The translations under genes and the position numbers were made by a program. Below the pieces are notes generated by a model that saw only the letters and a program-made list of their open reading frames with translations, did no database searches and was not told the origin of the DNA. Below are positions 1 to 64,000 of a stretch of DNA of 64,000 bases, piece after piece (the first letter of the stretch is position 1; each line of letters begins with the position of its first letter). The stretch is taken from NCBI GenBank assembly GCA_036785375.1, contig JAWMAR010000148.1, positions 744,001 to 808,000 of the forward strand, in the 5' to 3' direction. This DNA is from Leucoraja ocellata (lineage: Eukaryota).

Positions 1-3000
1 CAAATACACTGGGGTTTTTTCCCATAATGAGGCATGTTAGCAAATGTACATGGCAGTTTTTTGTTGTAAACATCAGACTGGGCAGCGGTTTTCTTTACTG
101 ATTTTCATTAAGTTCCACTTACTTCAATGTTTTCCCCCCAGTTATTCCCTCATTTTCAACACTTCGGTTCAGTTTTCCCTAGATTGATTTATTTTTACCG
201 TTTAAATAATTCACATTACATGCAATGCATTTTTTCCTTCCTATTTTAAGATTTCAAAAACCTAGAAGTTCTTGTACCAAAATTTTACCCTATTCCTAGT
301 CCGGGATTTAAATAAAAAAATAAATGAAAATATAAACAATGCCTCAAATCTGTTACTGTAAATACAGAATCTTTAACATTATGGCACAATTTGCTACTCT
401 CCCACTTGCCCCAATCTGCACAAGATACATATTGTAAAGAATTAACTGCTTTTGTCCATTCAGTCACATGATGACAGAAGTACGAAGTGAAGAAAATTAA
501 TCTACATTCCACAGAAAGCTCTCTTAAAATCAAATAGTTGGAATACCAATAAAAGTATTTTTGTGCTGCCAAAGTTCACTTGATCCCACTAAGTATATAA
601 ACACACATTATGATAGTATGCGACATACAAGTTTGGTCATGAACATAGAAAATGGAACAATGTCATGAAATCGGCATCTACCAAAACGCAGACACTCCCA
701 GATGCAGGATTTGTAACAGTACAGGTACCCAAAGCAATGGGGGAAAAGTAGCTGTGATTTAGGAGACATCAAAAGGTAGAGAGCAAATTCAAAATCTACA
801 TCTTTTTCCATTGTGTATATTTTTAATTCACCAGTATTTTGGTAAATGTCTCAAAATAAACAAACAACAAAGCAAAAGTGCAACAAAAGTTATTGAAAGT
901 AACAGATTCTGGTCAATACTTCTCTTGTCTGTTGTTAATCATGGTGAATATACATGTACAATGGCTTGAAGTATATTGTGCATCCTGTTGTAATAAACAA
1001 ATGATAAAACCCAATCCCACTGGTGTATGAGATTAAATCTCCAACACAAAAGTTGACATTATTAAAATGTCTAGCAAATATTCCATTGTGAATGATCAAA
1101 TGGTAACATATAGCTTTCTTTGAACAAATAAATATTCAATGTCATGCTCTCAAATGCACCAAATTTCTGTGAAGCATTCAGAAAATCTGCAAAATTCAAG
1201 TTGCAGAGTAGCACAAATACACCCATCCTTGTAATAGACAAATGTGCAAAACAAAGTGATATTTAAAGCATAATCATTTCAGAAGACTTAGCATTTATTT
1301 TCAACAATCCTTACGTGAAACATTTAGCATATTAACAAGGTCGGGGAACCATACTCGACTGTTTATCAGTCAAGGTACCACAAACAAGCCTGCACTTGTG
1401 AGTCAGGACTACGCACAACCCCCAACAGAAAGGCCAATGCAGCCCTGCACTGATAACTTTCAAAGCAACTACCTGTCCTAAAATGGGTCAAGGGCTTTTA
1501 ATGGTGAACAGCTGTTCCACAATGCAGCCCCTGGAGCAGTATGGTCAAAATCCACAAGTAATTACTTGGACAGGATTGCAAATAATTAGATCCATACATA
1601 TTTGAAATCCTGGTACTTTTAATATCAACATATTTTGGTGAGGAAAATACAACTTTACATAAGCATTTGTATGACATTTATAATATGATCTACTAGATTT
1701 ATCATGCACTATAAATGTGAACTAATTCACAATACGTCTGGGCAGTTCAATGAAATCTCCCCAAACCAACTTCATTATATCTGTCCCTGGTAAAGAATTT
1801 TTGATAAAGGGAAACCTCTAAGTGCAACATGATTCTTTCAAAATGCAAAAGATAGATATTCTGGGCTGCCCATCTCAAAATAATTTAACAAATTGCTTCA
1901 CAATGAATAAATATTTATGTCTTAGTAAACAGGTTAAATGCTTTATTTTCTTCCTCCCTAGTTACTGACAGGTGTGAATCTTCCTCTAGATACATAACTG
2001 CTTCAAGCACTCTAACTGAGGGTGCCCTATTAGAGTTATTCAAATAAATAAACTGGTCAAATGTATTAAAAATCTACAAAACAGCTACATTATTAGAGTG
2101 ACAATACTAATCTGAAACAGTATAAAATGATCCTTCAGATAATTTTCCTTCAATGTCAAAATTTAGTGTTCCTGCAACAGTGCCCCGTGAACAATGTATT
2201 TGGAACAGCTTACCATCATACCAAAGAAAAATAGTCAGTGTTTAAATTATACCAAAAAAAAACAAGTATAACAATACCAAAGTTATTTGGCTTCTTCCAA
2301 AATGTTTTAAAATCCCCCCCCCCTCCCATTTCTGAATATTGGTCCCCTTAAGAAAAATAACTTTGCTACTGTCTACATCATTGACAATATTTGACCAAAT
2401 AATCTTGAAGGTATTAATGAAGATAAACGATAACAATGATTGGGTACATTATTCAGCATTAAGGAATTCAGAAACAAAATGGTAATCACTAAAGGTGAAT
2501 ACATTGCTGACTTAACTGACTGATTAAAGAGATCACAGATAACTACGCAACTTCTTTATTCTAGCAAGACCTTTATCGTCTCCAAGCCAACTTGAAACAA
2601 TTTTCTCAATTGTCAGGAAGTATATTTGGTCAAAAAAACTAGCTTATTCACTTGCATTTTAAAAAAATTACTGATATTTTACATGTTGAATATCTATTTT
2701 TACACATTTCCCTAGATTGACTTCTGTTGGAACGATTTTAAAACCATGCACAATGTAGCAGATAAAGAAAACTTGAAGCAAGAGAGACCACGACTGACAA
2801 ATATTGACTCTCCTTGCCTTCCCCATTATGGCTCGTACAAAAAAAATGACATCTCCTTTAGAAAAGATTGTCCAGTGCTACATTTGTACACCAGCAGAGT
2901 TTGTGTTAGCATCTTAAAACAATCTCTAATATGAATGACCTTCTGTAAGTGTTTTGCCTTTTTCTCCCTATGAGCTCGATTCTAGGCGCAATCAAGGAAA

Positions 3001-3425
3001 ACTAAAAATATTCTATATTCTCTTATTGTAAGCAGAGAATGAAATCTAAACCAACCACAAAATTGCCAATCATTGTCCTATAGCAAAACAGAGGCAGTAT
3101 TATCCAGAATAGCTTATTAGCTGATTGCATTAATTAATGCAAAATATTAAGAGGCATAGTGATTTTACTGTTACATGTAAAGGTGCTTTTTGCATGTTTT
3201 AAACAATGATTTACGTCAAATTAAATGTAACTGCATCAATCAACACTGTAGAAACTCCCTTGTGAATATAGTGCATTGTGCAACAGACAGAGTTTGGCCG
3301 ACTGTATCAAAGAAGTCATCCTTTCACTTCTCAAAATACAAACAATTAAGGATCAGGCACAGACGGCATATCACTGGATTCTTTTAAGGGTTACGCATTT
3401 AGTTTCTGGTAAAATTCCGTCCCCA
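1..3425 (-). other. MINDY2: Probable long MINDY2 3' UTR (distal end not defined)
   Basis: AT-rich 3.4 kb downstream of the stop with no recognisable transposon, unlike the introns. Minus-strand AATAAA at about 2555, 1942, 1294 and 188. Confidence 0.6.
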
Positions 3426-3548
3426 TCACAAGAGAATACACTTGTCCTTTTCTTTCTCCTTTGCTTCCTTGCGCTGCTTCCGTTCCGTGCCTCCCGGCTG
3501 TTTTCCAGCTGCTGCTGTTGCCGCCACCGCCTGTGATTGCTGCCCTTC
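3426..3548 (-). CDS. MINDY2: MINDY2 exon 9 coding part (123 nt including stop), ends in a CaaX box
   Basis: ttccag|EGQQSQAVAATAAAGKQPGGTERKQRKEAKEKEKDKCILL*. The nine exons sum to 1755 nt, in frame. Confidence 0.93.
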   Translation of the reverse strand, partial: EGQQSQAVAATAAAGKQPGGTERKQRKEAKEKEKDKCILL

Positions 3549-4058
3549 CTGGAATGTTAGGAAAAAACATTCATATGAAGTAAAAGCTGCTAAATAACAC
3601 AAGAGCTCACTGCTGGAATGGAACTGGTCATTTAACACACTGACAAATTTCAATCTACAGTCAGAGTTCAATCTATTCTTGCACCACCCACCACACTTTG
3701 GCTAATCTGGCAAAAATAACTAATTCAACTGGACTTTATGTGGATAATTAGATCACTGAGGACGATGTGGAGCCTCCTAATCAAAATGGCGTTTGAAGAC
3801 ATGTGTGTTTGGCAAATAGTCAGGAGGTTAGTTAATTCACTATGTCACTCAAGTTCTGTGACTGGTCTACTTGGACAATGGTGATCTATCTCCAGGTGCT
3901 GCCATGTTTTCAAGAGCCATTGCAATCAGCTCAGCTCCAGATCTCAGCTCGTTTGCTCGTGTCAGGTCCAATGAGGGACAGTCGAGTGGTCCTGGCAAAA
4001 TCCATGATAAGAAGTATTGCACGTTAGAACCACTTGCTATAGATTGCTCTCACAATCC

Positions 4059-4341
4059 AGTGGTACAGCTGGTAGAGCTGCTGCCGCACAGCGCCAGAGC
4101 ACTTGGATGCTGTCCATGTGGAGTTTGTTCGTGCTCCCTGTGACTGCGTGGGGTTTCTCGGGATGCTCAGGTTTCCTCCCTTATCCAAAAGATATATATG
4201 TTTCAAGGTTACATACCTTGCTTCTAATGTCTCTGGAGTGGATGAGGAAGTGGGATAATATGGAACTAATGTGATTGATTGATGTTCAGTGTTGACGATG
4301 GGCCAAAGGGCCTATTTCCATCCTGTATCTTTAAACTAAAT
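4059..4341 (+). mobile_element. HE1-like tRNA-derived V-SINE, decayed
   Basis: tRNA-like head (tggtacagctggtagagctgctgcc), central gtgggtttctc..ggtttcctccc domain, CR1-like tail gggccaaagggcct...aaactaaa. Confidence 0.7.
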
Positions 4342-4476
4342 CAAAGAATCAATTTTCTTTGCCCACTCAATGATATTTTAGCTTGTGAATAGTACAAAAC
4401 AGGAGCAGAATGTATTTTAATTCAACATACTGGAAATTTAAATCTTTATACAGATGAAAATCAAGATTGCTTTTGA

Positions 4477-4616
4477 GCTAGTGGAATCAAGGGATTATGG
4501 GGAGAAGGCAGGCACGGGTAATTGATTGTGGACGATCAGCCATGATCACAATGAATGCTATGCTGGCTCGAAGGGCCGAATGGCCTCCTCCTGCACTTTT
4601 CTTTTATGTTTCTATG
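4477..4616 (+). mobile_element. CR1 LINE 3' end fragment
   Basis: Near-identical to the 3' end of the CR1 at 6125-6410; gaagggccgaatggcct stem-loop and tttctatg tail. Confidence 0.75.
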
Positions 4617-4889
4617 CTTTCTAATCTACATAGTGTAAATATAATTGTCCAGTACACTCATAATACTTATTATGATGCATCACAATTCACATGAACAAAT
4701 AGAATAAATTCAGCAGATCCTTGAGATTTCTAAATTCCTGCTTTCAATTCGACTGGGTCAGCATATTACAAACTTAAAGATATGGAAGCAAAATGAACAG
4801 TCTCAGATGTTTACAGTTGCCATCTAGTGGCTGGTTCAGTAATAAAGGTAAAAAGCCTGGGATCAAACCTTTCTTGCTTCAAATCTTCA

Positions 4890-6415
4890 CTTAAGTCAAT
4901 TATTAAAAAAGTAATAACGGCGCATTTGGATAGCAGTAAAAGGATTGGTCCAAGTCAGCATGGATTTATGAAGGGGAAATCCTACTTGGCCAATCTTCTA
5001 GAATTTTTTGAGGATGTGACAAGTAAAATGGATGAAGGAGAGCCAGTGGATGTAGTGCATCTGGACTTTCAGAAAGCCTCTGATAAAGTCCCACACAGGA
5101 GATTAGTGGGCAAAATTAGAGCACATGGTATTGGGGGATGGGTATTGACATGGATAGAGAATTGGTTGGCAGGCAGGAAACAAAGAGTAGAAATAAATGG
5201 GTCCCAGTCAGAATGGCAGGCAGTGGCGAGTGCAGTGCCGCAAGGCTCGGTGCTGGGGCCGTAACTATTTACAATATATATTAACGATTTAGATGATGGA
5301 ATTAAAAGTAACACTAGCAAATTTGCAGATGACACAAAGCTGGGTGGCAGTGTGAACTGCAAAGAGGATGCAAGGAGGATGCAAGGAGGTTGCAGGGGGT
5401 CTTGGACAGATTGAGTGGGTGGGTAGATGCATGGCAGATGCAGTATAATGTAGATAAATGTGAGGTTATCCACTTTGGCGGCAAAAACAAGGAGGCGGAT
5501 TATTATCTCAATGGTGTCAGATAAGGAAAAAGGAAAGTGCAACAAGATCTGGGTGTCCTTGTACACTCGTCACTCTAAGTAAACATGCAGGTAGAGCAGG
5601 CAGTGAAGAAAGCTGATGGCATGTTTTCCTTCATAACAAGAGGATTTGAGTATAGGATTAAAGAGGTCCTTCTGCAGTTGTACAGGGCCCTAGTAAGACC
5701 ACATCTGGAGTATTGTGTGCAGTTTTGGTCTCCTAATTTGAGGAAGGACATCCTTGCTATTGAGGCAGTGCAGCGTAGGTTCACGAGGTTAATCCCCAGG
5801 ATGGCGGGACTGTCATAGGAGGAAAGATTGGAAAGACTGGGCTTGTATTCACTAGAATTCAAAGGATGAGAGGGAATCTTATAGAATCATATAAAATTAT
5901 AAAAGGACTGGACAAACTAGTTGCAGGAAAAATGTTCCCAATGTTGGGGGAGTCCAGAACCAGGGGCCACAGTCTAAGAATAAAGGTGAGGCCATTTAAA
6001 ACTGAGATGAGAAAAAAACGTTTTCACCCAGAGAGTTGTGAATTTGTGGAATTCTCTACCACGGAAGGCAGTGGAGGTCAATTCATTGGATGAATTTAAA
6101 TGAGAGTTAGATAGAGCTCTAGGGGCTAGCGGAATCAAGGGATATGGGGAGAAGGCAGGCACGGGTTACTGATTGTGGATGAGAATAATAATAATAAATT
6201 TTATTTATGGGCGCCTTTCAAGAGTCTCAAGGACACCTTACAAAAATTTAGCAGGTAGAGGAAAAACATGTAAGGGGAATGAAATAAATAGTAGAAACAT
6301 GACTAGTACACAAAGTAAATACAGAATTCACTACAAAACACAGTATGAGGCAATGAGCCATGATCACAATGAATAGCGGTGCTGGCTCGAAGGTCCAAAT
6401 GTGTCCTCCTGCACC
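4890..6415 (+). mobile_element. 5'-truncated CR1-clade LINE (RT pseudogene) with a nested insertion
   Basis: SQHGFMKGKS, LDFQKASDKVPH, VPQGSVLGP, KFADDTK and LYRALVRPHLEYCVQFWSP motifs, broken by stops and frameshifts. Confidence 0.93.
6184..6352 (-). mobile_element. Short retroelement 3' end inserted antisense into the CR1 3' UTR
   Basis: Begins with an (AAT)n tail. Splits gattgtggatga/agccatgatcac, which is contiguous in the copy at 4523-4548. ATGAG flanks both sides. Confidence 0.6.
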
Positions 6416-6419
6416 CCAT

Positions 6420-6865
6420 TACAGTAAGGACGTGGAGGCTTCAGAAAGGGTGCAGGGGAGATTTACCAGAATGTTGGCTGGATTACAGGGTATTAGCTAC
6501 AGGCTCTGGAATGCCAGAGGTTGTGGGGAAACCTGATATCGAGCTATATAAAATTATGAGAGGCAGAGATAGGGTAGACAGTCAGAACCTTTTTTCCAGG
6601 AAGAAAAAATCAAATACTGGAGGGCGTAGCTTTAAGGTGAGAGGGGCAACTTTTTTTTAAACGTTGGTTAGTGCCTGGAACATGCTGCGAGGGTTGGTGG
6701 TGGAGCAGAGAGTGGTATTCAGATACTTTTGGATAGGCATATGGATACGCAGGGATTTATATTACACACAGGTAGATTAGAGATGATCTTGGCATTATGT
6801 TTGGCTCAGACATTGTGGGCCGATGGCCTGTTCTTGTGCTGTACTGTTCCTTGTTCTATGTTCTT
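6420..6865 (+). mobile_element. CR1 LINE 3' fragment of a different subfamily
   Basis: IELYKIMRGRDRVDSQNLF..GRSFKVRG; tail gggccgatggcctg...ttctatgttct. Confidence 0.8.
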
Positions 6866-7602
6866 AGAAACAGAATGAAGAAGCTGGTCTGGTGTACATG
6901 GCAACAGTCACATTGACTGGTAACTAACGATTACATTTCAACAGATAAAGGAAGTCGGGGCAGAGTCAGGCAAATCCTCAACTTCCTTGTCCACAAATGC
7001 ATCCAACTAGCCCGTACTATGTTCCGGAAACCTCTAAAATATGGCACCTCGGATGATATTTTCTACCCATGCACACTTCTTATTCATTTATCATTTTGAT
7101 CCATTTTTTAATCCTTCACCATTTGCTGTGATCAACTGACTAATTCTCTTGATATATTTTTGGTTTAAAGTCCCTTTGTCTTCTGATGTTAGAACCTGAA
7201 ATCAAACATTCCCCAGATCTCCAGAGCAGCAGCAAAATGTTGTCAATGTATTTGTCACAGAACATTTTAAATTGAGTTTATTATTGTCAATGTCATGTGT
7301 ACCAAGGTGAAGAGTAAAGCTTTTATTGCGTGCCAATCAGTCAGCGGAAAGACTATACATGTTTACAATCAAGACATTTTTTTCTATATAGTAAACGTCA
7401 CATGAAATTAAAAATATAAAATGGTGTAAATACCCAGCAGGTCAGTGATCTTTCATCACTTCCAATGGTAAGTTGTCAACCTGGTTCTCCCACCACAGAT
7501 GCTGACTCTTCTGTTGAGTATTTTCAGCACTTTTCATTTTTAATTCCAATTTCCTGCATCTTCAGTGTTTTTGCTTCTTGGTTACCTGCAAAATGTCATT
7601 AC

Positions 7603-7779
7603 CTGGCTCTGAGCTGCAGCCGCCTGCTCTTGTTCGTGGTAGTACTGGGATGCTCGCCTGTCTTCTTCTTCCTGCAGTTTCTTTGCCAACTCCAGATCAC
7701 TAATCCCTTCAGGTATCTGCTCCCAGGTCAAATCCTGGCTTTGCTGCTCCTGCTGTAAGGACAATGCCATCAGATAGTC
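7603..7779 (-). CDS. MINDY2: MINDY2 exon 8 (177 nt), tandem MIU ubiquitin-binding motifs
   Basis: tctcag|DYLMALSLQQEQQSQDLTWEQIPEGISDLELAKKLQEEEDRRASQYYHEQEQAAAAQSQ|gtaatg. Confidence 0.95.
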
Positions 7780-8747
7780 CTGAGAGAAGAAATAATGTCC
7801 AATCAGGAAATCCCTGGATAAGGGATCAATAACTACCCTCCAATTACAAATGTAAATTTGCAAATATTAAGTAGTGATAATCAAATTATAAACTAAAGTA
7901 TGTGGGGGGGGGGGGGGGGGGTTAAATAAAAGGTGCTTTTTCTGATTTTGTGGTCATGCATTTTAATCTTACAACACACCAACATTTAAATTTCAGTATT
8001 TGGGAAAGGAGCAGAATCTGAAAAAGCATAAGGTAACGATAGATAATGGGGGTTTTTCCAGGAAAAGCACAATGAGCAGATTTGATTTTGGAAATGTCAA
8101 CAATAACTTGTTCTGAGGAAATGTTTTTTTTCCTAAAACCTGATAATAAAAAAAAGCTCCACACATTTTTGAGCAAGAAACAAAAACACATGTGATGCGA
8201 TGCCAGATGTGCGTCTCAAAATATGTTTGAATTTAATTGAGTAAATTCTCACTTTAAATGCATCTGCTTGCAGCAATATGATCCATGTGAAGAACAGGTG
8301 TTGATCAAATGCATTGAAGACAGAATAAGAAGCTACAACTACATGGTTTACCATGAGAATAAATGCTAGTGGCCCAACTCATTGTAACCCAATATTCCAA
8401 ATTTACATCTGAAAGGTAGATTAAAAAAAGTTGCTGGCAGTTCCAATACAGAATTACAACTCTTTCCTCAGTTTATATCAGATTCAGATATGCAAGCTCA
8501 TGCGAGGTAAAATGAATTGACAATAAATGCTAACCATAGATTCCAAACTTTAAAAAATATGAACAAAAATTGCAATAAGAAGTTGTTGACCAACTCATTT
8601 ACAGAATGTTGAAAAGTCACTAACCTAAAGGTTTACTGATTCTCATCATTACTGCTGACGTGCTGAGTATTTCTAGTATTTTCTGTTTTTAACTCGGACA
8701 TACGGTTCTTTGCTTTGCAATATCTAAATCTGCACTTCATGGCATAC

Positions 8748-8921
8748 CTGATCAATTTGATCCTGCTGTCCTTTGTACACAGTTTCTGGGTCAGATGGAG
8801 GTCTCAGATGAAAATCAGAATCACAGAAATTTCCATCCCCGTCCACGTTGTGCAAACTTTCCCAGACAACCTTCTCTTCTGTAAGAAAGCCCTGGTCCGT
8901 CACCAGGAGGTAGAGTTGACC
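8748..8921 (-). CDS. MINDY2: MINDY2 exon 7 (174 nt)
   Basis: tattag|GQLYLLVTDQGFLTEEKVVWESLHNVDGDGNFCDSDFHLRPPSDPETVYKGQQDQIDQ|gtatgc. Confidence 0.97.
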
Positions 8922-10494
8922 CTAATAAATTAACAAGCAAATATGTTTAAAACCTTGAATACAACTTCAAATATGAACAAAATCATAACCCAGAAAACTG
9001 TTTCTCTTTCCACAGATGCTGCCTGACTCGCTGTAGTTTTTCCACCATTTTCTATTTTTATTTTGTTCAACTTGAATTTCATTTTGTGTGCTCTTCTGAG
9101 AAGAGAATAGCAAAACAAACTGTAGAGGATTTAGCAGTCTCAGCTAATTAACTGCAATCGTTACACTCATAACAATCCCCGCTGCTGCACTGACAAAGAT
9201 AGCCAAATGGTAAAGATGTATTTGTTAAAATATTCTGGCAGTACTGAGCCATTTGTTCCTTCATTATGGAAAGCAAAGGAATTTTGACCCATATGTCATT
9301 TATAATGTAAATATCATCTCAAACACACATTAGCTGAGACTTGGCCATTAGCACGTTTATATCGCAATGCTCTTCCCAAAAGCTTTTATGCAGCACTGCA
9401 CTCCACAGTCCATCAATGCAGTCCTTTCATCCCCAAATATAAATCCAGCTGCTGCAGCCCAGGCTTCCTCCTCTTCCTCCCCACCTCCTTGCAACCAAGT
9501 GAAATCATTTTGAATTGTAATCACCAAGATCTCAATATTGGGTCGACAGAATTCAAGAATTTAAAGCCCATGAAAGCTGTCTAATACAGAAAATTAAACA
9601 CTCATGCTGGCACTTCAGGCAACCTCGAATGAAAGGTGCTGAATGTCCTAATCCACACTTAACCCAAAAGGTCACACTGGCCTACAAATAGATATTGATT
9701 CCCTTATGATGAAACTAAATCAAATCTATAAATGTACTGTCACTCTGTATTTGGTTTACAATTGAGATTAGCTAGCACTTTAGTTTTTACACAACCCCTT
9801 TTGGGTAAAATGAAGTCCAGACATAAAAAAACATATTCATTTCTAAAACCTATTTTACATTTTCAAATCTTTTAAAATCTATTTTCTCAACGTCCTCTTT
9901 CTTTTCTCCATCAAATAATGGAAAATCTGCAGCAGTTAATTTAACGTATTTGTGCAAAGTGGTTAATGTCAAAGGGATGTTAATAAAATAAATTTCAAAT
10001 TGAAAACACAAACATGCACATTAACTCCCTAACCATTTTTCTGCTGCAGTATTTTTACAATCTTCTTAAGAAAGCATATGTGAAGGAAAACAACAGCTGT
10101 ATTTCTTGATAAAAGAACAAATATCCAATTAACTGCTCTGGGAAATGACAAATTGCATTTAGTTATGGACGAGGGAAAAAACAAGTTCAGTGCACAGAAG
10201 TGGATTTAGAATTATTATGAAGCATAAACTGAGTGGGTGGGTAACAAACTTAACTGGAAACAGGAAATCGTACACACTCTTGCATGGTTCTATTAAATTA
10301 GCTTTTTACACAAAAAGATACAATTATAGATCCAGAACCAATTTCAAACCAAGCATTGTATAGATATTTCTCTTTCCAATTTATTCAAGAGATTTCATTT
10401 CCCTCTTCACCCAGAGAAAGGATAACTAAAAAAACAGGAAATGTGGCATCCACTCACAAGGTCATATAGCATGTGGAAAAAAAAACGTTAACAT

Positions 10495-10850
10495 TTCATG
10501 GAACAGTAGAGCACAGGAACAGGCCCTTTGGCCCACGATGTCTGTGCCACACATTATGTCAGGTTAAACTAATTTCCTTTGCTTGCACGTGATCCATAAA
10601 TATCCATTCTGTGCATATCCATCTGACTATCTAAAAGCCTCTTGAATACCACTATTGCATCTGCCTCCAACACACTGTGCAAATAAAAATCCCCGCAAAT
10701 CTCCTTCAAATTGTACCCCTCTCTCCTTAAAGCTGTGCCCGCTAGTCTTTGACATTTCCATCCTGTGAAAACCGTTCCAAATGCCTCTCATAATTTTACA
10801 TACTTCTCCTCAGTCTCCAATGCTCCAGAAAAACATTCTCCAAGTTTCAA
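10495..10850 (-). mobile_element. CR1 LINE 3' fragment
   Basis: Reverse complement of the CR1 tail (acaggccctttggcccac) and 3' ORF2 remnants. Confidence 0.7.
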
Positions 10851-11159
10851 TTTCAAATTTCTTCATCAGATCTGGGGAAGGTCTTCGATACCCGTTGCCT
10901 GTTTCTCCTTCCACAGTTGCTACCTGACCTGCTGAGTGTCTACATAACTTTGTTTTCATTTCAAATGTTCAGTTCTGCAGTTATTTAAATCTTTGCTGCA
11001 AGGATTGGCTTGGTTCAAAATATAATAAACTATAATAGACAAAACACAACCTTCATGATGCGGTTGTTTTAGAGTCTCTCAAAGTTCCTTGCAGCTCTAA
11101 ACCACTGGCCCAGCAGCCATTGCATGAGCTGAGGCCCTGCCCTGACAGCTTCAGCAACT

Positions 11160-11412
11160 TGTTTTGTCACTTTCATTTACATGACATTGCTGTGTCCCAA
11201 ACATTATGGTGCCCTGAAATGGGAGGACTATGTATAAACGCTGCTATAATTTCTACGTGGTGAAACCAAAATGTATAAAAATGGCCTTTATTAAAATCTG
11301 ACAATGTGCAATTTAATCATGTGATTTTTTCTATTACAAATCTCAAATTGTGGAGTACAGAGGCAAATAAATAAATGCTGGGTCTTTGTCCAAGACATTA
11401 TGGAGGGCACTG
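11160..11412. mobile_element. Tc1-family transposon end (IR/DR-type long terminal repeat)
   Basis: Terminates ...cattatggagggcactg (reverse complement CAGTGCCCTCCATAAT, a Tc1 terminus). An inner direct repeat, tgtcccaaacattatgg, lies about 200 bp inside. Confidence 0.75.
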
Positions 11413-13149
11413 TCTCTATTCCCCAGATATGCTGCCTGGCCCACTGAGTTACTCCAGCACTGTGGGCCCATCTGGGGGAGTTTGCTTTTCCATGAAGTTA
11501 CATAACATTCCTGAACACAATACTCCACTTGGGACAGAGTGAGAGGCTGGATGTGACCTCCAACACATTCTGTACCTCTGCGCTGTGCAGGCACTGAAGT
11601 CTGGAACACACTACAGGTTACCAGCAGTCCTCCATGGGACTGCCAGCTGGGTGTCACTGATGTCCAGCCAGCTACACAAGCAGAGGGGGCAGACAATTTT
11701 CACACAACATTGAGATACAAATGCAAATTAATTAATGAGGCAGATAATCCACTTTGTCATTGATGCAGGAGGGAGGAAGTATACTGGCCAGTACTTAAAT
11801 TAATAACTCATTTGTTGCCTTCAAAAGATACCATAAGCAGATGGCAGTGACAGATTTCATCATTTATCGACCACCGTAAATTACATATTCTTTTCACCCA
11901 TCCCCACTCCCAGACATCCCGCTCAAATGAGATGTAGATTACATTTTCTTCTACTTCAACGCTGTAATTGTAGTTCTTGCTAAATCAGGGAGATCTATTA
12001 CCAATAAGCAGAACCTTAAAGAGATGCTATTTTGACTGACTCAATTGTTATCTATTTCTATGAAAAAATTGGATTTTAAAAATTTGATATTCCATTGACA
12101 TTTATATGAAATGAAAAAGCAATTTGTCTATCTGCAATCTAATTTAATACTTTAGCATGCAACACCTATCCAATAATAAAATGAGAAATATTGGTGACTT
12201 AACCTATTTGAATATTCAATTTAAAAAACTGCTCATGCTTTGTAAGTTTTGATAACTGTATTGTTAGGATTCAGGATTAAAACAAATTCCACTTGAACAT
12301 AGAACATGGTTCAAATCCACACAATTCCTATTCTGGACATTTTAATTGGGGACGACAGAAGACAATGATTTTTCTCCCTCTGCCGTCTGCACATGTTTAC
12401 TGGCTAAACCCAGAATATTACTGATTTATAAGGTGAGCTACCAATAAACTAAATTCAAACTCAAAGCTCCATGATGTGAATATGAAGCAATAAGAAGGTG
12501 AAAATATATTTCAAAGTAAGCACATTGTTCACAGAAATGGACCAAGCTTGGAACAGATAATTGCAAAACAAATAAAGTCCTCTAGATGGAGATACAGAAT
12601 TAAACTTTTAGTCTTCCTATAAAATTCCCATAAAAGACAGATTTGCACAGGCCCACCACATCCATGTTAACCTTTCCCCTGTACCCCCTACCCCCCATAT
12701 AGACTAATCCGTCTATGCCTTGCCTATGTTAGTGTCTGCCCAACATCAATGATTTTATCCGATCCCACTTTCACATCAAAAGAGCATTGCAGATATCAAC
12801 CACTCACTGCAAGAAAACATTTACCTCAAATTCTCTTTAATTATTCCATTATTTTGCAGGTTCCAGGGGAAAGATTTTAGCAACTATTGATTTTAACACT
12901 CCTTGTCCGAATCCTGATTTTGTCCATTGGAAGAGTAAAACCGTGTTGTGTCAATTGCAAAAAAATGTTTCACTGTGAATGCATGTTTATTAAATGAATG
13001 ACCAAAAATTTGAGTCAAGAATGATTGATTTGTTCAAGTATAAACACAAAAATAGAACTAGACTAGAATTGCGGTTTGCAGCTACAAGCAGAAAATGGGA
13101 AATTGTGGTAAACGGAATACAGCTATTATTTAACATGTTGCCAGACAAG

Positions 13150-13470
13150 GTAGATAGACACGTAATGCTGGAGTAACTCAGCGGGACAGGCAGCATCTCT
13201 GGAGAGAAGGAATGGGTGATGTCTCGGGTCAAGATCCTTCTTTAAAGAATGACTTCATCCACACAGATGTTTGAAATGGAATCACTGGATATTTCACATT
13301 CATCTGGAGGGTATACCAGGCAGTTTAATGACTCAAGGCTGGAGTATCCTAGTGGGACAGCCAGCACCTCTTCAGTCTGAGGAAGAGTCTGGACCCGAAA
13401 TGTCACCCATTCCTTCGCTCCAGACATGCCATCTTCAGTTTAAATCAGCATCTGCAGTTCCTTCCTACAC
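13150..13470. mobile_element. Two inverted Penelope-terminal module fragments
   Basis: gctggagtaactcagcgggacaggcagcatc... and the opposite-strand cagtctgaggaagagtctggacccgaaatgtcacc. Confidence 0.7.
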
Positions 13471-13602
13471 TGCCAGAGAAAGTAGTTGAGGCAGATGACA
13501 ATAACCACATTATCCTGGCTATTGTTGATGATGCACCACCTGCTGGCATTCAAACAGGTCATCTCCCTCATGTTATGATTCAGCTACCGATGCCTCAACG
13601 TT

Positions 13603-13793
13603 AGGTGGACAAAAATGCTGGAGAAACTCAACTGGTGAGGCAGCATCTATGGAGCGAAGGAAATAGGCAACATTTCGGTCGACCCAAAACGTCACCTATT
13701 CCTTCGCTCCATAGAGGCTGCCTCACCCGCTGAGTTTCTCCAGCGTTTTTGTCTACCTTCGATTTTTCCAGCATCTGCAGTTCTTTCTTAAAC
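13603..13793. mobile_element. Palindromic (head-to-head) Penelope-terminal module
   Basis: Arms of about 75 bp, inverted about tcggtcgacc; same sequence as the termini at 50068 and 60993. Confidence 0.8.
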
Positions 13794-16634
13794 ACCTCAA
13801 CAAGTTAAGTCATTCTTAGCCAAAACTTTATAAAGGACTGATCTCTTGTTCACCGACTTTTGCTGCTAAATCTGGGCACCACCTTCTAACAAGTCCAAGT
13901 ATTTATACAAATTATTGAATGATCAAGACCTTCAGTGAAGAATAGCTGGCCTCACTTAATACAGAAAAGTTTATAGAGAGATTCGACAGAGCTGTTCAAA
14001 TCTCGAGGGGATTTATCTTTCAGGAAGGGAACAGGAATAATTACAGAACTATAGGCAAAAGACCAGGAATTGGGATTGAGTAATATTTTCCAAGAGCAGT
14101 CATTGACACAACAGGCATGACTATCATTGTGTTACTCCATGGCGATTATTATACAGGCTTCACCTCTAGGTGTATTTAAGACACTGTTTATAATAGTACT
14201 TCACCAAAATATTGTTGTTGACTGAGGGAGAAAAAAAAGTTCCCAAAGACAATAAGGAAAATAAATTTTAAGGTGTTAATATTATGTCACAAATGACAAA
14301 AATACAGAGCTAAAAAATAAAATGGGTGTTCTCCATTATAAGATTCATAATTTTGTTCCTGTTTTGATCTTTGATTTTGTAGTCGCTTTCCCACACAAAG
14401 ACCACATTCTAAAAGATTAAAGGATCAAAAAGTTAATGCATGGTGCCTGGCAAACTCCATCAATATTCATTCCTCTCTCCACCCTGGTGTTGCTTAATTA
14501 ACCTTTTCACACGCCTAGCTTCCTTCCTTTTATAACATTTGGCTGTTTTTTGTCCTCCTTAGTGTTCCACTGTCAAATAAATGTTTATGCTAAACAAATC
14601 CAGTATAAACTCAGGAACTTATAAATTCATGCTCTTTTTCCCCCAACCAGAAATGACATCTAAGTCAGTCAGACTGTGTATGGATGGAGATTAGCATGAT
14701 GGAGCTGATAATAGCTGCCTAAACTTCCAGATAATAACTATGCTGTTACGTTTTGAAACATTTAATATGTCAAGCAGGGAAAACTCGTAAGTTCGTAAAA
14801 TCGAAGTTACAATTATGAATCAGAAAATGTATAAAAGTACAATACGTGTAAATGAAAAAAGGGAAGGTATCTTAATTTATTTATAGGGAGAACTCTATAA
14901 ATGTAGCTACACAACAGTTAAAGGGATGAATCTTCTCTTATTTACTCCCACCATAATATATTCTATCACAACGGTGGAAAATACCTGAATATCTTTTACA
15001 AGTTTATAACTTTTAAAAGCTCGCCTTTTCGACACCAAATAAAGCAATGTTTAATAAAGCATAGCTGCTAGCCGCACACCAGAGATTTCCCATTTTGTCA
15101 TCAAGCCAAATTGTATTTACTTTTTGATAGTAAGTCCACACAGAAAATGCAAGCCAGCTCTTGCTTTCTGTTCAACCCCCATTCAACTTCCATTCTGTAC
15201 TGAAGTACATGATTGGGGGCCAGCTGGTGGTCCAGTGCTAGACTCACCAGCAAGGCCAGGGCCAGAACTATGATGTGCTGAGCTGAGATCTTGGATCACT
15301 TGGTAGTCATCTCATCCCTCAGCCGTCCCGTCCCCTCAGCTGTATGCCCGCCATGACCGATTAGCACAAGCCAACTTGTGAACAGATTTAAAGACCCTGT
15401 GGAAAAAAATGTTGGTGATTCATTGCTTTACTTATATTCTTATTTTGAATTACTTATTATTTTATGACTTTTAGGTCCTCCGGGTTACAGCACGGTTCCA
15501 TCCTTGCGAACTGTACGTAACCCAAACAGTTCACGTTGAAAATGCCAGACATGAACCAAGTTCCCAGACGGCAGTAGATACCTGCATTCCTGCAGAATCT
15601 GCCAAATCCATCCCATTAGTCTCCCAAACGCTGACTCGTATGTACAGGCAGGACATAAATCGCACATTTGTAAGCTGTGGAGTACCTGTCATTTTAACAT
15701 TTTTCCATTATTTAGTTTTAATTGGTAGTCTTTTTGAATAACTTAGCAGCAATGAGCTAAAGACGATCAATGTGTGTTCTGGGTGTTTTCCAAATGTGGC
15801 AGAGGAGGCCTGGTCAAGTATAGAACCGCTCTCCCTCCTCGGCCAGCCTTCTGCAATTATTTTTTTAAACAGCACAATGAATTAGGTCATTAACCTTTCA
15901 GAAATAGTGATGCCAACTTTCCCAATGGCTTAAGAGAAATTGTAGCATTATGGCAAGAAGTCTGCAAACAGCCCATGTTCATCTTATGAACCATGTGGTG
16001 TTTAAAGTATATGGCAAATGCTGACTGGAAGTCATCGACTCAGTCCAACACAATAGAAGTAATGAAGAAACAGATGAAACTACATACATTAAAGTCTTAT
16101 AATGAAAGCATATTCAAACTCAGTTGTATTTGTCCCCTTACCTCTGAAAGCAAACTGCGATCTTGATGGGAGTGGAAATAATCTGCATTAATAGTTTCCC
16201 ATTTTCAGTCATATAAGAAACTTAAGCCAAATAAGGTTTAGCCATGAAAAAGCCATAATTTAGTATGAAAAATAATCATGTAAACGATGCATAAAATCAG
16301 ATGAATTTATTTTCTTTTGTCGAGCAAAGGTTTGTGTACATTTATGTTGACCTATGAAATCCAGCTATCAAAGTGAACATTCAATTTTATTTTGACTATC
16401 TGGTCATTTCAGTATCTAACCTCTTATGTTTAAACTTGCGCTTTCGTGTGCTGATTACAGATCTGCAAAATCCATTCTGCAACAAGCATAAACAGGCCAA
16501 TCATCTAAAGTTGATAGCAAATAAACCATTGTCTTCCCATGCTGTCTGTTCATGAACTTAAACAAAATCATAATTCAGTATTATTTGGAGTGATATTCCA
16601 TCAGCTATTTAAATAACATATTAAAGTCAGATGG

Positions 16635-16940
16635 GTTTAGTTTAGAGATACAGCTTGGAAACAGGCCCTTCGGCCTGAGTCCACACCAACCAGCGATCCC
16701 TGCACATTAACACTCTCCTACACACACTAGAGACAATTTATACTTATACCAAAGCCAATTCATCTATAAACCTGTACGTCTTTGGAGTGTGGGAGGAAAC
16801 TGAAGATCTCGGAGGACATATGTGTGGTCACGGGGAGAATGTACAAACTCTGTACAGAACAGCACCCGTCGTGATCAAAATTGGATCTCCGACGCTGCAA
16901 GCGCTGAAAGGCAGCAACTCTACCACTGCGCCACCATGCC
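16635..16940 (-). mobile_element. HE1-like V-SINE, full length
   Basis: Reverse complement of the 21944-22241 element; (gttta)n tail and tRNA-like head. Confidence 0.85.
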
Positions 16941-17172
16941 GGGTGGTTAGAGGCTGAATTTCAAACTGTCATTCTGCCAAAACAGTAGGAAGTTTGACAA
17001 CAGTAATTGTATTCCATTAATGTACCAGTTTTAATAATGAATTATCTAACATTGAGGTCATATAAATCTCAGTGATTGGCCTGAAACTGGCTCTCGATCA
17101 GCTTCTGTATATACTTCTGTATATACTAATAATTGGCTAATTTCTCAAATAAAGCCCGAGTAAAATAAATTA

Positions 17173-17616
17173 AAGGGCCTGTCCCACCAGCATGCGATTG
17201 CATGCGGCTAGCGTGACCAAACGTGGTTGCTTAAGGTGTACGGCCTCATGGGGCCGGTCCCAATTCGAACCGCGGAGACGTATGGAGTTGTGAGGGGCTG
17301 GTCCCGGCATCATACTCACCAATCAGCTGGGCAGGAGGCAGGCCTACTGAATTTGGACGTCGCACGGCGTCGTGCGGTGACGTCATCGCACAACGCCACG
17401 TGCTAGGCGTACTCAGTCAAGACAGGCCATTGACTCGCAGGATTTTCGTACAGTGCAAGATTTTTGGAGCCCCGAGCGATGTCGGGACCAGCCCCGCACA
17501 ACCCCATACGCCTCCGCCGATCGAAGTGGGACCAGCCCCGCGAGGCCGTACGCCTCAAGCGACCACGTTTGGTCGCGCTAGACGCATGCAAACGCATGCT
17601 GGTGGGACATGCCCTT
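17173..17616. mobile_element. Foldback MITE (non-autonomous DNA transposon, possibly PIF/Harbinger-like)
   Basis: Long imperfect inverted arms aagggcctgtcccaccagcatgcg... / ...cgcatgctggtgggacatgccctt of about 150 bp; no coding capacity. Confidence 0.85.
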
Positions 17617-19574
17617 GAGAGATCCAAATAGAAAAAATATCTACCTTGAAAACAACATGCACATCAAACTTATATCCAATTTTTTTTTTTTTAAAGATCC
17701 AAGAGCAATGGAATTCTGCAAAAATCTCCTGGATTAAATAACTTTCTTGTGCACTCGTGCTTCTAAAATCATTGTTTTTTAAAGGATAGTCATTCTTAAA
17801 ATAACTCCAAAACTAAAATGTTGTACTACATATTCACTCAACTGATGAAACGCATTAATATGGGTTCCAAAACATTCATTAATAAAACATCTGCTTCCTG
17901 GAATTTTCACTGTTAATGAGCAACTTCTGTTCACTCATGTCCACTTTAATGTACAAGCAAATGAAGGATGAAAGTAATTCATTCCTCTTATTTATGCTCA
18001 GCGGCTATGCCCAAAACAGAAAATAAACTGGCACTACTCATAAAAAGGTAGTACCAATCACCAGAAGTCCAAACCTGCAGAAAAACATTAACATCCAGCT
18101 AAAGATGTTTTTTTATGGTCTACCGAAGATTAAATTGCCATATGGTGCAGTCTGCCAGATAGCTATTCAACATAAACAACAGCATTTTAATCCACAGAAG
18201 TGAATGCTATTTGCACTGATCAGATTGGCAAAATGTCAGCGGATTAAAAAGTTCAAAACAAGGAAACACTCGTTGTACTTGGCTTACTCTAAATAGATTG
18301 TCACCGCAAGGTTACCGTTAGCAGAAACCTGCAATTGTAATTTCACTCTTGTGCTAGGCCAGTGCAATTTGGTTGCATCCACTATAAATTTTAAAAACCT
18401 TGATGCTCCAATGTTCTTCGTTCCAATAGGTAACTCTTCTCTAAAAACAACTAGACAACAGATTTCTCTGAATTTTTGAACAGATGGAATTGAAGATGTA
18501 TGGCTTTAGCTTTTGTGGGCCTATTGAGACATTTGTTGTTAAGTTAAACATAACTAAACCCAAAGCATTTCCAGATTTTACCGATATATAAAGATACACA
18601 AAGTATGCAAATATTGGATCTAAAATGAAAAGGATGTGAGAGAGGGTTGACAAATGCAATTAGGAAAAATAGATATTATTTTGGATATTTATTATGCTCT
18701 TACTGAAAATAGACCAAAAATACAGTATTTTAGCAAAATTTGGAAAGCTAAAAGCAAATAATATAATCCAAAGTCATTTTAAAGATTCAGAGTTAGTGTA
18801 AGATCATTTAATGTTATTATAAACGTGTAATAAATACTGAATTTGCAACAGCCCTTTTTTAAAATTTCTATTGAAATACTTAATCTTTCAGTTCTACCAC
18901 ATCCTGTCTGAAAGATTAAACTGTCTCTTTCTCCCCATGAATGTTGATAAACCTGTTGTACTATGAAGATACTTAAAATATTCTTGCAACGAATAGGGCT
19001 AAAATTAAGTTTAGTGATTACCATACGTCATGGAGAATTTGCTTTTTCTATTTGCTTTGGCTGGGAATTGGTGCTGGTGTAACAGCAAGTCAAGACAAGA
19101 GTTAAGGGAGTGTTTAGTTGTCAGATGTACTGACAACAGAACAATGAAATTATTATTTTGTCCAAAGACGTGCGGGTTTGTAGATTAATTGGTTTCTGTA
19201 AAGACTGTAAATTGTCCCAGTGTTAGTCGGTGGGGACGCGGTGGGCTGAAGCGCCTGTTTCCGCGGTGTACCTCTAAACTAAACTAATCTTAACAAGCCC
19301 ATAAACACAATACACAAAGCTAATATACTATGATTGTTAAACATGCAATAAATTAATAACCATAATACGTGAAGTTCTTAGAGCAACCAAATACAATTAA
19401 TCGAAGTTCACATTTGCTGAGGTTAGTGTTGTGTAGTGTTCAAACAAAATAAAAATCAAGGATAATTTTATTTGATTTAGAGATGTTGAATCATCGTCCC
19501 CTGATAAAAAATTTGAAGCAGGAAAAGTCGTACAAAAATGGGGAAAAGGAAAGAAATTTGATTATATTTTGAAC

Positions 19575-19775
19575 AGAAAAGGCTGGAAAAGACTCAGCAT
19601 GTCAGACAGCATCTGGAAGAGATGAAAGAATTCATTGAAGTTTTAGGTCTGGGTCTCTTCATTTGATCTGTTATTTTTGCTTCCTCAGTTCTGCTATGAA
19701 GTCTGATGAAGAGATGCGATCTGAAACGTTAAATTGTTTCTCCTGCCACAGATGCTGCCTGTGCTGCTGATTGTT
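19575..19775. mobile_element. Old inverted Penelope-terminal module pair
   Basis: gctggaaaagactcagc...cagcatct and agtctgatgaagagatgcgatctgaaacgtt...cagatgctgcctg. Confidence 0.55.
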
Positions 19776-20170
19776 TATCGACTCCTCGGCGAGGCCACCA
19801 GCATAATCAAGGATGAGTCTCACGCCAGAAACTTGCTCTTTTTCCCTCTCCCATCAGGCAAGAGGTACAGAAGTGTGAAAACGCACACCTCCAGATTCAG
19901 GGACACTATTTTCCCAGCTGTTATCAGGCAACTGAACCATCCTATCACCAACCAGATACCAGTCCTGAGCTACCATCAACCTCATTGGAAACTCTCGGAC
20001 TATCTTTGATTGGACTTTACTGGACATGCACTCAACATTATTGGCTTTATCCTGTACCTGTACACTGTGTGCAGCTTGATTGTAATCATGTAATCTTTCC
20101 GCGGACTAGATAGCACGCAACCAAAAAACATTTTCACTGTACCTTGATGCACAGGACAATAAGCTAAACT
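19775..20170 (+). mobile_element. Rex1/Babar-type LINE 3' fragment
   Basis: SIIKDESH..LFFPLPSGKRYRSVKTHTSRFRDTIFPAVIRQLN is a typical Rex1 C-terminus; gacaataa tail. Confidence 0.8.
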
Positions 20171-20801
20171 CAGCATTTTCCGTTTTTATTTGAGTTTTCC
20201 AGCATATGCAGTTTTTGGGATTTCATTAATTATATTTGACCTGTTCAAGAATAGACTTAATCTGCCATGAAGTCTAATTGATTATATAAATTAATAATTC
20301 TATGCAGAACAAGAATTGTTTAAAAAAAATCAATTTGCAAAGCACTGGTGCAGAAACTTGTAAACTTTGATCAAGAAATAAACAATAGGCACAGGCATGG
20401 AAATAGAACTAATGGAAAACCTATAACTATTAAACCTAATAAAGCATTTGATGAGGAACAAGTGAAGCAGGCTAGCATTTTACCACCTATGGGTTAGTTT
20501 TAAAAAGAAATGCAGTCACTTATTTATGATACTGACGGAAGTAAGTGAAGTATAGGTTACACAAACAGGATAGATAAAAAATCCAGAACATCTGTTTATC
20601 GTGGTTAATTTACGGACAAATGTTAGCAAGGCCACCATGAAAACTCACTGATCTTTAAACAACACCATGGGATCTTTTACTTCCTCCTAGGCAGACAGAA
20701 AAAGCTGTAATTTAACATTAGATCACAGATAGCATTTTAAATATGCCCTTAACATTCCCTTCATGCTAAACTGTTGAGATTATTTGATTATACACTGACT
20801 A

Positions 20802-21009
20802 AAGCCCCTGTCCCACTTAGGAAACCTGAACAGAAACCTCTGGAGACTTTGCGCCCCACCCAAGGTTTCCGTGCGGTTCCCGGAGGTTGCAGGTGGTTGC
20901 CGGAGGGTGCAGGTAGTGGAAGCAGGTAGGGAGACTGATAAAAACCTCTGGGAACCGCACGGAGTCTCCAGAGGTTTCCGTTCAGGTTTCCTAAGTGGGA
21001 CAGGGGCAT
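20802..21009. mobile_element. Palindromic MITE with termini related to the 17173 element
   Basis: aagcccctgtcccacttaggaaacctgaac.. / ..gttcaggtttcctaagtgggacaggggcat; flanks gacTA / TAgtc. Confidence 0.88.
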
Positions 21010-21789
21010 TAGTCTTACCAACAAGAAAAGCACATACATCAAAATCTTTTGAACAATGAAGTCTCTCCACACAAGATAGATTGCAAGACTTAGTTAAACA
21101 TGTGGTATGACCAGTGATTCTTACCTTAGATTTCTGACAGAGCATATCTGTGTACTGGAAAGAGTTTGGAGTAGAGTAGAAATACAGTGACAGGGAAAAA
21201 ACAAGGCCAAATCTCTAATTTGTAATTCTGACTGCATCTTAACACATTTTTCTATCATTAACAGGTTAGACAAGCTAAGTACAAGAATAATTATAAGTAC
21301 ATTTGACCAAGCAGCAGTTCCATGGTGACCAGCGAATGCAAAAAATATTCTCAGATTTGGAAAACACATCCAAAAAGGAAGTGGTGTGGGGTAGATTTGA
21401 TAATAACAATGACAAGAGAGGTGATCTGGGCCTGAATGAATAGCAAACAAGTCCACGCGGACACAGGGAGAATGTGCAAACTTTACACAGACAGCACCCA
21501 ATGTCAAGATCAAATCCAGGTCTCTGGTGCCATGAAGCAGCAGCTTCACCAGCTGTGCCACTGTGCAACTCCTAATACCACAACATTGGAAAGAATATTA
21601 ACCAAGAAATATATTCTGGTAAAACTGGCAGCAATTAAATGGAAATGGGGCAAGGCTTTCATCTACATGTAGACTGAAATACTGAAACTGGCAAAAGTAG
21701 TTGGGACATGGCTTCACTGAATGCATTCAAGATAGTTTCCTGGGGCAAAATGCCATGGAACCAACACGAGATGGACTGCCTTCTCCATA

Positions 21790-22900
21790 GAACAGTGCAG
21801 CCCAGCGCAGGACAGGAATAGGCCCTTCAGACCATGATCCCACCTGTTTGCACGCATTCAATATTCCTTCATTCCCTGTCAACTCAGGTGCCTGTCTAAG
21901 TGCCTCTCAAACATTGCTATCATGTTTGCTTCCAACACATCCAGCACGGTGACACAACAATGTAGAGATGCTGCCTTACAGCGCCGGAGACCCGGGTTCA
22001 ATCCCGACTACGGGTACTGTCTGTACGGCGTTTGTACGTTCTCCCCGTGACCGCGTGGGTTTTCCACGAGATCTTCAGTTTCCACCCACACTCCAAAGAC
22101 GTACAGGTTTGTCAGTAAATTGGCTTGGAATAAGTGTAAATTGTCCCTAGTGTGAGTCAGGTAGTGTTAATGTGCGGGGAACACTGGTCGGTGCAGACTC
22201 GGTGGGCCGAAGGGACTGTTTCTGTGCTGTCTCTAAACTAAACATCCATTGGCAGTACATTCTAGGCACCTGCTACTCTGTAAAATACATCTTCTTTAGC
22301 CTAAAGCTGTGTGTTCTGGTATTTGACACTTCCACTCTGGGAAAAACATTATACACCCGATTTATGCCTCTCAACTTTATACAGTTCCATCAAGTTGCCG
22401 ATCAGTCTCTGACGCTTGAGAGAAAACAATCTAAATTTGTCCAGCCTTTCCTTGCAGCTGATACCCTCCAATTCAGGAAACATCCTGGTGAACCTTTTCT
22501 GCATGCTTTCCAAAGGATATTTCCCAACTTTTATACTCAATATCCTGACCAAAGGCAGCAAGCATGCCATACGCCTTCTTTACCACCCTATCCACTTGTG
22601 TTGCCACTTTCAGGCAACTGTGTGCTTGCATCCCAAGATCTCCATACATTAAAGCTCCTAAATGTTTATATTTAATCCACCCAAATACTAGACCTCATAC
22701 TTGGCCTAATTAAACTCCATCCACCCATATTTCCAACTGATCTATATCCTGCTGCACATTTTGACAACCTTCTTCTGCAACTCTGCCAAGTTTTGTGTCA
22801 TTTGCAAACTTAATCAGCCCATCTATATTTTCATCCAAAACATTTATATACCAAGCAATAGAGGCTAGCACCGATTCTTGCACAACACCACTGGTCACAT
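21790..22900 (-). mobile_element. Decayed CR1 LINE interrupted by a SINE
   Basis: Minus-strand TSGVVQESVL..YINVLDE..IKFANDTKLG and LESMQKRFTRMFP..LFSLKRQRL. Confidence 0.8.
21944..22241 (+). mobile_element. HE1-like V-SINE, full length, with 7-bp target-site duplication
   Basis: tRNA-like head with B box gggttcaatccc; central V-domain; ctctaaactaa tail; ACATCCA at 21937-21943 and 22242-22248. Confidence 0.9.
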
Positions 22901-24029
22901 ACTTCCAGACTGAAACACACCCCCCCCCCCCCCCATCATGGAGTTGGTGGCTGAGGCAGACATAATAGTGGTATTTAAGACACTTTTAGATAGGCATATG
23001 GATATGCAGGGATTGGGGGTGTGTGGATTGTATGCAGGTGGATGAGATTGTCTTGGCTTCACATTCGGCACAGATGTTGTGGGCCTGTTATGCTCCACAA
23101 GAGACCCAACACCTCTTCTTATAGAGGAATAAGATTCCCCTCCATGATGCCACTATACTCAATGTTATTCTTCTTGGTAAATACTGATATGAAGTACTCA
23201 TTTACTTTCTCAGCCATTTCCTCCAGCTCCAGGTATAAATTCCTCCCTTTGCCCTTGGGTGGGCCTTATCCTCTCCCTAGTGACCCTCTTGATTTTAATG
23301 TATGCATAAAATGCCTTGCATTTCTCCTTAATCTTACTCGCCAGGGATACTTCGTGCCACTTTTTAGTGCTTCTGATTGCCTGTTTAAGCTCTCCCTGCT
23401 TGCTTTATAGTCTAGTTATGATGCAGGGGCATTGACTTCATTGTTTCCATTTTCTTACAATAAAGGTTGCCATTCGGCCCAATGAATCTACCCCAGTTCT
23501 CAGAATAATTCATGCCACCATTTCCATGCAATTTGGTTTCTCTCACCTGCCCATCAGCTCCACCCCAATTCTCCTCCCACCCACCAATACTATGGGCAGT
23601 GCAAGATAGCCAATCAAACAGCGTATCGCTGGGATGCGAGGGGAAACAAGAGGATTCAGGGGGAAACCCAAACACTTGCAGGGAGAACAAGCACACTCCA
23701 CTCAGATCGCACCAAGGGACCAAATGTGGGTTGTTGGAATTGAGAGGTAGGAGTACTACTTTCTAAGTGTGACGTCGACTAACAAAATAAAACATTGACT
23801 TGGTTTCTCTCCCCACAAAACGCTGCTTGACCTGCTGACTACTTCCAGTACTGTTTTATTTGATATCCAGACAATTATATACAACAATTCAAGCAGTAAA
23901 ATTCCATTAATGGAGCATGCAGGGATTCAGTAGTGCTTGGTTGGCATTTTTTGCAGACTATTGACTATTACTCCAACTAATATATAATTCATTTAATTCA
24001 TTATACATGTTACAGAGTAACACAAAAGA

Positions 24030-24160
24030 TAGGCACACAATGCTGGAGTAACTCAGCGGGACAGGAAGCATCTCTGGAGAGAAGCAATGGGTGACGTTTT
24101 GGGTTGAGACCCTTTAGTGTCTTATCTTCGGTGTAAACCAGCATCTGCAGTTCCTTCCTA
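24030..24160 (-). mobile_element. Penelope-terminal module
   Basis: gctggagtaactcagcgggacagg...gggtgacgttttgggttgagaccctt followed by inverted ccagcatctgcagttcc. Confidence 0.7.
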
Positions 24161-25245
24161 TCCTGGTATCACAATATGTTTTCCAGTGAACCCAGTAGGT
24201 TTAATGGGAGTTGATGAAAGGTGATCCTGACGAGTTGAAAGGAAGTTGCGGAAACATTACCCTGTGAGCCAAATGCCACACGATCAGGATTTCTGAACAA
24301 TCGGATCACGGATTATCAGAGTTTAATATTGCATGGGGACAGGGGTAATTCCTAATCTTATAATGAGGAATTTACTAGAGAAAACACAGTCAATATTCCA
24401 TTCAGTTACAAACTAGAGTTTTGACCTTTGAGTAATTCCCTCCTTACACTTGTGTAAATTGTTTATTTTAAAGTTATAGGAACATCAGATTGAAAAGTTT
24501 CCCTGCAGGCAAACAAACACCTATGGGAGTGTTTCATAATTTGCAGATGTTTCTTTCGCTGAAAAATATAGTGAACAGGGAAAAATAATGCATCTGTGGC
24601 TAACTAAAGAGTTTTTAAAAAACATTAGAGGCTTAAAACATTAGTAGATTATAAGCCTGAGGAAATGATATTTCAGGAACAAGCAACTGGGGACCAAAAA
24701 AAAAGATAAAGGCCAAGGCGGCAGAATATGAGAGCAGATCAATAAGAAATATAGTATAGGATTGTTGGGGCTTCTGTATTTATGTAAAAATAGTTCACAT
24801 AAGGCAAGGGGTGAAAAAATGAATGAGAGGAATAAATAAAAGTGAGACTTTGGATAAATATATTTTACATGTTCTCATCCTGGAAAACAAAAACTTGTAG
24901 AAATAATTGAAATTCAAGAGATTAATAAAAAAAGATGAATTTCAAATGACTGAAGTACTGAAGAAACTGGGATTTAAAAAATATATTTCCTGGCTTTGAC
25001 AATTTGTTTCCAGTAGAGGTGGCTGCAGAAATGGCAAATGCATTAATATTGATCTTTCAAAATCATTAGCTGCTGGAACTGCTCCCAGTGAAAAATACTA
25101 TTCATATTTCTCACCACACAGGAGGCCATTTATCCTATCAAATCTATGAAAGATCTCAGTACTATTTCATCTATCCTATTCCCCCACTTACACCCTAGTA
25201 ACATGTCCTATTTCTTACAAACCTCAACTCTCACCAATTCTACTA

Positions 25246-26274
25246 CAGGTGCACAACCTTTTATCCGAAAGCCTTGGGACCAGACACTTGTCGGATTTCG
25301 GACATTTTCGGATTTCCGAATGGAAGGTTTTTAGCGTAGATTAGGTAGGCAGCGCGGGCGGCTTGAAAAGTCTGGAGCGGCTGGATCCTCCCCGGAGACC
25401 GGGGAATCATTGTAAATCATTGCTTAAATGTTAGTCAGTTAGTTAGGAGGGATTTTATGTGGTGGTGGTGGGGTGGGGGGGGTGGGGTGGGGTGGGGGGG
25501 TAAAGGGGGAAACTTTGATTCTTAGTCCCCTACCTGGTCGGCGACTCCCAACATCGCGGAGCTGGAGGCTCCGTCCGGCCGCGGGCGGCGCCGGTTGGAG
25601 CTACGACCCCGGCAACTCTACCCCTGGCTGTGAGGCGCTCCAAATCCAGCGACGGGCGCCCGCAGCCCCAGCTCCGCGAATGTTGGGAGTCGGCGGCCAC
25701 AGTGCTCCGGAGCTTACCGCACGGCGACCCGATAAGGCATTGCCCGCTCCCCGCTGGTATCCCAGCGCTGTGGCCGCCGACTCCCAACATTCGCGATGCT
25801 GGGGCTGCGGGCGTCCGGCCGTGGGCGGCGGTGGATTTGGAGCGCCTCGCAGCCAGGGGTAGAGTTGCCGGGGTCGGAGCTACAACCGGCGCCGCCCGCG
25901 GCCGGACGCCCGCAGCCCCAGTGCTGCGGAGCTTACTGCACGGCGACCCGGTAAGGCATTGACCGCTGCCCACCTCTCCGACGAGGTAGGGGACTAAGAA
26001 TTAAAGTTTACCCCTTCACCCCCCCTTCACATAAAAGCCCTCCAAACTAACTGACTAACATTTAAGCAATGATTTACAGATGTTTAAGTGTCTCCCCAGT
26101 CTCCGGGGATGAGGCAGCCGCTACAGTAGTACAGACCTGGGTTGACCGTGGGTCGTTTCGGGTCAAGTTTGGTGCCAAACGCGAGCTTTGGTGTGCAGAC
26201 GACATCCTGGAAAAAATGGCCGGTTTTCGGAGTTTTTCGGTTTCCGGAACTCCGGATAAAAGGTTGTGCACCTG
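25246..26274. mobile_element. Non-autonomous Tc1/mariner (pogo/Tigger-like) element with nested inverted repeats
   Basis: TA|CAGGTGCACAACCTTTTATCCG ... CGGATAAAAGGTTGTGCACCTG|TA: perfect 22-bp TIRs and a TA duplication; no transposase. Confidence 0.9.
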
Positions 26275-27199
26275 TAGTACCATCCATCTATGCACTAATT
26301 GGCAACTGTAAATTGCCCCTAATCCATCAATCAACATGACTTTGGAATGTGAGAGTTAGATTTAGCTCTTAGGGCTAAAGGAATCAAGGGATTTTGGGAA
26401 AAAGCAGGAATGGGGTACTGATTTTAGAAGATCAGCCATGGTCATATTGAATGGTGGTGCTGCACATATTTTCCTATGAAAGGAGAGTATCTGAAGGACC
26501 TGGAGGAAACCCATGCAATTACAAGGAGAACTTACAACCTCCATGCAGACAGCACCTGCAATTCGGATCAAACTCAAGCCACTGAGGTGGCAGCACTATC
26601 CAATATGCCACTATGCAAAGCAGGAGGGAGCAAAATAACGTGCATTAAACTGGACAGTGTTGGTTCAAGGACTAGAAAAAAGTTAAGAATAATGACCTCT
26701 TATGAACTAGCAAGCTGTTATGGTGGGATGCCACAAGACTCTTGGCTATTTGCAACCTATTACAGGAATATGTTGTTGGTAGGAAAAACGGAATAAATTC
26801 TGAGTATCAGCCACAATCGAAATTGCTGGTAAATGCATGTGTGTGGCGAGGATTGGTTTCAGCTCTAATTTTCTTTGCATTTTCAAACCCTTTAAGCTAG
26901 TGCTGAAAAGCAACACCTGGAAGGACCAAAGACAACAAGGGCACAGAATGTACACAAAGTGGAGACCTCAATACCCTTCACCCACAGTGACTCAGCTGCA
27001 GTATCATTGAGTGTACCGAGAGAGTTCAAAAATATAAACGGGTGCTAAACCAGTGTGCAGCAGGTGATGAAAAAATAATACAAATTGAGAAACCTACACA
27101 AATGTATCCTCAGTAATTGACCCGGCAGCAATGGTGTAAGTGGCCAGTGCACAAACCTCATGGATGGAGACACGCAGCAGACAAAGGCAGCACATAAGA

Positions 27200-27800
27200 A
27201 AACAAGGGAGGTATGATAGACGGCCCCTCAAGCCTTCCCCTACATTCAATATGATTATGGTTGACCTACCTTAGGTCTCTATCTCCTCCTCAGAAAATTC
27301 TCCACACCCATCAGTTCCCTTATCTTTCAAAAAATTATTTACTTCCTCTTTAAATACCTTCACAATTTCGGAGCTTCACCATTCCCTGCGAGAAGCTGTT
27401 ATACATATCTGCTTTAAATGAAATTTCCTAATCCTTTAACTATGTCACCTCATTTGAGGTTCTTTCACAAGCAGAAAATCTCAGCATCTCCCCTGTCATG
27501 TCCCTAAGAATTTTGTATGTTTCCAATATATCACTCTTTATTCTTCTGAATTCCAAAGAATAAAATCCAACATTTTGCAGCTGGTTAAGAACAGCCATTT
27601 CATCTGAAGAATTAGCCCAGTGAAATCATTTTGGGCTGCTGCCAATGCCAGTATAAAAAACAGGGGCCAAAACTGTGGTCTCATCAGTACCGTTCGCAAC
27701 TGTAACCGTCTAAACTCCAAACCTCTTGCAATAAAGACCAGTGTGCCATTTGCCTTCTCAACTACCTGCTAACAATTTACGATTCATGCACAAGAACACC
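27200..27800 (-). mobile_element. Highly decayed CR1 LINE fragment
   Basis: Minus-strand LRTVLMRPQFWP and CR1 3' UTR remnants. Confidence 0.55.
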
Positions 27801-28577
27801 TTGATGAGAACACCTCTGTACTTGCTCATCCACAAATTCTCTCTATTTAGATGATTCGAGTGCAAGAGATATGCATGTAATGAAAGCAAGAGATTGTAAG
27901 AACAAGAGGAGAGAAACAAAACAAGAGCACAAGGCAAGAAACTAAGTAGGTGTGCGAGATACAAATGACAAAACATTGTCTACAGGTCCTATGAATTAAA
28001 ATGGCCAGTTTATGCATTTTAAAATTCCTTTTCCCACAAAACATAATTTATACTGTGGTAAACCCAAGGAAATCTTCTAGCAACCGCACATTTAAAATTC
28101 CATTGTATTTTAGTGCTGTAAATTGTACCAAAATTTCAGTGCTGTTATGTTCTCTCTATTCAAATGTAATTAATTAAAATTAAGCTTCCTTTACTATGCA
28201 TTGTATTAATCTACTTTATTAACGAACCAATTGAACAGCAAGCTTTGAAGAACAGAGTGACAACCTCAATCACTGTTGAACCAGAAGAACAATGCCAATG
28301 GCTCTCAGGTTCATTAGAGGCTGCTCTACAGACTAGAGGTTTCTTCATAGTTTTAAGTATTGGTATGCTTTTAAAGTTCTGTAGGGCTGATCCACAGTTT
28401 CATGTGCAAGTCTGGAAGGAAACTGGCTACTCCCATCAGTCAAATCCATTGGAAGACTGGGATAAAACAGGATTTTAGCAGGACAACTAGCATCACATCC
28501 CAAATTATGCCAAGAGTAGTGTCAGCTACAGATGTGACATTATACAAAACTGTCAAGAGTTGACATGCCATATATTT

Positions 28578-29738
28578 ATGCAAGGATTATGACCAATGCG
28601 AGGATTTTGTTTGTTGATTTTAGCTCTGCATTCAACACTATTGTGCCAGAGCTACTATACTCCAAACTTTCCGAGTTGACTGTGCCTGAACCCCTCTGTC
28701 GGTGGATCATCAGCTTCCTGACAGACAGGAAGCAGCATGTGAGGCTGGGAAAGCACATCTCGGACCCGCAAACCCTCAGTTTAGGAGCACCACAAGGCTG
28801 CGTACTCTCCCCTCTCCTCTACTCTTTCTACACCAATGACTGCACCTCCACAGGCTCCTCTGTCAAGCTTCTCAAGTTTGCAGACGACACATCCCTGATT
28901 GGACTAATCGAGGATGGGGAGGAATCTGCCTACAGACAGGAAGGGTTACAGCTGGCGTCCTGGTGCCATCGCAACAACCTGGAGCTCATTGTTCTTAAGA
29001 CAGTGGAATTGATTGTAGACTTTAGGAGAGCTCCCCCCACTCACCTTCAACAACACCACAGTCATATCTGTGGAGTCTTTTAAGTTCCTGGAAACCATCA
29101 TCTCCAAGGACCTTAAGTGGGGGGCTACCATCGACTCCACAGTAAAAAAGGCACAACAGAGGATGTACTTCCTGCGGCAGCTGAGGAAGCACAATCTGCC
29201 ACAGGCAATGATGGTCCAACTCTATATGGCCATCATAGAGTCTGTCCTCACCTTCTCCATCATGGTCTGGTTTAGCTCAGCCTCCAAGCACGACATCCTG
29301 AGGCTGCAGCGAATCGTTAGATCAGCTGAGAAGGTTATTGGCTGCAACCTACCCTCCATTGACGAACTGTACACTGCAAGGGCCAGGAAGTGAGTGGGTA
29401 AGATCATCTCTGACCCCTCTCACCCTGGCCACAAACTCTTTGAATCACTTCCCTCTGGAAGTCGACTCCGGACTGTCAAAGCTGCCACAGCCAGACATAA
29501 AAACAGCTTTTATCCACGAGTAGTAGCTCTACTCAATAACCAAAAATCTGTAGCCTCCTTTTTTGCTCTGGTATTTTATTTAATTCACATGTTTAATCAA
29601 TAATGTTTTATTATTAATGTTTAATGTTTTATGTATCATTCTTAACTGTCACTGAATGTCATGTTGTCACTTGTGGGCAAAGCACCAAGGCAAATTCCTT
29701 GTATGTGAATACTTTGGCCAATAAACTTATTCATTCAT
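28578..29738 (+). mobile_element. 5'-truncated Rex1/Babar-clade LINE (RT pseudogene)
   Basis: ARILFVDFSSAFNTI, GAPQGCVLSPLLYS, LLKFADDT, KKAQQRMYFLRQLRK and DPSHPGHKLFESLPSG motifs; frameshift near 29040; (attc)n tail. Confidence 0.93.
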
Positions 29739-30729
29739 GCATATATTTAAGAAATTATTCTTTCCATCAGATATATCATTACCAACTATCAAAAGCGACA
29801 ATAAGGCATCAGTCTTTCATTGGGAATCGAAATATACATTCAGAAACATTTTCTATCAGCTTGCTCCTTTTCCATTGTGAAGATTTGTGTTCACATCAAT
29901 CTACTAAGATCATCATCAATAGCACCTATGTTAATTTTCAATGAGTTGTGTAGAAGGACACAGAGCTCTTTGAACCTCAAAGTTATTCAACTTGTCACCA
30001 TTTCATACCAAAGTGGAATATATTTTCCATTAATATATAGCATCCACCATGTTTCTTGCCCACCCATTTTAGCTTGGCCATATCCCTTTGAAGCCAATTC
30101 ACATCCACATTGATGCTCACAATCCCCATGAGATTGGTATAATAACCAAATTAGAAATATTATGTTTCTTCACCTCAGCCAAATCACCAGTTGATATAGG
30201 TCATGAAAAGCTGGGGCACAGGCATTGATCCCTGCTCAGTTACCATTGGCAACGCCCAATTTTAATCTAACCTTGTTGACTGATCTCCTCTATGGGACCT
30301 TATTGCAAGCCTTCTGAATATCAAGCATTCTCCTTTAATTCAATGCTTCTCCTTTAATTGTTAACCAGTCACATTTTCAAAGAAATCCAAACATAATTTT
30401 CCTTTCAGAAATCCATGCCAATTCTGTTCAAACCTATTATGCCTGAAAAGTATTTTATTATTATTCATGGACTCAAAGAGCACAGAAATCAACCCTTTAT
30501 CTCACCAGGTCCATGTGGACCATTTTGCCAGCTACACTAATCTCATTTGTTTGCATTTGGACTGCATCCTTCTACACCATCCTGAGGGCATCTCAGTTCA
30601 CCAGATGAACCTTGTGGCATCCTTGAGTAAGATAAGAGGTGGAATGATCTGCTTCCCAATCAACACCTCATTGTTCTTGGACATGGCAGTCTTGGCATGT
30701 TTCTGCGCTCTGGACCTGGAATATACTAA

Positions 30730-30823
30730 GGACAGACACAAAAAGCTGGAGTAACTCAGCGGGACAGGCAGCATCTCTGGAGCGAAGGAATGGGTGACGT
30801 TTCGGGTCGAGACTCTTCTTCAG
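30730..30823 (-). mobile_element. Penelope-terminal module with hammerhead-like core
   Basis: Minus strand CTGAAGA-A-GAGTCTCGACCC-GAAACGTC at 30796-30823. Confidence 0.75.
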
Positions 30824-31136
30824 TTCCTTCTTATACATACTGGAATATACGAACGCTGAAGTACTACCTCGATTACCTCTGGTCCACTAGATCATGTATA
30901 GCTTCATTTCCTAGATACATTTACAATTTGACATGAAATAATGTCCATTTAGCTCATTTTCATGAGAAATATTTTCTGCAACAAAGATCAACAGGATGCA
31001 TGTGTTCTATCCACCCCTCTCAACGATTGTATATGAAAAGCAATTTATTTGGTAAATTCTTGTCCTTTCTCAAGACACCATTTAGAATACACAGTTCTGA
31101 TTCTTAACTAAAATCTTTGGTAATATGTAAGAATAC

Positions 31137-31279
31137 CTTGTATTTTGTCATAGTGCTAAAATGGTTATTTCTGAAGAACACACACAATTCTCCTTCTTCA
31201 ACCGTGGAAATCAGTTCACATAACCCATGGTACGTCAACTGAGTTGCTGAGTTGTTCAAAAACTGTTCTGCAACATGAC
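31137..31279 (-). CDS. MINDY2: MINDY2 exon 6 (143 nt), contains the catalytic His
   Basis: cttcag|(G)HVAEQFLNNSATQLTYHGLCELISTVEEGELCVFFRNNHFSTMTKYK|gtattc; FFRNNHFST motif. Confidence 0.97.
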
Positions 31280-31960
31280 CTGAAGGGAAAAAAACCTATG
31301 ATTATTGCAGCCAAATATAAACACTAATCAGAAACTCATTACAAACACATTTACAGCTTGGAATTGAAGCAATAGGGATGGCACAGATCTGTGCTTACTA
31401 TTAAAACTATGATCTAGATTTCTACCAAAAATATGCTTTTACTTTGTTAACTTTGACAATATGAAGATAATTCACGATAAATATTAAACTTTAACACTTC
31501 ATCCAAAGCCATATACAAAAAATAAACTGCTTAATTGGTATACTGATAATTTATTACATATAGAGTATTTCAGTTACAATAAATTAGGGAATAGTTTCCA
31601 AGGTGTCAAATACTACATTTGTAGCATAATAAATGTCAGATCACTTCAGCCAGAAACATTATTGCAAAACATAAACTCATTTGTCTTTATACATGAAGGA
31701 TCCTTGCAAAGTAGGGTACAACTTATATGTAGTTCACAATATCATGCGTTCATAACAATTACAAAGAGACAACTACAGCCCTCAGCTGATCTACTAACTC
31801 ACCATGCACCATTATAATCAGGGATCCCGCTTCTTTGCTGAACTCTGAGCTCAGAAGGCCAATGGTATATTCAACACCACTGATAACCCAAAATGATAGG
31901 AACAATATCAATAAAATAACTGTGCTCCTGATTTTGGAAGCCAATACATCAGTTTATCTT

Positions 31961-32076
31961 GTTTAAGAAGGAACTGCAGATGCTGGAGAAGGGTTTCGGC
32001 CCGAAACGTTGCCTATTTCCTTCGCTCCATAGATGCTGCTGCACCCGCTGAGTTTCTCCAGCTTTTTTGTGTACCA
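31961..32076. mobile_element. Inverted-fusion Penelope-terminal module
   Basis: gtttaagaaggaactgcagatgctgg joined to the opposite-strand agaagggtttcggcccgaaacgttgcc... Confidence 0.75.
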
Positions 32077-32127
32077 TCAGTTTATCTTGCTTGTGATGTT
32101 TATGTTCATCATTTGCATCCTTCAAAT

Positions 32128-32236
32128 CCACTTTAACTACATGAGATTTTTTTCCCATTACAAATCTCAAATTGTGGAGTATAGAGGCAAACAAATAAAT
32201 GATGCGTCTTTGTCCCAAACATTATTGAGGGCACTG
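32128..32236. mobile_element. Tc1-family terminal fragment, same family as 11160-11412
   Basis: attacaaatctcaaattgtggagta...tgtcccaaacattattgagggcactg|TA. Confidence 0.75.
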
Positions 32237-33756
32237 TATGTTTGCCATGCTAGTATGAAAACAGCTAACTTCAGCATTTTTTCACTTCGCCCCATAGCTG
32301 ACATCAGAAACTAATCAGAAATCAGATGTCAAGACCCATTTGGCCTGCTGATCTCCAATGGCAAGGGAATCTTGTGAATATTTTATTTTTAGAAACTGAA
32401 CTTTGTAGCATTTTGCATAATTTTGTAACATATTAAATCTCGTTGTTCAAAGCAATGGAGAGAGAGCAAACCTTTCCATTTTAATTGTGCCTTAATGGCC
32501 TCTAATTGCAACAGGATGGTCCGCTTAAACGCCTGCCCACTGATCTCCCAACTCATGATGCAGAATTAAAATGGGATCCTGCTGCGCTGCTGAACTTCCC
32601 ATGGAGCTCAAAGGCCAATCTATCTCCCAGTATGCAAAAGGCCCATGCTACAAGTATTCCTCCAGGCAGCATCAACATGAATCAGCGCATCTGGTCTGTT
32701 ACATGACAAGAGGCACAAAGGTTCAATGCAAAGTTTCAATCCAACTTCCAGTCAAGCGAGCAAAGGCAAGTCACTGTCCCTTCCCCAGGGTCTCCAGTTT
32801 TCAGCTTCCTCGCACTACTCCATCTCCACACAGTATTCATCATACTCCACAGCTTGACCTCCTGGTTCTTCAACCCTGGCCTCTCCAAACATCCTCCCGC
32901 CTCCTGGCCCTTAGCAACTGCTTCCGCTAATGTTTCTAGCTACCCAGCTCTGGCCAACACCAAATGTCTTATTTGCATTGCTGGCAGCATGCCTCATAGC
33001 CTGTGATGTCCAGCCTTCTCATATGACAATACAGCAACATTAAATACAGGGAAGGGCCAGCAAAATAGTCAGAAAGGCCCTGTGCTGAGCAGGGTATCAT
33101 TAGACTAGGACCTGTCATCTGCTGTAAGATTGCACCGGAAAGTAACCTGGAAGACACTGCGTGCTCTTAATGTTCGTCAACTGATGAGCATATGTAGTTC
33201 CAAGTTATCACGAAATCCAACCGAACATTCAGTTTATTTGATCAAAAGGGCTCAGAAATGGCATCTGACTCAATTACGAGCTATAGGCTGAAATAGAGGT
33301 TATAGTTTGATTCCTGTCCATCTTCAGGATATTAGAGAGAATACGTGATTCAGAAACAATGCATCAAAAACTTTTATTTACTTGGCAATCATTACAACAA
33401 AATCCCTTACATTCATAAAATTCCCTCGGTGCCTTTTTGTTTAAATAAACGCACTGAGGAAATTCTTAACACAAAAAAAATCATGTACCGTCAAATTACT
33501 CTGCAGCAAGATTTGCTCAGCTGCTCAAAGCTAATTTTCACCACAATGATTAGTAACTGTCAGGCCTACAGATTTGGAGATCCCTTCATTACATTGTTTT
33601 TAGTAATCTTTGCTAACTATCAATTATTATATTGCTTCAAAGAGGTTCTGCATAAAACTGCATTTGAAATTGGTGGACATTACTCTGCTGATGAGCAATG
33701 TTCCCGTTTCCTTTCTTTGTACATGCTATTATTGAAAAGACTTTCTTTTCCCTTAC

Positions 33757-33859
33757 CTTCACTGACTAGTTCACTCTTCTCTGACTGCTTACAGAAGATA
33801 ATCTTCTCCACCAGCTGGTTATAACTGCACATTCCCACTGTTTTTGCTAGATCAGCATT
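33757..33859 (-). CDS. MINDY2: MINDY2 exon 5 (103 nt)
   Basis: ttgtag|NADLAKTVGMCSYNQLVEKIIFCKQSEKSELVSE-G|gtaagg; contains the SYNQLVEKII motif. Confidence 0.96.
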
Positions 33860-34254
33860 CTACAAAACAGAATTGTCAGCAGAAAGTTATATTTGAGAAT
33901 TGCAACAGACCTCTAAGCTATATATCCTCATTTTACACAATTTGTAATCTTAGAATGCTTGAAGGAGCTAAAGTTTCATGAACCTGAAAATACCATGACT
34001 ATACTGACTACAGTGCCAAAGTGAAGATATTTAGTCTGGCCAATCGTCAAAAAATCCCATGTCTGAATATAGAGGGCTGTTAAGAAAAGTACTGCAGAAC
34101 AAGTGCAAGCATCTCAATGGCCTATTACTGGTCCTGCTCCGTGAAATTAATGCATATATTAGGCCTGCCACAACAGTTCTTCATCTCACTGCCTTATCAG
34201 CCCGTGATCTCCCAAACCTTTACAATGAGAACCAAGGCAATTGTGAAGAATGGA

Positions 34255-34715
34255 ACGTTGTGTTGTATCTGGGCACACTGCAGCCCATTGGACTGAATAA
34301 TGAGTTCTACAACTTCAGGTATCTTGATTTTTCTGTTGGCATCTGCCATCCAACTATTTCTTTTTTGATAGAAAATTATCAGCTTTTCTTTTTTTCCCCC
34401 TTATCCCCCCCCCACCTCCTCTGGAAGTGGAGGACATGCCCAGCTTACCTGTCAGGCTATGCTCTCACACTGCATTTCACAGCGTTTATGTTTTTGGGTA
34501 TGTGTTATCACACTATAAATACTACAATTCACTCACTGACCAGTTAACCTCATTTATTGCCTGCTCATCTTGGTTTTACCTTATCATGGGCATCACCCCT
34601 CACCACTCCCCGCTTAACAAGTTTTTCTCTCCTTCAACCTGAAACGTTAGGTCTGTTTCTTTTTCCACAAATGCAGAGTGACCTGCTGAGTATTTCCAGA
34701 AATTCCTGTTTTATT
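34255..34715 (+). mobile_element. Decayed Penelope-like 3' end
   Basis: YLGTLQPIGLNNEFYNFR resembles the GIY-YIG ORF C-terminus at 50269. Followed by a pyrimidine-rich tract and terminal-module remnants (ctgaaacgtt..gacctgctgagtatttccag). Confidence 0.6.
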
Positions 34716-36879
34716 TTATGAATTATCATGTATCTGTTTCCCCAACTATTGCCTTGTCTTTCAAAGGAAATAGGCACTTTCAATGTAACCCATCTAGGCC
34801 TCTTTATTTTATATACCTTGATTAAATGCTTCTTTTGTAAAGGAAACAATTCCAGCCTCCGCTAACTTTCCTCATCTTTCCCAGCCATAGCAACGTCTCT
34901 TTCTTTGGTGAAAATATATTTTTCTTGTAATCAGATGCCCTGAAATGTGCCTGACCTATAGCCCAATTGCCTAGCATGACTTTCCGAGTCCTATATTCTA
35001 CACCTTTATGTGTCCTGCTCTCTTTGGGTCTCAGAATAGAAACTTTACATCTTTCTATGGCTACCAAAGATGCCACATTCTGTGACACTTCACACATATT
35101 ATAATATAAATATTGAACCAATTTTCTCTACATACAAATCGGTTATGGGAACAGAAATGAGAGTCACCTGGATAGACACAGCGTCATAAATGGAATGATC
35201 AGTCAGTTTACCCTGCTGACTGGGAGAAGCTCTTTCAAGGTTGCAACTGAAAACTCAGTTAAGATCTCGACTCTCACCCTGCTTTCTGCCCAATGCACAG
35301 AGCCCACCCAATGCCAGGCCAAGGCACACTGCACCAGTCTGGACAGGGCCCTCACAAGCACTAACTACAATTTCAGAAAGCTCATTGAAAGAGCTGCACA
35401 ATGAACTTTATTTAAGTACTGTCCCTTACCTGCCGTTTTTCCCAGATGTTTACTCCTGTTAAAGATGATCACCTAAGCGTTAACTGGAGGGATTCACACA
35501 CGTTTCAGGGCAGATGATAGTTTGAAGGCAAATGGCAGTTTTCAAGTGTCCTCATTTGTTACTTGTTCAGTACATCAACCCTTGTTTCAACTGTTTCAAC
35601 AATTCCTCTCAACTCTTCTTCTCTTTATTACTATCCTCTTGTCCTTTCTGAACCAAATAATCAATAATGTTCAATTTCACCTCCTGCCCTTCATGCCACA
35701 TAACAGTAAAGTTACAAATATCATTTATTCATAGATACATACCTTTGGTCCATTTTATACTACTTAAATTGAAGGGCATTCAATTAGTCATTGCCAAACG
35801 TCCTTATTGCATTTCTAAATTGCTCTAATCCTTTCTATTTTTCTTTTAACTTAACTACCTTTCCTCCATAAACTACTCAAAGTTCCAATGCCCTGCCAAC
35901 TACATCTAAACCTCTTAGTAGCACTTAACTCCCTACAAGAGTATTGGGTGTAGTTCCGTTAAGCTTGCAGATTTGACCTCCCCTGAATGGATGCCATTTC
36001 CGGAAGAATTTGAAGCTCTCTTTTGTCCCGTCTTTTTTGGCATTCAACGTCTAAATCCTGTTTCTGTACTCACTGAGCTGTGCCAATAGTGATGTTTGGG
36101 AGATGTCTAATATTGAACTCTTGCTTTCAGTCTGTTTCCTTGCTGCTAACAAAAGTAAGTATTTTCAAATACCTGTTGTAGAAACAATACTTTCATTTTT
36201 GATAAAAAATAATTCTTGCACAACCAACTACATTTCTCATGATTATCCAAATTATCAGCTTTGCACGTAATCCACAGCAATAAATCACATTTCAAATTAA
36301 ATTTGAAATTATACCTATTATATCTTTCAATCTGAATTTCTCATGTGCCCCGAGGCATTGACATAATTAATCTGAATTAAACTGAACAGTTCAAGACATT
36401 TAATTCATCAAAACATCAGTGAAACTTCATTTTAAAGATCATGAAGTAATTTTTTTATTTCCTCAGCTAACAATTTATTCAAATTTAAGTGCAAAATTCC
36501 TCAACTGCAATCTTAATATCAAGTTGGCATCCCAGAGTTCTACTGTGTACATGGGTTCTTTCATGAATGCAAAATGTTGGACACTTCTACCAGAAAAATG
36601 TCTATTAAGAACAAGCAAAGTGACTTTCAATTACAAAATTGGCAGTGGGTCAAGGATTCCCTAACAATTCAAGTTAATCTGTTTCAGATTACACATATTT
36701 CATCATGCATCTCAAATTGGCTTCTCTGTCAAGGTAACTGCTCGACCACGGATATTTGTCGATGATGCATGAAGAATAAGACTTAACGCTGTATCGGGCT
36801 TTATTTTTCCATGATGAATGTTACTTTGAGTTCTCACACTGCCCACCACACAGGCTGATGCAAATAGAAACCATGTAGT

Positions 36880-36928
36880 GGGGGGGGGGGGGGGGGGGAG
36901 GGGGAGGGGAAGGGGGGAGAGAGAGAGA
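36880..36928. repeat. Poly-G / purine-rich simple repeat
   Basis: G run followed by (GA)n. Confidence 0.9.
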
Positions 36929-37025
36929 AAGTGGGTAGTCGCAACAGCACATTAAATGAATTTAAAGAAATATTGCAGTTTATGTCAACCGACTTTTAAA
37001 TTACCACTCTCCAATGTATTCTCAC

Positions 37026-37184
37026 CTGAGGGTCCACCAACCATCCGTGGTAAAGTGCAATATCAAGGAGGTCAAATACAATGCACTCCGGTGTATATTC
37101 AAATACTCTTACACCAGTAAACTTTACATTTACATCCAATCCTGTCTGCAGCTTGTGTAATATAGCCATTGCATCACTCATGTT
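37026..37184 (-). CDS. MINDY2: MINDY2 exon 4 (159 nt)
   Basis: aaacag|NMSDAMAILHKLQTGLDVNVKFTGVRVFEYTPECIVFDLLDIALYHGWLVDPQ|gtgaga; contains the MINDY hallmarks TGLDVNVKF and HGWLVDP. Confidence 0.97.
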
Positions 37185-38679
37185 CTGTTTCAGAAAAAGA
37201 ATAGGATTACATCAAGATATACCAGCAACATAAAATCCTTAAATAAATCCAGTCAACTGGAAAATCTGTGAAACTTTGTTCAATGTGGATACTGAAATTG
37301 GAACATTGCCCGGACAACCATTTATCACGAACTAAATGTCATTTAGTTGTTTAATTGCCAAAGATCTACAAGCCAAGCTTGATCCCACTCTCATCCACGG
37401 TCCATAATTTAAGGATGGGAATTTGGAAGCACTATGATACATAAATAAATGCATACAACTTTGACACTAAACTTAGATGGATAGTTGTGGAATTGACTAC
37501 TGCAAAATATCTGCACATTGGATTTGCTCTTCCTTCAAATTTATTTGTTCGTTTGAGGGCCTTTGCTTCATTAAGTTGTTAACTTGGAAGGTGCCGTCTG
37601 TGGTTCTGTAGTATTCCACTAACATTTTCCTCCAGCTGGCAATTAATTGGCTACAATAAATTACCTCTGCTGTAGATATTCTGCTCTGGTGGAAGATTTG
37701 AAGTATGGAGTGGTAGGTAGAGGGGAGTTGATGGATATCTGCAAGAATTGGTTACGGAAAAATGTGGAGGAATGGGATTGCACTGAGAGTTATCATTGAC
37801 TCAAGGGGCCAAAGGGTGTCCTGCAATGCAAGAAAATATGAGTATGTTTTCTTTGTCAACTTCCATGTAATGCATATTCCAAATTGTGCCATTCTTACAC
37901 ACATGTACTGTTATTAAATGTTACTACTCTTAGAGCTTAAAATACTCTTTCATGAGCAGAAAAACATATTTACAATCAGTTTGTAGTTGTGGAGTTCATC
38001 ACTAAACAAACTTCATAACATTTAAATAAAAAGTGGTGAAATAAATTAGTGCTTAAATTTCCACTTCTAACGGATAAGTTAGGCTATAAGTTAAAGAATG
38101 TAAACTAATTGCCAACAGCTCATCAATATTGTCCATACAGTCTTTCCTGACAACTTAGCCAAGACATAGATATTATAATACTTTGTATGAGCCGAAAGTG
38201 ATTATATTATGATCATTATTATTTTTATGTTAAAAGGTATTTTGTGTGTTCCGTTGCTTTTTCATTTGTATGGCTAACTTGGCAAATGAAATTCCTCGTA
38301 TGTTGCAAAACATACTTGGTTAATAAAGTATTATTGTGATTGTGATGATTTAGTTCCAATTTTCCATGTCCAAGATGGCTATAAATCAAAAGAAATTCTA
38401 AAATTCTTAAATTTGTGGGGAACAACATGAAAATGAAACCAAATTTCACCCAACTGTATTTGTCCATTTTCCTGGAGAAAAAGAACTAGATTACAGCTTT
38501 CTGATTCATGCCTCTTGCAAACTAACAGCGTTAGTTGCCAAATGCATTTAGAGAATCAAGTGAGACTGAAGGATCTAAATTTTAATCAATAGAGAAATTG
38601 GTCAACATGAAAGACGATGAGTCACAATAACTCAAAAATCTACAACACCAGTGTTTTGAAAGAGGTCGTTTTACAGATA

Positions 38680-39380
38680 ATGAATCCTCTAATTATCAAC
38701 TTCCAAGATTCAGTAAATTCAGGAGTTATTTCTGTGGATTGCCAGTAGTAAATATGGCCCCGCTATTTAAAAAAGGAGGGGGAGATAAAACAGGGATCTA
38801 CTGACCTTTTAGCCTAACGTCAGTAGAAATTTATTTGAATCTATAATGGAAAATGTAATAACAGAGCAGCATGGGGGGGAAGAAAGCAAGATTTAGTAAC
38901 ACCAGAGTGAAGCTATGAAGAGAAATTCATGCTTGACTCATACCTGGACTTCTTTGAGAATGGACTGAGAATTTGATGTATTGGGGCGGCAAGGAATTAG
39001 GAGGAATTAGGGGGACAAATGGTAGGTATCCTAGACTTCATTACAACCCACGAGTATCCTCTGGGTGCTTTCTCCCACATCCCAAAGACATGCGGTTTTG
39101 TAGGTGAATTAGCCTTTCTAAAATTCTAAAATAGTTTCATAAGGAATAGGTTATTTAGGACAGAGATGAAGAGAAATTTATTCACACAAAGGGTGGCCAA
39201 TCTGGAATTTGCTAGCCCCACAGTTGTGGAATTTCAGTTCCGTCATTCTGTACAAAAGCAGTGACAGGATAGAGACTTAGTGCTTATTCATGTAGTGTTA
39301 ATGGCATTGAGGAAGAAGGCAACCACAATATCGATGAATGGTACAGCAGGCTCAACTAACCTACTTACGTTCTTGTGTTC
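38680..39380 (+). mobile_element. Decayed CR1 fragments with a SINE remnant
   Basis: tatttaaaaaaggagg..tagcctaacgtcagtag, tcatgcttgact and aggacagagatgaagagaaatttattcacaca; V-SINE core at about 39055-39125. Confidence 0.55.
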
Positions 39381-39892
39381 TGAACATTTAGTACCTCTTC
39401 TGTTTATTGGATCGTTTTTTCAGTTTACACCGAAAAGGTTTCATGTTTTCAGTTTAATCGGCAATGAAAATCCAAAATTGCTTAGGCTGCAGACATTTTG
39501 GTGCCCTTACAAAAATCTGCAAAAGCTCCAAGTGAAAACAGCAACTAATGGAGTTGCCGGATCTGATTCAAATTATATTTCATGACAAAAACTAATTGTT
39601 TCCTTCTATTTATAGGTGCTTTAAACAATTTTATATATATTTATTGTGAACTGAATGCACTAAACAAGCTAACCTGAAAGTAATACTCCACATATTCGAC
39701 TAAAAAAAAATCTGTTGAAGTGCTCATCCTAGCAAATTGCTCCAAGCCAATTCATTTTCTTTTCCACTTCCAAGATAAACTACAATAAATCTAGCCCAAA
39801 CATGAAGGAAAACTGGGAAAGCTGTGTGACACACCTGATTCTGGAGCAGTTAGTACATTTACATGCAGAAATGTTTACATCAAATCCAAGAG

Positions 39893-39937
39893 ACATGGTA
39901 GAGAGATGTTACATGGTAGAGAGATATTACATGGTAG
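39893..39937. repeat. 18-bp tandem duplication
   Basis: acatggtagagagatgtt repeated about 2.5 times. Confidence 0.85.
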
Positions 39938-40408
39938 TTTTCGCAAAAAAATGATTCCCCGCCATTCTGAAAATATATTTTAAATGTGGGTGGGGAAAGC
40001 CACAAAATATAATAAACTCAGCCTTTCTCTCCACCAAACACAGCAGTCTTTTCAAGAATCATTTTGCTCTATTCTCAGCCTTCAGTTCATTCCCCTGGGG
40101 TTTGGCATTTAAAACCTTTATTACAAGCCCATCCTACCACACAATTCCACAAGTGCACCAATTGATTTCACATATTTTGTCCACATAATATGTCCAAATC
40201 AAAACTAATATGTTGGCTATGATTTCTGTGAAATCATATCAAAATTGGCCAAACAATTTGGTGAATAAAAGCTTTACGAATCTTGTTCCTTTTGGGGCAT
40301 TTTTGAAATGCACAAAAAATATTACAGAATTATGTGCATTAACATTACTTGCTATCCTTTTCCTTTAGGGCTCCATCCACCAAACACATATAGTTAACAG
40401 ATTAGTAC

Positions 40409-40473
40409 CTGCTCATAGTTCAGCCTCTGAGCATCTGTGATTTCTTTTGGTTTTGCATCAAGAATATAATCAC
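40409..40473 (-). CDS. MINDY2: MINDY2 exon 3 (65 nt)
   Basis: ttcacag|(G)DYILDAKPKEITDAQRLNYEQ|gtacta; phase 1 to 0. Confidence 0.95.
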
Positions 40474-40549
40474 CTGTGAATTAAGTTAAAAAATATTCTT
40501 AGGATCATCAATGTTCATTAAAAAACCACTTCAATTTTTACTTAAATTC

Positions 40550-40686
40550 GTTTTTAAGAAGGAACTGCAGATGCTGGAAAATCGAAGGTAGACAAAAGTG
40601 CTGGAGAAACTCAGCGGTTGCAGCAGCATCTATGGAGAGAAGGAAATAGGCAACGTTTCGGGCCGAAACCCTTCTTCAGACTGATG
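40550..40686 (-). mobile_element. Solo Penelope-terminal module with intact hammerhead-like core
   Basis: Minus strand catcagt-CTGAAGA-A-GGGT TTCG GCCC-GAAACGTT at 40652-40679. Confidence 0.8.
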
Positions 40687-42277
40687 AGCGTTAGGTTCCA
40701 TACACTTAAACATTCCCACCTATAATTATTGAATTAAACAATGTTTTCAATAATTTACGCCAACATCAATAATAAACAACCAGATTGATCATGAAATGAA
40801 TAGTGCCATGAAGTAAAAAGGCTGGAGCAACACAAAATCATCACATTGTGTACCAGTAACACCGTAGCAATTTAATGGTTTTCAGAATTAATCTCCATCA
40901 AAAGTATCTTAGTCTATGAAGAAACATGACCAATGTAAATTGTTAGCTTATTGCAAAGTTTATTTTATATCTTCCTTGAACAGAACAATAAAATTGCAAT
41001 ATTACACTACAGCGCTAAGCTAAATGCAAGCAAAAAGAAGCCTGAACTCTAATAGTCAACTTATTTAAACTGTACTAACAACTAAAAAGGGAGAATCAGT
41101 GAATGACAAACTGAACTATTTGGGAATACAAATAATATCATTTATATACTGTAGTATTCTAACAAGTTGATCGTCTAACCAGACCTACCAACAACTCATC
41201 CAGCTTATAATTCAAGGTTCAGAATTTTACTATTGGTATTCCTGCGTGCATTGATCATTAATTAATTGAAGGCAGAGAATGAACCAAAGGACCCTTCATG
41301 AAACTGCTGACATGTGATGGAGGTGTTAGACAATATGGTGAGTGAAATCTATTTGATACAGTTACTCAGCTGATAACATCAAAATATTATAATTTGACGT
41401 GGACGATAAGTAACATTGTTCCATTGAAAGTGTAAAATGTATATGTTGAGGAATTCAATTTACTTTCAATTTGTTGCTATTTGATGGACAAAACAACCTG
41501 CAGGCCTATTTTGGTAATTGGAAACTGTGATTAAACAATGAACAGGGCATTTGAAACATTCCCTGCAGTGCAATTTGTGGAGTGTTCCCAAGATTCTCTG
41601 TTTGTCAGATTTAAGTTTACTTAATTGGAGTGTGTTTGTTGATTTGGGGTAGTGACACTAAATAAAATGAAATTGCACCTTTATGGCTATAAAATACTAA
41701 ACTAAAGAGAGTGAGATGACAACATTTAAAAGCCTATTTTTTTAACAGCCATCTAATGTATTGTGTTCTTCAGCAGGTTATTTGTACACGGGGGCTTGAT
41801 GCTATATATTACAATAAATAATATTGGATGATTTACAGGAGTATATCATGGAAATTGCTGGTTTTCATCTGAAAATTCTGAAAAGTACATTAAAAAATAT
41901 ATATTCCCTAACCATAAAATATAGAGCATCCCCAGTTAATGACAGGGTTCTGTTTTTAAAGTAAATTTTGTCCTTATGTTGGAAAATATTCAAACGTCAC
42001 TTGATATGGTAACTATGCTCCATGGTAACTCCACTATATTAAAACCAATAACATCAAAAGCGCATAAGACTGATAAGGAAGTATGATTACTAAAGGTTGA
42101 GAAAGAGAGGAAAATAATTCTGCCATTCTTTGGAGTGAATGTACATGTCAGACTTTTGAATTTAATAACATTATGGGAGTTTGTTTGTAATTTGGGGTCA
42201 TCATAAGTTGAGCAGTCTATAACACAGGAATGACCTTTTTACAGATAACCACCATATATAAGTAATGAGATACAATT

Positions 42278-42396
42278 AACTGCAGATGCTGGTTTAATGC
42301 AAAAAAGACACAAAGTGCTGAAGTAACTCAGCGGACAGGCAGCATCATTGGAGAACACGAATAGGTGACGTTTCAGGTAGGACACTTCTTCAGACC
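42278..42396 (-). mobile_element. Penelope-terminal module, diverged
   Basis: ctgcagatgctgg...gtaactcagcgg...ggtgacgtttcagg..cttcttcagac. Confidence 0.7.
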
Positions 42397-44112
42397 GATC
42401 AAAGGGGCCATTTTGGTGCTGTACCTCAATTGCTATGAACCTCTCCTGTACTATAAATATATATTACTATAACAATTGATATTTTATCATGAATTACTTG
42501 CACCTTAATCAACATGCTGCAAATTTACATCAATTAAAACCCACATATACACTTTGCATCCTGTTACATGGATTTTGATCATGAATAAGCATTCAATTGT
42601 TAACACTGAATTAATAATCATAAGTCATCTCATGTAAGTGAAGGTTAGTGGGCTTGTCTCTTCTTCATCATTTTATCAACAATGTTTTATGCTTCAAAGT
42701 GAATGGTAGTGCTGGAATATATGACATATATTTAGGCTGGAATAAAACATTTGCAAATTGAACTAAAAATAAAAACACTGCAAGCATATCTTCTCTTCAC
42801 ATCATTACCTACATGCCTTCATCCTGCAGAAACAAAATGTGGCAAGAGTTCATAAGTTACATTAAAATTCCACTTAAGACAGCTTAATTTGGTAATTTCT
42901 ACATTTGAAATGAGACAGACTAATGTCATTTCTCACAGGAAACAGTACATCCCAGCAGAGCAAGCTTACAGCCAAGTAGCAGAAGAGCAGTGGCAATGCA
43001 CCTACTCCATTATGTATCCACAAATAAATATTCATTTCCATCAGTAAACAGGCTTAAGGCTCCTGGATAAAATCATTGATCAGGCTTATTATGGAGGCCA
43101 TTGGTTCCTAATGCAGAACGTCCAGCTTGCAAGTGTTGTCCTCACACTCCAACTGACACTGGGCACGTCTAGACTGGTCTCTTTTGTAGACCAAGTCTAG
43201 ACTTTGTAAATCAGCAACTGCAGTTCCTTGTTTCTACATCTGGTCTTTTTTTGTCTTTGAAAATTACTAATAATATTTGCATCTGGAGATGTATAGTTAA
43301 ATTGTATGATGTTTCTTCTTACAAGTGCCTCTCCCAGAAAAAGGATGTGCACCTTAATGCCAATACAAGAAAAAATAGATACTGGAATGTGGAATTAAAA
43401 TGAGGAGGGCAATGCGGGGCGGGTCCGGGGAGGTACCATGGAAGGAGGATGGGGATTTAGAGGGGATGGGTGTGTGAAGGGCGAGGTTAGGAGAGGTGGC
43501 ATGATTGGCATTGGTTGAAGGGCAGCAGAAGCTAGTGATGTCAAAATTGAGGTCCCTGGTTGCAAGAGGAGCGAAGTAGGACCCAAGAGAGTCAGTTAAT
43601 GTGAAGTAGTTGGAGCCAGAAGCATGGAGGATCCTGGCCTGGAAGTGGGTCAACAATCACAGGCTGCTGTCGCCGGAAGGGGGGGGGGGGGGGGGGGGGA
43701 GAGGGTGAGTGGCCCCGACCTGTGGGCATCAGGCAAGGGCCTGCAAAGCCAGTGGCTGTGGGGGTTGGTGGTGTTGAATACAGTTAATGGTCCAACCTGG
43801 GAGTTTCAGAGAGCTGTGCGTTCAGAGGGAGTGAGATTGGAGTGGGCATCCTTAGATTATAGTGGGTGTCCATAGACTGGAGTGCTACTGACCCACTGGG
43901 TAACTCCAGCAAAGAGAAATGCACTGTGAAAACATTTAAAAGCCTTAAGAAAATCTTCAAATGTTCTGCGCAGTATTGTTAAATGAGGGCAAGAAATAAG
44001 TGCTATTTTGCTTTATATGTTTAAGAAATCTTCAACATTTTGAAAAATCCATTGTAAAATAAACAAGATTTTAATTCAGAAGACATTTGATAGCGGCAAT
44101 GGACTGTGGAAA

Positions 44113-44575
44113 TTAGTTCAGTTTATTGTCACGTGTACCAAGGTACAGTGAAAAGCTTTTGTTGCGCACTATCTAGTCAGCAGTAAGGCAATACATGATT
44201 ACAATCGAGCCATTTACAGAGTATAGATACATGATAAGGGAATAACATTTAGTGCAAGATAAAGCCAGCAAAGTCCGAACAAGGATAGTCTGAGGGTCAC
44301 CAAAGAGGTAGATAGTAGTTCAGCACTGCTCTCTGGTTGTGGTAGGATGATTCAGTTGCCTGATAACAGCTGGGAAGAAACTGTCCCTGAATTTGGAGGT
44401 GTGCATTTTCACATTTACACCTTTTGCCTGATGGAAGAGGGGAGAAGAGGGAGTGGCCAGGTTGCGACTCATCCTTGATTATACTGCTGGCCTTTCCGAG
44501 GCAGCGTAAGGTATAAATGGAGTCAATAGGAGTCAATTGTGTGATGGTCTCGGGTGCATCCAGAATTTGTTGCAA
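44113..44575 (-). mobile_element. Rex1-type LINE 3' fragment
   Basis: IDSIYTLRCLGKASSIIKDESQPGHSLFSPLPSGKR; same family as 19775-20170. Confidence 0.85.
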
Positions 44576-44869
44576 TCTTTATCAGCTCCTGACCAGCGTG
44601 TAAAGTTGAAGTAATCTGCAGTTTATCACTTCATGTCTTATATTACAAAGGACAAATTATGTCTTCATGCAACTTACATAATTCTAGATAAATAAACAAA
44701 TTGGGCTTAATTCAAAGTGTGGGGAATTTATAGTTCTGGTCTTATCGGGAGAGCTTTGATAATGTTCATTTCAAGTTAGATCCTGCGCTCCCTGCCAAAC
44801 CTTTTGACCATAGTTGTAATGCCACCAACAATTTGTACTGGGATCAACCACAAAATTTCATAAATTGTA

Positions 44870-45085
44870 GGAGCTGAATTAGGCCAACCAGCTCATCAAG
44901 TCTACTTCACCATTCAATCACAGCTGATCTTACCCTCTCAACCCCATTCTCCTGCCTTCTCCCCCTAACCTCCGATACCCGTACTACACAAGAATCTATC
45001 AATCTCCACCTTAAAAATATCCATTGATGGCCTCCACCGTCTTCCGTGGCAATGAATTCGTCAGATTCACCACCCTCTGACTAAA
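44870..45085 (-). mobile_element. CR1 3' fragment
   Basis: Reverse complement of gaatctgacgaattc..acggtggaggcc..ggggagaaggcaggagaatgggg. Confidence 0.7.
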
Positions 45086-45089
45086 GTAT

Positions 45090-45620
45090 TGCTGCTCTGG
45101 CCAAGAAAGCACACCAAGCTCTACTTTCTCTGAAGGCTAACACAATTTGGTATGTCTCTAACAAGACCTAACAATTTCTATAGATGCATTATAGAAAGTG
45201 TACTATTGGATGCATCACAGCTTGGTATGGCAACTGCTCTACCTAACACCGCAAGAATTTGCACAGTTGTGGTGCAGCCTCGTCCATCGTGATAATCAGC
45301 ATCCACCTACCACATTGACTCCATCTGCACTCACACTGCCTCAAGAATGTAGCTAGCATAATCAAGGATCATTCATACTCATTCCCTCTTCTCCCTTTGG
45401 GCAGAAGATACAAAAGCCTAAAACTAGAGTCAAGAACAGCATATTTCACTCTCTTATCAGCTTCCACATAGGATGAATTCCTGATCTTCCAATCTATTTA
45501 CAAGTGTGGCCCTTGCACTTAAAGAAAACCTGTACTTTCTCTGTAGTTTAATGTTAAATTCTCCAATTTGTTTTTGTTCCTTTGCACTACCCAATGCACT
45601 CATGTATGGTATGATTTGCT
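45090..45620 (+). mobile_element. Decayed Rex1-type fragment
   Basis: gccaagaaagcacacc..ttctatagatgcattatagaaag..gcttggtatggcaactgc..agcataatcaaggat. Confidence 0.7.
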
Positions 45621-46382
45621 CTGCAATGTGGTACATGTAACCATGTAACAATAATAAACTAACTCCAAAAATAATGAATATCAAAGAACTGAAGAATCCA
45701 AAGCCACTACCAGGATTTGACACGTTGTACTTTCATATAATGTACAACTGCACGGTACTCTACTAAGTTTCTGACTATTTACATTCCTGTAAGGTATTTG
45801 GTTTTGTGGTTGATAGCTCTTTGTCAGAAGGTGCATTTTCGTGCATCTTATCAAAAATCGCATCCACACACCTACATCTCCCTTTGTTTTGTTCATCATT
45901 ACATTCCACATTTTTCAGCTTCCTTTAGATTATGTCAATAATCATTATCTTCACTCCTTGCAATGTAGTAACTAAACCACAACTTGTTCTACGCTCCATA
46001 TTTTAAAACAGCAAAAAAAAATAGTTTTCAATTCCAGACAGATGTTTTCTTCCAATGCATACTATTTATAGAGTATTTAATTGAAGCTATCTTTTGTTTT
46101 ACAACTGAATATCCTAACATTGATTAGAAGTCTAGCTCTGACTACTTTCGTCTAATTACTCAATGCAAAGATCGTCTATTGACATTTGTGCTTTACAATC
46201 TTATCAAATAGACTGTTCTCCACATAAATCTAAAATCTAGATTACCAACAAATAGTTCAAATAGACCTTCAAAGCTCTACAAATGCCATCTCCAAGACAT
46301 TAACACTGCTACATATCAAAGTTTTTTGTTCCAACAGTCCCAGAACAGCATTCACTCAAGGACTGATATATCAAATTCACTT

Positions 46383-46478
46383 GTAGACAAAAATGCTGGC
46401 GAAACTCAGTGGGTGAGGCAGCATCAATGGAGAGAAGGAATAGCCGACATTTCAGGTCGAGACCCTTCTTCAGACTGA
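46383..46478 (-). mobile_element. Penelope-terminal module
   Basis: gtagacaaaaatgctgg...caggtcgagacccttcttcagactga. Confidence 0.75.
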
Positions 46479-47536
46479 AGCATAATTCGCTTTATGCTTT
46501 TGGGCATTACATTACAGATCGTCATTTACTGCATGAAAAAGATCTTTCTTCTGCCCTCTTGTTCTTTTGCCAATTATCCTAAATTGGTGTCTTGCCTTTT
46601 CCTGTCTGGAAGAAATTTTGACGTTTTTATTGTCGCTAAATCACACTTAAAACACTCCGAACCTCCTCTGCATTAATGAGAACAATCACTTTTCTTTGTT
46701 TCTCTCTGATAATGATAGCTCCTCGTCCCCAGTTATCATTGATAAAGCCAACGATTCCACTGACCTTTTAAAAGAAAACAGATTTTGCGACTTTTCCTAA
46801 TAGCTCCAACTATTTGTGTGAATACTACAGTTACTACAGTGCGCAGACACAACCCAAGTACTGAAGCAAGTGGACAGCTTTTTATTATTCTTTGTGAGTA
46901 ATCGATTGAACTCCAGATTTATGCATTGTAGGTAGCAGCAAAATTTAGATGAATCACTCACCACCTAAATATCCACTCTCTGTATGTTGCAAATAAGTCT
47001 AGTGACACCCAAGTTGTCAGTGTAGGAAGCCTCGATTATGGTATTGTCACTGAGTAACAAAGAGTGGGTTATATTATCTCCTGTTGGAAATGGCATTGAT
47101 TGCACTGGTGCAGCCCAAGTAGAATTTGCAACATGTCACCTTAAACTCAGCTACTGTACAGACGCTAATGTATCTAGGTATGGACAATGTCATTCAGGTA
47201 CAGTCAGCAGTCCCACTGTTGATTCTAAGTCAATGAAAGTAGCTGAAGTATCTGAAGTCAAAGGCACTAATATGAGAACGTTCCGCTGAAGGTATATTTT
47301 TCAAAAGAGTGTGTTCTTAGTTCAACAGAAGCAACTCATAACTTTGTAATGAAATATTTCAAAAACACTCAATGTTGTCGATTTTATTTTCAGCCTTTCA
47401 ATTAACAAATCCCAAAACTCAAAGGATTACAATAAACAATTAGTAGTAGCTTTACATTACGGACAATATGATGAAGCAACATTTCAGATGAGTAAAAATT
47501 CTCTTTAGGATCAGCCAAAAATAAAAGCCATCTTAC

Positions 47537-47594
47537 CCAAGTACTCCATTAACTGCTCTGCTGTTATAATTTCAACCATGGGTGGTAGTTTAAT
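47537..47594 (-). CDS. MINDY2: MINDY2 exon 2 (58 nt)
   Basis: ttatag|IKLPPMVEIITAEQLMEYL-G|gtaaga; phase 0 to 1. Confidence 0.95.
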
Positions 47595-48018
47595 CTATAA
47601 TAAAAATGGATATTCTTAAATCAGATAAAAAGGTAGAAACTATAGCACCTACGAAAGTAACACATACAAAAGCTGGTACATAGTGACAACATAAAGAGCA
47701 TCTTAAAAGAAAAAGCACAGAAGTTTAAGAGTTACTTCAACTCATTAATATTATAGATTCCCCTACTTTCTTCTACCCACCACTGTCAAGCATGCCTTCT
47801 TGGCCAAGCTCCAAAATTAAGCATATCAAAGCATTGTAGCCTGGAGGAAAATACATAGATTCCAACAATAAGGACGTGTAGATCTTTGAATATGAAGATC
47901 TCAATTTTTAATTTGAGGTATAGACAAACCAAGGCTCCTCTGTCAATGAGCACACGATGTTGTCAACTAAACAGGCATCACTATATTATTAAGAGATTTT
48001 TACTATTTTAAATTATAC

Positions 48019-48771
48019 CTTCCATGCCAAAAGAAGAACGTTCATGATTGCAAGCAGAGGACAGGGACCATTTTCATTCTGCGTAATAATAGGTGTGTTC
48101 TCCGCTTTCCATTTGATCCACTTAATGTGATAAACTGACTGCCCAGGGAATCTTTCTTTCGAACCAGATGGTTTGGCAACACCGTCCTTGCTGTTATACT
48201 CTTCACTCTGTAAAGCGAGAGCCAAAGCTCGGTCTTCAGTCCCCTCGCTGTTCAAGTCAGAGCTAGGACAAGAGTTCAAATTGGAAAAGGACTCGAGGGA
48301 GTCGATGCTTCGCGATTCGCCAGGCATGCTTTGATCGCTGGCGCTGTGATTCCTGTCACACTCGTGGTTTTTACTCGGGCTACTTTCTTCCGGCAGCATA
48401 TTATCCGCTTGCTGCTGAGCAAGGCCGGGCAGAAGGTCCTTCTTCAGCCCGCTCGCAGACTCCTCACTCAGTTCGCCCATCTTGTTTACCAAGTTGTGTT
48501 GGGGGCTGTTGTTGACTTTCTCCTCCCCAGTAGGCGCGCCCTCCACCTCCACCGCATCTTCATCCTCTTGCAGGCGTGTCACGGAGCTTGAACACGGATG
48601 ATCGCCACCTGCAGCAGTCCCGGCCCCGGCCCTCGGGCCCACGGCACCGCTCCCCGGGCTGTCCGATCCCTTCCGCCGCTCGAAGCTGCCATCGCCACTC
48701 GCCACAGTCGGCCCAGCCCCGGCTAACTCCACGGCCACGCCGCCCCGCTCGACACTGACATTACTTTCCAT
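48019..48771 (-). CDS. MINDY2: MINDY2 exon 1 (753 nt): disordered N-terminus plus start of the MINDY catalytic domain
   Basis: ORF MESNVS...KERFPGQSVYHIKWIKWKAENTPIITQNENGPCPLLAIMNVLLLAWK carries the MINDY Q-x-x-N-G-P-C catalytic Cys motif. Ends AAG|gtataa, phase 0. Lies in a CpG island. Confidence 0.97.
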
Positions 48772-48975
48772 GTGCCTTCAAGCGGGGGTGTGTGGGTGGG
48801 GGGAAAGGGAGGGAAGAGGGAGGGAAAGGAGAGGAGAGGAGGAAATGTCGAGGTGTTTACATGGAAGAGGCTTCCAGCCGCTGACAGGCAGCCGCCATGA
48901 CACTGCCAGCAGCTCGTGACGTCAGGCGCCCGAAGCACGCATGCGTGCTACACACTCCGCCTTCCAGGCACATAA
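48300..48975. promoter_or_regulatory. CpG island / MINDY2 promoter and 5' UTR
   Basis: CpG-dense block over exon 1. Full CRE TGACGTCA at 48917-48924. Perfect 16-bp palindrome AGCACGCATGCGTGCT (NRF1-like) at 48934-48949. YY1-like CCGCCAT at 48892-48898. Confidence 0.8.
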
Positions 48976-49689
48976 ACGTGCCCTGAAATTTACTGCAAAC
49001 CACCCTCCAAGTGGCAAGCCTTTTAGTTTTATTATTACAATTCCAAATATATATATTATGCAGCAAGTGCTTAGAGCGTACTTCCGATAAACGTGATGTC
49101 GACCTCATTTTTTTACATACAAAATGGAAAAAACAAGTGCCTGCAATAGTGTCAATATATATTTTTTCTCTGGAGAGATATCTGCTTTTTGATAGCTCTG
49201 GTGATGTGGAGGATTACAGCCTTGTTCCTTAATGCAAAAAAAAAGGAAAACAAAGGAACACTATCTGGCAGGAAATTGTGATTAGCGATTGTAGGCATGC
49301 GCCATGGTAAACCCGCCCGCTTTCTTAAAGCGGCAATAACAATAATCTGCAGCAATTGTTGTACATCTAAAAAGTCGTGGAATCAAAGTTTAGCTCATTC
49401 TGGCGCGTTCAGAATTTTACATAGTAACTTATTTAAAACACACGAATTGCACTGAAATCATAGCTCAGTGGCGTTCGTGAGATACGAGAGACCCCGAGGA
49501 ATTGAGGACAAAACCAAAAATATTACCTTTGTGTCATCTTTTGAATTAAAGTTTCCTTTCGCGTGGCCGAACAAGATTCTGCAGCACTATTTTCAAGGAC
49601 AACATTTAAATACAAACGCCATTAAACCATCACACCTGGGAATTAACCTCCATGTTGTTCGTGGAACCTGTCAATCTATATTACAAAAA

Positions 49690-50040
49690 TGACCACACTT
49701 CAAAAATAGTTGTGAAGTGTTTGGGGGATATTCCAAGGTTGTTGACTCAAGATGAAGAAGGCAACAGAAAATTCCAGAGCGTTGTGGATACAGATTGGTC
49801 CATCACACAAACCAGCCTCCCCTCCCACATCAACTCGATTTTCACTTCACGCTGGCTTCCCTAATCAAGCTTCACTTGCACAACGATCATTCTCCCTTCT
49901 CCTGGTGGGCAGAATATACAAAAACATGAAACCACCTACAGCCAGATTCAGGAGCAGCTTATTCTCTGCTGTTATCGGGTCTCCTGAACAGACTGTTCAC
50001 AAGGAAAGCGTGTGTTCCTGATCTACAAAGTACCTGCTGA
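49690..50040 (+). mobile_element. Decayed Rex1-type fragment
   Basis: RKFQSVVDTDWSITQTSLPSHINSIFTSR and ARFRSSLFSAVI. Confidence 0.6.
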
Positions 50041-50067
50041 CGATGAAGGATTGAAGATATACTACTA

Positions 50068-50880
50068 AGGTAGACACATAATGCAGGAGTAACTCAGCGG
50101 GACAGGCATCATCTCTCGAGAGAAGGAATGGGTGACGTTTCGGATCGAGACCCTTCTTCAGACTGATGTCAGGGGAGTGGGCAGAACAGATAGAATGTAG
50201 TCGGAGACAGTAAGGCTGGTGCGAGAACTGGGAAGGGGGAAGGGATGGAGAAAGAGGAAAAGCAAGGGCTATTTGAAGTTAGAGAAATCAATGTTCACAC
50301 CGCTGGGGTGTAATCTACCCAAGCGAAATATGAGGTGCTGTTCCTCCAATTTGCACTGGGCCTCACTCTGACAATGGAGGAGGCCCAGGACAGAAAGGTC
50401 AGATTGGGAATGGGAGGGGGCGTTAAAGTGCTGAGCAACTGGGAGATCAGGTAGGTAAAGGCGGACTGAGCGGAGGTGTTCAGCGAAACAATCGCCATGC
50501 CTGTGCTTGGTCTCGCCGCTGTACAGAAGTTGACACCTGGAACAGCGGATACAGTAGATGAGATTGTAGGAGGTGCAAGTGAGCCTCTGCCTCACCTGAA
50601 AAGATTGTTGGGGTCCTTGGATGGAGTAGAGGGGGGAGGTAAAGGGACAGGTGTTGCATCTCCTGCGGTTGCAGGGGAAAGTACCTGGGGAGGGGGTGGT
50701 TTGGGTGGGAAGGGACAAGTTGATCAGGGAGTTGCGGAGGGAATGGTCCCTGCGGAAAGCAGAAAGGGGTGGAGATGGGAAGTAGTGGGATCCCGTTGGA
50801 GGTGGAGAAAGTGTTGGTGGATTATATGCTGTTTGCGACGGCTGATGGGGTAGAAGGTGAGGACAATGGGGACTCTGTCC
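50068..50880 (-). mobile_element. 5'-truncated Penelope-like element (Neptune-type) with GIY-YIG endonuclease region and terminal module
   Basis: ORF 50269-50718 GTFPCNRRRCNTC..NLIYCIRCSRCQLLYSGETK..EHLRSV..HFN..EQHLIFRL..GVN: Cys linker plus GIY-YIG. Hammerhead-like core at 50134-50161. Confidence 0.92.
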
Positions 50881-52394
50881 AGTTTGTGGTCATTCAAGAC
50901 ACCCCATCATCCCACCAGGTTGTTAATGGGGACCAGGTGAAATAAATGCAAGTGAATGTCAAGTGTAGACATTGCTGGTGAATTTGCTAATGGGTTGCAA
51001 ATGGAATTGAATGTTGTGCAATCATCAATAAACATTCCCGTTTCTGACATTACAATGGAAAGAATAGCCTTGGACACTGCCCTAAGAACCCCCTGTAATA
51101 ATGTAATGAAATTGGAATGATGGACTTTCAGCAACCAAAACTTTATGACTCCAACCAGTGAAGTATTTTCCCTTTGATGGCCATTAAATTTAGTTCAATC
51201 CGTGACTCTATGTTCATTCAAATGCTGCTTTTATGTTAGAGGTAGTCACTTTCTACATACCTCTGTAATTGAATTCTAGGTCCATATTTGGACTCAGATT
51301 GTGATGAGGTCTAGAGCCAGTAATCCTGGGAAAATCCAAATTGTGCATCGTTGATTGGGTTATTGGTAAGCCTCGATGACACCTTCCATCATTTTGCTGA
51401 TGATTAAGAATAGACTGATTGTACAGCTCAGCTGGATTTATTGATTTTTTTTGTGAATAGTACATGTCTGGACAATTTTCCACTTAATTGGATAGATGCC
51501 TATGTTGTAACTGCATGATTGCAGCTTGGTTCATGCTGCAGCTTGTTCTGGAGTTCAAGTATTTAGGGCTACAGCTCAAATGTTGTTTGCGCTAAAAGCT
51601 TTTGCTGTTCAGATGCTGTCAACCATTTTTTGACCACGCAATGCAAATCATGTGCAATGCAAATCAATTGGTTGAAGACCGTTTTTATGCGATGACAGGG
51701 AGCTCTGGGTGAAGCCAAGACAGAGCGTCCATTCTGCCCTTCTGGCTGAACATAATTCTGTTCAAATGTCTAGCTCTACCATTACTGCAGAAGAGCATTT
51801 TCTTAGAGCTTCTCTTACTCCCACAAGTACTTATCTGGACATCACCATTTATGATTAGATCTTATAATCTTGCAGAGCTTCAATCTGATCCTTTGCCATT
51901 GTCGTAGTCAGAGATACTGCAAGGAAACATGCCCTTGGGTCCATCGAGTCCACACAAACCATCAACTACCCATTTAAAAACATGAATTCATTTTTAATTC
52001 CGCTTGCAATCTCATCAACTACTCCTAAATTTTACCTTGGGGAAAATTACAGTGGCCAAATAAACAACCAACCCACACATCTATGGGTTGTGGGAGGACA
52101 CTGGAGCACCCAGTAACAGGGAGAACATACAAACTCTGTTAGGATTTAACCATGACTCTGGTGCTGGAGGCCGTGGCTCTACTATCTGTGTCACTGCATC
52201 ATTCTTTGGTTATGAGGCCATTTCCTCTGCATATTGCATGCTGTTTTTGTTGTTTGGTTTGAATGGAGTTGTGTGTTGTAACTTCATTAAAATGGCAATT
52301 AATTCAAATACAAATGTAATATTATAATGCTCTACAGGAAAAGAAGTACTTTTAGATTTCATTCTATATGTTAAATTAATAAATGCAAAAGAAA

Positions 52395-52800
52395 TTGACG
52401 GTTGGACAAACTGGGATTGTTTTCTTTGGAGCATTGGAGCCTGAGCAGAGCATTTTATAAAATTATGAAAAGTATAGATAGGGTTGACAGTCAGGATATT
52501 TATCCAATGAAGGTGATGTCAAATACGAGAGGGCACAGCTTTAAGGTCAGAGGAGAAATGTTTAAAAGAGATGTGCATAGAAAGTTTTTTTACACAGAGA
52601 GTGATAGGTACCTGAAATGCTGCCAAGTGTGGTGGCAGCAGTAGATATGATAGTGGCATATAAGAGCTTTTTGGATATGCACGTGAATATGCAGAGAATG
52701 GGGGGATATGGAGCAAGTCCAGGCACAAGGGATTAGTCTAGGCAGGCATTAGGCTTGGCACAGACATTGTGGGCTGAGGCTTTTCTGTGCTATACTTTAT
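52395..52800 (+). mobile_element. CR1 3' fragment
   Basis: LDKLGLFSLE..YKIMKSIDRVDSQ..TRGHSFKVRG. Confidence 0.8.
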
Positions 52801-54289
52801 CAGAGAAAAATATAGTAGAAACTTTGAAATAAAAATTCTGAAAGTGCTTATTGTGTGAATTGTTGAATCCAGAAAGTTCTAATGCTCCTTTTCAAAGACA
52901 AGCTGCTAGTCCTTGAGTTTTATTTGAATGTCATTGGAGCAGTGTTGGAAACGTAGATGGAGAGGTCAGAGTGCTTGCGGAGTGATAGGCAAGTGGAAAC
53001 CTCAAATTACAACAGCAGACTGAACAGAATTGTGCCAAGAAGTAGTCACCAGTTTGAGTGCAGCAGGGACATCAGCATGGGTAGTGAGTACAGCATTCTA
53101 AATTAAAAGAATTATAAATAAATTGCTGATTGTGCAAAGAGTTAACATGAGTTAAGATGCAACTCAGAAGATATTGAGCATTGATAGAAGTGAAAGAAGG
53201 AATAATAGAGTTGCAAGGATCTGATAATGCTGGTTTACAGAACAAGACAGTAAGTGCTGGAGTACTTTGTAGGATAGGTGATGTTTCAGTTCAGGACCCT
53301 TCTTCAGACTCCGAAGGGATCATATAATGCAAGAGAGAAAACCATGGATTGCTGAAAAAAGAGAGAGGAGGAGAAGGCACAACTGATGTTTGTCATCAGA
53401 TGGAAGTGCTGACATTTTGGAGGATTATATTATATAACAAATGTGAAGGCTGCTGTTGTGGAAGAAGATCGCAAGAGGAGCCTTATCCTGGTTATTGGAG
53501 CAGGAATGAGAATAGAAATACAGGATGCGGAATAGATCCAATGCTATTATGGTTTTCAAATTAAGTATAGGTGAATAAACTGGAACTGTGTAACAAATAT
53601 TTATCTTCTGAATGTGGTGATGGATGCACTGAATATTGTATCCACTGTGGTTCAGTGGTAAAAGTAAAAATATTTCTTTAAAATTGTAAAGCCATCCATC
53701 CCAAAGTGAAAATCATTGTGTTGCTCATGAGTTTTGCTGTGTTGGATATTTCTTGCTTCTTTCAAGCAAAATTACCTCACATATTATCACAAACTTGTTT
53801 CTTGAATAATACACTGCATTATCATGTGATTTGTGTACATTTTGTATGTACTGTATAGCATGATATCTAATATGTTTAAAAGTTTATAATATAATGATGG
53901 TATATAATATATTAATGCTTTTTGTTATTTTGATCTGACATTTTGTATGGTCATTTTTGAAAATTTTCATCCTGTTCCCAAACAGACTCCACTTTATTTG
54001 TAAAATGTTTTCATAATAGAAATGCTATAATGCTATAGACTTTTTAATTGCTGCACTTGTGCATATGCTTGATATTATAATACATTTCATTACACAGTTA
54101 ATACACCAGCTGCTTTGGTGCTGAGTTTCTGGGGTTGGGATTGGGATAAATTTGAAGATGAGCATGTTTTAAGAAGCAGAGAGAGAGGGGGGGGGGAATC
54201 CACTAACACATAAATTTATATATGTTCTTATGATACCGCATATGGGTTATGTGGGAAAACTATTGCATTAAAATTGGGAGGTACAAAAT

Positions 54290-54620
54290 ATCTGCTCTCA
54301 AGCTGAGAAGTATGATGGTGACCTTGAAACATACAGTACTGTTAGAGGCTTGACAGGGCAAAGAGTTGGGACATGGGAATAATGTTTTCCTGGCTATGGC
54401 GTCTGGGTTCACAGTCTCAAAGTAAGGGATGTATCATTTTTGACTCAGATGATGAGCACGTTCCTCATTCTAATGTGGATGAGTCCTTGGAATTCTCTGC
54501 ACTGGTGGGCAATGGAGGTTCAGTCATTGCTGGAGCAAAAACAGATATCAATAGATATGTGTCTAAAGAATAAAGTGATAGCGTAAGAAATTTGAAAGAG
54601 AGTGAAGATCCGTCATAAAC
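54290..54620 (+). mobile_element. Decayed CR1 3' fragment
   Basis: ggtgaccttgaaacatac..gaggcttgacaggg..ggaattctctgc. Confidence 0.5.
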
Positions 54621-55069
54621 GGCAGATCAGCAATCACACCACCCTGGCCATGCTCTCATCTCGCTGGGGGAAGGTACAGGAGCCTAGGAACCATTACCTC
54701 CAGGTTCAACCATCAGTTCCTTGAACCAACCTACACAATACTAACCACAAGTCTACCTCAGCACAGAAGTACTATAAACTTTATATAAGGTCCACTACCT
54801 AGTATACCCATAGTCGGGTTACCTGATTATTTAGTCGATAGTATTATTGTCTATTGTACATTTCTTGGTTGCATTAATGTGCCTGAGGCTGCAGAAAACA
54901 AGAACGTCATTATTTAGATCTCGATGTTATAACAATTAAACACTATTGACGGGCCGAATGGCCCACCTGCTCCTATTTCACGTTCGCAGTGAGTCTGGGA
55001 GAGCTATGCGATTGTATTTCTCATTCAGTTTTACCTCATTATCTGCATGTACAGTGTTTACAAAGGGCG

Positions 55070-55800
55070 AAGACAGAGGCAACGCGCTTTCCGACTGGAG
55101 CAGGTCCAACAATGAGTGCAGTTGTGAGCTGGGCGCGGCGCCTTTAAGGGCTAGCGGGCTCCTTATCTGGCAGCGGGGGCGGGATGGGCCGGGGAGCGGC
55201 GTTTTCAGGAAGGCAGGAACCGGCAGCTGGCGCTCGCTTTGCTTAGCACCGAGGGCGAGGGGTTCCGATAGCCGCTGACGCTGCTGGGCAGCCGGGCTGC
55301 GCGTCTGCGATCTAATCCCGCCGGGAGGGCGGGCCAGGCCAGGCGGACAGGAGGCCCCGGGATGCGGGCTCCAGCGATGCGGTGGTTCGGAGCCGCGCTG
55401 CTGCTGTGCTGGCCATCGAGTTTGCGGGGTAAGAGAGGCTGGCTAGCGGCGGGCTTGTGATGCGATGCTTTTTTTTTGTTCCCGCCCAGGGAATCACCGG
55501 ACTCCGAGGCCTTGGCCTAAAGCCCGGTTCTCTCCGTGCCGTGGCTGCGGGGGGTGCACGGCGCCTGGCCCGGGTGCTGGAGTGTCCCCACCCCGGCCCT
55601 CTCACCCACGTTGCAGGCCGTGTTGTTCCCTTGGCAGCGGATTGAGCCGGAGTACCGGCACCTGGCTCTCGCAGCTCTTCGGCCCGATCCCCCCCTCTCC
55701 CGTTACCCCAGCTCCCTCCTGTTGCACGGCCGGCCTTCCACCCCCTTTCCCCCCCATCACTTGCTCCAACGTGTGGGGTTTAACGTGACATTCTGGCGGA
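55070..55800. promoter_or_regulatory. CpG island / promoter of a plus-strand gene (probably ADAM10)
   Basis: Sharp GC/CpG-rich island with GC boxes (GGGCGG), surrounding a signal-peptide exon and a splice donor. Confidence 0.8.
55362..55428 (+). CDS. ADAM10: Probable ADAM10 exon 1 coding part (signal peptide); second in-frame ATG at 55377; later exons not seen in the window
   Basis: (MRAPA)MRWFGAALLLCWPSSLR-G|gtaaga: hydrophobic signal-like peptide followed by a phase-1 donor. This matches the architecture of vertebrate ADAM10 exon 1, and ADAM10 is the known head-to-head neighbour of MINDY2. Identity rests on synteny and structure, not on strong sequence identity. Confidence 0.72.
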
Positions 55801-57532
55801 GCACTCTCGGCTCATCCACACCGTGTGCATTTTAAATTTTAATTAGTGTATTAATGTAAAAGGGCTTGTGCTGGTAAACAAAGATAGGCTGCAGTTTGTT
55901 TAGGATCCAGACAGGTGTTTATTCTAGGGGGGTAAACATTAGGCTACAGCAGGCAATTGAGTGATTTAAAAAAAAACATTATTTATGTCCATGATCGAGG
56001 TTTTCAACGCGATTATAATTGTGTAAGATCATATCGGTTTGTAACGTTAGTTGATGGGGAAAGAAGATATCCCCTTACACAGCTTACAAAGGAACGTGAG
56101 AAGTGGCACTAAATTTCTGTGAGCAAATCATTAGTCGCAAACTCCAGTCTGATGGCTCTTGTTCCACGGCACTTGGTTCTTGCACAGTAATATTTCCCCC
56201 GGGCAGAATTGGTTTAGGTCATCTCAGCGGCTGGTGCATGTCCACACCCTGTGATGAGATCCAGTTCGAAGCAATTCCAGGAAACGGACCGATTCTTGCG
56301 TGTGTTTACGTGTCGGACTTTCTCGACATTCATGCCAATTACCTATTTATCTTTTAGTTTTGCTCACCCGTAAGATGTTGTCCTACGGTACTTTAGGGAA
56401 GGTATCAATGTATTTTTAAATGATTTTTACTATTCCCGTCTGTCATTCCGACATCGTTGAGGTTGGAGGAGCACATGTTAATGGCGGATATTCTATTGCA
56501 CTTGTCATGTACAGTAATATATATATAGTTTTGTTGCCACAGTCCCGTTATCTATTCGGTAAATTAAGAGATTTGCTCTTTGACTTGGGTTATCATCATA
56601 AATGTGCAGAAGAGGCAATAAAACCGCAATGATGACAGGCTGTGTCCAAAGGTTTTAATAGACAAATGTAGAAGTTTTACATGTAGGTCGGCATCTTACC
56701 TCGCTCAAAGAAGCAACATTACGCAATTCACTAGGTTTCACTGCTATCAATCTTTAACAACGTGAACGGTTCAGGGGTGTTGTGAAATTGAATGATCCTC
56801 TTTGTGTCCATTTCCTCCTGCTGTGTGGAAGAGATAAGTAAATTTATGTGTTTTTCTAAATTCAACCTAACATTTGAATAGTATCTGGACAAATCTTGCA
56901 GTGCAGACAAGAATGATGGTGGTACACACCTCTGGCTCTGAGGTGATTGTTGAACTGGAGGGTTATGTGTAGTTCCCTCTATTTCTTACCCATTTCTTAG
57001 CTTTCTGTTCATTACAGGGAAATAAAACTCCCCAAGGATTCATTTTGCCTTCCCTAACTGCTGTTATGGTTTATCCTCGCTGAAGTTTTTCCACCTGAAA
57101 AACATCTTTACAAGGCTGATGACTTGATATTTGACTTGTAATTTAATAACTGGCCACACATGCTGCTGCAAGTAACAATTTCATTGTTCTACTGTCAGTA
57201 CATATAACAATGAAATACTTTTGATTCTTAGTTCTGTAATAAGCCAGTTTGGTATTCCGAAAAAAGCAAGGAATCGTGGGATTTTTCAAAGGTCATTTTG
57301 GACCTTTGCAAAAAAAAAGCGAACAGGATGCCTGATAGTAGGGAGAGAGGGGTGTAATAGCGAGAGAGAGGGGGGTAGATGTGAGTGGGAGAGATGGTGA
57401 GAGGTGGAGGAAGAGAGGTTTCAGTTAGACAGACAACGCAAAGCCATGGCTCGTTGCTTCTAGGGGAGTCGAGAAAATGTCCTCAATCGAGAGAATGCAA
57501 CTTCAGAACCCCCTCGTCTCGACTGCACTGGA

Positions 57533-57980
57533 GATTTCTGCGGGCGCAAGGAACAAATGACCTAAAGTTTGCTTTGAGTGAACGGAGTGTTGTTACCGTC
57601 CTCGCCGTACACCGGGCGTTTCGTGAGAGTGGTTGGATCCCGGGATCGAGGAGTCGGCGCCCGACAGGTGAGTGGCCTGTAGTAGCTGGTGCCTCTCCGC
57701 TCACCGCTGGATGAACTGACACCTCTACTCCAGGGTTGGGCGCTGTCTCCTCGATCCCACTGCTCGGCGGTGGCCGACTAGGATTCCAGAGCAACGCCGA
57801 TGCCTCACATCAGCTCCTGATCCCCTGCCGCCTGTCTGAATAATTTGACCGACGTTGGTTGAGCTGAAGCTGGGATCCAACCATTCTCACAAAATGCCAG
57901 TGTACGATAAGGACGTTAAGAACACTCAGCTCACTCAATGCAAACTTTAGGTTATTTGTTCCTTGCGCCCATAGAAATCC
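57533..57980. repeat. Inverted-repeat element (probable MITE)
   Basis: Arms of about 105 bp: gatttctgcgggcgcaaggaacaaatgacctaaagtttgc..ggttggatccc / gggatccaacc..gcaaactttaggttatttgttccttgcgcccatagaaatc. Confidence 0.8.
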
Positions 57981-58389
57981 CTGCCCCCATCCATCCCAAC
58001 CACGGCGCAAAAGTCTAATGTGTAGGAAATCTGAAGGAGGGTCTTCTATCCAGAGGTTCATGGACGGGAGTGTCGGCCAAGGCCCGCAGCCAGTGAGGAG
58101 GGGTGACACCGGCCCCAGCTTGACTCTGCCTGAGCTGGACTTGGTGCTTCTTGCCTGGGCCGCCGCTGCGACGGGCAGCGCAGAGCCGAGCTGGAGCCGG
58201 CGCCCCACCCCTTCCTCGCTCCTCCTCTCCCTCCGGCCCGGGGCCGCTTTCCTGACAGGACACTCGGGAGGGGACGGAGACGGCCCAGCCGTCGCTGAGA
58301 CGCAGGTCTGCACCCATGCAGTGGCACGGCCGCCGCGAGTGTTTAGCCCGAGTAACCTATGACCTGTGCATGCACAGTCGGAATACCGA

Positions 58390-58864
58390 ACTGGCTTATT
58401 GTGAAGATCTCTACAAGGGTGAAACTAAATATAGTCTAGGCGACCATTTTGCAGAGCATCTGTGCGCTGTCTGCACCAACCACCTCAATCTTCCAGTTAG
58501 TTGTACATCATTTTAACTTTCCTTCCCAATCTCTCACTGACCTGTCTGTCTTCTGCTTTGTCAATTGTTACGACAGGCCTAAACAATGTGAACGATCATC
58601 TGCTATTCTACTTGGGTTGCTTACGACCTCCAGAACTGAACGTTGAATCTTCTGATTTTGGGCAAACTACATTCCAGTGCTCTCCTCCCACACACACTCC
58701 TCTGTTCACCTAGTTTTCTTCTCCCTTTGTTATCTCGTACCCTCACCCCACCCAACCCAACTATCTATCCATCATCCTTTCTCCCTTAACCCTTCCACTT
58801 ACTTCCATCTGCCCCTTATGTCCTCCCCAACTGATTCCATCTATTACCAATCCCTATTTCTTTT

Positions 58865-58903
<39 letters not shown>

Positions 58904-59200
58904 TTACTGCTATATACTGGTAATGATTCCTGTTCCATCTCAGTCCTGATGCTAGGTGTTAACTCGCGATGTGTAGGAAAGAACTGTAAATGCCGGTTTA
59001 AATCGAAGGTAGACACAAAATGCTGGAGTAACTCAGCGGGTCAGGCAGCATCTCTGGAGAGGGAATGGGTGACGTTTCGGGTCGACTTCTTCAGACTTGC
59101 GATGTCTGTTTGCACCTATTTTCCCCCCACGGATGCTGCTTGGTGTGCTGAGTTCCTCCAGTATTCTGATTTGGATTCGAGCATCTGCAGTCTCTTGTCA
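58390..59200 (+). mobile_element. Decayed Penelope-like 3' end plus inverted terminal modules
   Basis: YKGETKYSLGDHFAEHL..LPV and LFYLGCLRPPELNVE; pyrimidine tract including C37 at 58867-58903; terminal modules at 58970-59200. Confidence 0.7.
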
Positions 59201-60992
59201 GCATAGAATTCAGATGAGTTTAGAGAAATAATTATTAACCTCGGTTAGAATTTTATCTTGATAATCGCTCTCTTTAGTATTCAGGCTTTTTAAAAAACTG
59301 TTTGGTATGAAGGGAAAATAATTCCTTTGCTGGCTTGCACCATTGGCAGTCTCCTTTTATTTATGAGAGAGTGGCTGGGGAATGAGTTCTGAATTCCCAG
59401 CCAAGCTCACTTCTGCAAAATTTCTAGGAACACATTTTCTAGTGAATTTAAATGAATTTATTTTACAAACTATAGTTGAATCCTTGTCTAATTGTAATTA
59501 AGCAATGACATTTTGAAAAGGCTTCTATCATTTGGTTATCAGCAGTATGCATCATCACTTTATTGACACCACTAAGCATTTAACTGCATCTATTTATTGA
59601 AAGATATATTTGAATGTACAGAAGTTGGAAGAAATGACCCTTTACACATCACTTAACTTTGCTCTACATCCAATTGAAAGATTATTTTGGTTTTCCTAAG
59701 TTAAAAAAAATCCTATTCAAATAAAATGCAATTTCCGTTCCCTGGTTTCACTCTGAAGAAATGGTGTTCTGGCTGTCTGTTAAACCTGCAGTGGGGAATA
59801 TGGCATCCTAAGCTGATGTCTGTCCCTTTTTTTATATTTGTATCTACTTTCCCCAAAAAACATCTTTCAATTTGCAGTTGCTTCACCTTTGCTCCAGACT
59901 TTTTCATCTCCTGCCGTGCTGTTTTATACCGTATGGTGCTTCATATACTTTCCCGGATAAGCTCTAATGTTTGGTGTACTGTCAACAGAAATCCCATTAA
60001 GTAAGCACATGTTGGAGTAATTGAACACACTGAACCTCTCCTGGAAGTGGCTTTGCCTGGAGTGCCCACAGTTGTTTTCTGTCAGTGTCACCAATGTCAC
60101 ACCTACATTGCAACTAGCTGGGGCCAATGTTCATTTATACATTAGTTTTTTTTCTTGGCAGTGATGTGGGGATGATTGTTTCCTCAATGCGGTTATAATT
60201 TTGGAGTAGCGTGCATTGATCTGTTGAAGGAAAAGCAGCCAAGTAAAGGTAGAGCGTATGTAGTATGAATGGAGCTTACCTCGGCATACATCAATGGCTA
60301 ATAATGGGGTAACACACGCCTATGGCTTAGACTTACAACCAAAGGGTTAATTTGCTACCTGTTCCTTGTATGAAACCTGTTTGTTTTAAAAATATATATA
60401 TTTTTGCAGTTTTCCATCTATTTTGTTTTTAATTCTGATTTCAAATTTGGCACCAGCCGTTTCCTGAACAGGAGATCTGCAAAGTGGCTTGTTTCCAGCA
60501 CACTTACCAACTGCTGCAAATAGACTTAAAGACAAATGCAGATAAGCCTGCCTAGCAGATTGCCACTTCCCTCGAAGGTGGGAAATGCCCCTTGTACCCA
60601 CTTGACCTCCAGAAGACTGAAGCCATACTAATCGGCGTGGAATTATGACTGAGAGTCATCCTTTCCAGAGTCTTTGTTCATGTGCTGTCGCTCATCTTGG
60701 AGATTTGGAGCATGTATTGTCAAGTTTAAGAGGTGTCGCCCAATATAGCAGGATACGGCTGCTTGTAAATCTGAGTTTTAACGCTCCATACCCTAATAAG
60801 AGGCAATTATCAAGATGTGTAACTTGGCGTTGAAGTAACATTTTAAGCTTATTTAGGTTTTCCATTTCAAATATCTACAGACAAATATAAAATCTATACT
60901 GCATGAAATAATACATTTTGCACAGAAATGTATGTATTCATGCAAGTTACATTTCTCTGACTGGTCTAAGATGGTCATAAAAAAAACCAGAC

Positions 60993-61670
60993 TGTTTAAG
61001 AAAGAACAGCAGATGCTGGAAAAATCGAAGGTAGACAAATGCTGGAGAAACTCAACAGGTGAGGCAGCATCTATGGAGCGAAGGGATTGGTGACGTTTCG
61101 GGTCGGGACCCTTCTTCAGACTGATGTGGGGGGGGAGGGTGGCAAGAAGAAAGGATTACCTGAAATTGGAGAAGTCAATGTTCATACCGCTGGGGTGTAA
61201 ACTACCCAAGCAAAATATGAGGTGCTGCTCCCCCAATTTGCGGTGAGACTTACTTTGGTCGTGGAGGAGGCCCAGGACAGAAAGGTTGGATACGGAATCG
61301 GAGGGGTAGTTGAAGTGCTGGGCCACCGGGAGATTGGGTTGGTTAATGTGAACTGTGCAGAGGTGTTGGGCGAAGCGATCGCCAAGCCTGCGCTTGGTCT
61401 CACCGAGGTAGAGCAGTTGACACCTAGAGCAGCGGATGCAATAGATGAGGTTGGAGGAGGTGCAGGTGAACCTCTGCCTCACCTGGAAAGACTGCTTGTG
61501 TCCTTGGATGGAGTCGAGGGGGGAAGGGAAAGTACCAGGGGAGGGGGTGATTTGGGTGGGAAGGGACAAATTAACCAGGGAGTTATGGAGGGAGTGGTCA
61601 CTGCGGAAAGCCAAAAGGAGGAGATGGGAGGATGTGGCCAGTGGTGGGATCCCGTTGGAGGTGTCGAAAA
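60993..61670 (-). mobile_element. 5'-truncated Penelope-like element with GIY-YIG region and terminal module
   Basis: ORF 61156-61614 FTCTSSNLIYCIRCSRCQLLYLGETKRRLGDRFAQHL..GMNIDFSNFR; hammerhead-like core at 61092-61119. Confidence 0.92.
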
Positions 61671-61868
61671 ATAAAGATTGATTATTTTTTTTCCATCAGA
61701 AATTATAGGCATGCCTAGTTGGCACTCCATTCTCAGTTGTCCAACAATAAATATTTTGGATCATTGAATATGTAACTTCTAAGAATTGCATTTATAATTG
61801 CTCTGATGTTAAGAGACTGGAAGTTCTGAACCATCACATAATGAATTAGTTGCTGAACCCCAGGTTTT

Positions 61869-61871
<3 letters not shown>

Positions 61872-61903
<32 letters not shown>
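61872..61903. repeat. (AAT)n microsatellite
   Basis: About 10 perfect units. Confidence 0.95.
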
Positions 61904-64000
61904 GACAGATGACTATTGGAGTCTTATGAAAAATTGTGATATCACTTCAAAACCGTTCCAGAACTAAATAAAAAAAAATCTTTCTGCATTTGTTAAGGTT
62001 TGCTCCAAGGATTGCCTAAAACTTAACAGACCTAGTCAAGTGCTTTGGATATTGGGGTAAACATTTTTGGGAGGTTGCCTCTTAGAATCCGAGATAATGC
62101 ATGTTCATTCTGTTTCTGTGTTCAACAGTGAGACAGACGAGGCTAGTGTGGGAACACAGATGGGGCAGGAGATGCTTCATGGAGTAGGTGGATTTGTGGT
62201 TTATAGTGTATTTCTCCTGTTTATGTAGGGCTTCTGAAAGCATGGACTTGAGCCATGCCATGGACCTGAATACCACCCCTAATGTTGTTGCTCTGTTTTG
62301 AGTGGTTGCAAGTTGGGGATTACCGTGGGTCGGTAGGTGTGTTGCTTCATTCACAGAGGGTTTGAGTGTGTCATTAAAGTTTTTTTTTTCTCTGCTTACC
62401 TGGTAATCTTTTTCTCAACACCTCCGATCCCAGTCCTGATTCTACATTACTATCCCACTGTCTTCACTATCAGGATCAATACTAATCTTCTGCCTGCTAT
62501 TAATGACGCTAGTCTGTCCCTTTTATCTTTTCTGCCTTCTTTTCTGGAACCTTAGATAACCTGGAATATTGAGCAGCCAGTACTGGTCACCCTACAATCA
62601 GGTCATACTCGTATGTTGCTACGTACTGTCAACTCATCTATGTTACTGCAAATGCTTCATGCATTTAAATAAATACTTTCAGGGCTTTTACTTTGTTCTG
62701 AGCTGCACGCTTTTGTTTGCATATTCACTCTACGCTGTTACACTTGGCTTACCAATTTCTTTTTCGTGCTATGCCACTACTCAATCATTTTCTCTAGATT
62801 TATTAAATATCCAGTTTTCAGAGCCCTCCCATTGTCATATTTAGTTTGAAGCCTGTCTCCAATCCTGTTTCAATTCGGCTGTCCTTCATTGATGGAGACA
62901 TGGGCTTCAGTGAGTTTAAAAAAAAAAAAAAAAAAAAAAAGGATGTGCTGCTCCCTGTATTTTTCAAGGAATTGTCAGCGGTGAAAGCCCTGTCCATTGT
63001 CTTGGTGGAAGGAATTTGCAGTTCATTTCAGGGAGCAGGTCATGGAAGGAGGAAGCTGGTGGTTATATTCCCTTTGCTGAGATACTCCTGTGTCTTTGTT
63101 GCAGTTGGATTTTTCACAATTGCAGCTTGTGAGGTTCCTGAGTATATTCTCCACTTCTGTAGGATATGAGATTGTGGTTACTGAACTCTCTTCACCATTG
63201 AGTTTTTAATCTTCATTGGGGATAGCCTCTGTTCCTGAAGCCCTGTCATAATGACTATGAACTGGATGGGTTGCACTGGGGGCTTTGGTCTTTCTTTTGT
63301 TTTTTCCTCCATCGAAGATGTCAAGCACAATTGTAGAAGAGTGTCAATGCGATGTCACAGCTGTGCCAAGCTGCATCCACGCATGCCATCAGGACCATTT
63401 GCAGTATTTTATTGAGTTCTTGAAGTGGTTTGTCTTACCATTGATGTCATTGGGAATGAGAGCAGTAGAAATCGTTATGTTATTGCTTTTCATTCTTGTA
63501 TCATCCCGAGTCTGTTATTAGTAATTTGACACACAAGACTAGGTTCAAGACTGATTTATCGGCTTGAATACTTGATCAAGACTGGCATATCAATACTTTG
63601 CTGTGTGAGTGAGATCTCTGTCAAAGTTGCTGTCTGTTTGCAGAAGTATTACTGAGGTGTGGGCTGCTTGTTCAAATGGTGTAAATATTTGGATACAATG
63701 AGTTCTGCTGATGTTCCAATCACCAGGAACTAAACAGGTTATTTGATTATTCGTGTGATTTGTGGGAATTGGCTGTGAACCAGCTGGATGATCATTTAAT
63801 TGCACACAAAATGATGGATTAACTCAGTGGGCCAGGCAGCATCTCTGGAGAACATGGATAGGTGATGTTTCAGGTCAGAACATGACCTGAAGTAATTTCT
63901 TAATCAGCGCGACATGGAGTTGTGTAGCATAGTGCTCAGAGAGTTGTAGAGTTATACAGCGTGGAAATGGGCTCCTTGACCCATCATACCCACGCCAACA

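What the first reader, a model, noticed from the sequence alone, without database searches (positions are those of the whole stretch)
13150..63890. Dispersed family of short Penelope-terminal modules with a hammerhead-ribozyme core (retrozyme-like)
Seen: a module of about 130 bp recurs at least a dozen times (13150, 13370, 13603, 19700, 24030, 30730, 31961, 40550, 42278, 46383, 50068, 53230, 58970, 60993, 63810). Its sense strand reads CTGA-N-GA-A-[stem]-GAAA-C-G-T-H, e.g. minus 61119->61092 CTGAAGA A GGGTC CC GACCC GAAAC GTC and minus 40679->40652 CTGAAGA A GGGT TTCG GCCC GAAAC GTT. Stem II differs in sequence between copies yet still pairs (plus 19703: CTGATGA AG AGAT GCG ATCT GAAACGTT). Two copies lie directly downstream of GIY-YIG ORFs, in the same sense. 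Established: Penelope-like elements carry minimal type I hammerheads whose palindromic helix III (here ACGU) is thought to require dimerisation. Inference: solo copies far outnumber ORF-linked ones, so this may be a non-autonomous ribozyme-bearing mini-element. Caveats: helix I looks very weak (about 2 bp), and solo copies may simply be extreme 5' truncations.
Basis: partly seen in the sequence, partly recalled or inferred. Interest (0 to 1): 0.7.

Follow-up and report, generated by a model that had tools for sequence, protein, structure and literature searches.

The report
Fixed-start stubs of a Penelope retrotransposon
These short repeats are inserted copies of the ribozyme-motif-bearing end piece of a known kind of jumping gene (a Penelope-like element); most begin at one spot, likely the start of the element's RNA, and they are likely dead-end by-products, although the same family has also left short tandem arrays elsewhere in the genome that likely arose by repeated copying around small RNA templates.

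Summary
The repeat is real: about 1.3-1.8 million copies by extrapolation from a 1.2-Mb sample. It is the pseudo-LTR end (minimal type I hammerhead motif plus optional tail) of a recently active Neptune-type Penelope-like element with a 3.95-kb unit. Solo copies are true insertions with target-site duplications. Their 5' ends are not random: 182 of 252 that reach the ribozyme's front edge stop within 10 nt of it. There is no excess at the cleavage site. They do not behave as a separate retrozyme: they cluster with ORF-linked copies, stem II shows no compensatory change, and they lack the ~70+ nt beyond the tail kept by every multi-unit derivative. Modules copied internally almost never stop at that edge (1 of 97), so the edge is likely an RNA 5' end: solos would be run-off cDNAs primed internally near the mRNA start. 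Outside the window I found 16 different mini-units (202-560 bp) inserted as tandem runs, each with the hammerhead motif: nascent retrozyme-like arrays. The scan's notes report both the fixed start and single arrays in other genomes. Cleavage, transcription start and circles are untested.

The parts
13152..13242 (-). Solo module, +3..+93 (0 = C of CTGA); front of core damaged
13331..13472 (+). Module with core at 13377, internal deletion, tail; short inverted arm at 13331-13375
13604..13794 (.). Head-to-head pair joined in stem II (+13..+92 minus, +14..+126 plus); tail on one arm only; no CTGA core
   Evidence: paralogue L248 shows a 13-bp flanking repeat
19573..19770 (.). Old head-to-head pair; plus arm carries the divergent core at 19703
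24031..24165 (-). Module +6..+89 with an inverted tail arm (24124-24165) in front; no CTGA
30724..30823 (-). Solo module 0..+98, 11-bp flanking repeat; stem II has an A-C mismatch
31962..32075 (+). Inverted tail arm plus module; whole insert flanked by a 15-bp target-site duplication; core front replaced
40550..40686 (-). Solo module -7..+129 with tail, intact core and stem II, sense to the host gene's intron
42278..42399 (-). Decayed solo module -6..+117
46383..46478 (-). Solo module -5..+90; ACGT palindrome mutated
50072..50805 (-). 5'-truncated Penelope-like copy: EN remnant 50278-50805, pyrimidine-rich 3' UTR, module 50072-50167
53230..53310 (-). Module starting at -3 with an internal deletion
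58970..59168 (.). Module with tail (minus, stem II shortened) facing an older plus-strand fragment at 59113-59168
60993..61695 (-). 5'-truncated Penelope-like copy: GIY-YIG remnant 61159-61695, shortened 3' UTR, module with intact core and tail
63806..63876 (-). Module +15..+85, no core
8811..48135 (-). Host gene: MINDY deubiquitinase exons at 47953-48135, 36996-37190, 31125-31280 and 8811-8927; the modules in this span lie in its introns

Best explanation
The modules are inserted copies of the pseudo-LTR end of a Neptune-type Penelope-like retrotransposon, and the solo ones are likely run-off cDNAs made when the element's reverse transcriptase starts inside the 5' module of its own mRNA and reaches the RNA's 5' end after about 95 or 130 nt. 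Shown: the module is both the 3' end of a unit and the 5' UTR of the next; copies end at two 3' sites; solos carry target-site duplications; their 5' ends pile up at -6..+2 whichever 3' site was used; the cleavage site leaves no mark. Inferred: the pile-up is a transcription start at the ATCAGT just before the core; priming needs RNA running to about +200, so solos cannot be re-copied; ORF-bearing and tandem copies come from a second pool of templates without that end (read-through, circular, or re-entered end to end). The hammerhead motif rides along, and as a single copy is likely inactive.
For: Unit structure: 3947-3980 bp, ORF starts 164 nt after CTGA, partial tandems. 3' ends: 235 of 442 at +84..99, 138 at +116..132, 21 between, the known PLE tail and two internal start sites (PMC11167929). 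Flanking repeats of 10 bp or more in 14 of 63 solos against 0.2 expected. 5' stop rate 0.072/nt at +2..-7 (182 of 252) against 0.005-0.008 at +11..+50 and 0.002-0.004 beyond -28; 36 of 46 among copies 90% or more identical. Same for tailed (58 of 74) and untailed (124 of 178) copies. 10 of 370 end at +26..+30. Of 97 young modules that run on into the 5' UTR, 79 keep the upstream 10 nt; I inspected all 18 others and only one (L328) starts at the edge; Fisher p 2e-20 counted by 74 loci. All 16 mini-units keep sequence to +201 or further, although the pattern allowed +149 (rough p 0.002). Young clusters mix solo, inverted and long copies, 9/4/8 at 97%.
Against: No transcription start was observed: RNA reads come mostly from dispersed copies (93-94% run on into unlike sequence in the two bulk runs) and show no sense-strand start pile-up. 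No extra G at -4 of solos (7 of 42, background 21%). Ends spread over -1..-6 rather than one base, the same six bases that form the 5' strand of helix I. The stop rate is already raised at +3..+10 (0.026) and still 0.022 at -8..-27 in the full set. The run-through contrast compares modules met late in synthesis with modules met early, so a stall confined to early synthesis is not excluded. One 93% cluster of 13 holds no long copy, and subfamily C has only 4 long copies in 58. In the anole element reverse transcription is shown in vitro only; in D. virilis the start lies 46 nt plus a 75-nt intron upstream of the ribozyme (PMC2377424, PMC4209133).
Confidence: 0.6

Rival explanations
1. The 5' pile-up is a position-specific stall or cut early in cDNA synthesis (at the helix I strand, at protein bound to the C-rich tract, by snap-back at the TCAG-N-CTGA palindrome, or by the element's endonuclease), on templates that continue upstream. 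Solos are then still dead-end by-products.
For: Ends spread over -1..-6, the helix I 5' strand, directly behind a pyrimidine tract. 59 head-to-head pairs in 1.2 Mb, several joined at palindromes. No cap-derived G.
Against: 1 of 97 internally copied modules stops there. 1 of 16 mini-arrays has its 5' end there. Three mini-unit junctions begin at 0, -1 and -4, as if joined to a free RNA end.
Confidence: 0.22
2. The solos are a non-autonomous SINE- or retrozyme-like mini-element with their own source copies, transcribed from an internal promoter and mobilised by the Penelope protein.
For: Huge excess over ORF-linked copies, fixed ends and target-site duplications. One cluster of 12 solo and 1 inverted copy without a long member; 19 of 143 short copies are over 5 points closer to another short copy than to a long one.
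Against: Nearest neighbours do not sort by class (130 of 179 against 121 by permutation, p 0.16). No core-bearing tandem unit in 1.2 Mb. No compensatory change; 51 of 223 keep core and stem II. Every multi-unit derivative keeps at least 72 nt that solos lack.
Confidence: 0.1
3. The boundary is a 3' splice site, as in D. virilis Penelope where an intron ends at helix I, and solos are copies of spliced RNA.
For: Pyrimidine tract plus CAG before the core, and GTTAG/GTAGT/GTAAG at the ORF stop in several subfamilies (PMC4209133).
Against: Solos keep the AG and often TCAG instead of a first exon. A genome-wide pattern for the spliced junction gave 3 hits, none precise. No GT-AG joint among the 7 joints in four RNA runs.
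Confidence: 0.04
4. Ordinary random 5' truncation.
For: Upstream of -28 and in long copies truncation is scattered.
Against: A roughly 10- to 30-fold higher stop rate in one 10-nt window, also in young copies and in copies delimited by target-site duplications.
Confidence: 0.04

Closest known systems
Minimal type I hammerheads in pLTRs of metazoan Penelope-like elements (Cervera and de la Pena 2014, PMC4209133)
   Same: Core, extra base before stem II, G-C closing pair, palindromic ACGU in place of helix III, weak helix I, mostly single motifs, opposite-strand pairs.
   Different: That paper ascribes singles to truncation without mapping their ends, and reports covariation across families; here ends are mapped and no two-sided change was found within this family.
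EN+ Penelope-like elements, Neptune (or Nematis) type (Craig et al. 2021, PMC8557442)
   Same: RT then GIY-YIG, C-X4-C-xx-C linker, DKG motif, partial tandems, inverted 5' arms, tail often at one end only.
   Different: ORF is long (at least 1159 aa in L141, with a proline-rich insert); clade assigned by motif only, no tree built.
Poseidon element of Anolis (PAc; Frangieh et al. 2024, PMC11167929)
   Same: Two internal start sites bracketing the tail; need for RNA beyond the start site; no mark at the ribozyme cut.
   Different: There the ORF starts inside the ribozyme, here 164 nt after it; the fixed 5' end of solos is not described in the parts I read.
Animal non-LTR retrozymes (PMC7229834; Li et al. 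2026, bioRxiv 10.64898/2026.07.22.740005)
   Same: The mini-arrays outside the window are tandem 202-560-bp units, one type I motif each, derived from a pLTR.
   Different: The window's solos are not tandem. The arrays carry a minimal, not canonical, motif, and each junction was seen in one insertion only, so no spreading family is shown.

Membership tests
EN+ Penelope-like element | Single ORF with RT followed by GIY-YIG endonuclease | tested here: met
   Pfam scores below cut-off, but 1549 homologues at E<=1e-20 with RVT_1 and often GIY-YIG
EN+ Penelope-like element | Partial-tandem units forming pLTRs | tested here: met
   L141, L142, L185, L198; up to three 5' modules spaced 3946 bp on C300
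EN+ Penelope-like element | Optional 30-40-nt tail, inverted arms, target-site duplications | tested here: met
   tail on one arm only in 41 of 59 inverted pairs against 28.7 expected
Neptune/Nematis clade | CX2-5CxxC linker between RT and EN | tested here: met
   seen in translations; definition from PMC8557442
Neptune/Nematis clade | Placement on an RT tree | not tested
   no named reference sequences at hand
Minimal type I hammerhead | CUGANGA and GAAA boxes, stem II, palindromic helix III, UH | tested here: met
   150 motif hits against 9 reversed; 85 with a 4-bp stem; 93 with ACGT against 0
Minimal type I hammerhead | Compensatory changes in the stems | tested here: not met
   only one-sided U-A to U-G between subfamilies; 0 two-sided in 12 window copies; low power, the family is young
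Minimal type I hammerhead | Self-cleavage as dimer | not testable with these tools
   predicted monomer folds do not form the hammerhead; no 5' ends at the cut site
Non-LTR retrozyme (solo modules in the window) | Two or more consecutive units each with a complete motif | tested here: not met
   none in the window; none in 1.2 Mb
Non-LTR retrozyme (solo modules in the window) | Lineage independent of the autonomous element | tested here: inconclusive
   young clusters mixed; one solo-only cluster of 13
Non-LTR retrozyme (mini-arrays elsewhere) | Two or more consecutive non-coding units each with a complete motif | tested here: met
   L306-L313: 3-5 motifs, periods 202-560; the free-energy filter of Li et al. 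was not applied
Non-LTR retrozyme (mini-arrays elsewhere) | Spread of one unit to several independent loci | tested here: inconclusive
   16 junctions, each in one insertion; L307, L329, L330 share flanks; under half of the 74 loci inspected
Non-LTR retrozyme (mini-arrays elsewhere) | Expression as circular RNA | not tested

The most novel reading that the evidence does not exclude
This genome records the Penelope replication cycle directly. One protein primes at two internal sites on two template pools. Linear mRNA gives over a million fixed-start stubs, like a strong-stop DNA that inserts on its own. Small RNA fragments spanning the pLTR and at least 200 nt past the core are closed or re-entered end to end and copied round several times in one insertion, so retrozymes are born afresh again and again from a Penelope element, with a measurable minimal cis-element and without needing ribozyme cleavage to define the unit.
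Probability: 0.4. Interest if true: 0.7.

Novelty: new member of a known kind. Interest (0 to 1): 0.42.

Why it matters
How Penelope-like elements make their tandem ends, and what their hammerhead does, are stated as open in PMC11167929 and PMC8557442; the origin of animal retrozymes from them rests on co-occurrence and sequence likeness (Li et al. 2026). The element itself is ordinary. Its copies, however, give numbers that a bench system can test: two start sites, a 5' limit at -6, a cis-element reaching about +200, and arrays that must have been multi-unit at insertion. They also warn that most genomic 'minimal hammerhead' counts in such genomes are passive stubs.

Tried and rejected
Rfam scan: no hammerhead model hit; hairpin hits to miRNA families are below their cut-offs. 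Splicing at the ribozyme's front edge: tested on DNA and RNA, not supported. Self-cleavage as the source of 5' ends: no excess at +26..+30. Fixed cDNA length: both 3' classes stop at the same place. Cap-derived G: not seen. One search used references contaminated by inverted arms and gave a false bump at -78..-117; I repeated it with 39 cleaned references and dropped 23 units of a 66-nt array. One search had a register error and was redone. BLAST overstated junction microhomology; exact values are 0-3 nt in 11 of 12 resolved junctions, 6 in one, and four junctions were not resolved by that script. No RNA holder was listed among indexed runs, which is no evidence on expression. A DNA search with the commonest young core returned nothing because common words are skipped. 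A loose end at L074:7985 in the single-cell runs reads like library adapter on antisense molecules (recalled identification) and was set aside. Paper searches: 'hammerhead ribozyme'+'cartilaginous'+'retrotransposon' gave 0 papers; searches gave no title on fixed-start solo copies; most subscription papers and Repbase are not searched.
Full report
Numbering: 0 is the C of CTGA on the element's sense strand; the predicted cut lies between +27 and +28.

Observation. The window is G000:C148:744001-808000 in a 3.44-Gb genome. The best named protein relatives are from cartilaginous fishes. A profile from seven window copies finds module sequence at all 15 listed places. In 120 stretches of 10 kb taken at arbitrary places on the 73 largest contigs it gives 616 hits, and 0 on reversed sequence. 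442 non-array copies hold the 3' core. Extrapolated, that is 1.3-1.8 million copies; the sample covers large contigs only. Of the 15 listed copies, 10 match the core boxes, 7 keep ACGT and 3-4 also keep a pairing stem II. Stem II is 4 bp with a tetraloop. Helix I is 2 bp, a 2x2 mismatch and 2 more bp. Changes among 223 copies are mostly CpG-type transitions; between subfamilies only one-sided changes occur, and 12 window copies show no two-sided change. Two stem pairs exceed shuffles, but two-sided A-U at the first is 4 of 223, close to chance. Modules between 8.9 and 48 kb lie in introns of a MINDY gene, in both orientations.

The parent element. Upstream of the modules at 50167 and 61125 lie a pyrimidine-rich UTR and GIY-YIG remnants. 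A young copy (L083) carries RT and EN and has at least 40 near-identical relatives, so the family moved recently. Complete units are 3947-3980 bp; the ORF begins 164 nt after CTGA and has DKG and C-X4-C-xx-C motifs, the latter marking Neptune or Nematis. The module is therefore both the 3' end of one unit and the 5' UTR of the next. Long copies are 5'-truncated at scattered places.

Ends of the short copies. 3' ends fall in two groups, 235 of 442 at +84..99 and 138 at +116..132. This is the PLE tail, which PMC11167929 ties to two internal start sites of reverse transcription. In 59 head-to-head pairs the tail is on one arm only in 41, against 28.7 expected (p 0.0009); I tested this after an earlier scan note raised it, and PMC8557442 states the tendency. 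Solos are insertions: 14 of 63 have a flanking repeat of 10 bp or more, against 0.2 in shuffled pairings. 5' ends pile up: 182 of 252 copies that reach +2 stop by -7 (0.072/nt), against 0.005-0.008 at +11..+50, 0.026 at +3..+10, 0.022 at -8..-27 and 0.002-0.004 further up; 36 of 46 for copies at least 90% identical. Tailed and untailed copies stop at the same place. Base composition in 96 solos falls to background at -7. The cut site shows no excess (10 of 370).

What sets the 5' edge. Splicing looked likely, because in D. virilis an intron ends at helix I (PMC4209133), but solos keep the AG, the genome has no precise spliced junction among 3 pattern hits, and four RNA runs show no such joint. 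A sequence-intrinsic stop is disfavoured. Of 97 young modules followed by 5' UTR, at 74 loci, 79 keep the upstream 10 nt. All 18 others were inspected; 17 are preceded by element sequence and one starts at -5. An RNA 5' end fits best, and TCAGT resembles an initiator (consensus recalled; PMC2377424 shows an internal promoter for Penelope). This step is inferred: RNA reads were dominated by passenger transcription of dispersed copies and could not show a start, no cap G was seen, and an early-phase stall remains possible.

Mini-arrays outside the window. Among 32 fetched regions around those matches, 16 distinct short units appeared, joining +201..+311 back to 0..about -260. Eight arrays hold 3-5 motifs with periods 202-560 bp, units differing by 0-2 bases or one indel. 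Arrays seen whole end at the two start sites and begin at scattered places. L306, L307, L310, L312 and L328 have 9-15-bp duplications around the whole run; L309 has none. In L306, L307, L309 and L321 the first partial unit begins beyond the point where the last one ends, so a one-junction insertion would have had no repeat to seed unequal crossing-over: at least two junction copies were present at insertion. Each junction occurs in one insertion, though break points recur in new combinations. This fits copying round a small circle or re-entry of a fragment end to end. Against: L307, L329 and L330 are one insertion with 4, 4 and 3 motifs, so unit number can change afterwards or in assembly; donor arrays may lie among the uninspected loci; and the search covered one young subfamily. 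No unit ends between +149 and +200 (rough p 0.002). In the anole element the template must extend about 55-60 nt beyond the start site. Solos lack this stretch and would be dead ends.

Comparison. Solo minimal hammerheads, tails, inverted arms and partial tandems are known (PMC4209133, PMC8557442, PMC3846280). The arrays meet the tandem criterion of Li et al. 2026 for non-LTR retrozymes; the solos do not. The scan's notes report the fixed start in several other genomes and single arrays in three; these are unchecked AI notes and I found both features before reading them.

Papers seen. PMC4209133: parts 1-2 of 4. PMC11167929: parts 1-2 of 4. bioRxiv 10.64898/2026.07.22.740005: parts 1-3 of 5; its supplements, not seen, list retrozymes of one chondrichthyan and may include such arrays. 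PMC2377424: abstract and two sections. PMC3846280, PMC8557442, PMC7229834: passages. No supplements were read.

Verdict. Real, abundant, and a new member of a known kind. The retrozyme reading fails for the listed solos but points to something true nearby. Interest 0.42.

Noticed in passing
L306-L314, L316, L321, L325-L330, L333 (G000 contigs C68, C205, C270, C1005, C9, C298, C726, C976 and others): Tandem mini-arrays of 202-560-bp pLTR-spanning units, each with a hammerhead motif, with 16 different junctions.
   Followed up: yes
L051:363-655 and 1382-1706, L100:479-801 and 4129-4477, L283:961-1209, L294:7860-8108: Dispersed arrays of a 66-nt unit (+19..+86) that lacks the CTGA box; six arrays of 3.8-5.3 units in 1.2 Mb. 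L283 and L294 share the same complex internal rearrangement, so such arrays seem to be copied as a block.
   Followed up: partly
G000:C148 about 966-1018 kb (L002, L248): An inverted duplicate of the window's region, MINDY exons included, lies about 200 kb downstream; paralogue or assembled second haplotype.
   Followed up: no
G000:C300:1139423-1147463; L183: Full-length units in runs with up to three 5' modules spaced 3946-3978 bp, over 8 kb in one stretch.
   Followed up: no
L203-L205: Three copies join the ORF end directly to -3..-6, deleting the 3' UTR without splice precision.
   Followed up: partly
window 17173-17616, 20797-21014, 25411-26078, 57533-57979: Long inverted-repeat elements, MITE-like, unrelated to the module.
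   Followed up: no
window 28538-29080 (+): Remnant of another reverse transcriptase, RVT_1 E 2e-14.
   Followed up: no
   Followed up: partly
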